Part shown: in pieces, positions 1 to 64,000 of the stretch | How the letters are laid out: each line of letters opens with the position of its first letter | Position numbering within the stretch: the first letter of the stretch is position 1 | IMG/VR virus record: IMGVR_UViG_3300010413_000014 | Coordinates: 11,795 to 75,794 of that record | Direction: 5' to 3' (one strand) | Length of the DNA: 64,000 nt | Source: a virus | Notes under the pieces: generated by a model | The model's input: only the letters and a program-made list of their open reading frames with translations | Told to the model about the DNA's origin: nothing | Database searches by the model: none | Program-made: the position numbers and the translations under genes

Positions 1-1840
1 TGATATCATACTCCGAATTCACTAACCCTAATCCTAGATTCTTATACTCGAAATAAGGATGAGATCCTAGAAAATTAACAGATTGTACGGCAGATATGTC
101 TTTGAATTCTTTTGAATAGTATTCAACCAAAGAATCTAATTTACTCTCAATTCCTCCGGTTGTTAGTACTCTATCGTAAGAGTTTCCACGATAAGGCTCC
201 TTGAGACCGATTCTATTAATCTTTCCATAATTCAATCCAAAATCTGTATCATAGACCGCCAATCTCTCACTAACTAGATGATTGCTCCAGTCATAAAAAT
301 CTCCAACTGCAATCTTTCGAGAATATGTTCCATATGTAAAGAAAACGACCTCCTTATTTTTTTCATCGATATCACAAAGAAGACCTTGTTGAGATAAGAT
401 TCCTACTAGTAGAGTACTGATCGAATTCTTGGGGAATTCGCTTGTTAAATTTACAGTTGTGTTTATGAAGTATTCATCATTCTCATTGTACACGATCTCT
501 TCTGCTGCTGGATTAATATATGTTTCTACTATATAGGAATCTAGCAGCTGTTGATCAAAGGCATTGATTCCACCTTTACTCTTAACATCAACAAAGATAC
601 CAAGAAAAGTTCCTCCTCCTGCGGGAGGAATCTCCATCTCTGCCTTATCTACTTCGCAATCAATACTTGTAATCTCTGCATAGACAGAGAGGTCGGGATC
701 AGTTGTTAAGGTTTTGAAAACCACATTACCTCCAGGAGTTACATTCTCATAAGCTGCAAATACACTCACTCGAGCATTCAATGGTTCAAGAGCTGCTCCA
801 TATGGAGATACGATTGCTAAATTGCCATGAATATTGATCGTTCCTACATACCCCTTACTTACATCCGGCATATACCCACAAGTTCGAAGTCTATACGAAT
901 AGTCCGGATACATATCAGCAGGTTTACCCCAGTTTGGAATATCGATTGGTCTAAAATACGGCCCAATCCCCACAAACTCCATCACATTATAACAATAGTT
1001 TGTGGGAGGTGGAGTTGAAAAAGATGTTCCATATGGATTGCTTGATGCATTGGTGTCTGAGGTAAATTGCAACAATGAATTCTTTGCTTCATTATTATTT
1101 TTACCTTTATCTGAGACGATATAGGATACAGATAGATCATTGATATCGACCTCTTTCTCATATATTGGCATGTATCCATATGCATAGCAAATTGAATCCA
1201 AAAAAGCCTTAACATTTAATAGAGGTCTTGTTTGCCAGGGATTGATTCTATCAGGAGGAACTCGCTCATCAGTATCTAGCTTGTTGAATTTGTCGCCTAT
1301 CGAATTTAAGGTATTAGGAAAGAGGGATAATGGATAAGTCTTCCCTGAAATTGTCGATAATCTTGCTAAATCGCCTGAAGTGATATTGTACGATGTCATC
1401 TCATCAACTACACTCTGATAAGTAATCGGGAGATTTGAGTAAAGCTCACTTGTATTAAAAAGATTGTATAAGTTATCCTTTTTCCACAAATCAATTAAAG
1501 CTAGCGCTCCATCTATATAATTTACATTTATCTGGCCACCATCTGTATTATTGATGACCAAATAACCTTTCAATATACTATCATCATCAATCAACACCTT
1601 GCACTCCCACTTCTTATTCAATTGATTTGATAAAGAGGTATGATTAAATCGATTCAACTCCAATGCAGCTATATTGTAACTAGTGTACGGTAAACTAAGT
1701 GTATTGCTGTGCTTTATTTCTCTTGAATAAGGGTTACCTATTCGATTGACTACAGCATTATACTTCACACTCTCTCTATCAAATGTTTCTAGAGCTATCC
1801 AACTAGTGTTTTTCTTTATGTAGAGTTCTTGCTTGATCAT
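1..1840 (-). CDS. Large putative virion/tail protein, 3' end outside window
   Basis: Not in the ORF track because it runs off the edge. ATG at 1838-1840 overlaps the TGA of the upstream gene (MIKQELYIKKNTSWIALETF...). Same frame reads open near position 1 (...EYKNLGLGLVNSEYDI); I spot-checked rather than read every codon. Confidence 0.7.
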   Translation of the reverse strand, partial: MIKQELYIKKNTSWIALETFDRESVKYNAVVNRIGNPYSREIKHSNTLSLPYTSYNIAALELNRFNHTSLSNQLNKKWECKVLIDDDSILKGYLVINNTDGGQINVNYIDGALALIDLWKKDNLYNLFNTSELYSNLPITYQSVVDEMTSYNITSGDLARLSTISGKTYPLSLFPNTLNSIGDKFNKLDTDERVPPDRINPWQTRPLLNVKAFLDSICYAYGYMPIYEKEVDINDLSVSYIVSDKGKNNNEAKNSLLQFTSDTNASSNPYGTSFSTPPPTNYCYNVMEFVGIGPYFRPIDIPNWGKPADMYPDYSYRLRTCGYMPDVSKGYVGTINIHGNLAIVSPYGAALEPLNARVSVFAAYENVTPGGNVVFKTLTTDPDLSVYAEITSIDCEVDKAEMEIPPAGGGTFLGIFVDVKSKGGINAFDQQLLDSYIVETYINPAAEEIVYNENDEYFINTTVNLTSEFPKNSISTLLVGILSQQGLLCDIDEKNKEVVFFTYGTYSRKIAVGDFYDWSNHLVSERLAVYDTDFGLNYGKINRIGLKEPYRGNSYDRVLTTGGIESKLDSLVEYYSKEFKDISAVQSVNFLGSHPYFEYKNLGLGLVNSEYDI

Positions 1841-2817
1841 CGCACATCCATTTCAGTAGATGATATACTTTCTAGAGATATCGTCACATCTGCACCATTG
1901 GTTAGATTTGAGGTAGGAATAGCTATCGAACTTACTCTCATTAGCTCTAGGGGAGCTTGTTCGCTTGTCATAAAATATAATGCTGGAGAATAAGCGATAC
2001 TTTTCAAAGCCTCTGCTTCTTTCTGAGTGACTCCTATAGAGCGGACAGTGATTGATTCTTTGAAAGCTACTTTCGTATAATTAGTTTCTACGTAAGGACT
2101 TCCTCCTGTTGTAGCTGTACTTTTAAACATATCAACATCCAATGTTTCACTATAAGATTGAGTAGGAGTAACTGTTAAGATATCGAAGCCGTAACTCATC
2201 CAACCTCCATATCGACTCTTCCAAATCAGATATCCTCCACATACAATTCTTCCTTGAGTTGGTTGATCAAAGTATACAGTAGGCCTTGAATCAGTCAAAG
2301 TTGGATCCTTTAAGGTTATCTCGAAAAATGGATAACTATCAAATTCTGGTTGACTTATTCCTTGAACACTCCATTCATTCAAATGCTGTGTTGAATAGAC
2401 AGTTGATGTAAAGTTTCTGAAGCTTCTTCCTCCTATCAATGGAAGCTTTGCTATTATTGAAGGAGTTGTGGTTACATCTGTCGTGATCAGAAAATCATAC
2501 TTATATTGGGTAACAATTGTTTTCCAATCAATATGTGATCCTGATGCGATCTTATAAACATTTGCTGCGTGATGCTGCCTGGTTAATTTCATAAGATCGA
2601 TAGTGATCTCTCCACTAGCATTTAAATCAGCTTCCAAATAATTGGGCAACGTTTCTATTATCGCATCTGTTTGCATATCTCTTATCCTAAGGTTAACTCG
2701 AACAACAAAGGATCCTGATTCAATTATTCGTACTCTTAGAGGTTCGTATAGGTAGCAATATGTTCTTGTTGATGTTGCTACTTGCCCTAATATCTCTGGT
2801 GTAATTGTTATAGCCAT
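1837..2817 (-). CDS. Putative virion structural (tail) protein
   Basis: 326-aa T/S-rich ORF, translationally coupled to the next gene; position in the morphogenesis region. Confidence 0.55.
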   Translation of the reverse strand: MAITITPEILGQVATSTRTYCYLYEPLRVRIIESGSFVVRVNLRIRDMQTDAIIETLPNYLEADLNASGEITIDLMKLTRQHHAANVYKIASGSHIDWKTIVTQYKYDFLITTDVTTTPSIIAKLPLIGGRSFRNFTSTVYSTQHLNEWSVQGISQPEFDSYPFFEITLKDPTLTDSRPTVYFDQPTQGRIVCGGYLIWKSRYGGWMSYGFDILTVTPTQSYSETLDVDMFKSTATTGGSPYVETNYTKVAFKESITVRSIGVTQKEAEALKSIAYSPALYFMTSEQAPLELMRVSSIAIPTSNLTNGADVTISLESISSTEMDVR

Positions 2818-3010
2818 TATTTATATGTTTTTGACGTTGTATTTGAAGGATCATTCCTTCTTCTGATATATAACGCCACTTGCATTTAGATCGTGGCTTA
2901 TTCTCTTTATTTTTAACAAAAGGAAGCTCTCTGCTTTTTCATCATCACTTACAGATAAGCTTCCTTTCAACCTTGTCGGGATTTTCCGAACTATAACTAA
3001 ACGTCCGGTA

Positions 3011-3084
3011 TGCGCCTCATCGGAGATTCGAACTCCTTCAATCGGAACTGTGCACAGCTCTACGATTACTAGTCATAAAGAAGC
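3011..3084 (-). ncRNA. Aberrant tRNA-like element
   Basis: GCTTCTT/ATGAGGC acceptor-like stem, TATGA/TCGTA D-like arm, GAGCTG-TGCA-CAGTTC arm with 4-nt loop, GGAG-TTCGAAT-CTCC T arm. Confidence 0.45.
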
Positions 3085-3149
3085 ATTCTATTGATATAGC
3101 TAGCTTATATCTGAATACTTCCCATCGCCACGATGTAATGACAGAGGCA

Positions 3150-3392
3150 TTATCTTTGTGAATGGTTCTCTTTCAACCACACCTTCGCTATTGTGAATGC
3201 ATTTGCTAACATTTCCGTCTTTGCAGCATACATCATCGGAAAGAATGGATCCTTCCTATTTAATCCTCTAAAGGGATTACAGACAATTGTTTGCTGCTTC
3301 TTAACCTCAACATAATGCTCTATCACTCGACACATCTCTTCTATTGAGAATACTTCTGTATCACTTCGGTTAATGATCTCATTTGTATCCAT
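3150..3392 (-). CDS. Hypothetical protein
   Basis: 80-aa ORF on the coding strand. Confidence 0.6.
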   Translation of the reverse strand: MDTNEIINRSDTEVFSIEEMCRVIEHYVEVKKQQTIVCNPFRGLNRKDPFFPMMYAAKTEMLANAFTIAKVWLKENHSQR

Positions 3393-3469
3393 ATTCTAGT
3401 TTGCTTCAATTCTTCGTTTCACTTTGCGCCTTTATGAGGAGTCTTGAATCTCGCATCGATTGTGGATTG

Positions 3470-3770
3470 GTGATTTTTAGCTCCATTAGCTTCTTAGCTT
3501 CTCGTTTCATTTCTTTTTGCGCTGAAGCTAAATTTTTGAAAGCTGCATTTTCTGCATATCATTTTCAATTAGCTTCTTGCGTCTTTCTCGTTTCGTTTCT
3601 TTTGCGTAAGACGCAAAATGAAAGCTGCATTTTCTGCAGAGTTTTGATTTTAGCTTCCTCTTAGCTTCATCGTTTCGTTTCTTAACTTCCTGAAGTAAAT
3701 TAAACTCTGCACTTTTTGCGATACTTTGATTTTAGCTTCTCTTTACTTCGTTGAGTTCGCTTCACTTCTT
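3470..3770. repeat. Degenerate ~80-bp tandem repeat, about 3.5 units
   Basis: Recurring TTAGCTTC...CGTTTCGTTTCT...CTGCATTTTCTGCA...TTTGATT blocks starting near 3490, 3569, 3650 and 3732. Confidence 0.65.
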
Positions 3771-4022
3771 CATTGGAGTAGCAAGCAAACCAGACGATGC
3801 ATCCATAGCATGTTGCGAACGGGCAATCTGAACCTACTCTTGAATTTGCTTTCATATGTCACTTGGCTTGGTGTTTGTTGTTGGTATTTGAGATTCTGAA
3901 GCATCCTTAATCACCTTCAACCTTTCTATCAAAACAAATGACAAATACCACCTACAAACCTAATTAGGTATTTTCTTACACCACTCCTTATTTCTTATCA
4001 TTGTAGGATAATTGAGCTTGAT

Positions 4023-4656
4023 TGAGAAAGTTTGATCATTTTCTCAGAAAGGTCTCCAAAATTTGTTTATCTAAGTTTGAAATATTTTTTCTCACACCGA
4101 GTGGTATTTCTCATACGTTAAGATAGAAATTCCACAAATAAGAAAAATCCTTAATTTGTCAAATTTTTTGCAAGAAGTTAGTTAAACTTTTTAAAGTCAG
4201 AATTTCTCACAAACTTTCTAATTTGTTACTAATTCTATAGAAAATCAATTCTCAAAGGTGCACTATTTGCAGAGAAGCTAGCCTTCATTTTAGAAATCAG
4301 AATTTCTCACAAACCTTGGTATTTCTCATACAAAGATCTACAAATCTTTCAGATAACAAAATCCTCTAATTTCTATAAAAGTTGGACAGAAATTAGACCA
4401 ACAAAACTAATCACCGATTTTCTCACACCAACTGGTATTTGTTATTTATTTGTGAGAAATTCTAAGACGATAGAAAAATCTTAACTTTGTGTCATTATAT
4501 ATGAGAAACTAGCTTTGGTAATTGTTTGACCATTTTCTCATACGAGCTCTAGTTTCTATCGAATTCGGACACAAAATTCCTCACATGAGAAATCGTCCAT
4601 CTTTCTATTCTCAATAACAAGAAATACGATCTCTAAACTGATCTTTAAATTTCTCA
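4023..4656. repeat. Iteron-like array of TTCTCA in an AT-rich non-coding region
   Basis: 15 copies counted (11 forward, 4 reverse); 18-mer TCAGAATTTCTCACAAAC at 4197 and 4297. Confidence 0.8.
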
Positions 4657-4675
4657 CTTGAGAGCTTATTTGTTG

Positions 4676-4760
4676 CAGAGAGTGAGAGATTCGAACTCTC
4701 GAGACTTTTACATCTGACGCCTTAGCGGGGCGCTGCTTTCAACCACTCAGCCAACTCTCT
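4676..4760 (-). tRNA. tRNA-Ser(GCT)
   Basis: AGAGAGT/ACTCTCT acceptor stem, G discriminator, GCGCC-CCGCTAA-GGCGT anticodon arm, long variable arm, GTTCGAATC T loop; CCA not encoded. Confidence 0.9.
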
Positions 4761-4979
4761 AAAGGCTCACCCTGAGCGCGCTGTTCTATGGGAAGCGGGA
4801 TGAGCTCTATGAATGATAGGCTTCCTCAACCTATCGTGTCCCTGAATTTCTCTCCAATGGGCTTCTTTCTCTTTCGAGGCGGAGATGAGGATTATGATAA
4901 TGTCCGTTTTATTATTAGAAGCGATGTGGACATCAGTGAACATCTGCTTATTTCAAAGATCGTTTGCCTGATACAGGAC

Positions 4980-5435
4980 TTAGCAATCGAAGCGCTTATG
5001 AATGCTCATCGCTTCGGTAGTTAGATTTGTGATCTGATCATCAATAGCGATTATGAAAGCACGCGACATCTTTTGCTGGTAGTCTTCAAAGTTCTTCTTT
5101 AATGATTCTTCTAAAGCGTTAGGTGCATTAGGTACCCAATTCTTCGTTCCATTCTTAGCTATGCTTTTAATCACTGCCCAAGCAGTTCCTTTTTCACTTA
5201 GATTTCCGATTCGGACACCTTTTCTTTGAACCCATTCTAATATAGGATCCAATGGTGGTTGCTTTCCTGGACCACGTCCATACCTAGCGAATTGAATATG
5301 AGACGGGGTTAATAAGATAGCTCCTGATTGTGTCGGTTGCACTTCACCCTTTCTTGTTGTATAAGGATCAAGCTCTTCTTTAACCGCCATAAGGAACTCT
5401 ACCGCGATCGCAATCAATTCATCACTCATGAGCAA
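4980..5435 (-). CDS. Putative neck/tail-completion protein
   Basis: YGRGPGKQPP..ILEWVQRKG..AWAVIKSIAKNGT motif typical of virion morphogenesis proteins; downstream of terminase. Confidence 0.55.
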   Translation of the reverse strand: MLMSDELIAIAVEFLMAVKEELDPYTTRKGEVQPTQSGAILLTPSHIQFARYGRGPGKQPPLDPILEWVQRKGVRIGNLSEKGTAWAVIKSIAKNGTKNWVPNAPNALEESLKKNFEDYQQKMSRAFIIAIDDQITNLTTEAMSIHKRFDC

Positions 5436-5881
5436 CTTACTTCATGTGGATATCGGAGTGTAAATTTGCCTAAGATACCTGAATGGTGTCCAGAACCATG
5501 TTTCGGAACCAATTGATAATTCACATTGAATACAGCTCGAGTTTCAGAACCTCTTAGCCGGATACGAATTGTGTTGTTGAGATGTTGAAGGAAGTTTATG
5601 TATAAAGTAGCCATCGAAGCTGCTGCTTCCTCCATATCATCCTTCACAGGCTCATCTGTCTTTGTTAACAGTAAACAAACTACATCAAAGGGTGGATCCA
5701 TTACAAATCCATTATTATCAAACTCAACTGTAGCTCTCAGATCCCAACTGATAAGCATAATCGGTAAATCCTCTTCCCGCGTTAGCCGGTTGAGTTGTAT
5801 ATCAATCTTCTCATCACTGTTGGTTATAAATGCGCTTATACCTACCGCTTCAGCAGCTTCTTTTAGACTTGCTATAATCAT
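5426..5881 (-). CDS. Putative tail terminator/neck protein
   Basis: 151 aa; size and position in the morphogenesis operon. Confidence 0.4.
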   Translation of the reverse strand: MIIASLKEAAEAVGISAFITNSDEKIDIQLNRLTREEDLPIMLISWDLRATVEFDNNGFVMDPPFDVVCLLLTKTDEPVKDDMEEAAASMATLYINFLQHLNNTIRIRLRGSETRAVFNVNYQLVPKHGSGHHSGILGKFTLRYPHEVSCS

Positions 5882-5893
5882 ATACCGGTTGAT

Positions 5894-6634
5894 TTATCGT
5901 TTTACTGCTCTCTCTTGACGCATCTTTTTCTCTTTGATCTTGGACATCCTATCTTGGATAGTAGATTTTGTTGCACTTTCCAATGCATTTGTTTGTACAA
6001 TCAGGTAAGGAATTTGCCAGGCTCGATAATAGTCAAGATTGAAGTCACTACAAACCATCTTAACTGAATTGATCACATTGAAACGCTCCATCATATGTCC
6101 GCCTGCTTGGAGGTAATCTGGATCGACTGTGTTCACTGGTCTGAATTGCTCTTCCCAATACTTTTGTGATTCCTTTATCGAGGTTTTAATCCAATTAAAC
6201 ACTCCCATCACACTCTCTATTGAACTATTCAAGATAACTTCCTTAAACCTTCTAAAATCATTGGTTTCGGAATCAAAATCTCGATTTCGAGTTTGGTGAT
6301 AACATACAGTTGCAACAATTGTAGCTATCTCATCAATTGTGTCACCATTGCCCAGGTTGGTAAGTTGAGCTTCAAGCTCCATACGAGCTATGAAGGGAAT
6401 GTAATCGATGGATGGTGGTATGAGGAAGTTGCTATACTTTGGCAACTCTAATTTACTTGGATCAATCCTCACGATCTGCTTTATGAGAAGATCGGCTTCT
6501 TTAAAGGCACGACGGAAGCGGAAGAATTTTAGCAATCCTTTCGCTTCAAAGTTCAGTACCTCTTTCATGATCATTACATGATCCACCGACTTTCTATCAA
6601 TAAAATGCTTTAGATGTCGGAACTGCAATATCAT
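5894..6634 (-). CDS. Hypothetical morphogenesis protein
   Basis: 246-aa ORF coupled to its neighbours. Confidence 0.5.
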   Translation of the reverse strand: MILQFRHLKHFIDRKSVDHVMIMKEVLNFEAKGLLKFFRFRRAFKEADLLIKQIVRIDPSKLELPKYSNFLIPPSIDYIPFIARMELEAQLTNLGNGDTIDEIATIVATVCYHQTRNRDFDSETNDFRRFKEVILNSSIESVMGVFNWIKTSIKESQKYWEEQFRPVNTVDPDYLQAGGHMMERFNVINSVKMVCSDFNLDYYRAWQIPYLIVQTNALESATKSTIQDRMSKIKEKKMRQERAVKR

Positions 6635-7152
6635 TTCAACTTAACCAACTTCGCTTCAAGTTCTCGCTGCTTTTCCAACAAGATCTTCCTCTGCATCTCT
6701 GTAGCCTGAAAGAGATTCAGCTTGATATTTTCAAGTGTCCTTTCGATATCCTCTCGCCTCAATCGAGGCTTAGCTGGCTGCTGGATCTTAGGTCGAACCT
6801 TGATCGGCGCCTTCTTAACGATAGGTGACTGCGGCTTTGGCTCCGGCAACTTTGGAGTCTCCAGCTTTATGATTAATTCCGGACTTCGAGTAGGCTCTTC
6901 GATATCATCCTCCTGATGGTACTCCGGATCTTCATCATCAAAATCCTCCTCTGATTCCTCCGGCTCTTCGTTCTTTATCTTCATCTTGGCACGCGCTTCC
7001 TCTACTGCCTTAATCCCCTTCTCGATCAACTCGGCTTTCGGACCTCCAGCTTTGAATGCATCGGCCACCTGATACCTCTCAAAGATACCTTTCAACTCGT
7101 GATACTTCGCGGCTTCAAACTCTTCTCTTACTTGCTCAATAGTCTGCTCCAT
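6631..7152 (-). CDS. Hypothetical protein with acidic and Pro/Lys-rich linker
   Basis: 173 aa; helical termini, low-complexity middle. Confidence 0.55.
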   Translation of the reverse strand: MEQTIEQVREEFEAAKYHELKGIFERYQVADAFKAGGPKAELIEKGIKAVEEARAKMKIKNEEPEESEEDFDDEDPEYHQEDDIEEPTRSPELIIKLETPKLPEPKPQSPIVKKAPIKVRPKIQQPAKPRLRREDIERTLENIKLNLFQATEMQRKILLEKQRELEAKLVKLK

Positions 7153-7265
7153 ATTGTTAAAATTTTATAAATAGTTAATGCTCAAGTTACTAAGATTTCA
7201 CCCTACTCCAAGATACTCTCACAGCTCAATAGCGCTTACTGCCATGTTGATTGTATCTTGGATTC

Positions 7266-8504
7266 TTAGATGTATCCTTTCGATCTCACAGCTCTCGCTC
7301 CTGGCTTCACTGGCGCACCATCTGACTTTGTATTCTTGTAGGTTAATCCATATCGTAGTGCTGCTAATGTATCAGGCTCGTGTGGATAGTTATCCTTCTG
7401 ATCCTTCTTGAAGGTCATGTATGCGAAATATAGATGTGGGTTATCTCCTATCATCACGATTGGCATATCTTGAACCTTCTTGATGCCTTGATCCTTACTA
7501 TTCGGACCTTTCTTGCAGCCTCGGATCTTTCTAAATCCTGCTTTACGAATCTCGCCTATGAATGCTGGCATTGCTGAGTCAGCTACTATGAGAGCGTTTG
7601 ATGGGACTTGGTGCTGCTTCATCAGTTGGATTGTTTCACTGATTAGCATCTTCGGCCTAGAAAATACTTCGCGCACATAGTATACCTCATCAAAGTAATT
7701 GATCTCTATGAGTGCTGTACTATCCTTTCCTCCGTTTCCAAAGTCTAATCCATACCAGACCTCTCCTTGATCATAGAATATTGGATACTCACCCCACCCA
7801 TCATAGATCCTTCCTTCAACCTCTAATGTCCATTCTGCTAAGATAACGTTCTTGTAGTAGGTTGGATTGGTTCTCTCTAAGTCTCGATACCTCTGTACTG
7901 TTGATGCAGCTAGGTTATCAAGATTATCTAAATAGGTACTATGGATGTAGCATGTATCATGGAATCTCTCTGGATTTGGTTGTCCTTCGATAAACCATTC
8001 TTTGTGAATCCAACTTTTTACGGCTGATCCGGGGTTATAAACAAGAATAATCTTTAAAGGCTTTCCTTTTACTCGAACACCTTCATCGATCTTAGAGAAC
8101 TCATCAAAACTCTCGATTTCCTCCGCTTCTTCCATTATTACTATCGTAATTCCGGATAAAGACTTTAACTTTGCGGTTTGGCTTCCTGTTGCTCTAATTC
8201 CTTTGAAAGAAATAGTGCTACCTGTGATCTTATTTGTGTAGAGATTGGTCTTATAGTGAAAATCATCTCTAACTCCCATCATCTTCATGACGAGTTCTAC
8301 ATCTGCGATCGTCGAATCTTCACTTGAAGTCATCACTTGTCGTAGATATAGAATCTTATGACCAAAATCCGAGTATGTTGCTGTTACTGCAGCTCCTGCT
8401 GCAGTGAAAGACTTTGCAGAACCCCTACCTCCGTAAACTTGATAATACCTCTTATCAGTTAGCTCGTCACTAAACAATGATTCGAAGATAGGTGAAAACT
8501 CCAT
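7266..8504 (-). CDS. terL: Terminase large subunit (PBSX/SPP1-like)
   Basis: Walker A YGGRGSAKS, Walker B IVIMEEAEE, LVYNP, nuclease motif YGLDFG. Confidence 0.93.
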   Translation of the reverse strand: MEFSPIFESLFSDELTDKRYYQVYGGRGSAKSFTAAGAAVTATYSDFGHKILYLRQVMTSSEDSTIADVELVMKMMGVRDDFHYKTNLYTNKITGSTISFKGIRATGSQTAKLKSLSGITIVIMEEAEEIESFDEFSKIDEGVRVKGKPLKIILVYNPGSAVKSWIHKEWFIEGQPNPERFHDTCYIHSTYLDNLDNLAASTVQRYRDLERTNPTYYKNVILAEWTLEVEGRIYDGWGEYPIFYDQGEVWYGLDFGNGGKDSTALIEINYFDEVYYVREVFSRPKMLISETIQLMKQHQVPSNALIVADSAMPAFIGEIRKAGFRKIRGCKKGPNSKDQGIKKVQDMPIVMIGDNPHLYFAYMTFKKDQKDNYPHEPDTLAALRYGLTYKNTKSDGAPVKPGARAVRSKGYI

Positions 8505-8505
8505 A

Positions 8506-8961
8506 TTAATCCTCCTTGGTTCGTTTGTTTTGAGGAGAGAATGTGATGTTTATTTTTCGTTTAGATTCCCCTTCTTCTTCGATCGATATACCTGTCGATT
8601 CAACTGCATCATCCTGCTTCTCAAACTCCTCATCAAGCTGTCCTTTATAGTGAGTTGCGAACCACTTTGAAGCTTCATAGTGCTTTGGGTTTGTTGGATC
8701 ACAAATAGCATCAATGATGTTACCTGAGGCTATTAACCTTATCTGAGCTACAGCTCTTCGATACTTCTCATGAAGATCTGGGAAATGTTTGAATAGGTTT
8801 TGTATTTGTTGAATCGATAGCTTAGTAACTGTTCTGATCTTAGTATAAGAAAGAGCTCCTTCTTCGATTGCAATTGAAACTTCATCATATCGTCGCTTCA
8901 ATTCATCTGGTGGCGTATTATGTCCCCTCACTCCTTTTCTCTTTTCTTTTTCGGATCTCAT
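8506..8961 (-). CDS. Probable terminase small subunit
   Basis: Directly upstream of TerL; HTH-like N-half, ASKWF helix, C-terminal INITF strand. Confidence 0.65.
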   Translation of the reverse strand: MRSEKEKRKGVRGHNTPPDELKRRYDEVSIAIEEGALSYTKIRTVTKLSIQQIQNLFKHFPDLHEKYRRAVAQIRLIASGNIIDAICDPTNPKHYEASKWFATHYKGQLDEEFEKQDDAVESTGISIEEEGESKRKINITFSPQNKRTKED

Positions 8962-9127
8962 AATTACTGTTAGTTTCTAAAATGAACTCTTGCTCTATCT
9001 GCTCGATGAGGAATACTCCTGTGTTAGCAATAATCCTCACACACGCTACTATTGTCTTTGGAATTAATAACAATAGTTTTACAATGATTATTTTTAAAAT
9101 CAATGCAAATTGATTAATTACTCTCAT
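8918..9127 (-). CDS. Small hydrophobic hypothetical protein
   Basis: 69-aa ORF on the coding strand. Confidence 0.4.
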   Translation of the reverse strand: MRVINQFALILKIIIVKLLLLIPKTIVACVRIIANTGVFLIEQIEQEFILETNSNYEIRKRKEKRSEGT

Positions 9128-9175
9128 ACTTGTTTGCTTTCGTTAAACCTTATGATTTTATCCATTTCGGATTAG

Positions 9176-9207
9176 TTATCACATAAGTGTCGAAGCTTAT
9201 GTGATAA
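9176..9207. terminator. Perfect 12-bp hairpin between genes (terminator or operator)
   Basis: TTATCACATAAG-N8-CTTATGTGATAA. Confidence 0.45.
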
Positions 9208-9211
9208 TTTC

Positions 9212-9700
9212 TTAATTGGTGGCGCGATTCTCTTCTCCGCCAAATACTCGTACTCTTGGATTGATATTTTCAGCTGTTACCTCTGTAGCTGGATCTTCCT
9301 CTTCCAAGAATTCAACGACACTTGCTAGATAGACTTCTGCAATCGAACTCATCTCATTCGCAGCCGATTTGGCTGCGTTGCGAGATTCAGCCTCACCTTC
9401 AACTACATATCCACCATCTGTCAAAGTACCTTGAAACATTTTCAAACATCTTGCGTAAGTGAAATAACACCAGGCAGGAATAACTAGATCCCTCAACTCT
9501 TCATCAGCCTCTCCATCTGGATTGATGCAGCGATCGAGGTTCTCTTGCTTAATCACCCTCTTGAGATCTAGGTCCTGAGCTACTTTTGCTGCAGATTTGA
9601 TCTTAGTTTCATCAATGTCGAGCTGAATTGAACAATGATCAGCCATCAAGCTAACGATATCTGAAGAGATTAGATTATTTTCTAAAGAAGCATTATACAT
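9212..9700 (-). CDS. Probable head-tail adaptor protein
   Basis: Helical 162-aa protein after the portal; IK.AA..AQDLDL..VI and LVIPAWCYFTYAR pattern seen in Bacteroidota phage adaptors. Confidence 0.55.
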   Translation of the reverse strand: MYNASLENNLISSDIVSLMADHCSIQLDIDETKIKSAAKVAQDLDLKRVIKQENLDRCINPDGEADEELRDLVIPAWCYFTYARCLKMFQGTLTDGGYVVEGEAESRNAAKSAANEMSSIAEVYLASVVEFLEEEDPATEVTAENINPRVRVFGGEENRATN

Positions 9701-9712
9701 ATTAGCTAATTT

Positions 9713-10858
9713 TTAGTTTTGTTTCTCTTCATTATCAAACTTCAGCTTATTGATCTGAAGTTTACCGATATCCTTCTGAAAGATTGAGTGCGATAAGATT
9801 CGATTGTATTGTTGCTCCAGAATATCTCTTCCTTTTTGAGTTATTGCATTAAAAATCTTATATGCATCCTCGAGCTCATCTGTAGACCAACCTGAATTCT
9901 GAGCTACTCCACCAAGGATCGGCGGAATCAAATATGAGCCAAGAATCACCTCTTTTGATAATTCATAACCATCTCTACATGACTGTATGGTGGTGGCTCT
10001 GCCTGCCGATCCTGATCCGATTTCTTCTAGCAACGTCGCTTGAACCTCATCTGGAGATAATCCTGCAAAAGTAACAATCTTCCCATTTCCTCTTGCTCCT
10101 TGAGCGTTTGTTAATGCTCTCTCTAGAGCTATCAGTGATTCATCTTCACTATCCATCGCTGTCTTTAGTATGTAGCTATTAACGAATCCTGTTGCAGTTT
10201 CCTTTCTGACTAATATACTATTCTCGACATCGCTTAAAACATAGTTGATAGATGATTGAAGTGGAGGAATAGGATAAGAGCTGAATCCTGCATTAGAGTA
10301 GTAGAGTATTTGTCCTGAATAATTTCCAATCTTCTCAGATTTTTCGATTTGCTTGAGGACAGCTTTTGGGTTGAAGCGATCGATCCATTTGATTTTGCCT
10401 CGCGTTGGTGTTTGAATGATAGTCTTTTGAATCTCACTATTCATCCCAAAGTTTGGATGATATCCAAACTTGGAAGCATAATTAATCTCATCTAACTGAT
10501 TGAATCGTAGATCAGTAAGACTCATCGGTCGCATACTTACAACCTCTCCTTTGATATTGAAGTTGCAATGAACTGCAAATCCTCCAAATTCAGCCAATTC
10601 ATCTGCAGAGTAATCAATGCACTCCTTGATAGTTAATCCTGTTGGATGAACAATTGTATCTTCACCTTCAAAACCTGCACCTTTATAGAATTTGGCTGTC
10701 CTTGAAACCGCAGGCTTTGCTGAGGGTGATTGCTCAATCAAATTTTTCAGCGTTTGTGGAAACGCATTGTTTGTTCCCCATCTCATTATCCCGAGAGCAG
10801 AGTCTTCGAGTGTAGTGATCTGAGTTAATTCTCGGTAAGTGTTTAAGTAGAACGCCAT
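9713..10858 (-). CDS. Portal protein
   Basis: WG.NN.FPQ.L..LIEQSP, YPIP, GARGNGKI, YLIPPILGG motifs of Bacteroidota phage portals. Confidence 0.75.
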   Translation of the reverse strand: MAFYLNTYRELTQITTLEDSALGIMRWGTNNAFPQTLKNLIEQSPSAKPAVSRTAKFYKGAGFEGEDTIVHPTGLTIKECIDYSADELAEFGGFAVHCNFNIKGEVVSMRPMSLTDLRFNQLDEINYASKFGYHPNFGMNSEIQKTIIQTPTRGKIKWIDRFNPKAVLKQIEKSEKIGNYSGQILYYSNAGFSSYPIPPLQSSINYVLSDVENSILVRKETATGFVNSYILKTAMDSEDESLIALERALTNAQGARGNGKIVTFAGLSPDEVQATLLEEIGSGSAGRATTIQSCRDGYELSKEVILGSYLIPPILGGVAQNSGWSTDELEDAYKIFNAITQKGRDILEQQYNRILSHSIFQKDIGKLQINKLKFDNEEKQN

Positions 10859-10865
10859 CTCAATC

Positions 10866-11066
10866 TTAATTTAAATCTCTAGGCTCGTAGAATGGATCCT
10901 CTAACTTTCTCAAATAATCAACCGCTGATCTCAATTCAACTCTACGCAATTGTTCATCAGAACATTTACTGTGAGTTTGATATAACTCAAAGATAGCTTT
11001 TACGCTAGGTCGATCAAATGCTGGGCGCCATACATCTACTGCAATAAATCTTGTTCCTGTTCCCAT
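10866..11066 (-). CDS. Hypothetical protein
   Basis: 66-aa ORF immediately upstream of the portal. Confidence 0.55.
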   Translation of the reverse strand: MGTGTRFIAVDVWRPAFDRPSVKAIFELYQTHSKCSDEQLRRVELRSAVDYLRKLEDPFYEPRDLN

Positions 11067-11167
11067 TTTATATGTTTAACGGGATTTCTGACACTATTGT
11101 CATTGTGCTTAGTGTAAATATGTACTACATTACAAAAAGCTAAAATAAGCTCATTAAACAAAAGAAA

Positions 11168-11191
11168 AAGCCTTCATCTTTATGAAGGCTT
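11168..11191 (-). terminator. Rho-independent terminator after tRNA-Ala
   Basis: AAGCCTTCAT-N4-ATGAAGGCTT followed by a T-tract on the minus strand. Confidence 0.6.
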
Positions 11192-11230
11192 TGTTCCAAA
11201 GTTATGAAAACAAACGAGCAATAAAATCTG

Positions 11231-11303
11231 TGGAGTTGAAGGGACTTGAACCCTCATCCTCTTCCTTGCAAAAGAAACGCTCAGCCAATTGAGCTACAAC
11301 CCC
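11231..11303 (-). tRNA. tRNA-Ala(TGC)
   Basis: GGGGTTG/CAACTCC acceptor stem with G3-U70, anticodon loop TT-TGC-AA, GGTTCAAGTCC T arm; CCA not encoded. Confidence 0.92.
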
Positions 11304-11658
11304 ATGGTGAGGATCAGATTTTCTGATCCTCCTTTCTTCAACAAATCGCCTAGCACTATCGATGCTTCCAGCGGCGACTGGCCTCGACTTCTCAATGATC
11401 CTATGTGTGCTTTCCTCTTTATGTTGAAGTTGTGTTCGAACTTAATACAATCTCTTCATCTGAAGTATTTTGTTGGTGGTAGAATTTTCAATCAACTACC
11501 TTCTTCAGGGACGGCCGAGTAAAGAGAACTTATTGATAGTGAGATCATTATAACGGTGAGATTTTCACGATATCAAAAACATAAATCACTCACTACCAAT
11601 AAGATAGATTTTTAAAAATCGCGTGGGGGTACAAACTTCATTACCCTCTGATTTACAA

Positions 11659-13953
11659 TTAACTAAAGAACCATTCACTCTTCATTAAGCAATTTAATCC
11701 ATTCCTAAAATGGAATCCTTTCAACTGTGGATACTGAATTTTATTCAGATCTTTTTCGTGAACCTTACATTGACGAGCTTGATGCTTTAATTGCTCATCG
11801 AGAGCTCGCAAAGGTTGATTCCGAATTAATTTAATGAATTCTCTTTTAGTGATATCGAGCATAATGCTAGTATTGTTGGGTGTTGTTCCGAAAGAGTCGT
11901 GAATCCAACTTGTATTCCTTACTCCTCGCCTCTTCATCTGCAAAGCAACATTCCTCAACAACATTGCATCAAGCGAATGAATATAGTTAGGCGAAACAGC
12001 ACTTCGCATCTTTCTCGGTGTCACTTTATCAGTGAAAACGATGCGAGAGATTCTTGAAACTCTTCCCTTCAACTTTACTGATATCTGCGATTTCTTTTCT
12101 TCATACTTCACGTGTTTCACATAGAATCCATCAGGAGTGATCCATTCGATAGATTGCCCCTTTTTTGCGATCACTGTACACATAGCATGAATATATTTCT
12201 CAAAAGCCTTGCCGCCCACCAGCACTCCATTGATCGATTCTCCGATCACTTTAGCCAATTGACTTGCATATTTGCGAGTGATCCATTTCCGATCTAAATC
12301 AAGCTCACGAAACATGTTGTAGATAATCTCAGTTCGACCTCCAGCAGTTCCTCCATAATTTGAAACCATTACAGGTCTCTTGCAAATCTTTCTACCCTTC
12401 TCTAAAAGAAGATTATAAAAGAAGATCTGAGCTTCATCTTCACACTTCTCTTCTGGCTTTAATGCTTCAACAGTTGTATTTGCGACTTCTAAATAAGCAT
12501 CCTCTCGCTTTCCTTCTGGATGAGGGATTACATTAGTAACTTGACATCCTTTAAGATCACCAGTAATTGCTGATGTAAATTGAGATCCTGAATTGCAAGC
12601 ATCAAGATGAATCCGCGTCTTAACTGGATATAAATGATCCTTTTCGTATCTTTGAAGCTCAATCTGATGAGCTAAAAATTGATACGGTTCATCTGCTTCA
12701 TGATAATCTGTATGAAGAAGCTCTTTACCTCGCTTTACTCGCTCTATGAAAGAGATCTTATCATCTCCATAAAGTGAAGCAAGATAGGCATAGCACCAGT
12801 TAGCTCCATCTTCATTCAAAACTTCACCTTCAGCAAACTCCAACAATGCCTTAACTGCATCACTACCTTGAGGTGAGAGTCCAATTGGAATAGGATAAAT
12901 TCTTCCTCTAAAGTCATAGTTATGAGGAAAGTAGATATCTTGATCCAAGTAATCGTAAGCAATGTTAATTGCATTCTTGGTTGCTCTCCACTTTCCTACT
13001 GCTGACTCATAATCGCCAGCTTCAGCATTATAGAGCGCAATTGCTTCATAATACTCCTCCAATACTTCTTCTGAAGCTGATTCAATATGAATCTTCTCTG
13101 GAAACTTAGTTTTCACATAATCTTCCCACTTAGGTTCCTTCAAATCTCGTTCAACCGCCACTAAAACCTCACGATTAACTCTCCACGGAATGCTTTGAAT
13201 GTAATTAACAGTATCGAAGATGTTTTGTGAGTAACGTGAATAATCAACATTCGATCCTTTGATCCGAATCAAAGGCTGTTGAAACTCTCGATAACCTCCA
13301 ACGATTCCAGCAACATCATCATAAAACCAATCAAGAGGCTTCTCAGTCATTGGAAGAGGATAGAAGGCATATATCTTCTTCATCCACAATATCTCTGACA
13401 TCTTTTCATTGATATTGCAAGTATAAATCTGACGAAGCTGAGTTCCTTCATTCCAAGAGAAAGCTTCAAAGTAACGAGAACTATCAACAATCTGCTCAAT
13501 GCAACGCCAGGTTCGATCAAACCCCAACTTCTCACCAAACACGTGACGATCAATTGATGAGATCAAGGTGTGTCGGAATTGAGGTTGAAAGCGTTTTGTT
13601 TCAATCTTTTCCCTTAAATTGATCAAATTATCAGTTACTCGAATACTTCCAAACATAAAGAGGATCACAGAAGTTAAGATGTCGATAGTTTCTTCTCGAG
13701 TTGAAAAAATCGCCTGCAAAACCTTTCGATCAGCCTTAGCTGTATCTTCATTAATCCATCTTATGAAATCATCTGCCAATCGATCAGCCTCATCAATAAC
13801 CAACTGTTGAGCTAGTTGCATTGAAGCTAACTTATGCTTATTTCCGTGAGAATTAATGAGCTCCTTCTCAATTCGAAGCTCACCTCTCTCTTTCATCTTT
13901 TGCTCATTTGTCTGATCTTCACTCATTTCATAACAATAATTTTCATTACTCAT
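11659..13953 (-). CDS. T7-like single-subunit DNA-directed RNA polymerase
   Basis: DFRGRIYP, PQGSD, motif A HLDACNSGSQ, motif B RKICKRPVMVSNYG, SPNYIHSLDA, motif C WIHDSFG. Confidence 0.95.
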   Translation of the reverse strand: MSNENYCYEMSEDQTNEQKMKERGELRIEKELINSHGNKHKLASMQLAQQLVIDEADRLADDFIRWINEDTAKADRKVLQAIFSTREETIDILTSVILFMFGSIRVTDNLINLREKIETKRFQPQFRHTLISSIDRHVFGEKLGFDRTWRCIEQIVDSSRYFEAFSWNEGTQLRQIYTCNINEKMSEILWMKKIYAFYPLPMTEKPLDWFYDDVAGIVGGYREFQQPLIRIKGSNVDYSRYSQNIFDTVNYIQSIPWRVNREVLVAVERDLKEPKWEDYVKTKFPEKIHIESASEEVLEEYYEAIALYNAEAGDYESAVGKWRATKNAINIAYDYLDQDIYFPHNYDFRGRIYPIPIGLSPQGSDAVKALLEFAEGEVLNEDGANWCYAYLASLYGDDKISFIERVKRGKELLHTDYHEADEPYQFLAHQIELQRYEKDHLYPVKTRIHLDACNSGSQFTSAITGDLKGCQVTNVIPHPEGKREDAYLEVANTTVEALKPEEKCEDEAQIFFYNLLLEKGRKICKRPVMVSNYGGTAGGRTEIIYNMFRELDLDRKWITRKYASQLAKVIGESINGVLVGGKAFEKYIHAMCTVIAKKGQSIEWITPDGFYVKHVKYEEKKSQISVKLKGRVSRISRIVFTDKVTPRKMRSAVSPNYIHSLDAMLLRNVALQMKRRGVRNTSWIHDSFGTTPNNTSIMLDITKREFIKLIRNQPLRALDEQLKHQARQCKVHEKDLNKIQYPQLKGFHFRNGLNCLMKSEWFFS

Positions 13954-13998
13954 GCACTTTATGGTGGCTTGAGTTCACCTTTCAAATTTTTCAGATTG

Positions 13999-14030
13999 CA
14001 AAGATAGCTATTCGATCTCAAATTTGCAAA
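13999..14030 (-). promoter_or_regulatory. Canonical Bacteroidota sigmaA-type promoter for the RNAP gene
   Basis: Minus strand reads TTTGC-N19-TATCTTTG, matching the -33 TTTG / -7 TAnnTTTG consensus. Confidence 0.75.
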
Positions 14031-14120
14031 ATCATCCTCAAAAATCATCCTATCCACCTCACCTATCTATCTACCACCCTAACAAGAGATCCTACCCCTA
14101 TATATTATATAAAAACTACC

Positions 14121-14165
14121 CTTTCTTTTTTTCTTTCTTCAGATACTAGGGAGTAAAGAGAAAGA
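14121..14165 (+). repeat. 45-bp element, copy 1 (candidate phage-RNAP promoter)
   Basis: CTTTCTTTTTTTCTTTCTTCAGATACTAGGGAGTAAAGAGAAAGA; exact reverse complement at 60403-60447. Confidence 0.9.
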
Positions 14166-14295
14166 TTTGATAATGAGATAGTTTGAATGGGTCCAAAAAA
14201 AACGGTAAAATGCGGGGTTGAATATGATTTTTGCGCGATTTTCCGCGTTGGGGTATTTTTTGTATTAATCCTCAAAGTATAAAGTAGATATGAGG

Positions 14296-14472
14296 CTAAT
14301 ATGCAAAATTATCTGGATCATCATTATCGGATTCATGTTTGAATTTGATAACCAAAATTACCACAATTGCGAATCCATGAATTGAGAAAATACTCGCTTG
14401 TTCTAGATCTTGTGAATAAGTAGCGAAAATAGTTGTTATTACTATAGCTATTGCAATTTTAATCCATTTCAT
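14296..14472 (-). CDS. Small membrane protein (58 aa, two hydrophobic segments)
   Basis: Read manually: MKWIKIAIAIVITTIFATY...FAIVVILVIKF. Confidence 0.5.
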   Translation of the reverse strand: MKWIKIAIAIVITTIFATYSQDLEQASIFSIHGFAIVVILVIKFKHESDNDDPDNFAY

Positions 14473-14525
14473 GATAAAATACTTTGCGAGGGATTTTGAA
14501 GCACAAATCCCTCATTAAACATCTA

Positions 14526-14741
14526 TTATTTCAAATTATTATCATACTCGTAATCTTCAATCATGTTATCAAGCAAATCAAGTATTGTTTTTGTTGTTGC
14601 TTGTCTTGTTCTTGCAGCACCACATTCATCTTCCAAAATATACCATTTCTTATCTTCTACACATTTAACTCCTGTTAGAGAATATTCTGTACCATCTACT
14701 GCCTTTTTTGTGATTGTGTAATGTCCTGTTAGAGTTGTCAT
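14526..14741 (-). CDS. Hypothetical early protein
   Basis: Directly after the promoter module at 14764. Confidence 0.65.
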   Translation of the reverse strand: MTTLTGHYTITKKAVDGTEYSLTGVKCVEDKKWYILEDECGAARTRQATTKTILDLLDNMIEDYEYDNNLK

Positions 14742-14993
14742 ATCGTTTGTTTTTAATTATAATGTAAATATAGATGTTTTAACAATGCAAGACAACAAAA
14801 AAGAGCGAAATCTTTATCAGATATCGCTCTTTACATTTAATTTAAATAAAGCTGCTTATTCCACAATCTTCTTTCCAACTAGGGTACCATCAAGCTTTTC
14901 CCAATCTTTAAAGTAAGATAGAAGTGCATCTTGCTTCGATTAGAGTCATTGACTCTGATTTTAAAATCCTTTAACTCTTTCATTTTCGTATTT

Positions 14994-15326
14994 TTAAATT
15001 GTAAAATTCAACCAAAACCAACGCTTAATTCTCTTCCACCAACTCTTTGTTTCTTGAGCTCTTGGAGCAGCACAAAAGGTGAATATATCAATATTATCTA
15101 ACTGGATAATCAGAAGACATCCCAGATCATCAATCTTAGCAGGAACTGTATAATCAAGATTACTGTTCTGATGTACAAGTTCATAGTACTCGTGATCGAT
15201 CGAATTATAACCGCTATCTTTACAATATTGAAGATAATCATCATATGACTCAAATACCGGACAAACCGGAATATTTGAAAATGGTTCATACTGAAGAGTA
15301 ACACTAAAATCTCTAATAAACTTCAT
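14994..15326 (-). CDS. Hypothetical protein
   Basis: 110-aa ORF in an operon. Confidence 0.55.
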   Translation of the reverse strand: MKFIRDFSVTLQYEPFSNIPVCPVFESYDDYLQYCKDSGYNSIDHEYYELVHQNSNLDYTVPAKIDDLGCLLIIQLDNIDIFTFCAAPRAQETKSWWKRIKRWFWLNFTI

Positions 15327-15329
15327 AAC

Positions 15330-15782
15330 TTATTTATTTAACGGTTTTAATTTTCTACCAAGTGATGCAAAACGAGATAAAGTAGCATGCAAACGTTCCT
15401 CTGATTCTCTCTTGAATCGTTCGCGATCCTGAGCAATCTTTTGTTTATGGAACTCATTTATATTCTTCTGGGTATCACTACTTACAATCACACCATTCAC
15501 CATAGAGCGAAGATCCAATCGATCAACATTTTTGAACTCATTTACTACTTCATGTTGATCAAATTTAGTGTCGCTCAATTGATATCCAGGAAGATCTAAA
15601 ATCGAGCGAAAATTAGCTATCTGCATCGATAAACTGTGAGCCGAAACACCTATCACATACTTTGCGATAACCTCGATCTCTTCAGATAATAACCCGCTTG
15701 TTCCATAGCAAGCGATATAGTATGCGATCATCAAATCTTCTTTTGACCACATATATCTGTTTTTGAATACTTTCTTAGGCAT
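15330..15782 (-). CDS. Hypothetical protein, possible DNA-binding N-domain
   Basis: WSKEDL.IAYY...SL.MQIANF resembles the N-terminal domain of some HNH nucleases. Confidence 0.5.
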   Translation of the reverse strand: MPKKVFKNRYMWSKEDLMIAYYIACYGTSGLLSEEIEVIAKYVIGVSAHSLSMQIANFRSILDLPGYQLSDTKFDQHEVVNEFKNVDRLDLRSMVNGVIVSSDTQKNINEFHKQKIAQDRERFKRESEERLHATLSRFASLGRKLKPLNK

Positions 15783-15804
15783 GGTTATTGAATTTTGGTT
15801 TAAA

Positions 15805-16518
15805 TTATCTTAATCTTATCTTATTGATTACCTTCCCCATAGACTCAAAGCTACCTTTAACTTTGCAAGTAAGCTGAATAGTCTCACCCTTTTCACCTAA
15901 ATCCTTACCCTCATATTGAAAAATGTTTCCTTTATCATCCATCAATCTAAAAGTAACTCCATAAAAATTTTCCCACTTAGATAATATCTTGAGCTCTCTC
16001 TCAACTTTCTTTGAGTCAATAGGAAGTGCATCATTACTTTTTGATCTATTCTCTTCAAGGATCAGATCCTTAGCGATCTCACCATACTCAGCTAACTCCA
16101 TCATTAACTTCTTACTTTTACAAGTGAAGTTTCTTGCAGCCCAAAAGATGTATTTATAATCCATATCAAACACATCAGCAACTGTTTTACCTGTATATTT
16201 CCCACAAGGAAAAGTGTTATTTTCTCTCCTTGATCCAAAGGTCTCATCTATATCAACATCAATCCGATAATGACCTAATTTCTTCCTTGCGTTTTGAATA
16301 GCATCTTCAAAATCAATTGCCAAGGTCCCTAGGTAAGTATCCTTAATATAAGGATTCATTTTCAATGGACATGAATATAAAACAAACATCACACCTTTAG
16401 ATGCACTTGATTGACCTATAGTTATAACAAAACGTCTAGTTTCATGTTTTACTCCATCTAAGATAGATAAATCATATTGACCTTCTCTAATATCTTGAAT
16501 TTGCTTATTGATATCCAT
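15805..16518 (-). CDS. Hypothetical protein with DUF3820/ExoX-C-like motif and C-terminal OB-like region
   Basis: FPCGKYTGKTVADVF..D.KYIFW. Confidence 0.55.
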   Translation of the reverse strand: MDINKQIQDIREGQYDLSILDGVKHETRRFVITIGQSSASKGVMFVLYSCPLKMNPYIKDTYLGTLAIDFEDAIQNARKKLGHYRIDVDIDETFGSRRENNTFPCGKYTGKTVADVFDMDYKYIFWAARNFTCKSKKLMMELAEYGEIAKDLILEENRSKSNDALPIDSKKVERELKILSKWENFYGVTFRLMDDKGNIFQYEGKDLGEKGETIQLTCKVKGSFESMGKVINKIRLR

Positions 16519-16783
16519 GACTTGTGTTTTTGTGTTTTAATAGTCTAAAGATACAACCCACTTCAACACAATGCAACAAAAATAGGAGAAATCTTTTCAG
16601 AAATCTCCTATTTACTTAAAAATCAATACAATATTCTTAGTCTCTATCCTCCTCTAAAACCACATTTGCTGCTGCATATCTCGCTGCTCCTTCAGAATAT
16701 CCGCAATACCATTGAAAATCTTCAACCATTGCATTAAAATCCTCATTCACTTCAAAAATTTCCTCCAATTTCTCTCTCATAAT

Positions 16784-18646
16784 TTAACTTTTTGCTTTGT
16801 TTAACCAATCTCTATTGTAATGGTCACCTCTCATTTCATTCAAATCTGCATCAATAGGAATATAGCGACCAGAACTCCTATCATACATAAACCAAACATC
16901 TGCTCCAGCTTCACCTAAGTTATTTTGCTTTACTTTCAAGATACGAACTAAAACTGAATTAGCGCGGCGATAAACAGTGATCCCATGATAACTCATCTCA
17001 AAGAAGGCAGATGATCCTTTCACACTATAAAAGTCAGGAATCTCATATTCACCCGTCTTTTCATCCTTCTTCATCTTGAAGGGGTGAGCAACTAAAATAA
17101 CCATTACACCCATTTGATGAGAAAAATGTGTTAAAAGCCTCAGAATCTCTTCAATCTTTTCATGTCCAAAGAACTTACCTTTAATCGATAGCATGTTAAA
17201 TGGATCAATAACGAGATAACGAAAATCGTGCTCAGCTTTAACTTTAGCTGCTAATTTCAATAGCTTTTGAATATTTCCTCCAACGTTACCGGTATTAATA
17301 TGCTTGATCATATTAGTTACATAATCGTGAGCTACTTTGATAGTTTTCAAGTTATCTGGATTAGACCAATATGATTTGCAAGTAATATTGGTCCCAACCA
17401 TCTTTCGAATGAGCTTTATGAGATGTTCCTCTGGTGATTGCTCAAACCCTATAACTAGTGATCGCCTACCGTGAAGTCGAGCTAAATCAATCATGATCTG
17501 ATCAACCATCTCCGTCTTTCCGTGCCCTGGAATACCTGTAACTGTTAAGATCCCAGTTCCATCAAAGCGAAATGCATCTGCAAAATTCTTCAGAGATATT
17601 TCTTCACCAATTCGATCACCTTGATTGATGCGCTGCATTACTCGCTCAATAAGGTTTTCGTAAGATATTAATCCATCCTCATCCTCACCTGAATGCTCTT
17701 CAGTATTATTTGAATCAGTTGATGTACCCTTTGCATATGCAGTGTAATCGATATCGTCCTCATCCTCATCATCCTCATCTCTAGCTCCCAATCTATAAGG
17801 CCACTTTAATTGAGGTTTATGATTTGCTAATTCAGCAACTTCTGCAAATCGTTGCTCGTTGTCAGCTGACTTCTTGAAATGATATTCTGCTGCATCAATT
17901 ACAAAAGAGAGATCTTGTTGTGGATGTTTGAATCCGTATCGAGCTAAATCTAAGACTGAAACCTGGATAAAATGGAAGTTGTTGTTTGTCTTAGCTGCAA
18001 TATCATTCTCTAGCACAGTTTCAAAGAATTCCTGCGGATCATCCCACAATTCTCTCGATTCATCTAATTTCTCAAGCTCACCAACCTCTTCATAATCTTG
18101 CGAAATCAGTATATATGCAGGCTTAGCTTTCTCATTGATCCTGATATTCGGATCATAAGTCATTATCAAGCAATCGGTTATCGATAAATAATCAACATCA
18201 CCATAAAGCTTGAATTGCTGAACTACCTGTTTCCCGATTTGCCTGTAATTATCAGCATTGATTAGATCTGAGTGAACTCGATAGAGCAACTTAATTCCAT
18301 TTCCAGAAGGTGATATCATAGCTGCTAATACATGAGGATTCTCGTTCATGATATCCTCTTTCACATCTTCGAGATCATCTTCAACGTCATCGATATCAAG
18401 AATAATTAATCCACTTGCCTCAATAAAATCAGCTTTCTTTCTGAATCCATCAAAGAGTCCATGGAAAGCAATGGTAGGCAACTTCTTCTTAATATCCTTA
18501 TTCCCTGCTCGAACTTTATCAATCTCAGTTTTAAAATCACCGTTTTCAATAAGCTCAAGCGCCTCACCTACTGTTATCGTATCAGAAGCCTCGATTTGAT
18601 CGGTAGCGTCAAAATAACTAATCTTTGTCTCTAAAATCATACTCAC
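16784..18646 (-). CDS. Primase-helicase (BT4734/VirE-N-like domain + SF4 DnaB/gp4-like helicase)
   Basis: KKKLP...SGLIILDIDD, SPSGNGIK; VTGIPGHGKTE, FEQ, LVIDPFN, LVAHP, VKGSSAF. Confidence 0.85.
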   Translation of the reverse strand: MSMILETKISYFDATDQIEASDTITVGEALELIENGDFKTEIDKVRAGNKDIKKKLPTIAFHGLFDGFRKKADFIEASGLIILDIDDVEDDLEDVKEDIMNENPHVLAAMISPSGNGIKLLYRVHSDLINADNYRQIGKQVVQQFKLYGDVDYLSITDCLIMTYDPNIRINEKAKPAYILISQDYEEVGELEKLDESRELWDDPQEFFETVLENDIAAKTNNNFHFIQVSVLDLARYGFKHPQQDLSFVIDAAEYHFKKSADNEQRFAEVAELANHKPQLKWPYRLGARDEDDEDEDDIDYTAYAKGTSTDSNNTEEHSGEDEDGLISYENLIERVMQRINQGDRIGEEISLKNFADAFRFDGTGILTVTGIPGHGKTEMVDQIMIDLARLHGRRSLVIGFEQSPEEHLIKLIRKMVGTNITCKSYWSNPDNLKTIKVAHDYVTNMIKHINTGNVGGNIQKLLKLAAKVKAEHDFRYLVIDPFNMLSIKGKFFGHEKIEEILRLLTHFSHQMGVMVILVAHPFKMKKDEKTGEYEIPDFYSVKGSSAFFEMSYHGITVYRRANSVLVRILKVKQNNLGEAGADVWFMYDRSSGRYIPIDADLNEMRGDHYNRDWLNKAKS

Positions 18647-19411
18647 TTATTCTGTGGGCCAGTAAATCCACTCATATTCTGAAATAGCCCCTCGGTTTCG
18701 AATACTTTCGGTTATTTTGATGATGGTTTTAACATCTCTCCCATACTTCTTTTCATGAGTTGGTAATCCACTTCTCTCTCCATTGCTATTCAGAGAGTAT
18801 CTTCTCAAGGAATAGAGATCATTATCAACAATACCACTAAGATGTTTATTTGTAAGTATATCACCCTTTTTCAATTCAAGCTTTGAAGCCTCAACTCTAC
18901 TCTTACCAATCTTGGTTCTTTGAGCTTCTTCAAGATAAAGAGGAAACTTAGATGCTCTGAATACAGTACTATATCGCAAATACTTTGACATCACTTTATC
19001 ATCCTGCCAGAGCGCCCATCGATTACTGATTACGAGCTTGCAATCATCTACTGAACAATCTTTCAAGCGAGCACCAATTGCTTCTGCAGCTAATTTTGAA
19101 TCAGTCTTAATATTAGTTCCCCAAACCTCGTTCATAAATTCGATCACCTCAACAATAGCTGGAGTAATGAGATCTTTTTTCAAGGTTTCAGCAGCTTTGT
19201 TAGCTCTATCCCACTGAACAAAGCCTTCATTGTGAAGTTTTAATAAAGAGGCTCTAACCTCCTTATTATACTTAACTTTCACCTTAAATTTGGCTTGCAA
19301 TAACTTAGGATCCTTTTCTTTAAGAAGCATCAAGGTGATTAGTACACCCCTATCAAAAAGAGTTAACTTCTCATCCAATAATTGATCTATATTATTGATC
19401 GTTAATTTCAC
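18647..19411 (-). CDS. Putative replication initiator/loader with conserved phage C-terminal domain
   Basis: IEFMN...ARL....DDCKLVI....W..D..MSKYLR.STVF..SKF.LYL; adjacent to the helicase. Confidence 0.6.
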   Translation of the reverse strand: MKLTINNIDQLLDEKLTLFDRGVLITLMLLKEKDPKLLQAKFKVKVKYNKEVRASLLKLHNEGFVQWDRANKAAETLKKDLITPAIVEVIEFMNEVWGTNIKTDSKLAAEAIGARLKDCSVDDCKLVISNRWALWQDDKVMSKYLRYSTVFRASKFPLYLEEAQRTKIGKSRVEASKLELKKGDILTNKHLSGIVDNDLYSLRRYSLNSNGERSGLPTHEKKYGRDVKTIIKITESIRNRGAISEYEWIYWPTE

Positions 19412-20405
19412 GTAGTTGGAATTTTATCAAATTAATAATCAAATCAACAGATCCTTCTTCACCTTTGTAATAAAAGTATGGAGTACTAGTTCCTCGAATC
19501 AAGCTCAATATAGCTGAATCAAGAAGTATAGCTTCATCTTTTGATTGAAGTCGACCTTCTTGCCGGAACTCTTTCTTCCTTTCTAAAAAGATATCGATGC
19601 GATCAGTGAAGGATTCATGAGCAGCGATAACCTGCTTGTGAAAATCCGCATCACCACTCTCATCATAAAGAATCTGGTTTAAGAGTGGCGAATCAGTAAT
19701 GATCACATCCACCTTTCCATCTAAAGTTTGCAACTTTCTCAAGGTCTTTATGAAGAGTGGTCTTTGATTTTGCAATCGAGCAGTATCGCCAGCCCACACA
19801 TAATCTTTAGCGATCTCTGGAGCCATTTCACATATGATGTTTTGCCACTTCAATCTAGCAAAAAGATTAGCCATCATTGTCGATTTGCCTGTTCCAGGTC
19901 CACCATACAAATTCACAAGAAGTGTTCGCTTCTTAGATTGTTTGATTTCCGGTTCAATGAGTTTGATGCGACTTGCATATGATAGATAATCTTTAGCAAG
20001 GAATCCTATCGCTCCAACGATCATGTTAGGATTAGTCTTACAGACAGTTCTACCATACACTGCAAACTTACGTTCATTAATATGAGGGAAAAATTGAAGT
20101 ATAAGACGACCAAAATTATCGGTGTAACATCCCAAATACTCATAATCACCAGCATCATTGATAGTGTAATGAGCACCTTCGATAAGATTTTTGTACTCTT
20201 TCCAATCAGCTTCGATATACTCAGTAAAGTATTGAAGCCAATTAGAACCATTCATCGAAATAAGGTGATCTTGGTAAGACTCACTTTTAATAAAAGTGAT
20301 ACTGTTGTCAGAATCTTGTTTCGATTCATAGATTTTCCCGCTTTTGAAGGCAAGTCTCTCATCCTCCATATAGAGATCCCTGCAGCATAACCATTTCTTT
20401 TTCAT
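19392..20405 (-). CDS. NadR/AAA_28-like P-loop kinase/ATPase (C-terminal domain)
   Basis: VNLYGGPGTGKST, EIAKD, IITDSPLL, GRLQ. Confidence 0.7.
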   Translation of the reverse strand: MKKKWLCCRDLYMEDERLAFKSGKIYESKQDSDNSITFIKSESYQDHLISMNGSNWLQYFTEYIEADWKEYKNLIEGAHYTINDAGDYEYLGCYTDNFGRLILQFFPHINERKFAVYGRTVCKTNPNMIVGAIGFLAKDYLSYASRIKLIEPEIKQSKKRTLLVNLYGGPGTGKSTMMANLFARLKWQNIICEMAPEIAKDYVWAGDTARLQNQRPLFIKTLRKLQTLDGKVDVIITDSPLLNQILYDESGDADFHKQVIAAHESFTDRIDIFLERKKEFRQEGRLQSKDEAILLDSAILSLIRGTSTPYFYYKGEEGSVDLIINLIKFQLREINDQ

Positions 20406-20504
20406 AAGCTCTTTGTTTAAAATGTATCTAAAGATAATTCATCATTTTCAAAAATACAATACCAAACCGATTATTTATTCCAAATTTCATCAATTAAAGA
20501 TAGA

Positions 20505-20690
20505 TTATAAGATGGCGTCGATCTGCTTTGCTTGCAATTCAGTAACCTCACCTGTTCCTTTGCAATATGGACATATAATTGTTATGTAGAGTGCTTTTGT
20601 TGAGTCTGGAGCATGTTTAACTCTACCATCGTTACACATATTAGGACATCTAACCATTTTTGATCCATCTTCAGCTTCTATTATTTTCAT
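20505..20690 (-). CDS. Small DnaJ-type zinc-finger protein
   Basis: CPNMC..G and CPYCKGTG. Confidence 0.55.
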   Translation of the reverse strand: MKIIEAEDGSKMVRCPNMCNDGRVKHAPDSTKALYITIICPYCKGTGEVTELQAKQIDAIL

Positions 20691-20726
20691 ATTCTTATGA
20701 TTAATTGGTAAAAATAGGGTAGGTAA

Positions 20727-20918
20727 TTATTTACCTACCATTCTATTATAAATCTTTACACATTTCTTGCAACAATGTTCTGGATGCTCTTCAAATCTTC
20801 TCTCAAACTCCTCTACTGTCAAAACTAAACCCTTAACGAAAGGATTGGTAACGCAAGCTAATCTCTTCAACTCGATTCCTTGAACCTGAGTATTTGTCTG
20901 TTTTTGTAAGTGTACCAT
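20727..20918 (-). CDS. Hypothetical early protein (Cys-rich)
   Basis: Follows the promoter at 20944; CCKKC. Confidence 0.55.
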   Translation of the reverse strand: MVHLQKQTNTQVQGIELKRLACVTNPFVKGLVLTVEEFERRFEEHPEHCCKKCVKIYNRMVGK

Positions 20919-21048
20919 TGTGTTTCTGTTTTATTATTATGTTCTAAAGATACAATCAAAAGTAGACCTAGACAACAGTTTGATGAAAATAATAACAAAA
21001 ACCCCTCATTAAATTAATAATGAGGGGTTGAACTAGAGCAATAGTTTA

Positions 21049-22287
21049 TTAAATCACAATCTCAAGCACCTTATAACCCTGGTGCAATTTACTGGCAGAT
21101 TTAGCGTTATACTCAGCTAATGTACTCTGAATAGGATAACCAGGATAATCATCAACTTGATCTAATTCTACACGGATGTTATTGATATCTCCATCAGCAT
21201 CGATCAGATGAATATTTTGAGAGGCTTTGGTAATCAAATTCAAACCAAGGTCCGAATATGTATTGTTTCCCACCAAAGATCCACCTCTCGCATAAAGATC
21301 AGTAATGTTAGCAAAATGAATATGACCAAAAATCACATAATGAATGTCAATTCCTTTTGCTACATACTTACCGATCACCTGTTGAATTGCTTTTTGAGAA
21401 TCAGCTCCGAGCGTTGTTCCATGTATTGCAAGGATGTTTCGACCATTCAAGCTAACGATCATCTCAGAAGGATTACCAACAAGAAACTCAACGTGAGAGT
21501 TGCGATAAATTCGTCTCAAGATATTGAAGATGATTGAATCATAATTATCAGTTACAACTAGATCAGTAAAACCAAATTCATCAACCCTTGATTCATTACC
21601 AGTGACATACATCACTTTCACATTAGGAAAGTCTGCAGCAAAATCATTAATAAAGTATTCAATCAATTGAACAGCTATCATTGTTGCAGACATCCTATTG
21701 GTTGCCATATTCAGCTTTTCATCTAATCTGCGATCAGAATTGATCATATCGCCTGTCATAGCAATAATCACTGTTTCAACTCCACCTGCTTTCAGGTACA
21801 TCTTAGATTTAGCTGCAAACTTTTGCATCCTTTTTGAAGCTATATCGAAATCATATCGATTATTCTTCAAATCAACCAATTCATTAAAATGAGTATCAGT
21901 CAATTGAATAATAGCGGCATTTCCAACGATATTAACATGAGGACTAATTACTCTTGGAATATCCAAATTAACTTCATCCAATTTGCTCAATACAGCTTCA
22001 TTCAAAGCAATTAATGCATTCTCAACTCTTGCATATTCACGAAAAGCCTTTCTCTCAATGCGATTCGCATCTTGAAACCGTTGTTTCTGCTTTGCAAGTC
22101 TTACGCTTTCGATTACAAGCTCCTGATCTCGATCCAACAGAACATCCAAACTCTCATAAAGATCTTTGTAAGATCGAGCAAGATTATTGGAAACTTGCAA
22201 TAAATCTTCAATAAATGGAATTGTGATAGCTTTCTCTTTTCCGTGTTCGATCAACAGATCAAGCTTCTCTCTACTTAACTTTGCCAT
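21049..22287 (-). CDS. Calcineurin-like metallophosphoesterase with N-terminal coiled coil
   Basis: TDTH, GDMIN, GNE, IHG, GHIH. Confidence 0.8.
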   Translation of the reverse strand: MAKLSREKLDLLIEHGKEKAITIPFIEDLLQVSNNLARSYKDLYESLDVLLDRDQELVIESVRLAKQKQRFQDANRIERKAFREYARVENALIALNEAVLSKLDEVNLDIPRVISPHVNIVGNAAIIQLTDTHFNELVDLKNNRYDFDIASKRMQKFAAKSKMYLKAGGVETVIIAMTGDMINSDRRLDEKLNMATNRMSATMIAVQLIEYFINDFAADFPNVKVMYVTGNESRVDEFGFTDLVVTDNYDSIIFNILRRIYRNSHVEFLVGNPSEMIVSLNGRNILAIHGTTLGADSQKAIQQVIGKYVAKGIDIHYVIFGHIHFANITDLYARGGSLVGNNTYSDLGLNLITKASQNIHLIDADGDINNIRVELDQVDDYPGYPIQSTLAEYNAKSASKLHQGYKVLEIVI

Positions 22288-22314
22288 TAAAAATATTTGA
22301 AATAAACCACCCTA

Positions 22315-22890
22315 TTAAGGGATCGCTCTATATATATGTTGTTTATAGTATTCTAGAAACTCTTCGTTCAATTGACTCCAATATTCATACTTCTCATAAG
22401 TAGCTTTCCAACGAAATGCTACAAAGATAGAGCGTTCCTTATTCCTCTCAAAGAGATCATCTAAAGATCGTCCAGCTACATGAAGGCCTATTGATTTGAA
22501 ATTTTTATTAAATTTCTTCAAACACTTCTTTTCAGTTAAAAATTTTACAAGTAAATTCTCCGGTTTCTTTATGAGATGTCCATCAGACGTAGCTCCAAGT
22601 TTTCGTTCGATCCACATTGAAATCTTAACACCATAAATCGATCCACTTACACTACCTACACCATATGGAATCATCAACCAATAATCCATATCAGCTAAAA
22701 CGAGCTGTCGAAAAGTAAGAAACCAAATCATATTCGAAAAACTGGCTGCAATCAGATGATAACTGATATTGTCGCGATTTCGACTCCTTGATACGATCGA
22801 AAAGGAAACATTTTGAATAAATGCTAATAATAGCACTGTCATCACACTTGCGGCAAATATGCCGATTAAACTGCTTAAAAGATTTGTCAT
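22315..22890 (-). CDS. Membrane protein
   Basis: Three hydrophobic segments in the N-half. Confidence 0.6.
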   Translation of the reverse strand: MTNLLSSLIGIFAASVMTVLLLAFIQNVSFSIVSRSRNRDNISYHLIAASFSNMIWFLTFRQLVLADMDYWLMIPYGVGSVSGSIYGVKISMWIERKLGATSDGHLIKKPENLLVKFLTEKKCLKKFNKNFKSIGLHVAGRSLDDLFERNKERSIFVAFRWKATYEKYEYWSQLNEEFLEYYKQHIYRAIP

Positions 22891-22892
22891 AG

Positions 22893-23426
22893 TTACTGAA
22901 TTTTAATTCCTTGTTTTGATAGTTTGGACTCAATCTCAGCTAAAAATTCCTCAGCTTCTTCAATCGCACCCTCCTGATCACGAATAGCGAGCTTCAAATC
23001 ATCGATACGGGTCGAGTAGGTACCAATGATATTGCGCGAATTTTCAATGCCACCTTGAGTTGCTTTATAGATTTCAACCAGATCAGCAATCTCAAGAGCA
23101 GTTAGAGCCTTAGAGACTGGCGTTTCAGTTGAAGTATCCTTATTAATTGGAAAAAGGATCTCTATATGATTGCATCCAAAACATTTAAGATCATAAGAAT
23201 CACTCTACAATGCCCAAGAATAGGAAAATCCTTGATAATCACCATCAAATTCACTAATTCCTTTGGCGTGTGGGTGATCAGTTAAGAGAAAATATGCACC
23301 TTTCAATTGGCTAATAAAACTTCTCTCGTCACCAAAAGCAATTATTCCCTCCATCACTATTTCACCATCTCTCACACGACACTGTCGTCCGATATGATCC
23401 TGTGTGATCTCAAAGCATCTCTCCAT
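22893..23426 (-). pseudogene. Hypothetical gene interrupted by an in-frame TAG
   Basis: The 73-aa ORF ends at TAG 23205-23207; the same frame continues for 103 codons without an ATG to TAA 22893, just before the next start. Confidence 0.6.
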
Positions 23427-23638
23427 TCACCAACAACTACATATGCGCCAGGGCACGAGGTACGAAAGTATCCTTCAGAATCTTTAAATAGAATATATCC
23501 ATCCTCATTTTCCTTGATAACATCAAATTGACGCCCGAGGAGTCCTCCATTAGGATATCGGCACTCAGCTGTAACATATCCTACCTCCGCAAATTTATCA
23601 GAAGTCCATTGGGACTTTACAATCTCAACTCTTTTCAT
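23372..23638 (-). CDS. Hypothetical protein
   Basis: Likely start MKRVEIV at 23638. Confidence 0.5.
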   Translation of the reverse strand: MKRVEIVKSQWTSDKFAEVGYVTAECRYPNGGLLGRQFDVIKENEDGYILFKDSEGYFRTSCPGAYVVVGEWRDALRSHRIISDDSVV

Positions 23639-23654
23639 GTTTTTAAGTTTTAGT

Positions 23655-24095
23655 TTAATAATGCTTATTATTTTTCTTAGATCTCGATCCACCCGATTCA
23701 CACTTAGGACAAAAGAATCCTTCCCAAGATCCATGATCCTTAATTCTAAGTTGACCTCCACAACAACAAATATCACGATCAATTTTTGTTTTATGTTTTC
23801 TTTGATTTTGTGGTTTTGGATTCTCCTTTCGGCATTGTTCTCTACCTAATCGAACATATCCTGTAGTTTTTTCTGCTGCAGATTTCAGAAGTTTTAATTC
23901 ATCGACTGTTAGTTCAATTGTATTACTTTGATGATTAGCGCACTTCCAAATGATCTCAGCTTCTTCATCTGAAACTTTATTCATATGCCACTTTGTAATT
24001 GTAGCGCAACCTCCTCTTGGAGATGTAATCATTATACAAGCGCTCTCCAATCCCCACATCCATCTATCATCTATAATGCATTTATATGTTTTCAT
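23655..24095 (-). CDS. Hypothetical protein with C-terminal zinc ribbon
   Basis: Likely start MKTYKC after promoter 24122; CCCGG...CPKC. Confidence 0.55.
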   Translation of the reverse strand: MKTYKCIIDDRWMWGLESACIMITSPRGGCATITKWHMNKVSDEEAEIIWKCANHQSNTIELTVDELKLLKSAAEKTTGYVRLGREQCRKENPKPQNQRKHKTKIDRDICCCGGQLRIKDHGSWEGFFCPKCESGGSRSKKNNKHY

Positions 24096-24209
24096 AGCTT
24101 TGTGTTTTAAATTTTCAATACCTAAAGATACGCATTTAAAATAAAACGCCAACTATTTTAAAGAAAAAATCCCTATCAAATTAATGATAGGGATTAAGCT
24201 GTTATTTGA

Positions 24210-24632
24210 TCACCTTACCTTCCACTTACCAAACATCCATCCAAATGCTCGAACTGCAAAATAATACACCTTAGACCAATAAAAATCTTCTTCTTTCAAC
24301 ATCTCGTAAAAGAGTTTATCAGCCTCTTTTCTCGAGATTGGTACTTCACTCTTATATTGGTAGAGTGCATCATGCACCATTGAAGCATAATAAGTCTTTG
24401 GTTTTCCATGCTTACCAATTGCTCCATCAGGTGTTCCAAAGACCAAATCAAGAAATGTGAATTTTGGTGTACATCCATCCCAGGCATAACCTTTTGGAAT
24501 GATGATTGTGCCTCTTATTGAGATTTCAAGATAATCTGAACAGAAAGATCTTCCACGAAATCTTACTACAAACTTGTAATAATCTTCTTCATTTTTAAAC
24601 TTATACATATCAACCACATTTTGCGTAACCAC
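24210..24632 (-). CDS. DUF1353 family protein
   Basis: IPKGYAWDG, ASMVHDALY, RKEADKLF, YFAVRAFG. Confidence 0.75.
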   Translation of the reverse strand: MVTQNVVDMYKFKNEEDYYKFVVRFRGRSFCSDYLEISIRGTIIIPKGYAWDGCTPKFTFLDLVFGTPDGAIGKHGKPKTYYASMVHDALYQYKSEVPISRKEADKLFYEMLKEEDFYWSKVYYFAVRAFGWMFGKWKVR

Positions 24633-27186
24633 AATCTTTACACTTCAAACAGCCTTCGGTCATCAGAATTGAGCCACCACATTCAGGACATCTCTGTTCT
24701 CCTTCATTCTTCACATATGAATGAATCACCCTTTCGATAACTTTATGAAAGGATGAGATGGTTGCAAACTTCGAGATCACTTCAGCTATATATTTGGGAT
24801 CAATTCTATGGCGAAGCATAGCACTTACACTTCGAGTTTCATTTTGCTCTGTTTCAACCATATGAGAACAAAGGTTCTTAATCGTGTTTGAATCTTTTAG
24901 ACCATCACCGGCTTCAAAGTAATATTCACCAGAACCTCTTTTGATGATTTGCCCCTTCTTGATCCGGTGTGAAATGTGTGTTGCATCATTTTCAGGAACA
25001 GCAAAGATCTCATAAGGCTTACCATCAACAATACCAACGAAGATAATGAAGTTCTCTTTGCGAGCTGATCTAAAAAAGACGTCACACTCAACAACTTTTG
25101 GCCTCTTTAATGCATTGATATATTCAAAGCTTTCTGCATTAGCAACTTTCTTTGATTCAGTTGAAAGTACACCTGCTCGACTTCCATCGCGATAAACAGT
25201 AATTCCTTTGCAGCCACTTCTCCATGCTTCAAAGTACACATCATTTACCATCTTCACATCAACATATGATGGCATATTCACGGTTACTGAGATCGAATGA
25301 TCAACCCATTTCTGAACTGCACCTTGCATCCTTACTTTTTCGATGTAATCTACATCTTGAGCAGTTGCTTGATAGTAAGGTGATGCTTCAAAAATCTCTT
25401 TAACCTTCTCTTTTGAAAGATTCTTTAACTGATACTCCGCAATATGAAAGTCAACTTCTCCTTGGATTGCATACCAATCAATAAATGGACGATGAAATAC
25501 TGGGAATTCAACCCACTTGTCACCCATCTCATCTACAAAATCAACATGATCACCCTCTTCGGCTCGCTTCATACGATAATGATAAGGTGAAAATACTGGC
25601 TCAATACCTGAAGTAGTCTGAGTCATCAAACTGGTGGTTCCTGTTGGAGCAATCGTTAATACACCAATATTTCGACGGCCAGATGCACAATACTCATCAA
25701 TCCACCCTCGTGTCATCAGCTCATTTTGCGTAAACATGCGCATAAGAAAATCGCCCGATTCATTTTCTGGGTCATAAGCAGGAAAGGCACCTCTCTCTTT
25801 AGCAAGTAAGATGCTAGCTTGATAAGCTGAAGTTGCGATTAATTGATGCAGCTTTTCGGAGAATTCAGTAGCTTCAGGAGTTCCGTATCTATATCCCAAA
25901 GCAGCAATCAAATCTGCTTCACCTAAAACTCCTAATCCGGTACGACGACCTTGTTCTGCTGTATGACGTATCTTCTTCCATAAAGCAATCTCAACTTCTC
26001 TGAATTTATTGTTAGCCTCTTTCTTGATACTTGCAAGAATACCATCAATTCGCTCAATCTCAATATCCACGATATCATCCATCAAACGCATGGCTTTAAA
26101 AACATGATCAATCAAAAGCTCATCTTCAAGTAATGCTTCTTTGGTGAATGGTTTATAAATATATGAATAAAGATTGAGTGACAATAAGCGACATGAATCA
26201 TAAGGAGATAATGGGATCTCACCACAAGGATTTGTGCTCACTTCTCTCCACTCTTCTCCATAACCTGATGCAGGTGATTCGCTCAGTATTTTATCCCAAA
26301 ATAGGATACCAGGCTCAGCGGACTTCCAGGCATTATAGACAATTTTATCCCATAGCCTTTTTGCATTGATCTTTTTGAAGTAAGTCTGCACACCATCGAT
26401 CACTTTTCCTGGATACAGTTTATCGAATTCGACCTCATCTTCATCATTACGATCATAGTCTTCAGTAACTTCCCAAATGTCAGCTGTAATTGGAAAGCGC
26501 TGATAGAATGGTTGATTGTGCTCCAAACAGTTCATGAAATCATCAATCACCTTAACTGAAACATTTGCTCCAGTAACTTCACCTTCAGTCATCTTTTTAT
26601 CGATGAATTTTTCAGCATCTGGGTGAATCATTGATATCGAGAGCATCAAAGCACCTCTACGTCCATCTTGTTGAACTTCTCGTGTAGTGGAAGAGAATCG
26701 ATTCATATATAATGGAGCACCGGCATTCGGTCCAAGTGGAGCGCCATTTGCAAATGCACCTGATGGTCGCAAGAAAGAGATGTCTTGACCAACACCCCCT
26801 CGACGTTTCATTAATTGAGCCTGCTCTTCATCTGCTCTCAAGATTCCTCCATAAGAGTCATCGTGACCTCCAATAACAAAACAGTTAGATATGGAGGTAT
26901 TGACAAATGGATTTCCGATTCCAGCCATTGGGCTTCCTTGAGGAATAATGTACCTAAATCCCCTTATTAGCTCAAAAATCTCTGTAGCTGACATCGGATG
27001 ATCATAACGAGCTTCAATCTCTGCAAATTTATGTGCTAATCGAAGATGCATATCATCTGGAGTAAGTTCATAGTACTCTTTTCCATTCTTCAATGCATAT
27101 TTGTCGACGAATACCTTTGCAGCTAGCTCATCACCCTTAAAATACTTCAATGAGGCTTCGTAAGCCTGTTGTTGTGTGTAACTCAT
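24610..27186 (-). CDS. nrdJ: Class II (B12-dependent) ribonucleotide reductase
   Basis: SNCFV, RRGGVG, TNPCGEIPL, IAPTGTTS, SGIEP, KGITVYRDGSR, C-terminal Zn ribbon; no NrdB nearby. Confidence 0.9.
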   Translation of the reverse strand: MSYTQQQAYEASLKYFKGDELAAKVFVDKYALKNGKEYYELTPDDMHLRLAHKFAEIEARYDHPMSATEIFELIRGFRYIIPQGSPMAGIGNPFVNTSISNCFVIGGHDDSYGGILRADEEQAQLMKRRGGVGQDISFLRPSGAFANGAPLGPNAGAPLYMNRFSSTTREVQQDGRRGALMLSISMIHPDAEKFIDKKMTEGEVTGANVSVKVIDDFMNCLEHNQPFYQRFPITADIWEVTEDYDRNDEDEVEFDKLYPGKVIDGVQTYFKKINAKRLWDKIVYNAWKSAEPGILFWDKILSESPASGYGEEWREVSTNPCGEIPLSPYDSCRLLSLNLYSYIYKPFTKEALLEDELLIDHVFKAMRLMDDIVDIEIERIDGILASIKKEANNKFREVEIALWKKIRHTAEQGRRTGLGVLGEADLIAALGYRYGTPEATEFSEKLHQLIATSAYQASILLAKERGAFPAYDPENESGDFLMRMFTQNELMTRGWIDEYCASGRRNIGVLTIAPTGTTSLMTQTTSGIEPVFSPYHYRMKRAEEGDHVDFVDEMGDKWVEFPVFHRPFIDWYAIQGEVDFHIAEYQLKNLSKEKVKEIFEASPYYQATAQDVDYIEKVRMQGAVQKWVDHSISVTVNMPSYVDVKMVNDVYFEAWRSGCKGITVYRDGSRAGVLSTESKKVANAESFEYINALKRPKVVECDVFFRSARKENFIIFVGIVDGKPYEIFAVPENDATHISHRIKKGQIIKRGSGEYYFEAGDGLKDSNTIKNLCSHMVETEQNETRSVSAMLRHRIDPKYIAEVISKFATISSFHKVIERVIHSYVKNEGEQRCPECGGSILMTEGCLKCKDCGYAKCG

Positions 27187-27226
27187 ATAAATTAATTGGT
27201 TTTAAAATTTGATCTAAAGATACAGC

Positions 27227-27811
27227 TTAATTCAAAGAATCCAAATCTTCATGAAGAGTTTGATGTCTTTTGTAATCTGCAAGTCGGTCAGCAATCACAT
27301 TCCCTTTGATAATAGGATCATTCAGCAACTGCTTCTTTTTCTCAGGATCTTTCTCTTTATCGAATTGGTGACCCTTAATATGCTTCATGATGAGGTGGAG
27401 TTGGGATCGGATTCCTAATGCAGATAAAACTTTCTTCCAAAGATCCTGATTTTTAACAGCGCCTGAAGTATTAGTCCAACCATCAAGCTGCCATCGCATC
27501 AATCGATCATCAGTGAAGGCTTTAACTACATACTCTGAATCTGAATAAACAGTTAATTTGATACCTTCTTCTGCTTCACAATACTTATCATCAGGAATCG
27601 CTAAGATCGCATAAAGTAAGGCAGTAATCTCCATCCGACCAGTTTTCGTTAATCGATAACCTTTTGAGAATGCCTTAGCTTCTTCGTTATTTTGAGGAGG
27701 GAAGTAAGTTCCAAATCCACCTCTACCAGCATTTTTTCCACGAACTACAGCACTTCCGTCAGTAAATGCTGTAATGTGTATATAGTTTTCAAAATTTCTC
27801 GGTTTGATCAT
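27227..27811 (-). CDS. rnhA: Ribonuclease HI
   Basis: FTDGS, RMEITA, SDSEY, NQDLW, HIKGH, GNVIADRLA. Confidence 0.92.
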   Translation of the reverse strand: MIKPRNFENYIHITAFTDGSAVVRGKNAGRGGFGTYFPPQNNEEAKAFSKGYRLTKTGRMEITALLYAILAIPDDKYCEAEEGIKLTVYSDSEYVVKAFTDDRLMRWQLDGWTNTSGAVKNQDLWKKVLSALGIRSQLHLIMKHIKGHQFDKEKDPEKKKQLLNDPIIKGNVIADRLADYKRHQTLHEDLDSLN

Positions 27812-28323
27812 GACTTTACTCCAAATACATTCACATAAAAATTGATCATTCGTCCTCTGAATTCAGCTTGCAGTAAACCTGCTTCTACTAACTTTTCAGC
27901 AAGCTCTCGAGCAGCTATTCCTCTTAGATAATTAGAGGTAATATTAAGTGAGGCAAATGATTCTGGAGATGTCATTTGCTCTAATCTCTCTCCAAAGAGA
28001 TGAGTTGGTTCGAATTGCATACCTCTCAGTTCTGGAGCATCTCTTATAAGATCCATTCCTCGAACAGGAAAAGTGATCACATCAAGTTTCTCATTGACAG
28101 CAATACCTTTGATATCTCTCATTAAAGCTTCCTGATTCATGAACTCAATCTTCTCTTGAAATTCGTTACGGAGTTTAGATTCAATCTCATCCTGCGCAGC
28201 TTTAACCTGCTTCGCAGTATGATCTTGAATAGCTTGATTAAGAGCTCTTCTCGTAGCTTTAGGCACAAATATCCACGCGATCAGATTTGCCCAATAACCT
28301 TTAAATTCGATAGTTTTAGTCAT
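27808..28323 (-). CDS. Hypothetical protein
   Basis: 171 aa; follows promoter 28356. Confidence 0.6.
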   Translation of the reverse strand: MTKTIEFKGYWANLIAWIFVPKATRRALNQAIQDHTAKQVKAAQDEIESKLRNEFQEKIEFMNQEALMRDIKGIAVNEKLDVITFPVRGMDLIRDAPELRGMQFEPTHLFGERLEQMTSPESFASLNITSNYLRGIAARELAEKLVEAGLLQAEFRGRMINFYVNVFGVKS

Positions 28324-28407
28324 TGTATTTGTCTTGATATATTAGTTTAATTGTTATAAAGATACGTTGAACCGATATACTCAGCAACAATAAAAGATGA
28401 TTTTATC

Positions 28408-28463
28408 ATCAAATCGTTGTCTATCTTTATCGGAATGGTGATCTTTCTGGGTTAAAGTGACTA
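28408..28463 (+). repeat. 56-bp element A (inverted copy at 30439-30494)
   Basis: 47/56 identity by manual alignment; core CGGAATRGTGAYCTTTCYRGGTT. Confidence 0.8.
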
Positions 28464-28508
28464 TAAATGATCTAAAAATTTTTTTCGATATCTATTGCAT
28501 AATAATAT

Positions 28509-28534
28509 CGGAATGGTGACCTTTCTGGGTTCGA
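28509..28534 (+). repeat. 26-bp element B (inverted copy at 29667-29692)
   Basis: CGGAATGGTGACCTTTCTGGGTTCGA vs CGGAAGGGTAACCTTTCCAGGTTCGA. Confidence 0.75.
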
Positions 28535-28590
28535 TCAACCATTCCGCAAGAGAACAAGAGAGGAGGAGATCTTCTTCTCCTCCTTATTTA

Positions 28591-28925
28591 CTACCAATTA
28601 ATTCCATCTATATGAAGGAGTTTTAAGAGAGCTTCTTCTTTAGTGAAAGCTAAAACAACAGATTTTTCACAATCTGAAGACATAGTAGGTCTTTCGCAAG
28701 AAACATCCAACATAGCATGGATTATTGCTTCATTATCCTCTAATCCCCAGAAAAATCAGCCAATCGAGGATTTTTTTCAGAGATTTCTTCCATCTCTTCT
28801 TCATCACCTCTCGTAAAGATAGCAACGAATTCTAGAAATTCCATACGATTTGTTCGTCCTAAATAAGTGTGCACCTCACCTCTTCCAGCGATTTGCTCAA
28901 CAATGTAAATTACTTGATTTTTCAT
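28591..28925 (-). pseudogene. Cassette gene with apparent frameshift
   Basis: The 61-aa ORF stops at 28740; a shifted frame from the T run near 28751 (FWGLEDNEAII...DGINW) runs to TAG 28591 beside the terminator. Confidence 0.5.
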
Positions 28926-29010
28926 GTTCTTGTTTGTTTGAATTAATAATACCTAAATATCATCACTATATTTCAATCTAACAACAAAAGAGGGAAAATC
29001 CCCCCTTTTT

Positions 29011-29235
29011 TTAACCTTTTGGTTTTTCTCTCTGAATCTCCACCATCATCATAGTGATTGGAATCTCGTCAGCCTCAGTAATGATTTCAAAATTAAAGGA
29101 GTATTCATCAGGCTGATCACTATATCCACCCATACCAATCACTGAGCAAATAGGTTTAGCTAAATTTTCCTCGCTCATTTCGCTCAATTGAGCAAGTACT
29201 TTTTCCAACTCTTGTTTAAAATCGTTTCCTGTCAT
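29011..29235 (-). CDS. Small acidic cassette protein
   Basis: Own promoter (29264) and terminator. Confidence 0.7.
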   Translation of the reverse strand: MTGNDFKQELEKVLAQLSEMSEENLAKPICSVIGMGGYSDQPDEYSFNFEIITEADEIPITMMMVEIQREKPKG

Positions 29236-29333
29236 GTTTTTGCTTGTTTTAAATTAAACATATCTAAAGGTCGACTTTTCTATCGAAGATAGCAACAAAA
29301 GAGGGGAAAAACTTCATTTTCCCCTCTATTTTA

Positions 29334-29531
29334 TTAATTATATAATTCTTCACCTGACACATTGATCACCACATCTTCACCCTCAACAATATCTTCACTC
29401 TGTTGGATTGAAAAATCATAGGAACAACTTCCAGAACCACCTCTTCCACGTTCGATGTAGAATTCGATTCTCACCTTCTTGTCTTGATCAAGCTTTGAAA
29501 GCTCTTCGATCATTTGTCTAACTGTCATCAT
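29334..29531 (-). CDS. Small acidic cassette protein
   Basis: MTV..LIE.L..LDQD start; own promoter (29554) and terminator. Confidence 0.7.
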   Translation of the reverse strand: MMTVRQMIEELSKLDQDKKVRIEFYIERGRGGSGSCSYDFSIQQSEDIVEGEDVVINVSGEELYN

Positions 29532-29749
29532 ATCTCTGTGTTTTAATTACATTATAAAGATCACCACAGTAGACCAATAAAACAATGAAAAAGGGGATTT
29601 TTTCAAATCCCCTCTCTTCTTTATTTGATGAAAAGTTTAAAATATTTTTGGACATAGAAAATCCACTCGAACCTGGAAAGGTTACCCTTCCGGATCAAGT
29701 GGACAACAAAAGAGGAGGAATTTTTGGTCCTCCTCTCTATTTAGATTCA

Positions 29750-30331
29750 TTACATATAGAGATCAATCACTCGTTTCACTTGAGAGTAATATACATTCAT
29801 CTCCTTTTGGATTTGACTAGATTTTTGACCTTTCTTTAATCGAGTTAAGATCTCTTCTGTTTTAGATCCAGATTTCGGAGCTTTTTCAGCAGTTTTTTCA
29901 ATCTTCTTTTCTTCGCTTTTGTTTTCGTTTTTCTTGGAAGTAACTTTCTTTAATGTGATAACTATATCGATCGAGATATGACCTTTTTCTCCATATTCAA
30001 TATGACTCTCTTTCAAATTGAATCCACGTCTAGCTAAGGCTTCTTTCATCTTAACAACTTCTGGCTTCCATCTTTTTTCAGCAGCTTTCTGCAATCTTTG
30101 TACTTGTGAATGATCCATCCAACCATCACCATCTTCACCACCACCGTGATCTGTTCTTGGACCTCTTTCTCCTGTGTAGATAGATAACTGAATACCTTTT
30201 CTAGTATTGATTTCGATCTGCTTTTGCTCTTCTCTCTTGCCAGCCCAAGTGCATTCATTTACTGTTTCAATACTTTCTAATCTTGATACTGAACGAAGAA
30301 TTGATCTGATTTCTGATAATTGAATTTTCAT
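29750..30331 (-). CDS. Early protein with shared C-terminal HTH tag
   Basis: Ends GSKTEEILTRLKKGQKSSQIQKEMNVYYSQVKRVI. Confidence 0.7.
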   Translation of the reverse strand: MKIQLSEIRSILRSVSRLESIETVNECTWAGKREEQKQIEINTRKGIQLSIYTGERGPRTDHGGGEDGDGWMDHSQVQRLQKAAEKRWKPEVVKMKEALARRGFNLKESHIEYGEKGHISIDIVITLKKVTSKKNENKSEEKKIEKTAEKAPKSGSKTEEILTRLKKGQKSSQIQKEMNVYYSQVKRVIDLYM

Positions 30332-30499
30332 AACTCTGTGTTTTTATTTGTTTGTTTTCAATGCTCTAAAGATACGACCAGTAGACCAAAGTAGCAACAA
30401 AAAAGCAGAAAACTTTTCAGAATTCTGCTTTTTAAAATTAGTCACTTTAACCTGGAAAGGTCACTATTCCGGTTTAATTAGACAACGATTTGATAAAAA

Positions 30500-30667
30500 T
30501 TATTTGTCACTCAATCGATTTTTCAAATCCTCTAAGCGACGTGATCGTTCGATTGCTCTACCTTGCTTTTCAGCATTCTCCTTAGCATTAGGACCTACAT
30601 AACAGGTACCTTCATCGCCCCATTTCCATCCTAATTTTTTGTCCTTTTGGCATCGTTTTAATGGCAT
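30500..30667 (-). CDS. Small basic hypothetical protein
   Basis: MPLKRC...GWKWGDEGTCY.G..AK..AEKQGRAI, a common phage peptide pattern. Confidence 0.55.
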   Translation of the reverse strand: MPLKRCQKDKKLGWKWGDEGTCYVGPNAKENAEKQGRAIERSRRLEDLKNRLSDK

Positions 30668-30668
30668 A

Positions 30669-32378
30669 TCAATTCCTATTAGAGTTAACAATTCTCTTTA
30701 AAACTGCTTTAAGTCCACTATCACTCTTCAAGATATCTTTCCCTTTATTGATCGCTTCAGTTATAGCTTCCTTCTCTTGAAGCATCAAATACATATCCCA
30801 ATCAATCGTCTCATCATTCAACATAAATGTTGCTGTCATAGACGACTTTTGTCCAGATCTTTCAATTCGACCAATTGCTTGAGCTAAATCTGAGGGACGC
30901 CAGGGTAATTCGAGAATCAATTCATTTGAACAAACCTCTTGCAATCCATCAACTCCTGTACCAGCCGACTGCATATTTGCAAAAAGAAAGATGTCGTCAG
31001 ATTCAATGAATTCGCGAACTATTTTCTGCTTTTTCTTAGGAGCGACTCCACCAGCAATCAACGGACTTTTGAAGTGTGCTGAAAGCTCTTCTAAGGGAGC
31101 AGTATGAAGTGCAAAGATGAGTAACTTTCCTTTATCCGCTTCCTTCCAATCTTTCAGATACTGCTTGATAGCTTTCATCTTTCCTTCGATTGCTAGAGTT
31201 CGCAAAACATTCATCATAACCAGATGCTCTGCTTCCATTGCCTTCTCAGCTTTATCATCACCCTTCGTTTGTCTAACGAACTCAATCAGATCATTTGTTG
31301 CTGCTTGGTATGCCTTTTTGTTGGAGATTGGAACCTTAATCACTTGTTTTGTGATCTCAGGCAACTCATCCATCACATCACGTTTTTCTCGACGGATATA
31401 ACAAGTTTCTCGAAGCTTTTTGTTGAGTTCAAATATATTCGTCGCTCCACTTGTAACCCATCCAAACTTCCCTTTATATCCACCGCAATAACGCATCACA
31501 AATTGCTTCCAATCGTTAGCTATCAACTTCTCCTTACCAATCAACACTAAGAGATTCCAAAGCTCAATAGGCTTGTTCATGATAGCAGTTCCAGTCAACA
31601 GTTGAATTCGATCAATCTTCTTGACGATTTTTGCTGCAGCCTTTGCTCTTTGAGATTTCTTTTCCTTCAAAAAATGAGCTTCATCGAAGATGACCATCTT
31701 CCAATCAATATCGGCCAATTCAGAGAAATTCACAGTAGCTCCAGTTCCCTGCTTTTTAGCAATGATATCGTAGTTGATGATGATGATATCAGCTGACCAA
31801 TCGTTCTGTTTATTTGACTCTATGACTGAGATTGATCGCTTGTTTTTGGTAATCTCAGCCCACTTTTCTGCCCAGTTATATTTCACTGATCCAGGCTCAA
31901 TAACTAAGCATGGAAAAGAATTCGTAACCTCAGCATAAAGTATCGATTCAAAGGTTTTTCCGAGTCCAACATCATCTCCATTAATCAAACACTTTTTCTC
32001 AAGAGCAAAGGCTAATGCTTCAAGTTGATATCTTCGAGGAGTATATGCAAAATCCTTCGAATCACACAAGCCTTTTAAATAAGCATAATCAACCTCTGTT
32101 CTTTGATAATCGTATTCAACCTCTTTAATCTCAGCTTTAACTTTTTGTTGAAAATTATTAGCTTTAATTAGTTGAATGATCCTCGCTTTACTGTAACTAT
32201 TAACAGGAATTATCCACGTTTTTAACTCAGGATTCCATCGTGCATTGTAATCACAGTTCTTGATCTGTTTGATGATATCCTCATCATAATCAAAGAAGAG
32301 GTTGATTGACTTATTTATCGCATCTACTTCATAGAGCCTCAAGCTACCAGAATTTAATGAAGTTAACAAATCTCTCAC
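30669..32378 (-). CDS. SNF2/HARP-like helicase
   Basis: DDVGLGKT, DEAH, LLTGT, QAIGRIERSGQ. Confidence 0.9.
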   Translation of the reverse strand: MRDLLTSLNSGSLRLYEVDAINKSINLFFDYDEDIIKQIKNCDYNARWNPELKTWIIPVNSYSKARIIQLIKANNFQQKVKAEIKEVEYDYQRTEVDYAYLKGLCDSKDFAYTPRRYQLEALAFALEKKCLINGDDVGLGKTFESILYAEVTNSFPCLVIEPGSVKYNWAEKWAEITKNKRSISVIESNKQNDWSADIIIINYDIIAKKQGTGATVNFSELADIDWKMVIFDEAHFLKEKKSQRAKAAAKIVKKIDRIQLLTGTAIMNKPIELWNLLVLIGKEKLIANDWKQFVMRYCGGYKGKFGWVTSGATNIFELNKKLRETCYIRREKRDVMDELPEITKQVIKVPISNKKAYQAATNDLIEFVRQTKGDDKAEKAMEAEHLVMMNVLRTLAIEGKMKAIKQYLKDWKEADKGKLLIFALHTAPLEELSAHFKSPLIAGGVAPKKKQKIVREFIESDDIFLFANMQSAGTGVDGLQEVCSNELILELPWRPSDLAQAIGRIERSGQKSSMTATFMLNDETIDWDMYLMLQEKEAITEAINKGKDILKSDSGLKAVLKRIVNSNRN

Positions 32379-32583
32379 GCCAAGTAAGAATTCTTACCTC
32401 ACTTGCGAAAAAATAAAGAGCTGTATGTTTCTTCTTAGAACTCTTCACAAAGAATCCAGGATGATGCCAAGCTGCTGGATGAATCTCTCCAACTTTAAAT
32501 GTATCATAATCACTCTTGAGAATCTCTATTCTTAATGGATATCGTCTCTTATACCCATACAAACGTTGTTTTGATCGTTTCAT
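32344..32583 (-). CDS. Hypothetical protein
   Basis: Likely start MKRSK at 32583. Confidence 0.45.
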   Translation of the reverse strand: MKRSKQRLYGYKRRYPLRIEILKSDYDTFKVGEIHPAAWHHPGFFVKSSKKKHTALYFFASEVRILTWRERFVNFIKFW

Positions 32584-32584
32584 A

Positions 32585-33277
32585 TTATTGCTTATTAAAT
32601 TGATTTTGAGAAAAATTTGCAAGATAGACCTCCAATTCTCTTTTGAATTTTAAGGTACGATTAAATCCGCAAGGTTGAGATTCTCCACAAATCCCATTAC
32701 GATATATACACGAGCGCACTAGCATATTGGCTAGTTCTAGATCAATCTCTCCAACCTCATCTTTAATTCTATTAAAAATCTTTCGAGTGTGATCGGAAGC
32801 CTTGTGACACAATCTCGATTTAGCCATATCTATTAATGATTGTGCATTAATCAAAAGACTGAGATTAGTTGGAGTGTTGCGACCGCCTCTTGTTTCGATT
32901 GCATTAATCAATTGATCAAGATCATGATGAAGAGCGATTTCATCATCACTATCTTTTTCTATATGCGATAGATCCTTAATCATATCGCGCAACTCTCTCG
33001 CTACCTCTTCAAGGTTTAAGCCGCCTCCATTACGATCAACTCTATGAGTGAGAGCGAAGGGTTGTGATCCTACATGATGTCTCAATAAATGAGTACTTAC
33101 ATAGAGCGGAATATTGATACATTCAATCCAAAAGAGTTGAGTGCGAGTTGGTGAATGTTCACTTTTATACATAGATAATAGTGATTGATTACTGCGACCA
33201 GCAAATGTTGATTCACAAGCTTTGAGCATTAATTCTCTAGTTGTAATCTTAGTTACTTTAACTTCTTCTATATTCAT
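32585..33277 (-). CDS. thyX: Flavin-dependent thymidylate synthase
   Basis: EHSP, IP.YVSTHLLRH, NAQSLI....RLC..A. Confidence 0.75.
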   Translation of the reverse strand: MNIEEVKVTKITTRELMLKACESTFAGRSNQSLLSMYKSEHSPTRTQLFWIECINIPLYVSTHLLRHHVGSQPFALTHRVDRNGGGLNLEEVARELRDMIKDLSHIEKDSDDEIALHHDLDQLINAIETRGGRNTPTNLSLLINAQSLIDMAKSRLCHKASDHTRKIFNRIKDEVGEIDLELANMLVRSCIYRNGICGESQPCGFNRTLKFKRELEVYLANFSQNQFNKQ

Positions 33278-33288
33278 AATCTCTAATT

Positions 33289-33888
33289 TTAGTCTAATCC
33301 AAAATATAATGCATTACTCAAATCGTTTGTATTTGCATTCTGAAGCTCTTCAATCAAGATTGCTTTAGATTCTTTACAAAGACCGTATCCATATCGAGTA
33401 TATCGATAAGATCGCTCGAATGTTGAAACTGGAAGCACTAAGGGTTTCTCTAGCACTAACTTCTTCAGATGCAAATGCTCAAAGAATAGTGGATGGTATA
33501 AACATTTGTACTCATAACCTCCTTCCTGATTCTCCACTTTGATATATGCGAACTTAGTGATCGAGAAATCAAACTTCTTCAATATCTCTTCAGGTTCTCC
33601 GTAAGTATTCCGAATCAATTCAACACGAACCTTAGTCTTTGTGTTTAAAAAAGCTTTGGTATTCATATTCTCGTAACTGAATTCGTAGTCATCATGATCC
33701 TCATAATACTTGACAGCTTCATCAAAATGATCCTCACTCTTGAAGAAGATATCAATATCTTTCATCTTCTCTTGGTTGAAAATATTTTTGAAGCAACCGC
33801 CTGCTATAAATCCATCATGACCTACCATATAAGTATCTAAGAATCTTATTTGAACGATCTCTAATGGTGACTTTTCAATGAAATCCAT
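33289..33888 (-). CDS. Nucleotidyltransferase (poly(A) polymerase/CCA head-like)
   Basis: FIAGGCF...KDIDIFF...VELI...FDFSITKFA. Confidence 0.7.
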   Translation of the reverse strand: MDFIEKSPLEIVQIRFLDTYMVGHDGFIAGGCFKNIFNQEKMKDIDIFFKSEDHFDEAVKYYEDHDDYEFSYENMNTKAFLNTKTKVRVELIRNTYGEPEEILKKFDFSITKFAYIKVENQEGGYEYKCLYHPLFFEHLHLKKLVLEKPLVLPVSTFERSYRYTRYGYGLCKESKAILIEELQNANTNDLSNALYFGLD

Positions 33889-34083
33889 TTATATGCTCAT
33901 AAAATGATTAATAATCCATGCAACCTCAATCTCAAATTCTTTCCAGGTAATTGGAGTTATAATAGCACTCCAAATGAGCGCCACGATAGATAAGATCAGA
34001 ATTAAACTGATCCCCATTATAACTGATATTACCCAAGGAACAAGAAACACTGCATACAACTTTATACTTTCGAGCTTTTTCAT
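33889..34083 (-). CDS. Small membrane protein
   Basis: Long hydrophobic stretch. Confidence 0.55.
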   Translation of the reverse strand: MKKLESIKLYAVFLVPWVISVIMGISLILILSIVALIWSAIITPITWKEFEIEVAWIINHFMSI

Positions 34084-34108
34084 AGCTAGGTTTGATTTTA
34101 TGTTAATA

Positions 34109-34486
34109 TTAAATTAATTTAAGAGCTTTATATAATCCTTCTTCCAATGCTTCTTCATAAGTATCCCAATGTCCACCTTCATTCGGGCCACTATAATCTG
34201 ACCAACAAATATGAGTTCCTCCACTTATCGTATCTTTTGTATGAGCTTTATTCAACTCCCACATCCACCCAGAAGCATTACAATATACCAGTACTTCAAT
34301 TTTATATATTTCTCGCAATATTTTTTGAAGAAGTGGCTGCTTACATATCCAAGCATAATCATTATCATCAACGCTTCTTATATTAGCCTTATCTATTATT
34401 ACCCCAGAACTACTAAACTCTTTTAAACTAATACCTTTCTCTCCAGCTAATCTTGCTGTCTTAAATGAGATTGAAGTCTCTTGCAT
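34109..34486 (-). CDS. Hypothetical protein (common Bacteroidota phage type)
   Basis: SF.TA.LA.EKG...LQK.LRE...TYEEALEEGL..AL.LI. Confidence 0.65.
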   Translation of the reverse strand: MQETSISFKTARLAGEKGISLKEFSSSGVIIDKANIRSVDDNDYAWICKQPLLQKILREIYKIEVLVYCNASGWMWELNKAHTKDTISGGTHICWSDYSGPNEGGHWDTYEEALEEGLYKALKLI

Positions 34487-34496
34487 AATCTTAATA

Positions 34497-35000
34497 TTAA
34501 ATCCTGAAAGTCGGTATCTCAGGAAGATTGTTTAAATTGCTCTTCACCTTACTCCAATAGATCAATGTTGAGAATTTTCGATCACCATAATAGCCTCCAT
34601 TCCAACAACGAGCTGCTTTTTCAAAATTCCACGAAGGATTGATTGCATTCTGATAATCAATAAACATCTGAACAGACCGATCACAATCCCACCGATCCTT
34701 CATAGAGTACTTTTGATATCCAAGTAATCGATTGACCTCTCTAACCATAATAGGTCTAATTTGCAATTGGCCTGCAGCCTCTTCTGAACTATTGTAAGCA
34801 ATACAACTTCCATTACTCTCAACTTGAATTATGGCCTCTATGAGGAGTTATCGTCGTTGTGATTCGATTCTCCAAGCTCGATCCTCAATAACTTTTCTAA
34901 GCTGTTGAATTGATGTGGTCATATTATTAACATGATCATTAACGACAGCTCTTATGGGGATCAATATGACCAATGCAGCCATAAGCATCAACTTCTTCAT
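34497..35000 (-). pseudogene. Signal-peptide lytic transglycosylase/lysozyme-like gene with in-frame TAA
   Basis: MKKLMLMAALVILIP... then TAA at 34848-34850 (codon 51), then LIEAIIQVESNG...AAGQLQIRP...ARCWNGG in the same frame. Confidence 0.75.
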
Positions 35001-35085
35001 CTTTATTAGTTTGAATTATGACTGTAAAAATACGAAAGGCTTACCAAATTAGCAAGCCTTTCATCAATTATTTTCAAAAATATTA

Positions 35086-35667
35086 TCAATATCTATAACT
35101 TCGCCTCAGATATTCACAAATCAACAAACTGTCAACCTTATTATCATCAGGAATAGAGCTTCGTTTACTAGTAGGATCTTTTCTTAAATCAATCCCTGGG
35201 AATAGTGACTGCGCTACTTTTAGTGACGTTGCTTTTGCATCATTCACCATAGTTTTTCCTGTTGACGATGGCACTTTTACGATATCATGTCCACGATAAA
35301 TTGCAGATTGCCACTTTTGTGGACGCACCATTACAATCTCAGCATTCAACATAACTGCAACCATCTTCTGCATACCTGCTGTATATCCAAATGAAAAGTT
35401 GTTTTGAGCAGACCACCCCTCTCGACCATGCACATCCTCAATAGCAGCGACAAATTGGCGTCCCTTATATTTAGAATTGATCTTAAATACTAGATCACGC
35501 AGTCCAGATTCTGAGAATTGAGTCTTCATTTTTGGTTTACCGGTCTTCGAGAGCTCTCCAGTTTCAATCTTCTCTTGAGGCATCGGATAAAAGTCCCAAT
35601 TTCCATCATGATAGATTGTTATGAATCCTTTGGATCCAGGATCAATACCCATTAACACTTTATTCAT
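35086..35667 (-). CDS. RuvC-like Holliday junction resolvase
   Basis: GIDPG, IEDV, PQKWQ, DNKVDSLLI. Confidence 0.8.
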   Translation of the reverse strand: MNKVLMGIDPGSKGFITIYHDGNWDFYPMPQEKIETGELSKTGKPKMKTQFSESGLRDLVFKINSKYKGRQFVAAIEDVHGREGWSAQNNFSFGYTAGMQKMVAVMLNAEIVMVRPQKWQSAIYRGHDIVKVPSSTGKTMVNDAKATSLKVAQSLFPGIDLRKDPTSKRSSIPDDNKVDSLLICEYLRRSYRY

Positions 35668-35668
35668 A

Positions 35669-37666
35669 TCATTGATTTAAGATGAAGCTCATATCATTCT
35701 CTTTAACGATCTTCAAGACATCACTCCTTACTTCTTCATCTGTGACATGAGTGATAAGTAGTACTGTAAGATCAAAATCAGCGATTGATTTCATCAAGTT
35801 TTTCAATCCTAATGAATCAACCCCCTCAAATACTTCATCGATACCTAAGAAATTAAGGCCACCATAAGGATGAGTGAGATCAATCATATACTTATTCGCA
35901 AGAATAGATGCAAATAAGATTCGACCACGCTCTCCTCCAGAGAATGAGTTGAAAGATCGCTCTACACCATTACGAATGATACGCGGAGTAATCTCTTCTT
36001 TAATACTTCCGTCAGCCTTTTGCTTGAATCCTTCGATCTTAATACGGATGTCGCTTTGCATTCTTTCTAATGAGCTGTTACAATGGTACTCAATCGCTCC
36101 AAGTGATTTGTTTGCAATATACATCTTGAATCGTTTGAAGTTTTCTTTCCATTGGTTCGCTTTATAGATCTCATCGCTCGCGATTCTCACATTTTCTTCA
36201 TCACTTGCGATCTCAAGATCTAATTCCTCAATCTCTTCTTCAAGCTCTTTAATGCGGTCATCGTTAGGTTGGACACTTGGTTTCTTTATTGCTTCTTCAT
36301 CTTCCTTGATTCTCGCATTCTTGCGCTCAATTAACCTATCGAGCTCAAGCATATCAGATTCATAGTCCTTAATCTCCTTTTTAATTTCCTCAATACCGTC
36401 GAGTACAGTTTGTTTAGCTCTTTTTAATTCGCGTTGCTTGATATCTTGATCAGATTCTTTTTTAGAGATAGCTCTGGCTTCAGATTCTAAGGTCTTTAGT
36501 ATGGTATTAAGTGTGTTTTTTTCAGCCTTTTCATTCTTCAGCTGCAATTCATATACGGGAAGAAGATCTTTTGCTTTAGCTAATTTTTCCAATCTTTCCT
36601 CTCGAGATATATCATCATTCTGAATAAACTCATGCTTGCATTTTGGGCACTCAATCGAACCGGCGAGCTTGTTTGAGTGTGTGCGAATAGCGAGATTGAT
36701 AGTATCTATTCCACTTTGAGTCTTTTTGATCTTTTCTTCGATCTTTTCAATCTCTTCTTCTTTGCTTTTTATCGCTTTTAGTGACTCTTTGCGCTCCTTA
36801 TTAAAGTCAATCACCTCAAAATTTGCCAGATTTTCCTCTGCAGTCTTGAGGGTTTCTTTTAATTTCAATAAATCCTTTTCACTTTCTCTGATCTCGGCGC
36901 GCACTTCCTCCTTGTCACTTTCAGCTTCCTGAATTGCAGATTGATATTCAGCAATGTTATCTTTGATCTGCTTAATAGCCTTCTCCTGCTCTTCACCAAT
37001 ATTGCGAGCTCTCTCATAAAGCAGAGTTTTTTCTACATTTTCCTTTGTTGCTTTATGAGAAGTGAGATCCTCTTTATAGGTTTCAAGCTTTGCTTCCCAA
37101 TCTTTGATGTCGATCTCATCAATCTTATCGATGATACTGGCATCTGAAAAGCGATTGATCAACTCAACCTTTTCGCGATTACTTGACTTGAAGAAAGATT
37201 TAAACTTTTCTGCACTAATAAAGTAGTAATTGTAAAGATCTTCCTTAGCAATTGCAAACCAACTGTCGATGAAGCGCTTCTTGTCATCAACATTAGAGAC
37301 TTCAACATCTTTAAATTCATCAGAATCATAGCTACGAGTCTTAATCTCAAGACCATTGCTGCTTTTTCGTTTTAGAATCCAATGAATCCAAAGTATCTCT
37401 TTACGAATGTCGCAAGAAGCGAATACTTGAATATGCGCTTCATCGTGATTGAAGTTAATTAGCTCTTTATCTAGAACACCCTTGCTGTTAGATGCAGTGA
37501 TTGCTCTCTCAACAGCTGTTAATATTCCAGATTTTCCAACTCCATTGGTCTTCTGATCATCATCTGTTCGATTCTCACCCTGTATTTGAAGCGGTTTACG
37601 AACAAAAGTATAATCAAGATCAATGAAGGTCATAAAATTCTTCAAGATTACTCGATCAATTCTCAT
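35669..37666 (-). CDS. SbcC/Rad50-like recombination ATPase
   Basis: NGVGKS, coiled coil with CPKC hook, FSGGE, IDEVFEGVD, LLITH. Confidence 0.9.
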   Translation of the reverse strand: MRIDRVILKNFMTFIDLDYTFVRKPLQIQGENRTDDDQKTNGVGKSGILTAVERAITASNSKGVLDKELINFNHDEAHIQVFASCDIRKEILWIHWILKRKSSNGLEIKTRSYDSDEFKDVEVSNVDDKKRFIDSWFAIAKEDLYNYYFISAEKFKSFFKSSNREKVELINRFSDASIIDKIDEIDIKDWEAKLETYKEDLTSHKATKENVEKTLLYERARNIGEEQEKAIKQIKDNIAEYQSAIQEAESDKEEVRAEIRESEKDLLKLKETLKTAEENLANFEVIDFNKERKESLKAIKSKEEEIEKIEEKIKKTQSGIDTINLAIRTHSNKLAGSIECPKCKHEFIQNDDISREERLEKLAKAKDLLPVYELQLKNEKAEKNTLNTILKTLESEARAISKKESDQDIKQRELKRAKQTVLDGIEEIKKEIKDYESDMLELDRLIERKNARIKEDEEAIKKPSVQPNDDRIKELEEEIEELDLEIASDEENVRIASDEIYKANQWKENFKRFKMYIANKSLGAIEYHCNSSLERMQSDIRIKIEGFKQKADGSIKEEITPRIIRNGVERSFNSFSGGERGRILFASILANKYMIDLTHPYGGLNFLGIDEVFEGVDSLGLKNLMKSIADFDLTVLLITHVTDEEVRSDVLKIVKENDMSFILNQ

Positions 37667-37821
37667 ATCATATATGCTTGTTTATATAAAATTTCAACAG
37701 TATCATAAGCCTCCTGCATCAAAGCTGAGTTAGGGGCTTTGGGATTGGTTTTTCTAAGACCATTATAGATCCGCATAACTTGTCTTCTCCATAGATCTTT
37801 CATAGGTTTGGTTTTTGATGA

Positions 37822-38001
37822 TTATATAATATCTTTGATATTGATAATCGGCTTCATACCATTGATTCCTCCGAAAGCAACTCTATCCTTAATAGAAGGT
37901 TTTATCTGTATTTGATCGTCATCGATACTTAGGATAATTCCAGAGTGAATGTTTCCTGAAAATCTGAATCTAACCTTGATGCCTTTTTTAAGAGTTTTCA
38001 T
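37822..38001 (-). CDS. Small hypothetical protein (59 aa)
   Basis: Read manually, MKTLKKGIKVRFRF..., directly after promoter 38022. Confidence 0.55.
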   Translation of the reverse strand: MKTLKKGIKVRFRFSGNIHSGIILSIDDDQIQIKPSIKDRVAFGGINGMKPIINIKDII

Positions 38002-38118
38002 AACTTTGTGTTTTTAATGATCTAAAGATACGGCTAAAACCTCATTCAGTGCAACTATTTATAAAGAAAAATCCCAATTAAATTAATAATTGGGATTCCT
38101 CAGCTATATTAAGCGATA

Positions 38119-39096
38119 TTATTTCTTGGATACTTTCTCCACTTTTGCTTTGATCTCTTCAACAAGCTCCGGATTATCCTCTAAAAGCACCCTTAGCTTC
38201 GCTGCACCTTGAGCAAGATTCTCTCCTTCATATGCGATCCAGGATCCCTTCTTTTGAAAAACTCCAAGTTGTACAGCCACTTCAAATAACACCCCAAGCT
38301 CATCAATCCCTTTACCATAAACAATATCGTTATCGATGGTTTTAAAAGGAACTCCGATCTTATTTTTAACGATCTTAACATGCTGCTTGAAACCGATCAC
38401 CTGTTCACCTTCACGGATCCACCCCTTACTCTTTATCTCTGCTCTTTGTGAAGCATAGAATTTAAGAGCCTTTCCTCCGGAGGTTATTTTTGTTGGTACG
38501 TGAGCGTTGATTACTTCGCGCAACTGGTTAATGAAGATTACTGTGCATTTATTGTCATTAGCGGGACCAGCAATCAACTTCATTCCTTTTGACATCATGC
38601 GAGCTTGCATAGCCATCTTGGTTTCACCAATCTCACCTTCAAGCTCTGCAAGAGGTACCATAGCTGAGACTGAATCTACGACAATCAGATTCACTTCACC
38701 GGTATTAATCAGAGCTCTGATTGTTTCAAATGCTTGTTCGCCATCTGATGGTTGAGAAATGTACAATTCATCAATATCAACACCTATCTGCTCCGCATAC
38801 TCTGTATTTAAAGCATGTTCTGCATCAATGATCGCTGCAGTTCCTCCTGCTTTTTGAATTGATGCAATTGCTTCCAATGCAAGACCAGTCTTTCCGCAAC
38901 CAGATTCAGCATAAAGTTCGATAATCTTACCGACACCCCAACCTCCACCGAGAGCTTCATCCAGGTCCAATCTACCAGAACTGAATGTTTCAGCATTCGT
39001 GTGAGCGTCGCTCATCTTCATTACAACTGGTTCTTTGTAACGTTTTTCTAATGCAGCCATAGCTGCTTCAATTGCTTTGTTTGTTTTCTTTGCCAT
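38119..39096 (-). CDS. recA: RecA recombinase
   Basis: ESGCGKT, IDAEHAL, SQPSDGEQ, IVVDSV, QARMMS, FINQLR, GGKALKFYAS. Confidence 0.95.
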   Translation of the reverse strand: MAKKTNKAIEAAMAALEKRYKEPVVMKMSDAHTNAETFSSGRLDLDEALGGGWGVGKIIELYAESGCGKTGLALEAIASIQKAGGTAAIIDAEHALNTEYAEQIGVDIDELYISQPSDGEQAFETIRALINTGEVNLIVVDSVSAMVPLAELEGEIGETKMAMQARMMSKGMKLIAGPANDNKCTVIFINQLREVINAHVPTKITSGGKALKFYASQRAEIKSKGWIREGEQVIGFKQHVKIVKNKIGVPFKTIDNDIVYGKGIDELGVLFEVAVQLGVFQKKGSWIAYEGENLAQGAAKLRVLLEDNPELVEEIKAKVEKVSKK

Positions 39097-39097
39097 C

Positions 39098-40204
39098 TTA
39101 CTTCTTCTTTAAAAAATCGTTCAAATATTGCAATCCTTGCTCATAATTCAGATCCTTCTCCTTACAATAAGCTTTGAAATCTTCTCGAATGGTCGCTTCA
39201 GTGTGCTCCTTTATGACGATGGGCGCAACTTGATATCCTTCAACTGTTGATGAGGAGGCTTGTTCGAATACTTTATCGTATTTTACCTTCACATCAATAC
39301 CGGCTTCAGTAAACATCTTCTTTGAAACTGCTTTCAATTTATCTTCACTACCAGTTAATTCAAAGCGTACTGCATTATCGGAATCTCGATACTTCTCAAC
39401 TTCCTTTTTGAGATCCTTGTTTGAAATTTCATCCAGATCAATAGTCACTTTTTCAAACTCACGAAACTTACCTCTAACAATCTCATAAGACAAATCATCA
39501 TAAAGTACTGTAAATCCTTTATTAGCATCCTCTCCAAAGCCATTTTGTCTTAAAGATGGAAGATGAATGATATCTTCAGTTACTTCATGAGTGTTGTGGA
39601 AGTGTCCAAGGTAAACCTTTTTGAATTTCTTTAACATCTTTCGGTCAATAGTTCTTCCCTCACTCACTTTTCCTAAGTAGATCGAACCATTCAATTCGAA
39701 GTGACCAATCAATAGATCTGCAGGAGCAGCTTCTTCGAGCATTTGAGCTTGAATCTTATCCTCAAAGAAAGGCATCATAAGAATATCAATACCTTTCAAG
39801 TGACCATAAGTCGGTTTCTTAAAATATCTCATTGCTGGATGTCCATCAAAAACCTCAACGAATGACTCTTCTGCTTCATATACCGGTTTGTCGTGATTAC
39901 CTGGAATAAACCAGTACTCCATATCACTTCCCCAAAGCTTATCTAAGATTCGCTTGAAGGTTAACAAGGTCTTCAAGCGTTGCTGGCTTCTTGAGTGAAA
40001 GAAATCACCCGCACCAATCAAAATCTTAATATCATGCTTCTTTGCGAAGTTGATCATATGATCAATTGACTCGAGCACTTGATCCTCATTTCCACTTTTC
40101 AAATGCCAATCATTACTAACGATAGCGATTGGAGATCTATTTATAGCTGATTTCATGTCCAGACCAGAATTTTCGATAGTTTTGTAACTTATTGCATTGA
40201 TCAA
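39098..40204 (-). CDS. SbcD/Mre11-like nuclease
   Basis: DWH, GDFF, GNHD, GHF, GHFH. Confidence 0.85.
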   Translation of the reverse strand: MINAISYKTIENSGLDMKSAINRSPIAIVSNDWHLKSGNEDQVLESIDHMINFAKKHDIKILIGAGDFFHSRSQQRLKTLLTFKRILDKLWGSDMEYWFIPGNHDKPVYEAEESFVEVFDGHPAMRYFKKPTYGHLKGIDILMMPFFEDKIQAQMLEEAAPADLLIGHFELNGSIYLGKVSEGRTIDRKMLKKFKKVYLGHFHNTHEVTEDIIHLPSLRQNGFGEDANKGFTVLYDDLSYEIVRGKFREFEKVTIDLDEISNKDLKKEVEKYRDSDNAVRFELTGSEDKLKAVSKKMFTEAGIDVKVKYDKVFEQASSSTVEGYQVAPIVIKEHTEATIREDFKAYCKEKDLNYEQGLQYLNDFLKKK

Positions 40205-40424
40205 CGCTCACATGTACATATTCGTCTGCCTGAAATTTCCTAGCAAGTGTTCGAATACTGTTCACATACTTAGCGATGATAGCGCGATCGCCGACCAACA
40301 TCAAATAACATTTACGTTGTTTGAATCCAGGTTGATGTTGCTGAGAGCGATTGTCAAACTCAGTGATGTAGCGAGCCCTTCTGATAATAGATCTCGCTTT
40401 CTCAATTTTTTGATCCTTTTCCAT
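40137..40424 (-). CDS. Hypothetical protein
   Basis: ORF in an operon. Confidence 0.5.
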   Translation of the reverse strand: MEKDQKIEKARSIIRRARYITEFDNRSQQHQPGFKQRKCYLMLVGDRAIIAKYVNSIRTLARKFQADEYVHVSVDQCNKLQNYRKFWSGHEISYK

Positions 40425-40677
40425 GATACCACTTTTTGGGTTTATATTTCAATTGGATAATGGCAGTTTTGAGGATTGCTTCAGGAAAGAAGATTTTATC
40501 ACTCTTTCTCTTTATCGAGAGATGTCTCAGCTCATCATTAGCCGCTCTTTCGATCCATTCTAACGTTGAATCAAGTTGATCTTGATTGTAGATCTGTTTC
40601 GATCCTTTGAAGGTCCCGTAATCAGTTTGAATTACGAATCTTGATACGTACAATTTTTCTTTACTCATCTTGAACAA
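40402..40677 (-). CDS. Hypothetical protein
   Basis: ORF in an operon. Confidence 0.5.
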   Translation of the reverse strand: MFKMSKEKLYVSRFVIQTDYGTFKGSKQIYNQDQLDSTLEWIERAANDELRHLSIKRKSDKIFFPEAILKTAIIQLKYKPKKWYHGKGSKN

Positions 40678-40795
40678 TTAAATAATGAATACCATTCTTA
40701 GTTTTCTTGACCTCTCCGACGATATGATTAATATCCATCTTTAGATCATGATACATGTATTGCAAGGTCACTTGCATAAAAATCTTTTTCATAGT

Positions 40796-40996
40796 CTATT
40801 TGATTTGTTTATAGATCACTTGTTTTGCAGAATCAACAATTCTCATCGATTCGACAGTATTATCTAATAAACTTTCCGCCATCTCTTCACATTCCTTAAG
40901 ATTGCTGAGCGGTTCATTTATATCCCAAGCCTTCATGAAGGATGGATCGCCATTATCTTTAAATCTGATTTGAAGCCACCATCTAAATTGTTTCAT
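40796..40996 (-). CDS. Hypothetical protein
   Basis: Tightly packed ORF. Confidence 0.55.
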   Translation of the reverse strand: MKQFRWWLQIRFKDNGDPSFMKAWDINEPLSNLKECEEMAESLLDNTVESMRIVDSAKQVIYKQIK

Positions 40997-40999
40997 AGT

Positions 41000-41200
41000 C
41001 TATTTTATAAAATGATACTGTCTTACTCTTGCTCCTGCTGAATTAGTCAACTTCAAAGATATACATCCCATGCTGCGACCAATATTGCGATACTGTTCAT
41101 AGAGGTTCATCGCGTTTTGAATTCCTTCCAACTCAATCGTTTCGATTGAACAGTCGCAATGTGTGATAAATAGTCTGAATGATTCATTTTCGCCTCTCAT
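41000..41200 (-). CDS. Hypothetical early protein
   Basis: Follows promoter 41228. Confidence 0.55.
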   Translation of the reverse strand: MRGENESFRLFITHCDCSIETIELEGIQNAMNLYEQYRNIGRSMGCISLKLTNSAGARVRQYHFIK

Positions 41201-41317
41201 GATACTGTGTTTTTATTTGTTTGTGATCTAAAGATACAGCTTTGACTAATTCGAGGCAACAAAAAGAGGAAAAATCTTTTCAGAAATTTCCTCTTTTCAT
41301 CATTCTTTTAAAAACGA

Positions 41318-42196
41318 CTACAATAGATTGTCCAATTGACTTTCAAGATCACCTGAAGATACCTCAGCGTCACCTAAATCTGATTCCTCAGATTCTTCGG
41401 GAAATGGAAGCTCTTCCATCTGGCGAACCAAATCATACCACTCAAGCACCTGCTCTTTGTTAAGCTTCGGCATCTCTTTATCCGGGTAATTTTCTTTGAT
41501 GTAGGCCTGGATCTCCTTTTTCATTTTCAATGGAGTGATCTGAGTAGCTTCCTTCTCTTTTGGAGCTTCAGTTTTTGTCGGCTTTTGAGCTTTGGTTGAA
41601 GCTGGAGGTGTATCACTCTCTTCTTTTTTAAATTGAGAGCAAATCTCATTCTTCACACGCTTCGCCAGGTGTTCCGCAATATCTTCAAAATATCGCTTCA
41701 TCTCCTTTTTGCTCGCAGTACCGAACCAAGCAACCTCTTTGTTCAATTCACTCGGAAACTCAACTTCTCTCAGATCAATCTTTTTACCATCCTGACGACA
41801 CGAAAGACCAGCTTTTCGCTTTTTGGATTTATCGATGAAGTCGTACGGCTTTATGAAGAGTGGTTTGGAGAGATCTGCGAGCAATAGAGCTCTCATCAAA
41901 TCAGTTGCATTCCGGTTCTCAACTGAGATTGATATGATATCGCGATCACCTTCATCTTCAATCGTCACATTAATGCTTTCACCATACTCATCATGAGTTC
42001 TGAATTGAACATCAACAACCATCCCCATTAAATCTGCGTAACGGGCACCTTTTCTTACTGCAGTACTCTTATCTGCTTTAGTGTACTCTTGTTCTGCATA
42101 ATCTGGATCAGATTCATCTGCTTTACGATTCCAGAAGAAACCACCAGCTACACCCAAGAATGTACCATTGTTGTCATTAACACTACCTTTTGCCAT
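41318..42196 (-). CDS. Probable ssDNA-binding protein
   Basis: Beta-rich N-domain, linker, acidic C-tail; in the recombination/replication cluster. Confidence 0.45.
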   Translation of the reverse strand: MAKGSVNDNNGTFLGVAGGFFWNRKADESDPDYAEQEYTKADKSTAVRKGARYADLMGMVVDVQFRTHDEYGESINVTIEDEGDRDIISISVENRNATDLMRALLLADLSKPLFIKPYDFIDKSKKRKAGLSCRQDGKKIDLREVEFPSELNKEVAWFGTASKKEMKRYFEDIAEHLAKRVKNEICSQFKKEESDTPPASTKAQKPTKTEAPKEKEATQITPLKMKKEIQAYIKENYPDKEMPKLNKEQVLEWYDLVRQMEELPFPEESEESDLGDAEVSSGDLESQLDNLL

Positions 42197-42239
42197 AATA
42201 TAATTTTAATTGATTATTGATTGGAAAATTACGCTTATT

Positions 42240-42521
42240 TTATCGTGCAAGCAACACCTCTCGCAATTCTTTCAAAGTATTCGCTGAAACCTCTTGATAT
42301 CTCTCAAGGAATCCATCCAAATCTTGAACACTCTCATTGTCCGAAAGTCTCTTTTCAATGATGCGCTGCACACATCTCTCTAAAGAAACCCCATAAGCAA
42401 TAGATCTTTCAAGTATCTTACCCTTCATCTTCTCTCCTTGCATTACAGTTGTCGAGAAGAGATTGAATTGACCTGACTGTTCACACACTTTAATAATAAA
42501 TCCGTTTAGCTTGATCGTCAT
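42240..42521 (-). CDS. Hypothetical protein
   Basis: ORF in an operon. Confidence 0.55.
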   Translation of the reverse strand: MTIKLNGFIIKVCEQSGQFNLFSTTVMQGEKMKGKILERSIAYGVSLERCVQRIIEKRLSDNESVQDLDGFLERYQEVSANTLKELREVLLAR

Positions 42522-43084
42522 TACTTCTTGATTAAGATTCCGTTTATTTTTCCTTCAATTAACTCCGCCACAAATTCCTCAGGAGTAACTCCACTGGTCA
42601 GTCCATTCAACTTTCGACACTTATCTTGAGTTGACCAGTGCAATGATGTCAATGCTCCAACATTCCGCTCAGCTTTGATTGTAGCTTTCTTTAATTTAAT
42701 CCATTCGGGATCTGCTTCAAAGCAGGTTTCTAATGCTTTTTCAGAGGACTTAACCTTAACCTCCTCACCACCTACCTTTATGATGTAGCATCCGTTATTG
42801 GCTGGGTTAGCTGCCTCTTTTCGACGATCAGCTCTAAATTCAGCTTCGTAGATTTTCAGCTCTAATTTAGCGTCGGCAAGGATCTTTTCAACCTCAGCCT
42901 TCAATAACCCTATTCGATTTGCAGATGCAGATGCTGTGACAGCCTCTCCAAAAAGATTAGAGGTATTAATGGTTGTCAACTCGTCAACATTGATTGTTGA
43001 ATCGATATTGTCATGCTCGAGAGCTATCGGCTGATCGCCGATGTGAATTGTGTATTTCATACGTTTAGTGATTATATATTCCAA
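42521..43084 (-). CDS. Possible UvsY-like recombination mediator
   Basis: Helical; size, SEKALE...DPEW pattern and context near RecA/SSB. Confidence 0.4.
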   Translation of the reverse strand: MEYIITKRMKYTIHIGDQPIALEHDNIDSTINVDELTTINTSNLFGEAVTASASANRIGLLKAEVEKILADAKLELKIYEAEFRADRRKEAANPANNGCYIIKVGGEEVKVKSSEKALETCFEADPEWIKLKKATIKAERNVGALTSLHWSTQDKCRKLNGLTSGVTPEEFVAELIEGKINGILIKK

Positions 43085-43278
43085 ATTTTATTCTTAGACA
43101 TAATCCAACCAGATCTCAAATAATATAGAGTAGATCCATCTTCAGAAATATAATGTTCTGATCCTTTCTCTGATATAAAGCGAGTAGCATAAGGTTGCTT
43201 CATATAAATTTCTTTAGCAAGTTTTGCGGAGATTTTCTTTCCTACAAATGATCCGTTTTTAGTCTCTATCGTTTTCAT
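43072..43278 (-). CDS. Hypothetical early protein
   Basis: Follows promoter 43302. Confidence 0.6.
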   Translation of the reverse strand: MKTIETKNGSFVGKKISAKLAKEIYMKQPYATRFISEKGSEHYISEDGSTLYYLRSGWIMSKNKIWNI

Positions 43279-43484
43279 ATCCTTGTGTTTTTAATTATGA
43301 TCTAAAGATACGGCCAAAGTACATATGATGCAACAGTTAGATAAAAATATATGTGACAATTGCTAAAGAAATCACTCCAAGTATCGATATAACTCCAATT
43401 AATACAAGGAATAGTGATTGAGGATATATGCGATCAGGTATAATTTCATGTGTTATACTTTTCTTTATACCTGATCACATATAA

Positions 43485-44543
43485 TTACTTCGTATCTCTC
43501 CATGATTCAAAGTACACACTGCGCGGAAAATCTTTCACTGGAGGCATCCCCTTATAGCGAAAGTGGCGCCCAATATACTTCTCCTTATTCTGCAGCAGCT
43601 CTCGTTTGGCTTCATTGTCGAATCCACTCAAACCAACCGGAAAAGTACCAACCTCTTCATATTGTACCAGGAATCCTTTTGCTAATCCAGATGGAATTCG
43701 ATCTGCCTTCTTTTTCGAGGTTACCGATCGACCAAGTTCATTGGTAGTGCGCTCTACATCATCCTTCACCATATCACCTTCCAATACATCAAGAATCACA
43801 CCATCATACTCAATTGAGTCATCTTTCATTTTTAGTATGGTTCCTACATTATTCGAATTGCGACCAAACTTGTACTGATGGTCTTTATGAACGAGTACAA
43901 GACCTTCATAACCAAGCTCCAAAGCATACTCATAAAGATCCATTAACTCCTGTCGATTCTTAACGTGATGGATTTGCGGAAAGGTAATAAAGCGCTTCAA
44001 ATCTTCATCAGCTTGAGAGATACGTCGCATTATTTCAAAGATACGATCCTCGAAGCGAACCATATCAGGACGATCTAATATCAATCCGTCAAACAACCAA
44101 AATTTCAAATCTTCGTGAAATGTTGTGAGCCATTCTACTGAGCGTCCTGGAAAGAGGTCACTTCCTTTTGCTTTAGCTTTTGTCCATTTTACGACTTCTT
44201 TATCGATTGTTACATCTTCACACTTCCAGAAGCGCATGATCTCATTGAACTTCATTTCGTGTGAGTAAAATTCTCCGTCGGCTGTGATATTCAATTGAGC
44301 ACATAGGTCAGTGAGAGGTTGGAATCGATCGATGATCAATTTGCTCTGTGGTAGCTTCAAAGATCTTCCTAAAACTTGTTGCTTTAGCAATTGTAAGCGA
44401 GCACCATCCTTCTTAAAGAAGATCATATAATTTTCGATCCCATTAGCTACTGCAATATCAGCAGCAGCTTCAGCAGAATTCTCCGTCACCTTCTTATCGA
44501 AGTTATCGATGAGATCCGGTTTGAATTTTGTTAAATCAATCAT
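43485..44543 (-). CDS. ATP-dependent DNA ligase
   Basis: Motif I KKDGAR, DGEFY, FWLFD, YEGLVL, LKMK. Confidence 0.88.
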   Translation of the reverse strand: MIDLTKFKPDLIDNFDKKVTENSAEAAADIAVANGIENYMIFFKKDGARLQLLKQQVLGRSLKLPQSKLIIDRFQPLTDLCAQLNITADGEFYSHEMKFNEIMRFWKCEDVTIDKEVVKWTKAKAKGSDLFPGRSVEWLTTFHEDLKFWLFDGLILDRPDMVRFEDRIFEIMRRISQADEDLKRFITFPQIHHVKNRQELMDLYEYALELGYEGLVLVHKDHQYKFGRNSNNVGTILKMKDDSIEYDGVILDVLEGDMVKDDVERTTNELGRSVTSKKKADRIPSGLAKGFLVQYEEVGTFPVGLSGFDNEAKRELLQNKEKYIGRHFRYKGMPPVKDFPRSVYFESWRDTK

Positions 44544-44559
44544 TCTAGTTTATTTAAGA

Positions 44560-44796
44560 TTATCTAATGTATTTTAAGCCAGCTTTCATCAAACGACCCA
44601 TATCAGCCAAACATACAACCCAAACATAACCATCATCTCCTTTGATCATTGCTCTACATCTTTGACGATTCATATAGTCACGAGCACTTTCTTCTCTCGA
44701 GAAACGAGTTGGAGTTCTTTTCAAACCATACTGTTCTTTGATTTGATATTCTCTTGACATTTCTGATTTGATCTGTTGTGCTGTTATCGTTTTCAT
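44560..44796 (-). CDS. Hypothetical early protein
   Basis: Follows promoter 44829. Confidence 0.6.
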   Translation of the reverse strand: MKTITAQQIKSEMSREYQIKEQYGLKRTPTRFSREESARDYMNRQRCRAMIKGDDGYVWVVCLADMGRLMKAGLKYIR

Positions 44797-44903
44797 AACT
44801 TTGTGTTTTTATCTGTTATTATTATACCCTAAAGATACGATCAAAAGTGGTACCAAGCAACAGCTGATCGATAAAAGTCACTTTTATATCAAAAAATTTA
44901 ATC

Positions 44904-45647
44904 TTATTTCTTTAAGTTTTTAAGTGCGTTATACGCTGGCTGCAAATCTTCTTCAGTATGAATCGCTCCTCCAGTATTCATACCTAGATACCACCTAATA
45001 ACATCCTTTGGATCTTCGAGATCGTTCACATTAAAATAAATATCCAGGTTTTCGCGATCACTCCAAGTTAGATCTGAATAGTTTGCTGCAGCAAACACCT
45101 CAAACTCACCCTTCATGAAGGAGATGATGGCATTTAGTCGTTGCTTCCCATCAACTAAAACCATTGGCTCATCAGCGTTACCTTTTCCCCAACCAGGAGC
45201 ATTAAAATAAATCTCACGACCAGTAGTTCCACCTGATAATAAGAATTCGATATAAGCAATCTTTTGCATATCACTCCAAATATACCCTCTTTGAAAATCA
45301 GGGTCCATATTAAGATTCCATTGTTCCTTATATCTATCTAAATTAGAGATAATCCTTCGATGCTCTATGATGACTCGATAATAACTTTGTCGTTGAACGA
45401 AAGCAAAATCTTGCACTCTGAAGATTGGTGTACGCTCATCTATTTCAAGAAAGACATTTTTCGTCTCAAAGTAGTTGATAATTGTATCCACATACTTATC
45501 TAAAACCGAAATCTCAATCGGATTACTATATTGATGCCAAGTGAATCCGATCTCTTTCTTAAATTTCAGAGCTCGTCTATCGATTTGCTCTTGTATTTTA
45601 GGAGCTGATTCGGTATTAAAGATTAATCTCGTTGCTTTTGTTTTCAT
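44904..45647 (-). CDS. DUF262 (ParB/Srx-fold) protein
   Basis: PDFQRGYIWS, LVDGKQRL, MNTGG. Confidence 0.8.
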   Translation of the reverse strand: MKTKATRLIFNTESAPKIQEQIDRRALKFKKEIGFTWHQYSNPIEISVLDKYVDTIINYFETKNVFLEIDERTPIFRVQDFAFVQRQSYYRVIIEHRRIISNLDRYKEQWNLNMDPDFQRGYIWSDMQKIAYIEFLLSGGTTGREIYFNAPGWGKGNADEPMVLVDGKQRLNAIISFMKGEFEVFAAANYSDLTWSDRENLDIYFNVNDLEDPKDVIRWYLGMNTGGAIHTEEDLQPAYNALKNLKK

Positions 45648-45793
45648 AACTTTGTGTTTGAAATTATGTTCTAAAGATAGCTCTAATTAAAGCATAAGAC
45701 AACATCTAGTAAAAGAAAAGAGCAGAAATCCAAAAATTTCTGCTCTTCTAAAAATTAACCGGGAATAATTTATTTTGCTGATTCTTCAGCAGG

Positions 45794-46312
45794 CTACTCA
45801 TCTGCCTTCTCCTGATTAAGAGATTCGGGAAGATACCTCTTCATTACAGTTTGAACTTGGGAATAATAAACCTTCATCTCTTTTTGGATTTCACCAGGCT
45901 TTTGACCTTTTTTCAGGCGCTCAAGGATTTCAGCGGATTTGGACCCCTCACGCGGAACATCTTGAGCCACTCGAACCTTTTCTTTTGGTGATTGAGGTTC
46001 TTTAGATATCTTCTTTTCTTTGGGTACCTTGGGCTCTTTTTCTTTCTTGGGTTGCTTAGGTGTCTTTTCAAACTTCTCTTTCTTATTGGAAGGGATCTCG
46101 GTACTTCCAAGCTTCTCAAGTAATTCGTGAATCTGGTCACCAATCTCTGATATTCGCTCATCAGCTTGCTCCTGCGTTGCTTGCAATTCTTCACCTTCGT
46201 GAGACTCTGAGTATTCAGCTATCTCTTTTTCAATGATACTCATCTCTGCCTGGAGATCTTTAATTTGGGTTTTAATTTTAGCCTTGGCTGCTACACTTAA
46301 CATAATAATCAA
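45794..46312 (-). CDS. Coiled-coil early protein with shared C-terminal HTH tag
   Basis: Ends EGSKSAEILERLKKGQKPGEIQKEMKVYYSQVQTVMKRYL. Confidence 0.7.
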   Translation of the reverse strand: MIIMLSVAAKAKIKTQIKDLQAEMSIIEKEIAEYSESHEGEELQATQEQADERISEIGDQIHELLEKLGSTEIPSNKKEKFEKTPKQPKKEKEPKVPKEKKISKEPQSPKEKVRVAQDVPREGSKSAEILERLKKGQKPGEIQKEMKVYYSQVQTVMKRYLPESLNQEKADE

Positions 46313-46394
46313 TTTTAAATGAATACTATTTTATTAATATTTCAGAGCTCTAAAAATAAGTGACAAATTTCGCTTTTGCAACAGTTGAGATAAA

Positions 46395-48440
46395 TTATTT
46401 CAAGATTTTGATTCTCGATGATTTATTCAAGGTGAATTGATTGCCTTTTGCCCACTTTACATCATAAGCAAGCTCACCATTGAAAAGGATGATTGATCCT
46501 TCACAATCTTTCAGATCCTTCTTGAATCGAGCATACTCTTCAGACCATATCATTACATTAAAAAGATTATAATTGGCTTCGATTATCAATCGCATGAACT
46601 TACCTTTGGCGCTCGATCTCTCGACAGCTTGAACAATATAACCTCCAAAACTTCTTATTATTCGATTATGTTGAGGTTGCGATGCTATTTCGATTGAGCA
46701 AAATTCAGATGGAATATCAGTCAGCTCTTCGACCATTTGCTTGTAATCAATAAAAACTAATCCAGTTAATTCCTTTTGCTTCATTTGCCACCACCATCGT
46801 TCTTCCATTGAGCCTACAGTAAATTGATCGCGATCCGGTTTAGTAACCTTAACCTTTTTATATTCTCTGAATTGCTTTATGAGATTGTTTCGCTTTTCTT
46901 CTGCTCCTTCAATATTCATCAATCGATCAAATGCACCACAAGCTATTAATGCTTCATATGTTTGCTTCTTGACTGCTGATCCCTTATAATTGAAACGATC
47001 AATAAATTCAATCAGATCTTTGAAGGGACCGTTCTCATTGCGCTCTTCGATTATTTGCTTTGCTGTTTCGAGACCAATGCCTTTGATAGAAGATAGTCCC
47101 CAATAGATTGTTTTCGATTGTAGATCAGAAGACATCTCCATATCTGATCCGTTGATATCAGCTGATACAATCGATATCTCTTTAGTGTTGAAGATTTCAG
47201 AAAGAAATTTCAATCCTTTTTCTTTCTTAGCATAATCAAGAGCTACAGTCCAATATTCAATCGGATAATGCACCTTCAAATACTGTGAGGCATATCCAGT
47301 CTTTGCGTAAGCTGCAGCGTGACTACGGTTAAAAGAATACTTAGCAAATTCAAGCAATACATTCCAGATTTCATTGAAGGTTTCTTGTGGACATCCACGA
47401 GATAAAAATCCTTCTTCAACTCGATCTCTCCACGCTTTCAACACCTTCTCCTTCTTTTTACCCATCGCTCGACGCACATCATCTGCCTCCATATCTGACA
47501 ATCCTCCGATCTGCGAGCAAACCTGCATTATCTGTTCCTGATAACACAAAATTCCATATGTATCTTTCGTGATATTCTCCATGCCCCACAGATACTCAAC
47601 AGGTCGTCCTTCATTCTTACATTTTACATAGATCTCGTGATAATGATTCTCCATTGGACCAGGACGACACAATGCAACTGCAGCAATCAAATCTTCAATT
47701 GACTTCGGCTTTAGTGACCGAGTATATCCTACTTGAGTATCTGTTCCGAATTGGAATACATCTCCACTCCATCCATTTGAAAAGTAACGATACACTTCAG
47801 GATCTTCAGGAAGGTTGTAAATATCGGGTTTTTCTTTACCATTCTTCTCAATCAGATTCAAGATATCAGTAAATTTATCCAACTGCTTGATCCCAAGGAT
47901 ATCCTCCTTTAAGAATCCTGCATCATCCATCTCACCTCCACCCCACTCACTAACAATTAAAGGAGTGCTTTGTCCTTTAGGTCGAACCTTTCGAAGTGGA
48001 CACCACTCTTCACCTTTCAAAGTATCAGGAAAGATGATCATCGCACATGAGTGTATTGATCGGGTTTTTGGTTGCTCTAGAATTGAAGGCATCATACGAA
48101 AGATTTGAGATTGTTGCTTGATATAGCGTTTCAATCTCGGCTCTTTCGCAGCTCTTTTAAAGAGATCTTTCATAGAGATATCTTCATTATCAATGATCGC
48201 AGTCATTAAATTAGCCATTGCGAAATCATTGTCGAACTGCTTATCGAGATCTTTCAATACACCCTTCAATTGTAGTGTTGTAAAGGTTCCAACACTACAT
48301 ACTTGAGTTTCGCCAAATCTACGTTCCATATAAGCCTTAACTGCTGGACGATCGCGTCCTGCAAAATCAGTATCAACGTCTGGCAATGTACCGTTAATCA
48401 GCTTTTTACCGACAACTTGTTTGATTTCTAATACTTTCAT
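46395..48440 (-). CDS. dnaE: DNA polymerase III alpha, C-terminal half (split)
   Basis: LPDVDTDF, KEDILG, VFQF, RPGPM, YQEQIM, YSFNRSHA..Y, GLSSIKGIG, OB fold. Confidence 0.92.
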   Translation of the reverse strand: MKVLEIKQVVGKKLINGTLPDVDTDFAGRDRPAVKAYMERRFGETQVCSVGTFTTLQLKGVLKDLDKQFDNDFAMANLMTAIIDNEDISMKDLFKRAAKEPRLKRYIKQQSQIFRMMPSILEQPKTRSIHSCAMIIFPDTLKGEEWCPLRKVRPKGQSTPLIVSEWGGGEMDDAGFLKEDILGIKQLDKFTDILNLIEKNGKEKPDIYNLPEDPEVYRYFSNGWSGDVFQFGTDTQVGYTRSLKPKSIEDLIAAVALCRPGPMENHYHEIYVKCKNEGRPVEYLWGMENITKDTYGILCYQEQIMQVCSQIGGLSDMEADDVRRAMGKKKEKVLKAWRDRVEEGFLSRGCPQETFNEIWNVLLEFAKYSFNRSHAAAYAKTGYASQYLKVHYPIEYWTVALDYAKKEKGLKFLSEIFNTKEISIVSADINGSDMEMSSDLQSKTIYWGLSSIKGIGLETAKQIIEERNENGPFKDLIEFIDRFNYKGSAVKKQTYEALIACGAFDRLMNIEGAEEKRNNLIKQFREYKKVKVTKPDRDQFTVGSMEERWWWQMKQKELTGLVFIDYKQMVEELTDIPSEFCSIEIASQPQHNRIIRSFGGYIVQAVERSSAKGKFMRLIIEANYNLFNVMIWSEEYARFKKDLKDCEGSIILFNGELAYDVKWAKGNQFTLNKSSRIKILK

Positions 48441-49321
48441 CTATAATCAACGTTAATATAGTCTAATACAGCTCCACAACCTAATTTATTGATACAGTAA
48501 TTATAGAGTGCGGGGTGAGTGATCTTCATTTTTTGAAATTTATTTACTTCTGTCTCTAAATGAATTCCGAACATACAAAAAATACATCCCGTTCGATCAT
48601 ATCCTTTATCGTATATTGTAGAGTATTGAATACTAAATTTATCAATATATTCCCAAATATCCTCTTCCTTCCAAATTGCTAAAGGATTACTCACCGCCCT
48701 CTTTCCTTCAAATGAATTACACCCCTGTCTCATCCAAGTAGATCGTCGCAAAAAAGATTCTGAAGCCATTGTTCCTATAAAAGGTTTTAGTCCTGTTTCT
48801 TTTTCATATTTTTTAGCTGGATCTTTTTTGAGATATTGGCAACATTTGTGTGATATAGGAAAAGGGGCTTGAATTAAATATTGCCACTTTTTCGATATTC
48901 TGCCTAAAGAAGAGTTATTAACTCCACTTAAACGTAATTCTCTTAATTTATCGCTATGTGTTGTGCGATACTCATAAATAAATTGAGATTGTTCTTTTGA
49001 GATGACTGGATAACCATACTTTTCAATAACTTGTTTGAAGTTTTTTTTAGGCTTTAACCAAGTAACATTATCAATAGTTTTGATAAATTCTCTAATCTCA
49101 GGAAACTCTAATCCTGTATCTACAAATACTGCTGGAATATCAGGATTAATTCTCCTAACTAAATCCAATAAAACCAAACTATCTTTCCCTCCGGAAAAGG
49201 AGATATACATTTGATCTTCAAAGTGCGATAACGCTGCACTGATAACATTTAAAGAATGAGCTACTTTATATTCCAAAGATTCATCTTGAAGCTCTTTTAA
49301 TAATTTTAAGTTTCGATCCAT
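48437..49321 (-). CDS. PAPS-reductase-family (PP-loop, Fe-S) protein
   Basis: SFSGGKDS, VFVDTGLEFPE, CC..LKK.P, RTGCIFC. Confidence 0.85.
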   Translation of the reverse strand: MDRNLKLLKELQDESLEYKVAHSLNVISAALSHFEDQMYISFSGGKDSLVLLDLVRRINPDIPAVFVDTGLEFPEIREFIKTIDNVTWLKPKKNFKQVIEKYGYPVISKEQSQFIYEYRTTHSDKLRELRLSGVNNSSLGRISKKWQYLIQAPFPISHKCCQYLKKDPAKKYEKETGLKPFIGTMASESFLRRSTWMRQGCNSFEGKRAVSNPLAIWKEEDIWEYIDKFSIQYSTIYDKGYDRTGCIFCMFGIHLETEVNKFQKMKITHPALYNYCINKLGCGAVLDYINVDYR

Positions 49322-49322
49322 T

Positions 49323-50948
49323 TCAATATTTTAAAATTTTATCACTCTCTTGTAAATCCTGAATGAAGGTAATCCATTCTTCTCCCTTTCGCAACACCCT
49401 TAAAAGAGATCCTTCATTTAAAATAATCACCTTTTCGTCGGTTACGATCTCATATGCTTTACAATCCACCAGCTCACCCATACGTCCTTCATTCAAGAAC
49501 CTTGAAAACAGTAGATCGAACTCAAGTGGATCGATTTGAATCAAGCCTAACAAATACGATACAAGTGATCCTCCTGCAGATCCACGTCCAATACCAGTAA
49601 GCAGCTTCTCTCTTTTTGCAAATCCAATGATATCATGCAGCACTAGAAAGTAATCGATAACATCACCTCGTTTCAATACACTGATCTCAGTCTTTAATCG
49701 ATCAACATATCTCTGTGGATCTTGAATATTACGTTCTTTGAACCCCTTTTTGATCAGATGTAAGAACAGCTCTTCGTTTGATTTGAACTGCTCCGCTTCT
49801 TCTGGTGTCATCTTGTATTTAGGGAGTCGTCGACTAGTAGTATCATAGACAAAATTACACTCTTGAACTACTTGATCCAAGTTCTGATGAGCTCTTTTGA
49901 ACAAAGGAATCCAGCTCTTACAATCATCTTCGAACATCTGAATAAGTTCTTTAGCATATTCATCAGAACTTCGCATGTATTGATTCTTTGACCTAAAGTC
50001 AAATGCCTTCCCAATCTTCCATAATGCTTCTCGAGCCTCCCAATCCGATTGCTCTGGATAGTATGCATCATAGATAGCAATCGGTTCTAAGTTACTCGTA
50101 AGGAATTGCTCATAATTATTAACGAACTCTTCATCCTTATCAGAACTTTCAAAGCGAACTGTCTCTAGTTGATAGTATGCTCCTGGAATATTCGGTCGAT
50201 CTTTCCACATCATTGTCTTGGGATCATACACAATTACCAGATCTCTAGAGTTTTCAATCAAGAATTCTGGAGATATAGCTACCTCTTCATCCACATTAAG
50301 TTTTGTACTAAACTTCAGTAGGTTTAACCAACCTTGAAATCCTTTAGCATAGCACTTTATGAGGTAGAATGGTCCATTGTCGATTCGAATTGGAACTGTC
50401 ATGCCGATAATCGACTTAATATCATTAGCTTGACATTGATTCTGAAAATCAATAACGCCTGCTAATGTCGATTTTTCGCAAATTCCAAGTGCTTCGATAC
50501 CAAGAAACTTTGCCTTCTTGATCCAATCTGCATATAATCCCAATCCGTTAAGCAATTCATATCCAGAATGAACACCCAAAAATGCCTTAGTTGGAAGTTT
50601 TTGAACAGCTTTCCCAATGTTCTTTAGTTCTGTCAATTCAGCTTCCTCTACTTCTTTGTGCTGCAGATACCATCGACCTCCAAATTCATACACCCAACCA
50701 TCTTCAGGTATTGAGGTACCTGAATCAACTTCATATTCAAGCATCCTTCCAAATCCTTCAGAGTACTCTCTTTCGACTTTTGGAAGTAAAGATTGAGCTG
50801 GCAAAAAATTGAAATCCTCATCAAATAAAAGACGATCATCTGTTATAATGAGATACTCTTTCTCATCTAAACAGAGCACATCGTCTTTAATAGAGAAGTT
50901 GAGCAGTATTTTTCTACAATACTGTTCTAATTTTTTAATTTGATTCAT
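49323..50948 (-). CDS. dnaE: DNA polymerase III alpha, N-terminal half (PHP domain to palm; split)
   Basis: VHSGYELLNG (PHP), DYFL, GRGSAGGSLVSYLLG...DPLEFDLLFSRFLN. Confidence 0.92.
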   Translation of the reverse strand: MNQIKKLEQYCRKILLNFSIKDDVLCLDEKEYLIITDDRLLFDEDFNFLPAQSLLPKVEREYSEGFGRMLEYEVDSGTSIPEDGWVYEFGGRWYLQHKEVEEAELTELKNIGKAVQKLPTKAFLGVHSGYELLNGLGLYADWIKKAKFLGIEALGICEKSTLAGVIDFQNQCQANDIKSIIGMTVPIRIDNGPFYLIKCYAKGFQGWLNLLKFSTKLNVDEEVAISPEFLIENSRDLVIVYDPKTMMWKDRPNIPGAYYQLETVRFESSDKDEEFVNNYEQFLTSNLEPIAIYDAYYPEQSDWEAREALWKIGKAFDFRSKNQYMRSSDEYAKELIQMFEDDCKSWIPLFKRAHQNLDQVVQECNFVYDTTSRRLPKYKMTPEEAEQFKSNEELFLHLIKKGFKERNIQDPQRYVDRLKTEISVLKRGDVIDYFLVLHDIIGFAKREKLLTGIGRGSAGGSLVSYLLGLIQIDPLEFDLLFSRFLNEGRMGELVDCKAYEIVTDEKVIILNEGSLLRVLRKGEEWITFIQDLQESDKILKY

Positions 50949-50951
50949 ATT

Positions 50952-51167
50952 TTATCTTTCGATTAATAATCCTTTTTTAACTCGATCAACTAATCCGATA
51001 ACTAGATCCATACTTACATTATGCTTCTTAGAAACCTTATAAGTGTCAGAATCAATCTTCCAAGAATTCCAAATAGCTTGTTGCTTTTCAGACATTCTCT
51101 TGGGAGAGGCACTTTTCTTTTCTTTTCTGATAATCATATTTCTAGTTGAATTGCTCATTGCTCTCAT
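50952..51167 (-). CDS. Small basic HTH-like early protein
   Basis: Follows promoter 51196; SEKQQAIW...YKVSKKHNVSMDLV. Confidence 0.55.
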   Translation of the reverse strand: MRAMSNSTRNMIIRKEKKSASPKRMSEKQQAIWNSWKIDSDTYKVSKKHNVSMDLVIGLVDRVKKGLLIER

Positions 51168-51288
51168 AACTTTGTGTTTTATTTGTTTTCAATATTTAAA
51201 GATACGGCCATTTGATATATCTAGTAACAGGTAGAGGAAAAATTTCGTTAAATTTTTCCTTTACCAACAAACAAAAACACAAAAACTA

Positions 51289-52122
51289 TTATTTGACAGC
51301 TTTCAAAGCGTGGCGGATGCATGCATCTGTAAAGCCAAGCGCCTCTTTAATTTCTTTCACTGAAGGTGTTGCCTCAAAGCTCTTGATATACTCCAAGATC
51401 TGTTCCTTTTTGCTTCCCTTCTTCTCAGTGTCATCAGAAGTTTGTTTTTCAGACTTCTGCTTAGGCTTCTTTTCGATGTAGACTTTAGTTGGAGCTTTAG
51501 GTTCAACGATTGGATCGGGACGATCTCCAAACAAACTATCAATAGCTTGCTCTACATCTGGATTGATATCTTCAACTTCACTCACAGACTCATCAACTTT
51601 GATTAATGTTTCGAGATCTGGATGAATGAATGTGTTCTTGATAGTAAGGTTGGAGTAAAAAGCTTTCTGATACTCGGTAATGTTAGATGCATTTTGTAAT
51701 GAATATAAAGCAACAATCAACTTAAGCCGATCTTCACACATCAAAAAGAACATCATCTGACCAACAATTGAATCGTAATCTTTGCGATCCAGTTTCATCA
51801 TCTCTACTCTCATCAAAGCTGCATCGTAGATTTGATCTAAAGTGAATTCAGTCTTTTGAGCCTTTGAAGCTTTTGGAGCCTCGTTATCGATAATGAGTGG
51901 TCCTGTTGGAGCTTCAAAGACTACTTCTTTAACTTCTGTCTCCTCAACCTTCGATCCATCACAATTCAAAACTAATGATGCTTTTCCAATAACTTCAATC
52001 TTATCAACTCCTAACAGAGTGCCAGATAAACTGCATCGTGAACATTTATAAACATCTCCTTCAGGAGATTCTTGTTTTTGGAAAGAGTGACGATTATCAC
52101 TCAGCTCGAATACTTTTTTCAT
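51289..52122 (-). CDS. Multidomain protein with C-terminal HTH
   Basis: N-terminal H..CSRC; ends GSKKEQILEYIK...SVKEIKEALGFTDACIR. Confidence 0.6.
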   Translation of the reverse strand: MKKVFELSDNRHSFQKQESPEGDVYKCSRCSLSGTLLGVDKIEVIGKASLVLNCDGSKVEETEVKEVVFEAPTGPLIIDNEAPKASKAQKTEFTLDQIYDAALMRVEMMKLDRKDYDSIVGQMMFFLMCEDRLKLIVALYSLQNASNITEYQKAFYSNLTIKNTFIHPDLETLIKVDESVSEVEDINPDVEQAIDSLFGDRPDPIVEPKAPTKVYIEKKPKQKSEKQTSDDTEKKGSKKEQILEYIKSFEATPSVKEIKEALGFTDACIRHALKAVK

Positions 52123-52124
52123 GA

Positions 52125-52322
52125 TTAAATTTCTTCGTATGTAAATTTACATTTAACTTCAAGTTTATTCAACTCATCCTCCAACATCTCTTGCTCCTCA
52201 TCATCTTCTACCTCAAATTCGATAATGATGAATCCTTCACCTTCAATCTCATTAGTCATCATATCGATCAATCCTTCGTGTAAAGTTGGTTTCGTTGCGA
52301 ATGTATATGCTACTTTTTTCAT
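52125..52322 (-). CDS. Small acidic early protein
   Basis: Follows promoter 52347. Confidence 0.6.
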   Translation of the reverse strand: MKKVAYTFATKPTLHEGLIDMMTNEIEGEGFIIIEFEVEDDEEQEMLEDELNKLEVKCKFTYEEI

Positions 52323-52391
52323 GTCTGTTTGTTTTATTATTATAGCCTAAAGATAATGCTTTAGGCTATTGTATGCAACAGTTTGATGAAA

Positions 52392-53141
52392 TTATTTTGA
52401 TAATTTTTTAATAATCGGATATACTTGAGATGTGTAGATCCCTAATTCTTTGGCGATTGTGTAACCAGATTTACCTTCGTCGAATAATCGAACGATATCG
52501 GCATAGTATTTTGATTGACCTTTGGATTGAGGCTTATCACTCTTCTCTGGGGTTTCTATGTTTGATTGAGATAAAGTAGCTTTAGGTGCCTCAGATAAAA
52601 TGAATTGAAATTTGTTAGAATATTTACCTCCATTGTAACGATTGCAGCAATCAGCACAAGCAGGAATATTGCGAGGTTTTTTGTGAACTGGATGAGTCTT
52701 GCCGCATTCTGGACAAGTATAAATATACTTTCCAGTAGGTAATTGAAAGTTGCTTGAGGTGCTCTTAGGATTAGCGAGTACTCTTTGAGCGATAGTTTTC
52801 CAAACGTCATCATGATTTGAGTAGCGTCTAGTTTCATTATCTAGAGCATGAGCAACTTCATGACGGAGAGTGTTTTCGAATTCGCGAGCTTTATCTATAT
52901 TGGATTCCAAAAATGCTTTTGAGACAGCAATTACTCTTCGACTACAATAGCAAGTTCCGATAGATCCCTTTCTATTATGAAATTCAAATTTCCATCCCTT
53001 TTTTTTGAGATTGATCTCTTTAAGGTTTCCCCAATGAGATATAGTCCAGGTTGTATTGATTAATTCATTAGCTAATGAAACCAATTCCTTTTCAGTGATC
53101 TCTGTATTATTCTTGTAGTAATACTCTTTAGTTAAATCCAT
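52392..53141 (-). CDS. SprT-like zinc metalloprotease with Zn ribbon and C-terminal HTH
   Basis: TLRHEVAHA, H...WK, CPEC/CADC; tail SKYYADIVRLFDEGKSGYTIAKELGIYTSQV. Confidence 0.8.
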   Translation of the reverse strand: MDLTKEYYYKNNTEITEKELVSLANELINTTWTISHWGNLKEINLKKKGWKFEFHNRKGSIGTCYCSRRVIAVSKAFLESNIDKAREFENTLRHEVAHALDNETRRYSNHDDVWKTIAQRVLANPKSTSSNFQLPTGKYIYTCPECGKTHPVHKKPRNIPACADCCNRYNGGKYSNKFQFILSEAPKATLSQSNIETPEKSDKPQSKGQSKYYADIVRLFDEGKSGYTIAKELGIYTSQVYPIIKKLSK

Positions 53142-53253
53142 AATCTTGTGCTTTGTATTATTATTGATACCCTAAAGATATATCTTTTGTAACATATATA
53201 GCAACAAAAAGAGGAAGATTTTTATCCTCCTCTTTCAATTAATTTTCTATGTC

Positions 53254-54084
53254 TTATTTACAGCACTTCTGAAGATACTTAACATTCATCTCGATCGCCT
53301 TTATGATGAGATCGTTTGGTCTTCCTAGTCCAACCTTATTCTCTCGACCATCTCGCATTCCTTTTTGTTCTGGAATAACTCGATCGAAATAATCCTTCGG
53401 TGTAGAGATTCTTTCATAGTCTGGATCTTCAAGCAATTGTCCACACATGGCATTCCAAACTGTGAAGCAACTATCTGTTGATCGACAAAGAGGATCATCT
53501 TTATATAAGATGAATTCTTCTGCTTCACCTGCACCCAAGAAATGTAGAGGTTTTTTCAATCGACCTGTTGCTCTTAAATAAGCATACATACTATTTCGAT
53601 CGATTCCAATATTTTTGTCACCGGTTGATTTGGATATTGCCCAGGGAACTGCAATCTTAGACATTCCGATAGTAGTTACATCTGGATTTGCAATCATTGC
53701 ATCATAGCATTCAATCCAATCATCAAATGAGTTTCCTTGTGGACAAGCAAACACTTGAATCTCACGAAGAAGTTCATCACCTCTCATCTCATTGATTGTC
53801 CATTCCAGATTTTCAAGAGTCTTGTTCTTATCAAACAAGATATCCAAAGGAATTAGTTCACTTGGCTGCAATTCTCTTGCGATCTGAAGAACAGTTTCTC
53901 TTGTAACTGTCTCAAAGTCACCAGCTCCATTATCAAGGGTCACCCATTTCCCTTCAGCAACTTTCTGTTTGAAGAAATTGCGATAATTTTCATCTTTTAG
54001 ATATTGCTGCGACAAGCAAAAGTAGCGATCGCCAAGATTCATTAGCTCCAGATGAGCTTTCGGGGGTATTACATAGATATCCAT
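53254..54084 (-). CDS. DpdA/TGT-like 7-deazaguanine transglycosylase
   Basis: LDNGA, IPLD, PQG, LHFLG, STDS TGT-barrel motifs; last gene of the folE/queE/queD cluster. Confidence 0.7.
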   Translation of the reverse strand: MDIYVIPPKAHLELMNLGDRYFCLSQQYLKDENYRNFFKQKVAEGKWVTLDNGAGDFETVTRETVLQIARELQPSELIPLDILFDKNKTLENLEWTINEMRGDELLREIQVFACPQGNSFDDWIECYDAMIANPDVTTIGMSKIAVPWAISKSTGDKNIGIDRNSMYAYLRATGRLKKPLHFLGAGEAEEFILYKDDPLCRSTDSCFTVWNAMCGQLLEDPDYERISTPKDYFDRVIPEQKGMRDGRENKVGLGRPNDLIIKAIEMNVKYLQKCCK

Positions 54085-54085
54085 A

Positions 54086-54547
54086 TCAATAGTTTTTAAT
54101 AAAGTCGCAATTCGTTTCGTTTAATAGATGCAATTTAAGCCCATCAATACCTAGCTTTACATCGTTCTCAATCGTTTCTTCGAATGAAGCCTTAGCATCT
54201 TTCTTTGCAGCGCGATTTTGATATCGCTCCTTCAAGATGTATCTTGGTACATGCATATAGTAGTACTCAATTCCTTCAAATAAAGCAGACAGCATCTTCA
54301 AAAGCGACACTTGACGACATCCAACGATCACCATAAACTCTTCATTTGAATTCATCTGAATCTCTTTAACCTTATCGGTTAGGTATTGATCTAATGATGC
54401 ATCAAAGATCCGCTCTTCAGTTTTATAAAGATCGCGAACTAATTGACCAAGCTCAACAATCTTACCACCTTCAACAAGTTTATTCTCTATGAAGGTTGAT
54501 TTGCCTGAGCAAACCTCTCCAATTACAAATACAGCTTCTTTAATCAT
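54086..54547 (-). CDS. P-loop nucleotide kinase-like protein
   Basis: VIGEVCSGKST; lid ERYQNR; NMP-kinase size. Confidence 0.65.
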   Translation of the reverse strand: MIKEAVFVIGEVCSGKSTFIENKLVEGGKIVELGQLVRDLYKTEERIFDASLDQYLTDKVKEIQMNSNEEFMVIVGCRQVSLLKMLSALFEGIEYYYMHVPRYILKERYQNRAAKKDAKASFEETIENDVKLGIDGLKLHLLNETNCDFIKNY

Positions 54548-54887
54548 TTGCTATAATTTTGGAATAATTTTCACCATCTTCATCAACAATCACTTTAGTT
54601 GCATTAAATGCTTCCATAAGGTCGCGAGCAATCATTTCACACGAACAAGCTCCAAACTCAGCAGGCTTTCCATAGTTGCGATTGATGTAATCTTCAACCT
54701 CTCGCTGGAGAATGAAAAATTCTTTGTCTCGATTATCGTGATTAACTGCAACTTCTAAAGTTATTCCAAACTTATGACGATGCTTTGATTCCAAAAATTT
54801 AACCTCAGGACCAAAGATCTCTGAGGCACTTGGGAAGTTGTGGAATCCCTCCACAACAATCCTCACTCCAATAAACGTTTTTGTCAT
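54540..54887 (-). CDS. QueD-paralogous T-fold protein (DpdL-like)
   Basis: GFHNFP, LESKHRHKF (LxxxHRHxF), SCEMIA, VDEDGE. Confidence 0.65.
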   Translation of the reverse strand: MTKTFIGVRIVVEGFHNFPSASEIFGPEVKFLESKHRHKFGITLEVAVNHDNRDKEFFILQREVEDYINRNYGKPAEFGACSCEMIARDLMEAFNATKVIVDEDGENYSKIIAND

Positions 54888-54888
54888 A

Positions 54889-55293
54889 TTATCTCTTTAG
54901 ATATTTCTTCACTACTCGATCAACAACTGAATAGTAGGTATCAAAATGTTTCGCTACAGCATACTTAGAGAATTCTGGATTATTCTTCATATATTCCAGG
55001 ATCTCAGCAGACTTGGTTCCCTCTCTTGGAGTATTATTCTTTTCATACTCCTCAATCGTTTCAGAGTTCTGTTTTTCGATTTCAGATCTCAATTCATTAG
55101 CTGCATCAATCTTTACCCATTCTGATTTTTGATACTCAGCAACAATTTGTTCAACAAGCTCTACTCGCTTATATTTCGTGTAATTCTTAATCTTTAATTC
55201 AGATGCAACTTTGCGCAATTCGGTTACCGTTGCTTCAACTTCATTACCTGCTAAAAATGTTTCTGCGATCGATTTTACTGTAATAGCTTTCAT
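54889..55293 (-). CDS. Rho-N-like domain plus shared C-terminal HTH tag
   Basis: TVTELRKVASELKIKNYTKYKRVELVEQI; EGTKSAEILEYM...YYSVV; likely start MKAITV. Confidence 0.7.
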   Translation of the reverse strand: MKAITVKSIAETFLAGNEVEATVTELRKVASELKIKNYTKYKRVELVEQIVAEYQKSEWVKIDAANELRSEIEKQNSETIEEYEKNNTPREGTKSAEILEYMKNNPEFSKYAVAKHFDTYYSVVDRVVKKYLKR

Positions 55294-55383
55294 AACTTTG
55301 TATTTTAAATGTGTTTGTTTAATTTTGATATGATAAAAGTACACTTAAAACACATTGGGGGCAACAATTGCCCCCCAAAAAAT

Positions 55384-55944
55384 TTATCTTTCGTCGCCCG
55401 ATCCACTAAGAACTCCGCGATCTTTGCGAGATTGAAGCTTAGAAATATTTTCCTGCAATGCTTCATCAAAATTGATAACCAGCTTTCGACATAAGCATTG
55501 AAGTAGCTTTACGATATCACCAACCGCTTTTGATATACTAGCTTCCTTTGAAGCTGGGAATCCTCCAGTTTGAATCAGTCTAAAATCATCGCGAAGAGCT
55601 TTTTTCATATTTTCAGCACACACTCCACCTTTGATAACAATCGTATCAAGAAGCTCTGTTGTTCCAGCGAATGGACTTGGAGCTATTGCTCCGGATACAA
55701 ATCCTACTAACTGATAATCGACTTCGTGAGCCCATGCTGCAGCGTACCACATTACATCTCCAACTTCTTTTCGAAGTAATTTCATCTTCTCTTCGCTTCG
55801 ATTGTTTGAATAAACAGCTTCAACAACTTTTTCATAGAGCTCTGAAATCTCTCCACACAACCCCAAAATTACATAAGGTTTTGCGATTGAATCATCATAC
55901 ATCTTTGTAGTGATTGCTTTTTCTTGATACGTTAATAGATCCAT
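55384..55944 (-). CDS. MazG-like NTP pyrophosphohydrolase (duplicated motif)
   Basis: YQEKA, LGLCGEISE, KEVGDVMWY, NISKLQSR..RG.L.GSGD.R. Confidence 0.8.
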   Translation of the reverse strand: MDLLTYQEKAITTKMYDDSIAKPYVILGLCGEISELYEKVVEAVYSNNRSEEKMKLLRKEVGDVMWYAAAWAHEVDYQLVGFVSGAIAPSPFAGTTELLDTIVIKGGVCAENMKKALRDDFRLIQTGGFPASKEASISKAVGDIVKLLQCLCRKLVINFDEALQENISKLQSRKDRGVLSGSGDER

Positions 55945-56029
55945 AAAATTATTTATTAAATTTAACTTTGACATAGACCTCCTCTACTTTATGAGGAGGT
56001 TTCGCTCAGTTAGAGCTCATCAGTATGCC

Positions 56030-56662
56030 TTACTTTTTACAAGCTTCAACCATTGAATAAAACTCTTGACGAGTACCAATTGCATTATCGAAGAAGTAGC
56101 CTGATAGCTTTGATGTTTTCATGATGGAGTCATCATTAACACCTCGAAGGCTAACGCAAGTATGACTTGCTTCAATGAATACTGCAATGCCCTTATTCCC
56201 TTCTAAGATTCGATCTAATTCTTGATGAATCTGTTGAGTTAGCTGTTCTTGAAGTTGCGGTCTTCTGCAATAATACTCAACAATTCGATTGATCTTAGAG
56301 AGACCGATTACCTTTTCACCTGGAATATAAGCAACATATGCTTTACCTACAAACGGCATTACATGATGACTACATAATGATTTCACTGCAATGTTTCCTT
56401 GGAACACAATTCCATCATATTGATTTTGATTCGGAAAAGAAGTGATCTTTGGATAGTTGTCATATGTGCCCTGGGTGATCTCATTGAGATACATCTTAGC
56501 AACTCGATCAGGAGTTCCTTGCATATTGGGATCATTTTGCCAATCGTACCCCAATGCTTCTAAAAACTTCCCATAAGCTTCAGAGATCTTCTCAAATCGA
56601 AAACCTTTATTGAATCCTTCTCCTGTGTTTTGTCCTGATAATACTTTCTTCATATATTTCAA
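56030..56662 (-). CDS. folE: GTP cyclohydrolase I
   Basis: TPDRVA, SLCSHH..PF, GLSKI.R, RRPQLQE.LT, HTC..LRG. Confidence 0.95.
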   Translation of the reverse strand: MKYMKKVLSGQNTGEGFNKGFRFEKISEAYGKFLEALGYDWQNDPNMQGTPDRVAKMYLNEITQGTYDNYPKITSFPNQNQYDGIVFQGNIAVKSLCSHHVMPFVGKAYVAYIPGEKVIGLSKINRIVEYYCRRPQLQEQLTQQIHQELDRILEGNKGIAVFIEASHTCVSLRGVNDDSIMKTSKLSGYFFDNAIGTRQEFYSMVEACKK

Positions 56663-56669
56663 TTATTCG

Positions 56670-57437
56670 TTAAACTCCTTTCAAATTATCATACACAATC
56701 ACATGCAAGCGATCAGTGTACTTAACACCCAATTCAATACACCTTTCGTAAAGCCATCTACGTCGAGATTCAAGTTGCTTACGAGTCGCGCCTTCTGGCA
56801 TAAAGAAGACTTTATCGATGTCTGCACCAATCTCAATCACTGTCTTGATAGCTTCTTCGACTTCATCCTCATCCGAAATAACAAACTTCAATTGATAGTT
56901 CGTAGACTTAATCCACTTTCGCATTGAATCATAATTCTTTCTACGATTATCGTGATTAATTTGCTCTAAGGGCGTTACTCTCCGATTCAGCTCTGGAATC
57001 CAGGCTCCAGCTCTAGGTATTGAATTACTTAGCTTTGGTGAGATGGTAATCAAATCGATCATCCCAGATTTCATGGGAAGATAGGTTGTTCCGTTATCCT
57101 CTATCTCAACCTTCAATCCACACTCTTTTGCTAATCCAACAACAGCTTTGAATATTTCTGGAGAGTATGTAGGATTACCTCCAGTAATCATCATCGTCTT
57201 AATGTGAGTGTGAGCTTTAATTAGATCTTCAATATCTTGAAGAGAATATAAGCTATTCTTCGATGGATTGTGATCCCAGGATGTTTCACTTGAATCGCAA
57301 ATCGATCCTTTAAATATACAATTCAAATTACACTTCGAAAGACGAACAAGAATCATTGGTGTTCCAGTACTTTGACCTTCTCCTTGGATACATAGGTGCA
57401 AATTAACTATTGGTAGCTTTTGACTTTTATCTAACAT
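56670..57437 (-). CDS. queE: 7-carboxy-7-deazaguanine synthase (radical SAM)
   Basis: IQGEG, R...CNLNC......CDS, ITGG.P, TISPK, RLH. Confidence 0.9.
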   Translation of the reverse strand: MLDKSQKLPIVNLHLCIQGEGQSTGTPMILVRLSKCNLNCIFKGSICDSSETSWDHNPSKNSLYSLQDIEDLIKAHTHIKTMMITGGNPTYSPEIFKAVVGLAKECGLKVEIEDNGTTYLPMKSGMIDLITISPKLSNSIPRAGAWIPELNRRVTPLEQINHDNRRKNYDSMRKWIKSTNYQLKFVISDEDEVEEAIKTVIEIGADIDKVFFMPEGATRKQLESRRRWLYERCIELGVKYTDRLHVIVYDNLKGV

Positions 57438-58509
57438 GCTTCCAAGTTTTATAATTAATGATATTGTTCACTGTTGATAAATGAATTTCATAATCCTTCG
57501 CTACATCAGCGCGACTCTCGCCATTTGCTACTCGATCACGGATAACAATCACAGCATCTTCATCAATAATCGATCGCTCTTTGTGAACTAAATGCTTTTT
57601 AGTATGATTCATATTTTCTTGATGAGTTACCCATTCCAAGTTTTCTAATCGATTGTTGAGCTTGTTGCCATCGATGTGATTCACATACATTTTCCGTTCG
57701 AGATTGTAGAGAAAAGCCTTAGCTACAAGCTGATGTCCAAAATAATATGAGTCGACTCCGTCTTTCCAAAAACAGTAGTGACGATAACCATTGGTGTGAA
57801 TTGTTCCTTTTAGAATCTTTTCCTGTCGCTCCTTTTTAATAGTTTTAACTCGACCTAAGTTGCTAACTTGATAGTGTCCCTCATAATCAACAACATCTCT
57901 CCAAATTTCACAATCAACATTATGAAGTCCATGTGTGAGCTTCACTATTTGATTCTTGAACCTCTTTCCTTCGATCAACTTATCCCACATTTCTGGATCC
58001 TTCCACTCTTTCTTGATCTCGTCTGAAAAAATAATATCTTCCAAAGTCCAAAGCCACATAGACCCCACATCTAATATATCAGCTTCAGCATATCCAGTCT
58101 CAGTCTCATGATAACGAACACTTTTTAGATGAGTGTCTTCTCCATTTTGAAAATCAGTGTTCTTAATGATCTTATCAATGACATAGGCTGCTAGTAAAGA
58201 GAATCCTTCTGCAGAAGCAGAGATAGGCATCTCGATCCATCTCGCACTCTCCTGCTTGATAAAGTTCTTGAAATGATCTGGCTCATTCTTCCAAAAGATA
58301 TAGGTGTGATCAAACGAATCAATAAAGTCACGAACAGTTCCTTTTAAAATTCCAAAATCAATTCCCATAGCTCCAAAGTCGAGAGCATTAACGTTTAAAA
58401 TTACTTCGAATACCCCGTGATGCCCATGCAATGATTTTTTGCAACGATCTGTGCTACATTGCGGAACACGATGAGCTGACTCAACTGTAAACTTTTTTCT
58501 TATCTCCAT
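57427..58509 (-). CDS. queD: QueD fused in frame to a NUMOD4-HNH homing endonuclease
   Basis: SAHR...C..LHGH, DFG.LK, FDH, HETET; then EIWRDVVDYEGHYQVSNLGRV, VNHIDGNKLNNRLENLEW, HTH. Confidence 0.85.
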   Translation of the reverse strand: MEIRKKFTVESAHRVPQCSTDRCKKSLHGHHGVFEVILNVNALDFGAMGIDFGILKGTVRDFIDSFDHTYIFWKNEPDHFKNFIKQESARWIEMPISASAEGFSLLAAYVIDKIIKNTDFQNGEDTHLKSVRYHETETGYAEADILDVGSMWLWTLEDIIFSDEIKKEWKDPEMWDKLIEGKRFKNQIVKLTHGLHNVDCEIWRDVVDYEGHYQVSNLGRVKTIKKERQEKILKGTIHTNGYRHYCFWKDGVDSYYFGHQLVAKAFLYNLERKMYVNHIDGNKLNNRLENLEWVTHQENMNHTKKHLVHKERSIIDEDAVIVIRDRVANGESRADVAKDYEIHLSTVNNIINYKTWKHVR

Positions 58510-58517
58510 ATAATCGA

Positions 58518-58817
58518 TTATTTGTTTTTAATGAAAGCTTTGCATGATTTGATTCCCAATGTCACTAACTGCTCATTAGTAACCATTCCGCTACCCTTAT
58601 CATTCCAGATATCTGATTTAAGATCAACCCATCCAGAAGCAACAGCTTCTCCAACTTCAATCTCATGATGATCTCTTGGAGGATCGAGAGCTCTCAAACA
58701 ACATCCAACATATCCTTCGTTGCGAAACTCATTTGACCAAGGTCTTCTAGCATATTGACAATCATAACAAATTGACGGATACTGTTCCTTGATCTGTAAA
58801 ACCTTTTGCTTATCCAT
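58518..58817 (-). CDS. Cys-rich hypothetical protein
   Basis: CYDC...GCC...C. Confidence 0.55.
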   Translation of the reverse strand: MDKQKVLQIKEQYPSICYDCQYARRPWSNEFRNEGYVGCCLRALDPPRDHHEIEVGEAVASGWVDLKSDIWNDKGSGMVTNEQLVTLGIKSCKAFIKNK

Positions 58818-58840
58818 ATCTAAAAATTTAGATCACAAAA

Positions 58841-59155
58841 TTAAGCTTTTATTTTCAAATGAGCAAGCATCTTTCGAAATTTTTTCTCAGCATTCTTTTG
58901 ATTAAGCGCCCAAAGTAGAGGGTGATTAGGATTAATTACTATTTTGAAATTACCTTGCTCTTGCTTCTTACTGATATCAAAAGCAATCCTTCGCGTAAGA
59001 TTAACTTGAACAACTTCTCCGGTCAAAGGATTCCAACTATAAAGGTTCTGTCCTTTCTTGCGACGAGCTGATCCTAAGAATTTAAATTCTTGTTTGATCT
59101 CCTTTTCTTGCGTAACCTCAACCTGAGGTTTCAAATCTCTGATTTCTTCCAACAT
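58841..59155 (-). CDS. Hypothetical protein
   Basis: ALNQKNAEKKF motif; in an operon. Confidence 0.6.
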   Translation of the reverse strand: MLEEIRDLKPQVEVTQEKEIKQEFKFLGSARRKKGQNLYSWNPLTGEVVQVNLTRRIAFDISKKQEQGNFKIVINPNHPLLWALNQKNAEKKFRKMLAHLKIKA

Positions 59156-59158
59156 ATT

Positions 59159-59782
59159 CTAAAAATTAAAATTAAACTTTCTTCTGGTGTACGATGATCC
59201 GCCACTTCCTTCTCCTCGAAGCTGCTTAATCATCTTGATAAATACTTTTGCATTTGCAATTGTATCTGGTAGTGCTCTGTGAGCTTCAACTAATGTGATG
59301 CCAAGTTCACTAGCCACTGTTCCAAGTTCGTAGTTTGCTAGTTCGTAGAACATCCATCGAGCCCATTTCAATGTATCCACACTCTCTTCGAGATTGATGT
59401 GCTTAGTAACATCAATCTTCGAATCTTCCATAAACTTTATGAAGAATGGATTGTCGAATTTTTTGATATTGTGGCCAGCTAGGATTGGTTTTGAGTTACC
59501 TACTTTATAGCTATCGATAAACTCGAGACAATTTTTGGCAACTATATCAAAAGGAAGTCCTTCATTCTTGAGTATATCAAGCGATAACTTGGTAACGTCG
59601 AACGCTTCATCAGAATATTCGAGATTCAAATATGGTTGAATTAAACTCGTGTATTCATCAATAATCTCTAGCGTTTCCATATCAACGACAACCATAGCTA
59701 TCTCAGCTACACCATTAATATCTTTCTCTAAACCTCCTGTTTCGAGATCATATACGATCACTCTTTGATGTGGGCTCCTCAT
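59159..59782 (-). CDS. DEDDh 3'-5' exonuclease (DnaQ-like)
   Basis: YDLETGG, GHN..KFD, DTL, AHRALPDT. Confidence 0.9.
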   Translation of the reverse strand: MRSPHQRVIVYDLETGGLEKDINGVAEIAMVVVDMETLEIIDEYTSLIQPYLNLEYSDEAFDVTKLSLDILKNEGLPFDIVAKNCLEFIDSYKVGNSKPILAGHNIKKFDNPFFIKFMEDSKIDVTKHINLEESVDTLKWARWMFYELANYELGTVASELGITLVEAHRALPDTIANAKVFIKMIKQLRGEGSGGSSYTRRKFNFNF

Positions 59783-59901
59783 TTCTTCTGGATTAGATAA
59801 TGTCTAACATAAAGAGATCTTCCTAACTCATCTCTACCTATGCAATATTCTACGAATGGATTGCATTCTACTGTTTGTTTCTTTTGCTTATTTTTCATAC
59901 C

Positions 59902-60201
59902 TCAAATTTTACTATTGTACTTATTTTGCATATATTCAAGTCTCTTGATCTCTGCTTTAGTCATCGGCATCTTCCAACGTTTCATATACTCAAGATTACA
60001 CCAAATTTGATTCCCATCTTCGAGAAGTTTAAAGTCTTCTTTTCTTATTGATCGATCTAATCGACTCTCGATACATCGATCACAAAGACAGATCTTCCAA
60101 TCTGAGCCTACTATTTGAGACCATAATTCATCTTTCAACATAACCATTTTGAAATCAAATCCATTATAAATAATTCCACAATCCTTACATTTTGCAGGCA
60201 T
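59902..60201 (-). CDS. Zn-binding hypothetical protein
   Basis: Likely start MPAKCKDC; ML..ELW...LC..CIE.RL.R. Confidence 0.6.
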   Translation of the reverse strand: MPAKCKDCGIIYNGFDFKMVMLKDELWSQIVGSDWKICLCDRCIESRLDRSIRKEDFKLLEDGNQIWCNLEYMKRWKMPMTKAEIKRLEYMQNKYNSKI

Positions 60202-60222
60202 AATTCTAGTTTTATAATTAGA

Positions 60223-60307
60223 GAGGAAGGTGGGATTCGAACCCACATGAACCACTTATCTATTGATTATTGCTTGCATGAGCATTATCTCAAGTAGCTT
60301 CTTCCTT
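60223..60307 (-). ncRNA. tRNA-like element (acceptor stem + T arm, no canonical D/anticodon arms)
   Basis: AGGAAG/CTTCCT stem, GTGGG-TTCGAAT-CCCAC T arm, AGCTACTT/AAGTGGTT stem; starts about 12 nt after the promoter at 60320. Confidence 0.55.
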
Positions 60308-60402
60308 GTTTTTGATGAGCTAAAAGTATAGCTTTATTTGATCATTTCCAACAGTTAAATTTTAATCAATTTTCACTGTTTTATAATTACTTGAAAATGA
60401 AC

Positions 60403-60447
60403 TCTTTCTCTTTACTCCCTAGTATCTGAAGAAAGAAAAAAAGAAAG
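60403..60447 (-). repeat. 45-bp element, copy 2 (inverted)
   Basis: Exact reverse complement of 14121-14165. Confidence 0.9.
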
Positions 60448-60473
60448 AGTGTTATTTATTAGTATTATTAGCC

Positions 60474-60977
60474 TTAGAAATAGCTAGGGAAATTCTTAGC
60501 ATTTTTCTCATAGATTTTCATGGATTGTTTGTCACCATTTTCCCACATCTCATGATGCTTTAGACAAAGTCGGTTGATATTCTCTACTTTATGACGGAGT
60601 TGGGGTGCAATGCTTTTCGGAATCACATGAGAGTATTGCCAACGAGCAATTACTCTTCCATCTTCATCTCTGAATTGATCAGAGAGAGGAAGTCCACACT
60701 CTTCACAAAAGTGAGGCTTAGAATTAAATACCTTCTCATAAAGATCCTCATCCTTTTGAATCATTCGATCGCGCCTTTCGCTTCCTTTCTTTGAAGGCTG
60801 GATGAATCCTTTTGATTTTTGAGGGGTATATTTGGTTTTAATTAACTTTTTCGGCTTCGGTATATATTCATATACTTTTCCGAACTCATTCCCATATAGC
60901 CGAAGATTATTACATCTTCGGCATAATTTGAAATGCTTATTGATTACATATGGATCTCCACACTCAATACAACACAT
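60474..60977 (-). CDS. HNH/NinG-like endonuclease
   Basis: CEECG...SHVIPKS...NINRLCLKHH. Confidence 0.65.
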   Translation of the reverse strand: MCCIECGDPYVINKHFKLCRRCNNLRLYGNEFGKVYEYIPKPKKLIKTKYTPQKSKGFIQPSKKGSERRDRMIQKDEDLYEKVFNSKPHFCEECGLPLSDQFRDEDGRVIARWQYSHVIPKSIAPQLRHKVENINRLCLKHHEMWENGDKQSMKIYEKNAKNFPSYF

Positions 60978-61033
60978 ATCCTCTACTTTAAATAAACTGT
61001 GATTAAATTTTCATTCTGTAACTCGTATCCGAT

Positions 61034-61234
61034 CTACTTGACCCACATATGAGATCCTCCAAATCCAAACATCAAATAACGGAATCGAACTTTCCTCATC
61101 TGTTCTCGAAAATCTTGCTCTGACTCAGCCTGGCTGATAATAAAGAGAAGATTATTCATCTCAATTAAAGTGTTACTCAGTAGATAGTGAGAATCAACTT
61201 TTACAAATGTTTCGATTTCAACTCTTGCTTTCAT
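61034..61234 (-). CDS. Hypothetical protein, possibly truncated by TAG
   Basis: Frame continues for 16 codons to TAG 60983, next to the following start. Confidence 0.45.
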   Translation of the reverse strand: MKARVEIETFVKVDSHYLLSNTLIEMNNLLFIISQAESEQDFREQMRKVRFRYLMFGFGGSHMWVK

Positions 61235-61280
61235 AACCTTATATTAATTAACAGCTCTTTAAAAAGTTTTTTAGTTGATT

Positions 61281-61388
61281 CTAAATATTAGCATCAATAA
61301 TCTCTTTGTGTAATTGTTTCAGTTTCATGTTCTCTGGATTAGAGATTCCTAATTCGATTGCCCATTGATTCTTCTCTTGACGATTCAT
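61281..61388 (-). CDS. 35-aa Rho-N/HeH-like peptide
   Basis: Read manually: MNRQEKNQWAIELGISNPENMKLKQLHKEII; after promoter 61434. Confidence 0.4.
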   Translation of the reverse strand: MNRQEKNQWAIELGISNPENMKLKQLHKEIIDANI

Positions 61389-61524
61389 GTCTGAAATGTG
61401 TTTCTGTGTTTTTTATAACTTTGTTTTTAATACCTAAAGATGCGGCTGATTTAGTCACTATGCAACAGGCAAAGCAAAAAAAGAGGAAAATTTTACAGAA
61501 ATCTGCAAATCTTCCTCTCTCTAG

Positions 61525-61761
61525 TTAAAATATTCCTAAGAATTTCTTCTTCTCCTTCTTCTCTTTCTGCGATTGATCAACATTATCTAAATGAATGTTG
61601 ACATCTGATCCGTCCTTCACCTTTCCATCAACAGAAACACTGATCTGATTTCCTTCATTTGGAGCTTGATTTGATCCATAATAAAAACCTGTCGCTAATC
61701 CGAATCCAAATCCGACCAAAAATAACAACACCTTTCCAAATAGTGATAATTTATGCCACAT
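61525..61761 (-). CDS. Membrane-anchored lysis-cassette protein
   Basis: N-terminal TM; directly after the endolysin; likely start MWHKL. Confidence 0.5.
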   Translation of the reverse strand: MWHKLSLFGKVLLFLVGFGFGLATGFYYGSNQAPNEGNQISVSVDGKVKDGSDVNIHLDNVDQSQKEKKEKKKFLGIF

Positions 61762-61762
61762 A

Positions 61763-62206
61763 CTACTTCTTTTTGATTTCAAAATGAGGTAAATCTTTGA
61801 AGTTAACCCAATCTCCACCCCAACATAATTTCTCACAAGTGCAAAAATGACCCTCTTTTTGCATCAATAGAAACTCAGCTTTAATCACATCTGCAATCTC
61901 TTTATACTTTGATGTGCACTTCCAACATGCACCATGCTCATCATACAAAAAGATATCGAAAGCCATTCCAAATTGATGAATACTCTTGCTTTTAACTCCG
62001 TCTTTATGAGTGATTGGTTTTCGATCTAACTCAATTGTACGACCAATCGCATAAAGATGCTCTTGATCTTCAGTGGATCGCTTTCCTCCATACTCAGGAA
62101 TCCCAAAATCATGAGACGATTTATCTAACGCTCGTTTGATCAATGAAATTACAACAGGTTTAACACCTTTGAGGTGATTCATTGATGTTTGACTTAGCTT
62201 GTGCAT
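61763..62206 (-). CDS. Endolysin, M15 family (L-Ala-D-Glu peptidase-like)
   Basis: RS...Q..LY..GRT, SIHQFGMAFD, WGGDW..FKDLPHFE. Confidence 0.9.
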   Translation of the reverse strand: MHKLSQTSMNHLKGVKPVVISLIKRALDKSSHDFGIPEYGGKRSTEDQEHLYAIGRTIELDRKPITHKDGVKSKSIHQFGMAFDIFLYDEHGACWKCTSKYKEIADVIKAEFLLMQKEGHFCTCEKLCWGGDWVNFKDLPHFEIKKK

Positions 62207-62657
62207 TGTTGCTTGATTTTACCTCATTATCTTCCTCTAAATTGATGCCTGTTGTTTCTTTCACTTTCTCTTCCATAAACTTCTTCAAGATTCTGAATAA
62301 CTTATGATCAGTCATCTTTCCTGCATTTTCTAAGATAGACCATATTTCAAACCCAACTATCAACCAGGCTACAAACTTATGAATCTCAACAACACCCATC
62401 TCTCGATCGAGTGAGAATGTTAAGAATACGATCGCAATCGATATCAACATCTTATAGCCTGTTCGCCAGAGCTTACTACTCTTAATCCCCTCTCCCCTCA
62501 TATGCGCAACCTTAATGCCCGTCAGTAGATCAATCACTATTGCAGCAATCATCACATGAATCACACCTTTTACTGGAGCAAAATATCCAGCGAAGGCAAA
62601 GATTAGACCACTAAAGAAGTTATATAAATGTAATAAAATCCACCTAATACTTTCCAT
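62160..62657 (-). CDS. Holin (phage holin 4 family)
   Basis: DLLTG, SSKL, EIWSILEN; TM helices; overlaps the endolysin. Confidence 0.85.
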   Translation of the reverse strand: MESIRWILLHLYNFFSGLIFAFAGYFAPVKGVIHVMIAAIVIDLLTGIKVAHMRGEGIKSSKLWRTGYKMLISIAIVFLTFSLDREMGVVEIHKFVAWLIVGFEIWSILENAGKMTDHKLFRILKKFMEEKVKETTGINLEEDNEVKSSNNAQAKSNINESPQRC

Positions 62658-62688
62658 TTCATCAATTTAGTTATTTTCCTTATCTCTA

Positions 62689-63294
62689 TTATACCTCTTC
62701 TTCTGGTAATTTAGGTAAAGAGGTTGTTAATGTAACTCCAGGTGAATCATAAATCAACTTTAATTGAGATCCACTTAAATAGAAACCTTTATTTCCAGCA
62801 ACACTTACAAAATAATAATAACCATTTATTAAATCATATGTATAATTGCCTCCTATTTCAATCCATTCTCTCCATGTCTTTTTTCTTTCGGGAGAGAGTA
62901 ATATTGGATTTTCCGGATCTGTCTCAGTATCGTAGCTTGCTGCAATTATTGAGTTGGGCAATCCCTCTGGGATCTCTGTATCAATAGCTGATTCGGCCAA
63001 TTTTATGAATGGGTTCCAATTTCTTACATCCCCCCCTTCCCTGCAAACGGTGGTAGTCATTGTTTTTGTAAAATCCTCAAACATTACAGCTAGAAAAGTT
63101 ACCACATCAAACTTCTTAGAAGCTATATTATCTGGTAAATCAGCCACTATATAATTTCCTTTAGGAACTGGTTTGATTCCCCAAAGCCCTACAAGATTAT
63201 CTCTGAAGTCTGCTAAGACTTGATCATAATCTGGATTGCCACCTGTGGTTGGTCTTTTTTCCAGATATTTTTCGTGTATTTGTACTTGTAACAT
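62689..63294 (-). CDS. Hypothetical (tail-associated) protein
   Basis: 201-aa ORF upstream of the lysis genes. Confidence 0.5.
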   Translation of the reverse strand: MLQVQIHEKYLEKRPTTGGNPDYDQVLADFRDNLVGLWGIKPVPKGNYIVADLPDNIASKKFDVVTFLAVMFEDFTKTMTTTVCREGGDVRNWNPFIKLAESAIDTEIPEGLPNSIIAASYDTETDPENPILLSPERKKTWREWIEIGGNYTYDLINGYYYFVSVAGNKGFYLSGSQLKLIYDSPGVTLTTSLPKLPEEEV

Positions 63295-63388
63295 ATCTTG
63301 GTTGTTCGTTTTTCAGTTTCTAACTGCTTTCCAATTAAAGATGATAAATGGGTTCTGATTTGTTTTGAAAATATAAATTTTTTCTTTA

Positions 63389-63778
63389 TTATAACAATAT
63401 CTTATTTGCTTCGATGAACAAATTATCTAATCCGTCACTATCGTAACCCATTGCAGCCCCAAGTTGATTAACCATCCCGGAATTTCTATACAGTTGATAT
63501 GACGCATCGTACAACAAACGTGTTTCGCCTGTTATGTCTGCATCAATTATTGCCATTAATTCATCATGCCTGCCAATATTAAGCATGTGTTTTGTTGCTT
63601 GTAATTTACTTATTACTTCTGGTACCATAATTATTTCCTCCCAAATTTCATCAGTTGAGTTCCATTTCCAATCTTGAAAAGTTGTTATTGTAAAAGGTAA
63701 ATCACTAGAATTAAAATCATAATCTCCTTTTATTCCTAATGATATAATATTTCCGTCTGTATCTAATGAAAATTTCAT
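63389..63778 (-). CDS. Tail-fibre assembly-like protein
   Basis: VPEVISKLQ...R.S.MV..LG.AMG...GLDNLFIEA pattern. Confidence 0.55.
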   Translation of the reverse strand: MKFSLDTDGNIISLGIKGDYDFNSSDLPFTITTFQDWKWNSTDEIWEEIIMVPEVISKLQATKHMLNIGRHDELMAIIDADITGETRLLYDASYQLYRNSGMVNQLGAAMGYDSDGLDNLFIEANKILL

Positions 63779-64000
63779 AATATGCGATTTGAAGTTATAC
63801 CATTAATAGGATTAGTTCCAATATAAGTTCCTACGATTGGAGTTACATCTCCAGCGTCAAGCTTTGAATTATCTATAAGGACTATATATCCATTATTTAC
63901 TTCTGTTGTATCTCTAGCTAATACATATACAATTGAGGACAATCCTGAATAATACGATCTCCATAAATTGTGTAAACCAATTGGTACTCCAGAATCAATA
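63775..64000 (-). CDS. 3' end of an upstream gene (probable tail fibre)
   Basis: Open frame from the window edge to a TGA overlapping the next ATG. Confidence 0.5.
   Translation of the reverse strand, partial: IDSGVPIGLHNLWRSYYSGLSSIVYVLARDTTEVNNGYIVLIDNSKLDAGDVTPIVGTYIGTNPINGITSNRIL

Follow-up and report, generated by a model that had tools for sequence, protein, structure and literature searches.

A perfect 45-bp inverted repeat in the stretch of viral DNA analyzed here (64 kb, hereafter the window) is very probably a promoter for the single-subunit RNA polymerase (RNAP) that the phage itself encodes. We lean toward a reading in which its two copies are strong ("extended") phage RNAP promoters and the right one (IR-R) is a backwards copy that guards the boundary between the late genes and the replication genes. 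As the sequence-only reading had reported, positions 14121–14165 on the plus strand are the exact reverse complement of 60403–60447 (45 of 45 nucleotides), and the arms reach 63 nucleotides at 90% identity (14109–14171 and 60397–60459). By our own estimate an exact inverted match of this length is expected by chance ~1e-16 times in 64 kb of DNA with 36% GC, and the runners-up in the window are inverted repeats of 61 nucleotides at 82% and 40 nucleotides at 73%. A scan of the whole 75,794-bp viral contig, allowing up to 3 mismatches, returned two copies of the 45-mer only. The phage occurs in one metagenome run and in no RNA run; in the metagenome, the repeat forms a separate contig with a depth of 33.9, compared with 16.4 and 16.9 for its flanks, and this twofold depth indicates two copies per genome and not the misassembly of one copy that had been considered earlier.

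Both copies are intergenic, as originally described. The left copy (IR-L) lies 168 nucleotides upstream of the RNAP start at 13953, in agreement with the first figure of ~170 bp, and IR-R lies 26 nucleotides past the stop of an HNH-like gene at 60474, where the genes on either side all run counter to the IR-R promoter. The claim that no other copy exists holds in the contig for copies with up to 3 mismatches and fails for a third, degenerate one that closely follows the RNAP gene (11499–11556, minus strand), predicted to read TTTACTCGGCCGTCCCT·GAAGAAGG (the point marks the start site here and below). It is oriented as the left copy is (11499–11524; family D12, 11501–11556, 71% over 56 nucleotides) and keeps the TTTACTC box and a GAAGAA start, with a GC-rich stretch at −10 to −1; its placement is that of the ordinary promoters after the RNAP gene in the related genomes G005 and G003. 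The promoter inventory of the window genome would be two sense copies, one good and one degenerate, and a single antisense copy.

The phage is a Cbastvirus-like, marine flavobacterial phage related to Cellulophaga phage phiST and Tenacibaculum phage Larrie. Its T7-like RNAP (11659–13953, minus strand; 764 residues; PF00940, E = 2.4e-54), the presumed reader of the promoter, is 47% identical to the RNAPs of these two phages and only ~23–25% identical to those of Autographiviridae. In phiST we identified six co-oriented T7-type promoters (CTTAACTCGATACTATA·GATAAT; six-copy consensus CTTAACTCGATAC(T/A)(A/T)TA·GA(T/A)(A/G)A), all in gene sense, for which we found no description in the searchable literature. 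One lies ~80 nucleotides upstream of the RNAP gene and another upstream of the replication block; two have an extended A-tract start (GATAATAAAAAAGAAAGGG), the second of these standing before the structural genes (7160), and there are ordinary copies as well. With promoters of this kind in the relatives and a cognate RNAP encoded in the window, the original assignment of the element to the phage RNAP is very probably correct.

The strand is another matter. When aligned with the promoters of the relatives and scored with a matrix built from them, the window element reads TTTACTCCCTAGTATCT·GAAGAAAG, on the strand opposite to that chosen before, and takes the form 5'-TTTACTCC-N9-·GAAGAAAGAAAAAAAGAAAG-3', with the 14.1-kb copy on the minus strand and the 60.4-kb copy on the plus strand. 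Its box, TTTACTCC, recurs unchanged in the L009/L073 lineage, and because the core of that lineage (CATATAT·GATAG) is unmistakable in its direction, the shared box indicates the direction of the window promoter. The sub-elements around the box, a TTGAnnnTCAA-like motif before it and an A-tract after it, are collinear with those of the relatives (alignment A3). The box and the GAAG start also agree with the family consensus TTAACTC-N9-GATA, but positions −4 to −1 read ATCT in place of the family's TATA, which counts against the assignment, and the matrix gives only 11.9 bits on this strand (rank 4 of 127,934 window positions). The cross-genome matrix is a weak one. Coding or chance sites outscore the element, at least one of them inside a small ORF.

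Identity and orientation are thus probably as follows. For IR-L (14121–14165, minus strand, TTTACTCCCTAGTATCT·GAAGAAAGAAAAAAAGAAAG), to which the exact repeat, the position in relatives, and the matrix score all point, transcription is predicted to start at the G at 14140 (+1) and to run leftward through the RNAP gene into the virion module. For IR-R (60403–60447, plus strand), indicated by the exact repeat, its twofold depth, and an inverted A-tract promoter at the boundary in relatives, the start (+1) is predicted at the G at 60428, with transcription running rightward in antisense orientation to the HNH-like, endolysin, and holin genes. From these directions we infer that the two copies diverge from the 46-kb replication block rather than converge on it, so that the description "antisense to every gene" would apply to the right copy and not to the left one, which would fire into the RNAP gene.

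The sequence-only reading had instead placed the core at CAGATACTA·GGGAG, with promoters firing rightward from 14149 and leftward from 60419, converging on the block and serving replication priming, genome pull-in, or antisense shut-off. That strand is indeed T7- and phiST-core-like (GATACTA GGGAG), the GATACTA matching the phiST/G001 spacer GATACTATA and the GGGAG matching the T7 start, and at IR-R such a promoter would be gene-sense, like the phiST promoter at the equivalent place. However, the matrix returns −1.9 bits (rank 648) for this start, the conserved TTwACTC box is missing, and the A-tract and the TTGAnnnTCAA-like motif fall on sides opposite to those that they occupy in every relative. 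With converging promoters, the virion module would also have no phage promoter at all, and IR-L would depart from the sense orientation that the element before the RNAP gene has in all relatives. We consider this arrangement very unlikely, while noting that the element may have bidirectional activity.

The position of each copy has counterparts in the relatives. The RNAP genes of phiST, G001, G005, L009, L028, L013, and L016 are preceded by the element in sense orientation, which matches IR-L in both position and orientation. Conservation in related phages, on which the first interpretation had been made to depend, is borne out for the right copy by about ten related sequences with an inverted A-tract promoter at the same lysis/replication boundary (G001, G005, Larrie, L073/L210, L212/L218, L226, L230, L233, and L237). 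This boundary has a conserved marker in the HNH-like gene (60474–60977, minus strand; phrog_20279), which aligns with phiST gp34 and its homologues in Larrie, G001, and G005 (alignment A2). Among HNH-anchored loci drawn from viral and metagenome contigs, the commonest order, although not that of every locus, is endolysin, inverted A-tract promoter, HNH-like gene, sense ordinary promoter, and replication block. Against our reading, the inverted copy in the window comes after the HNH-like gene, whereas in relatives it comes before it. Within single genomes, the inverted second copy matches the RNAP-upstream element over 78 nucleotides at 96% (G001), 45 nucleotides at 93% (G005), and 24 nucleotides at 87.5% (Larrie); the inverted copy of L073 has its match in the element before the RNAP gene of L009, a second contig of the same sample, and G005 has three sense promoters and one inverted. 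The inverted copy is missing from phiST-type genomes. At the boundary, phiST and apparently also G003 have sense copies only, so that an inverted promoter would not be the general means of insulation.

The distribution of host-type promoters agrees with a leftward direction for IR-L. On the sense strand, the part of the contig formed by the replication block and extending up to the RNAP gene contains 21 occurrences of TATCTTT[AG], and the remainder, essentially the virion/lysis module, contains 4. Poor in host-type boxes, the virion module needs a leftward phage promoter, for which IR-L is the sole good candidate. Between IR-L and the RNAP start codon we read a host-type box (Bacteroidota −7 box, TATCTTTG; 13999–14006, minus strand) from which the host polymerase could produce the first RNAP. 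In the scheme that we propose, host RNAP would transcribe the 46-kb replication block from ~20 Bacteroidota-type promoters and, from the box just upstream of the RNAP gene, produce the first phage RNAP, which would then fire leftward from IR-L (+1 near 14140) through its own gene and the virion/lysis module. IR-R, the backwards copy where the late module gives way to the replication block, would fire rightward (+1 near 60428) toward the HNH-like and lysis genes, probably yielding a short purine-rich antisense RNA. Late transcription could be kept out of the replication block by the bound or oncoming polymerase together with the T-rich tract that late transcripts meet, a barrier that would act on circular or concatemeric DNA. 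This role of IR-R, as an insulator or a source of short antisense RNA, is put forward tentatively, by analogy.

The surroundings of IR-R are compatible with such a role. The copy sits between the HNH-like, endolysin, and holin genes on one side and exonuclease and queuosine-type genes on the other, and faces the 3' end of the late module, formed by the endolysin (peptidase M15; 61763–62206, minus strand) and the holin (62160–62657, minus strand). A weak terminator-like hairpin with a T-rich tail (60483–60509, plus strand) lies 55–80 nucleotides downstream of the IR-R start and predicts an RNA of ~80 nucleotides. It is weak evidence alone, as the hairpin search found one site with one expected by chance, and the weakness of this only candidate terminator and the overlap of the predicted antisense RNA with the HNH-like gene tell against our reading. 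Hairpins stronger than that of the window are found 40–100 nucleotides downstream of the inverted promoters in G001, G005, and L073, where they also mark the end of the late operon.

Could the element be something other than a promoter, either the site of a polar roadblock protein or the T-rich 3' part of a late-operon terminator that was duplicated before the RNAP gene? Read in gene sense, the inverted copy is a long T-rich tract, which in L073 and L233 comes right after a hairpin in the manner of an intrinsic terminator, and a dimeric protein could recognize the upstream motif TTGATTATCAA, which is palindromic in part. The core, however, fits a T7-type consensus that stands six times ahead of genes in phiST, no hairpin precedes the T-tract in the window, and the RNAP-upstream copy meets nothing from the opposite direction that it could terminate. 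We judge this quite unlikely. It is highly improbable, too, that the repeat is a recombination substrate, used for inversion of the 46-kb segment (the alternative offered by the sequence-only reading) or for module exchange between phages, with gene conversion keeping the copies identical and the inverted copy having no transcriptional role. The copies are more alike within than between genomes, as gene conversion would yield, RecA is annotated in phiST and Larrie though not identified in the window, and the orientation of the second copy differs between phiST (direct) and elsewhere (inverted), showing that rearrangements have occurred. But a search of the whole contig gave no match to PF00239 or PF00589 for a serine or tyrosine recombinase, and a single gene orientation was found in Larrie and G005, the two whole-genome relatives having an inverted copy whose layout was inspected. 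The occurrence of the inverted copy at one specific position in about ten sequences argues for selection. The metagenome contigs (k = 31) break at the repeat and do not resolve isomers either way.

One feature that the promoter/insulator model leaves unexplained is that the copies within each genome are identical as far as +26 to +45, beyond what promoter recognition needs. It would find an explanation if the extended promoters were RNAP-primed replication origins in the style of the T7 primary origin or the mitochondrial LSP/CSBII. In such a scheme a short polypurine RNA, whose A-tract and following G-run recall a retroviral polypurine tract, would remain in place as an R-loop; the type-1 RNase H of the phage would trim it, and it would prime a split DnaE-type polymerase, with the two copies starting leading strands in opposite directions. 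The extended copies stay identical well past +6, which the ordinary promoters of the same genomes do not; the first 22 nucleotides of the window transcript are all purine; and an A-tract with a G-run is found in most extended copies. The RNase H noted earlier is indeed encoded (27227–27811; PF00075), short hairpin-ended transcripts are predicted in G001, G005, and L073, and the second copy varies in orientation, being direct in phiST and apparently also in G003, which fits an origin better than a terminator. The promoter is also followed by an AT-rich stretch (26–28 of 36 nucleotides A/T at +25 to +60), although this is weak evidence in a genome of 64% AT, and a purine-rich start is equally expected of a strong T7-type promoter. 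In addition, the phage has its own primase-helicase (16784–18646), and the cumulative GC skew has no inflection at either copy. Priming from these sites therefore seems unlikely; if true, it would make T7- or mitochondrion-style priming a conserved, bioinformatically recognizable trait of a widespread group of marine flavobacterial phages. The T7 primary origin is a promoter followed by an AT-rich region, T7 also has the "replication promoters" phiOL and phiOR, and mitochondria prime at LSP/CSBII. The window shares with these a T7-type promoter, an A/T-rich region after it, and a short transcript that could prime, a likeness of composition only.

As promoters, the copies can be compared with the T7 group (T7, TAATACGACTCACTATA·GGGAGA; T3, SP6, and K11), in which ~23 conserved bp are read by a PF00940 polymerase. 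The copies appear to be built alike, with A/T-rich sequence upstream, a specificity box (TTwACTC in this case), a melting region, and an initial purine that opens a purine-rich transcript, except that the melting region is ATCT and not TATA. T7 has 17 co-oriented promoters, whereas the window genome has two good copies, one of them antisense, and a degenerate one. The phiST system shares the RNAP family, a promoter directly upstream of the RNAP gene, and the division into extended and ordinary copies; it differs in having its second extended copy before the structural genes and not after the lysis genes, and in a block of opposite-strand genes that the window phage lacks.

For the inverted copy, the closest precedent is P001 of phage LUZ19, an antisense phage RNAP promoter that was mapped experimentally, is conserved in 15 further Phikmvvirus species, and has been proposed to block elongation of late transcription into the early genes on circularized DNA (PMC10914365). 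LUZ19 is a 43-kb podovirus of Pseudomonas and not a ~76–80-kb Cbastvirus-like phage of a flavobacterial host; its antisense transcripts are mapped and run into the structural genes, whereas IR-R is predicted from its sequence. Unlike P001, the inverted copy also shares a long A-rich transcript start with the RNAP-upstream copy, and in relatives a hairpin follows within 100 nucleotides. Phikmvviruses likewise have few phage promoters, implying long-range transcription. IR-R resembles P001 in being a probable single-subunit RNAP promoter that carries the motif of the genome's own sense promoters on the strand opposite to all genes, at the junction of late-gene end and early genes on the circular map, facing the late genes, and conserved in position and orientation among relatives.

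The plus strand at 14121–14165 is the exact reverse complement of 60403–60447, as the sequence-only reading had reported, and a repeat finder returns this 45-bp pair (left copy IR-L, right copy IR-R) as by far the best inverted repeat of the window, with arms that grow to 63 nt at 90% identity (14109–14171 and 60397–60459). By our own estimate, an exact 45-nt inverted match would be expected by chance about 1e-16 times in 64 kb of the same composition. Both copies are intergenic: IR-L lies 168 nt upstream of the start codon of the RNA polymerase (RNAP) gene, matching the roughly 170 bp given earlier, and IR-R lies 26 nt past the stop of the gene at 60474..60977. Scanning of the entire 75,794-bp viral contig, which is estimated to be 94% complete and of which the window is positions 11,795–75,794, yielded only two copies of the 45-mer at up to 3 mismatches. 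The earlier statement that there is no other copy holds at that stringency, but it missed a degenerate third copy at 11499–11556, directly downstream of the RNAP gene and oriented as IR-L, with 71% identity over 56 nt. Copy number was taken from a marine sediment metagenome, the one DNA run in which the phage is present, as contigs; no RNA run is listed as containing it. Here the 45-mer forms a separate contig with a depth of 33.9, compared with 16.4 and 16.9 for the flanking contigs, so the repeat is present in two copies per genome and neither copy is an assembly artefact, contrary to the concern that one might be misassembled. Depth in the metagenome run is also doubled at 63.2–63.6 kb, where there are several very short contigs, and is 4.6 at the contig end; these changes within 63200–64000 suggest that strains vary or that a repeat is present, the probable reason why the assembly stops at this point. 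No Rfam family reached threshold over IR-L or IR-R. Over IR-R, RAGATH-27 scored 25 bits (gathering score 76, E = 0.29); because the loci of 11 relatives lacked the match, it was taken as chance.

Every gene lies on the minus strand. In gene direction, the holin, endolysin and HNH-like genes (62.6–60.5 kb) are followed by IR-R and then by a 46-kb block for replication and nucleotide metabolism, which contains a DnaQ-like exonuclease, queuosine-type genes, a split DnaE, an SNF2 helicase, RNase H, ribonucleotide reductase and a primase-helicase. Beyond this block come IR-L, the T7-like RNAP (PF00940), and then tRNA-Ala, portal, terminase and virion proteins. The RNAP shares 47% identity with the enzymes of Cellulophaga phages phiST, phi19:2 and phi13:1 and Tenacibaculum phage Larrie, all members of the genus Cbastvirus, and only ~23–25% with those of Autographiviridae; its closest relative, P0002, is 55% identical. 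Gene order agrees with that of phiST and Larrie, the cultured relatives. Throughout the replication block, and also immediately ahead of the RNAP gene, the gene strand carries copies of a Bacteroidota-type −7 box (TATCTTTAG or TATCTTTG); these two settings have 21 sense matches, compared with 4 in the remainder of the contig, essentially the virion/lysis module. DNA searches of a phage collection with both repeat regions as query gave no matches, and viral contigs gave none when searched with the RNAP protein alone; relatives were retrieved only via protein alignment and tblastn.

Several features of the gene content were observed alongside. The split DnaE (Pol III alpha) comprises two ORFs (46395–50948, minus strand) with a 294-aa ORF (48437..49321) in between; the halves lie next to each other in phiST and Larrie. 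A 360-aa ORF at 57427–58509 (minus strand) has PHROG matches to a QueD-like 6-pyruvoyl-tetrahydropterin synthase at its N terminus and to an HNH endonuclease at its C terminus; it may represent a gene fusion or the insertion of an endonuclease. Very small ORFs form an island at 28300–30500, each being followed by a hairpin with TTTTGTTG(C/T) (families D4, D9 and D13) and a host-type promoter box, and a 61-nt, 82% inverted repeat flanks the island (28403–28463 and 30439–30499). In the whole-genome relative G005 (the record behind locus L029), the RNAP matches in two pieces, residues 17–456 and 454–764, ~690 nt apart (raw coordinates 67491–70491), which suggests interruption of the gene by an intein, an intron or a homing-endonuclease insertion.

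The phiST genome carries six gene-sense copies of the motif CTTAACTCGATAC(T/A)(A/T)TA/GA(T/A)(A/G)A, three of them ahead of structural genes and the others ahead of the RNAP gene (by ~80 nt), the first replication gene and portal-side genes. The T7 promoter reads TAATACGACTCACTATA/GGGAGA, and because of the analogy with it this motif is the putative phage-RNAP promoter of the Cbastvirus-like family. Many uncultured relatives have a homologous gene-sense element upstream of their RNAP gene, for example CTTTACTCCACATATAT/GATAGAAAAAAAAAGAAAAGG in locus L009, TTAACTCCACTCATATA/GATAGAAAAC...GAAAAAAAAGGG in G005 and TTAACGTCGATACTATA/GATACCTTTCAAAAAAAACAGGGG in a second whole-genome relative, G001. 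On the minus strand, IR-L reads CTTTACTCCCTAGTATCT/GAAGAAAGAAAAAAAGAAAGGG. Its box, TTTACTCC, is identical to that of L009 and of locus L073, it has a downstream A-tract and G-run and an upstream TTGAnnnTCAA-like motif as in the relatives, and it aligns collinearly with the elements of 14 of them. When 127,934 window positions were scored with a position matrix built from the relatives' promoters only, IR-L on the minus strand (IR-R on the plus strand) gave 11.9 bits and rank 4, whereas the start sites proposed by the sequence-only reading, rightward from 14149 and leftward from 60419, gave −1.9 bits and rank 648. The GATACTA/GGGAG likeness noted in that reading is real; the core, TACTnnnnAGTA, is partly symmetrical, with pyrimidine-rich and purine-rich flanks on either side, and the likeness is found on its other strand.

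We consider it likely that the repeat is a phage promoter on the strand given here (minus at IR-L, plus at IR-R) and regard a non-promoter binding or terminator element as improbable. On this reading, transcription from IR-L would have its +1 near 14140 and run leftward into the RNAP gene and the virion module, and transcription from IR-R would have its +1 near 60428 and run rightward, antisense to the HNH-like and lysis genes. The earlier idea of a promoter was largely right, but the strand and direction assigned to it were most likely wrong; with the firing direction reversed, the picture of two promoters converging on the early block most likely falls as well, and the copies would diverge. 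Convergent firing is contradicted by both the matrix scores and the collinear alignment with relatives, and the late genes need a phage promoter, so we consider it very unlikely. Leftward firing from IR-L would give the late genes the phage promoter that is otherwise missing; apart from IR-L and IR-R, no good copy of the promoter was found in the genome. The top match of the matrix, at ~28608 on the minus strand, falls where a small ORF ends, before a terminator, and was judged to be chance. A degenerate pattern, TTTACTCC-N8-9-GAWRGAAA, gave >100 essentially random matches in viral contigs and was discarded. Upstream of many promoters with a long A-tract in relatives, by about 25–40 nt, is a partly palindromic motif, TTGATTATCAA or TTGATTTTCAA, often after TGTAAC (L029 6834–6846; also loci L028, L073 and L072). 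It is loose in the window (CTCATTATCAA and CTTGAAAATGAA, at 14168–14180 and 60387–60399) and may be bound by a dimeric regulator that acts on the phage promoters.

Two classes of promoter can be distinguished. Ordinary promoters, without a long A-tract at the transcript start, are conserved to about +9. Extended promoters, which have this tract, number two per genome, one always upstream of the RNAP gene; the two copies of one genome are identical to +26..+45, and the sequences differ greatly between genomes. This pattern points to either gene conversion or selection on the first 25–45 transcribed bases. A role for the extended copies in priming replication is compatible with their long identical all-purine A-tract/G-run start and the AT-rich DNA after it, together resembling a T7 origin or a retroviral polypurine tract, with the encoded RNase H and with the varying orientation of the second copy, which suits an origin; it is nevertheless unlikely, as the genome is AT-rich regardless, a primase-helicase is encoded and GC skew carries no signal.

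In each complete relative, the 450 nt preceding the RNAP gene served as query against the genome itself, and an inverted copy was located immediately after the endolysin gene in G001 (78 nt at 96%), G005 (45 nt at 93%) and Larrie (24 nt at 87.5%). The Larrie copy has a predicted +1 at ~69727 of its record, on the plus strand. In G005, ordinary copies in sense orientation are also present, directly downstream of the RNAP gene and downstream of the HNH-like gene. Boundary loci anchored on the HNH-like gene (alignment A2; 12 viral and 43 metagenome contigs) revealed a recurring order of endolysin, inverted promoter with an A-run of at least 6 within the first 30 nt, HNH-like gene, sense promoter without an A-run and replication block (L073/L210, L212/L218, L226, L227, which is G001, L230, L233, L237 and G005). 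The inverted copy at the late/replication boundary, which the sequence-only reading had proposed to seek in related phages, is thus conserved in about ten related sequences. Its conserved position argues against the repeat being an inversion or recombination substrate, as do the lack of a serine or tyrosine recombinase on the contig and the layouts of Larrie and G005, which on inspection keep their genes on one strand; we give this explanation very little weight. Genomes of the phiST type have the sense promoter alone at the boundary, and the second extended copy of phiST is ahead of structural genes, past an opposite-strand gene block that the window phage lacks. This block (KC821604.1, 672–6348 and 77427–78119) comprises ~17 small genes between the terminase-side small genes and the structural genes and is also missing from Larrie; three phage promoters restart rightward transcription just past it. 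Unlike its relatives, the window phage has its inverted copy after rather than before the HNH-like gene and lacks a sense-oriented phage promoter at that boundary; a host-type box appears to stand in for it. Between IR-R and the first replication gene is a tRNA-like remnant (60220–60300, minus strand) whose T-arm, GTGGGTTCGAATCCCAC, is perfect and whose acceptor 3′ half matches; neither ARAGORN nor Rfam detected a tRNA there, and the only match was to 17 nt of a tmRNA 3′ end (E = 8e-4). A real tRNA occupies the same flank in G001, ~3 kb downstream of the HNH-like gene (L078, 6400–6470).

What is established here is the anatomy of the repeat, its copy number, its conservation and how it is oriented against the family consensus. 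In the working that we propose for the pair, host RNAP would transcribe the first phage RNAP from the TATCTTTG promoter, and phage RNAP would then fire from IR-L through the RNAP gene and some 30 kb of genes for virion and lysis proteins, with IR-R confronting the incoming late transcription. A hairpin lies 40–100 nt downstream of the inverted promoter in G001, G005 and L073 (predicted fold z-scores of −3.0, −4.5 and −1.5, respectively), and the same hairpin ends the late operon, which points to the inverted promoter yielding only a short purine-rich RNA ended by the hairpin. The predicted IR-R transcript of the window folds with no significant structure (z = +1.0), and its only hairpin with a T-tail, at 60483–60509, is weak. 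Read in the gene sense, the inverted element presents late transcripts with a 20-nt pyrimidine, T-rich tract. Insulation by IR-R, through convergent transcription or a promoter-bound polymerase and helped by the T-tract, is the most likely mechanism, which we put forward tentatively and by analogy.

The literature searched contained no description of phiST or Cbastvirus promoters or of the transcription programme of Cbastvirus-like phages, a common marine group infecting Flavobacteriia. What is new is a first working promoter model for their T7-like RNAP, with two promoter classes and a conserved, strong promoter facing backwards where the late genes end, an inverted extended copy kept identical to the RNAP-gene promoter. 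The corrected direction alters all downstream predictions, from the genes driven to the sites of collision or priming, and the promoter/polymerase pairs, which vary by lineage, could serve as orthogonal transcription parts. T7-type promoters are of a known kind, as is an antisense promoter for a single-subunit RNAP at a late/early junction. The nearest documented case to IR-R as read here is the antisense phage promoter P001 of LUZ19, which ONT-cappable-seq placed antisense to every gene; a further 15 Phikmvvirus species conserve it, and the authors suggested that it prevents elongation into early genes on the circularised genome (PMC10914365). Because the same arrangement has been mapped experimentally in these phiKMV-like podoviruses, which are unrelated to the window phage, antisense promoters at late/early junctions may be a general device by which very processive single-subunit polymerases have their late transcripts bounded on circular or concatemeric DNA.

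Follow-up and report, generated by a model that had tools for sequence, protein, structure and literature searches.

A DnaE polymerase made in two pieces

How can a phage rely on a replicative DNA polymerase whose gene is cut immediately ahead of the catalytic aspartates? The question is raised by a locus in a 64,000-nucleotide stretch of viral DNA (hereafter the window), in which dnaE is carried as two open reading frames. The N-half (49323..50948, minus strand; 541 aa plus stop) contains the PHP domain (PF02811), the beginning of the palm (PF07733 positions 3-98) and then a tail. The C-half (46395..48440, minus strand; 681 aa plus stop) carries the rest of the palm, the fingers and HhH, with matches to PF07733 positions 100-260, PF17657, PF14579 and phrog_12219. 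All four Pfam families score above their cut-offs and the motif TLPDVDTDF is present, as expected of a C-family (Pol III alpha) polymerase. Because the PF07733 match stops at position 98 in one half and resumes at position 100 in the other, the palm domain is cut at a single point. No other DnaE, PolA or PolB is encoded in the 94%-complete 75.8-kb genome, and therefore the split enzyme must work.

The N-half ends with the final extein motif FSRFLNEGRMG (49476..49508, minus strand), followed by a 50-aa tail, ELVDCKAYEIVTDEKVIILNEGSLLRVLRKGEEWITFIQDLQESDKILKY (49326..49475, minus strand), and the stop. In the unsplit phage DnaE L003 the extein motif is matched by FERFLNEGRVGK|SLPD, and a match to phrog_13169 extends over the tail up to its final residue. 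The C-half opens with a 17-aa head, MKVLEIKQVVGKKLING (48390..48440, minus strand), which resembles the first strand of a split C-intein and runs directly into the first extein residues, TLPDVDTDF (48363..48389, minus strand), comprising Thr+1 and the catalytic-aspartate motif. The original prediction had placed the break between FSRFLNEGRMG and TLPDVDTDF, and both reading frames and both peptides are exactly as it quoted them. The split is not an assembly artefact, since the same split, tail and head are present in the cultured Cellulophaga phages phi13:1 and phiST, in Tenacibaculum phage Larrie and in IMG/VR contigs.

The gap between the halves is filled by a PAPS-reductase-family gene encoding 294 aa (48437..49321, minus strand). 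It is separated from the upstream half by 1 nt, and its stop codon overlaps the start codon of the C-half in an ATGA sequence. In Cbastvirus relatives the halves are separated by a gap lacking this gene, and other phages carry different genes at the position. The PAPS-reductase-family gene is probably a passenger that arrived later.

The tail and head descend from a HINT domain

An AF2 model of the window tail has five strands and a mean pLDDT of 84. When this model was compared with the PDB using Foldseek, the sole geometric matches were two inteins, 9hth_A and 5o9j_B (TMq 0.59, rmsd 1.6 Å over 43 columns, prob 0.89 and 0.80, respectively), with all remaining rows at prob 0.10 or below. VIA-align, run independently of Foldseek against a library of 48,161 representative chains, returned 30 chains at Z≥2, about 24 of which are inteins or Hedgehog HINT domains. 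These matches fall on the block-B region, for example residues 46-88 of MchDnaB-1 and 37-86 of gp41-1. The domain is tiny, which keeps the absolute scores low (E>1 for the fold search, and a best Z of 5.1). What the tail and head retain is the block-B half of the fold, amounting to 67 aa as compared with about 130 aa for the two-lobed domain.

Sequence searches with the short tails give a different picture. A Pfam scan with window-type tails alone detected no intein family at E≤10, and a PDB sequence-profile search with seven short tails yielded hairpins from P-type ATPases, SH3 domains and AbrB, with no inteins among them. A word-based protein search with the tail recovered two relatives only, and a megablast search of the phage collection with 9 kb of sequence surrounding the locus gave no match.

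The connection is provided by a longer form of the same module. A large group of Bacteroides-phage DnaE proteins (the BS-TP1 group; PQ571274 and 66 IMG/VR loci) is split at the same site and carries a tail and head of approximately 77 and 32 aa, which retain block A-, F- and G-like segments, Ala1 or Cys1, and a His-Gly|Ser end. Profiles of the window-type and long-type tails align with an hhalign probability of 96.9% and an E value of 1.3e-10. The Intein_splicing family PF14890 is the best Pfam match for 16 of 22 long-type tails, with a best E value of 2e-4 that does not reach the curated cut-off, and six of 14 matches in a PDB profile search with these tails are intein or HINT chains. For one long-form tail plus head (L083), inteins account for all of the top PDB matches and most of the matches listed. 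The head region of the corresponding single-chain model is poor (pLDDT <60 from residue 76 and <50 from residue 97). An exhaustive hmmsearch of 1.84 billion proteins with the long-type tail profile reached bona fide RNR inteins at a library-wide E value of 4e-5, exactly at their PF14890 block-B region. YadA stalk, Ig and PepSY repeat proteins also appeared among the matches to the tail profile and were judged spurious.

Taken together, predicted fold and the long form support a HINT origin for the short tail, with a sequence link that is transitive. The idea that both pieces are HINT-derived, put forward in the original prediction, has thus gained support from two independent fold searches that return inteins almost exclusively, from profile homology and from the exhaustive profile search. 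The window module represents one half of a longer, dead split intein after further reduction, and it is one member of a widespread phage family.

This family is common in Bacteroidota phages from gut and marine sources, with Cellulophaga phiST and phi13:1, Tenacibaculum Larrie and Bacteroides BS-TP1 as cultured members. None of the 59 profile matches was a catalytically intact intein located at precisely this DnaE site; we infer that there was a live splicing ancestor. The 57-aa insert in the unsplit DnaE of Bacteroides phage DAC23 was considered as a contiguous version of the module and rejected, as hhalign aligned the flanking extein motifs only; DAC23-like loci were not found in IMG/VR. A quick IQ-TREE search, midpoint-rooted and covering a subset of loci (L011 was omitted because the motif search picked up no body), does not separate a single origin followed by loss from transfer of a cassette.

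Splicing residues have been lost

The insert in the window begins with Glu after RMG, so that neither the residue-1 nucleophile nor the block A strand is present, and a Cys at tail position 5 is not conserved. Where functional inteins carry a TxxH motif (TYNH, TANH or TEDH), the window has NEGS and its relatives have PEGT, EEGS, AEGQ, NERS or TEGS. The penultimate His and the terminal Asn are absent, and a stretch of 15 residues covering blocks F and G has been lost relative to the long form. The head instead ends with LING before Thr+1, and the residue preceding Gly-Thr+1 varies among N, D, G and E in relatives. The only splicing residue left is the extein +1 position, which is Thr in all short-form members. 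Most long-form members have Ser at this position and a few have Ala or Gln; Ser is also found in the unsplit homologues L003, L012 and L016.

The absence of the junction Cys/Ser, TxxH and the terminal His-Asn can be read directly from the sequence, in agreement with the original prediction. Its statement that the pieces probably cannot splice can be made firmer: with these residues and blocks A, F and G missing, canonical splicing is excluded.

Evidence for docking of the two halves

Both pieces are conserved. The long-type pieces have dN/dS estimates of approximately 0.12 (tail) and 0.05 (head). Across phages, window-type tails are 30-44% identical and heads 41-59% identical, compared with 49-61% for the polymerase bodies, and lengths remain constant and the hydrophobic pattern of both pieces is kept. 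The tails are acidic (net charge −4 to −17) and the heads basic (mean +2) in 38 pairs; in the window the values are −4, for a 52-aa stretch that includes the two preceding extein residues, and +3. Short tails always occur with short heads, and long tails with long ones. Purifying selection, charge complementarity and this joint reduction make non-covalent docking the best reading of the data, in which the tail would bind the head and be needed for assembly of the polymerase.

Complex prediction for the window tail and head gave a score of 0.32, as compared with 0.05 for the best of three controls. This value lies in the weak band: 58 of 80 solved complexes attained the mark, as did two of 110 mismatched pairs, and scores past the mark but no higher than 0.60 were obtained for seven of the 80 solved complexes and for both mismatches that passed. 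Contacts agreed between runs to at least 75%, with a partner pLDDT of 50-51. Because split-intein complexes have already been solved, the score may reflect likeness only.

These observations are consistent with a mechanism that we regard as probable, in which DnaE is a two-chain enzyme cut at a former intein site and remnants of a dead split mini-intein clasp its halves non-covalently. The sole replicative polymerase would be made as two polypeptides, with the palm cut just before PDxDxDF, where an intein was once inserted. The 50-aa tail and 17-aa head would be the leftovers of a naturally split mini-intein in which the N-intein has kept its block-B beta-hairpins and the C-intein its first strand. 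In canonical split inteins, these parts reportedly make the first electrostatic 'capture' contact. The acidic tail and basic head would pair to form a small half-HINT beta-domain that keeps the palm pieces in register, giving a non-covalent two-chain polymerase. No peptide bond would be formed, since Thr+1 is the only splicing residue to survive and the catalytic strands of blocks A, F and G have been lost.

Alternative explanations

The tail and head might instead be true intein relics with no role in assembly, tolerated as surface loops while the palm fragments join through an ordinary domain interface. Unsplit relatives without an insert work with a loop of just 3-12 aa at this site, the complex prediction is weak, and split phage enzymes such as Aeh1 NrdA and the T4-like gp43 A/B reportedly assemble without intein parts. 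However, a neutral relic should decay or disappear by deletion, whereas both pieces are under strong purifying selection, hold their length and hydrophobic pattern at 30-59% identity, conserve opposite charges and have been shortened in step, which makes this explanation unlikely. Less probable still is that the half-HINT module does not act as a clasp and has been reused in another way, for example to bind a replisome protein or DNA or to regulate the active site. The module is located only a few residues from the catalytic aspartates and the tail model folds confidently without the head, but no partner is indicated, charge complementarity and joint reduction favour pairing of tail with head, and in real split inteins it is the first strand of the head that completes this sheet.

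We consider it very improbable that the tail is an unrelated SH3-like beta domain whose likeness to HINT is convergent. The weak matches of window-type tails to SH3 and P-type-ATPase hairpins, rather than inteins, in sequence searches would fit such an origin, but the fold searches point almost exclusively to inteins, and the tail is homologous to a long form in which block A-, F- and G-like segments and His-Gly|Ser are still present at the same site and whose profile reaches real inteins. The least probable explanation is that a covalent link between the halves is still made, through non-canonical protein splicing or at the level of RNA or translation. Thr+1 is conserved, relatives appear to use recoding at this junction, and residue 1 can be dispensable, as in Ala1 and class-3 inteins. 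Against this, the remnant lacks roughly half of the HINT fold, with blocks A, F and G and the terminal Asn/His among the missing parts, a complete translated gene coupled at its start and stop to both halves lies between them, and the window head is in frame with its body. Rejoining of the halves through RNA was also rejected, as no group I or II intron or other relevant Rfam family was detected at E≤1 in 45500-51500 and the window junction has no notable RNA structure.

Comparison with known split polymerases and inteins

The locus is reminiscent of 'fractured genes', in which adjacent gene halves carry a naturally split intein and are separated by a free-standing homing endonuclease gene, with three DnaE loci among the examples (Dassa et al. 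2009, PMC2677866). In both, a phage-type replication gene is cut at a conserved site, the two halves lie next to each other on the same strand and carry an N-intein-like tail and a C-intein-like head that starts M-K-[VI], and the gap holds an extra gene. Fractured-gene inteins keep all five catalytic residues and six HINT motifs, and they splice (PMC2677866). In contrast, the module in the window has lost half of the fold together with the catalytic residues, and its gap gene belongs to the PAPS_reduct family rather than being the free-standing homing endonuclease that defines a fractured gene (Dassa et al. 2009). HNH genes in the DnaE gap are confined to one relative, L005 (MT835494).

The cyanobacterial Ssp and Npu DnaE inteins, which assemble by 'capture and collapse', share with the window the host protein family and an acidic N-piece with a basic C-piece. 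The segment kept in the window is equivalent to the second half of the N-intein together with the beginning of the C-intein, and it aligns with residues 41-96 of Npu DnaE (4lx3). However, the cyanobacterial intein occupies PolIII-alpha 'site a', which differs from the window site (PMC4760082, PMC2677866). Its halves are also encoded at distant loci, and it is an ultrafast splicer of approximately 138 aa, whereas the window module is non-catalytic and approximately 67 aa long. A further parallel is with genes in pieces, each encoding an essential replication or nucleotide enzyme as two chains that have to come together non-covalently. Aeh1 NrdA (split by mobE), the split gp43 of some T4-like phages and the split PolB of Methanothermobacter all reportedly work without splicing. 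Unlike the window enzyme, they are not known to carry intein-derived docking pieces at the break. The closest system is the BS-TP1 long form, which shares the insertion site, a homologous tail core, the MK[VI] start of the head, dead chemistry and a variable gap gene. With 50 + 17 aa rather than approximately 77 + 32 aa, the window module has lost the block A-, F- and G-like strands, Ala1/Cys1 and His-Gly|Ser.

At the same junction, relatives have hairpin-associated gaps of 4-5 nt (40 nt in one case), each beginning with a stop codon. These gaps look like ribosome hops.

A domesticated intein

A broader reading, to which we give slightly less than an even chance, is that nature has turned a split intein into a minimal (50 + 17 aa), inert heterodimerisation module of an essential two-chain polymerase, that the window represents the most reduced stage, that ribosomes hop at the junctions of sister phages, guided by hairpins across gaps that contain stop codons, and that the site is a hotspot. 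An active split intein, the dead full-length form of approximately 77 + 32 aa and the half-HINT of the window would then form a graded series, and a mobile cassette would have left repair devices at the protein level and at the translation level at a junction hotspot.

No description of an inert, intein-derived split DnaE was found in the literature searched. Because the family includes cultured phages, bench tests are straightforward. Such pieces would delimit the portion of a split intein that is enough for association, and they might be used as small, natural, non-reactive and charge-steered heterodimerisation tags. Inteins are regarded as selfish elements with splicing as their sole activity. 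If the proposed mechanism is true, splicing was lost while the pieces were kept and trimmed to a 67-aa half-domain, and an intein has been exapted as a subunit-docking device, which would explain how the phage keeps a sole polymerase cut just before its catalytic aspartates.

A split DnaE locus in the window

The phage genome is an IMG/VR record 75,794 bp long and estimated to be 94% complete, with the window covering bases 11795-75794. Every gene at the locus lies on the minus strand. The DnaE N-half (49323-50948, a 541-aa ORF) matches PHP and positions 3-98 of PF07733 (the palm of Pol III alpha) in Pfam, and the C-half (46395-48440, a 681-aa ORF) carries PF07733 positions 100-260, the fingers and HhH. 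Between them is a 294-aa ORF of the PAPS_reduct family (48437-49321, by Pfam). The three ORFs are tightly packed, with 1 nt between the N-half stop and the start of the PAPS_reduct gene, and the stop of that gene in turn overlapping the start codon of the C-half (ATGA). The phage genome (estimated 94% complete) contains neither another DnaE nor a polymerase of family A or B, and therefore the two-piece DnaE must be functional. Downstream of the C-half, an intergenic region (45708-45847, minus strand) gives a weak match to the Rfam L20_leader (E 0.11; 25 bits, with a gathering threshold of 58.7) that is probably due to chance.

The N-half ends with FSRFLNEGRMG followed by 50 residues (the tail), and the C-half opens with 17 residues (the head) before TLPDVDTDF. 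Both ends agree with those read in the original prediction, and its observation of a split DnaE bearing dead intein fragments is confirmed by the ORFs, Pfam and the relatives.

Split and unsplit relatives

A survey of homologues for fused, intact-intein or split states, proposed with the original prediction, revealed short-form split, long-form split and unsplit DnaE proteins. The nearest cultured relatives belong to Cbastvirus, namely the Cellulophaga phages phi13:1, phiST and phi19:2 and the Tenacibaculum phage Larrie (46-50% identity). These share the identical split point, a tail of ~50 aa and a 17-aa head (...KLVNG/TLPD, where the slash marks the junction), and their halves adjoin directly without an intervening gene. 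Five IMG/VR contigs are of this kind too, and PHROGs has one family for each DnaE half, with the N-half family taking in the tail. The split is a family trait. The long form, split at the same point, is found in a much larger group that includes Bacteroides phage BS-TP1, gut contig MT835494 and 66 IMG/VR loci, with a tail of ~77 aa and a head of 32 aa. Unsplit relatives have only a short loop at the site, such as FERFLNEGRVGK-SLPDIDNDI in Chryseobacterium phage MA9V-3. In the unsplit 1278-aa DnaE of Bacteroides phage DAC23, this palm loop is enlarged by an insert of 57 aa (L006, 5330-5581), in which no similarity to the tail/head module was detected.

The gap between the halves behaves as a cargo slot whose content differs from phage to phage (window 48437-49321; related loci L004 5503-6828, L005 5499-7183 and L059 7697-9001). 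It holds the PAPS-reductase homologue in the window; in the long-form group it holds a Pif1/Dda-like helicase gene, or N6/N4 DNA methylase and HNH endonuclease genes, or nothing. The nearest phage homologues of the window PAPS-reductase homologue are in Clostridium and Ruminococcus phages (42-46% identity).

Evidence for HINT ancestry

Inspected by eye, the long-form sequence resembles a mini-intein. It starts with a block-A-like A/C-G-L-x-P-A-D-T-T-I-I-G and its tail includes a block-B-like hairpin region. The head, M-K-V-x-x-V-K...V-L-D-C-F-V-D-S-G-Y-V-K-x-E-H-G/S-L-P-D, parallels a genuine C-intein that a related DnaE (L011) carries at a different position, MKLKSKKYLQHTGKVYDIGVQTQDHSYSVNGAIVHN followed by S. 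In 16 of 22 long tails the best Pfam family is PF14890 (Intein_splicing), always at profile positions ~48-94, with sub-threshold scores (best E 2e-4). When the tail profile was compared with PDB sequences, six of 14 weak matches were intein/HINT chains. An exhaustive search of 1.84 billion representative proteins with this profile gave 59 matches at E<=1e-3, mostly C-terminal ends of DnaE N-halves. These include two bona fide ribonucleotide-reductase inteins (P0050 and P0051, E 4-5e-5), matched exactly at the Pfam-placed block B, where T-x-x-H is intact. At locus L083, the head is in frame after the N-half stop, and reading through this stop yields a natural single chain for folding. Its AF2 model is partly confident (core pLDDT ~76-83, head <60), and inteins and Hedgehog HINT domains make up most of the PDB matches listed by Foldseek and all of the highest-ranking ones, at probabilities reaching 1.00.

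Queried on its own, the short tail did not retrieve inteins in direct sequence searches. Aligning seven short tails with 20 long tails by hhalign gives a probability of 96.9% (E 1.3e-10, 46 columns), and therefore the short tail is the core of the long one. The short form lacks the 12-residue block-A strand, the last ~10 tail residues, and 15 head residues across blocks F/G. AF2 folds the window tail confidently into five strands (mean pLDDT 84). In Foldseek, only two chains genuinely superpose on this model, and both are inteins (rmsd 1.6 A, 43 columns). VIA-align, run without Foldseek against 48,161 representative chains, found 30 at Z>=2, of which ~24 are inteins or Hedgehog proteins, all aligned across their block-B region. 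Such a tiny domain gives low absolute fold-search scores, and for this predicted fold the case for HINT resides in the enrichment of inteins among the matches rather than in those scores. HINT ancestry of the tail and head, as originally proposed, is well supported by the fold searches, the alignment to the long form, and the profile that reaches ribonucleotide-reductase inteins.

Loss of splicing chemistry

Loss of the splicing chemistry is likewise well supported, and the missing junction Cys/Ser, TxxH motif and terminal HN listed in the original prediction are borne out by alignment to real inteins and relatives. The residues aligned with TxxH are NEGS in the window, and no relative retains both Thr and His. 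Cys/Ser is absent from the start of the window insert, and the short form lacks the block A, F and G strands, which build the intein catalytic centre. The window head ends L-I-N-G, and relatives have D, G or E in place of the Asn. Thr+1, the first extein residue of the C-half, is the only splicing residue kept. Most long-form members and several unsplit homologues have Ser or Thr at +1, as expected for a former intein site.

A putative docking module

Substitution patterns show no decay of the dead intein pieces. Long-form pairs (dS 0.05-1) have a median dN/dS of 0.12 in the tail and 0.05 in the head. In the short form, tail and head lengths are constant, and identity is 30-44% between tails and 41-59% between heads, versus 49-61% for the polymerase bodies. 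Net charges in 38 tail/head pairs are -4 to -17 for the tail, which is acidic, and on average +2 for the head, which is basic; the window values are -4 and +3. Natural split inteins are known to have this polarity. The tail and head have also been shortened in step, and the parts lost, block A and blocks F/G, partner each other in the HINT core.

Structure prediction placed the window tail among intein folds, and gave weak support for the tail-head complex (score 0.32 versus 0.05 for the best control). Of 80 solved complexes, 58 reach the mark that this score reaches, as do 2 of 110 mismatches; at 0.60 or less, only seven of the 80 and both of these mismatches do so. Runs share at least 75% of contacts, with a partner pLDDT of 50-51. 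Because split-intein complexes are already in the PDB, this prediction shows likeness at best. We infer that tail and head bind each other and that assembly would need this binding; among the candidate mechanisms, non-covalent docking is the best supported.

Candidate bypass junctions in long-form relatives

Eleven distinct long-form junction sequences have a stop codon directly behind the G-S-L-P proline of the head ORF, and the polymerase body picks up again 4 or 5 nt on in the +1 or +2 frame (L005 7255-7300, and L032, L040, L052, L059, L062, L069-L075, L079 and L080). In several of the 11, there is no start codon in the body frame. A GC-rich hairpin of 9-10 bp is present at every one of these junctions and ends on base 1 of the CCG codon, with stems that differ by compensatory changes. 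Minimum free energies in a 45-nt window are -19 to -27 kcal/mol, versus -4 to -15 in 34 in-frame junctions. If peptidyl-tRNA-Pro hopped from CCG over the stop to the following NCG, GSLP-DVDxDF would be regained in the 4-nt and 5-nt variants alike, making these junctions candidates for programmed bypass or frameshift. L011 has a 5-nt stop-containing gap inside LPDIDSDF (ATT-TAATT-GAT) that an ATT-to-ATT hop would repair. L017 (7425-7505), whose tail is only 34 aa, has a 40-nt insert that separates ...GSLP from (L)DIDTD in the C-half. The insert is strongly structured, with perfect hairpins nested in one another (MFE -39.2 kcal/mol, z -5.9), and resembles a bypass gap of the gene-60/byp type. 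The closest known case to the stop-containing junctions is T4 gene 60 bypassing, which lies within a MobA element (preprint 10.1101/2022.08.31.505936).

L011 (5971-8830; also protein P0061) is from a 77-kb related phage with an additional intein at GRG/SAGGS of DnaE, whose C-intein ends ...NGAIVHN/S and which looks catalytically intact from its sequence. The same phage has the dead tail as well. At this GRG/S site, P0061 carries a contiguous mini-intein.

Evolution and relation to known split inteins

A quick, midpoint-rooted tree of C-half bodies (39 rows, leaving out L011 and many near-duplicates) recovers a long-form clade and a short-form clade, each with support of 100. L017 lies beside the latter, and several unsplit forms, the third group, join the short-form side. 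Either a single origin of the split with later loss, or transfer as a cassette, would fit this tree. The pairs L030/L070 and L040/L041 have near-identical C-half bodies (tree distances <= ~0.014) with quite different heads and different junction types, in frame versus stop-containing with a hairpin. Because near-identical bodies carry different heads and junctions, this suggests that the gap region was recently exchanged as a cassette at the split site.

PolIII alpha has several intein sites (Novikova et al. 2016, PMC4760082). Full-text searches on inactive, degenerate or dead inteins and on a Cellulophaga phage split polymerase found no description of a non-splicing split-intein remnant used for docking. 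The 'fractured genes' of Dassa et al. (2009, PMC2677866), DnaE among them, have catalytically complete split inteins with a homing endonuclease gene in the gap, whereas the window has a dead remnant and a PAPS_reduct gene. The window module belongs with split inteins and fractured genes as a variant.
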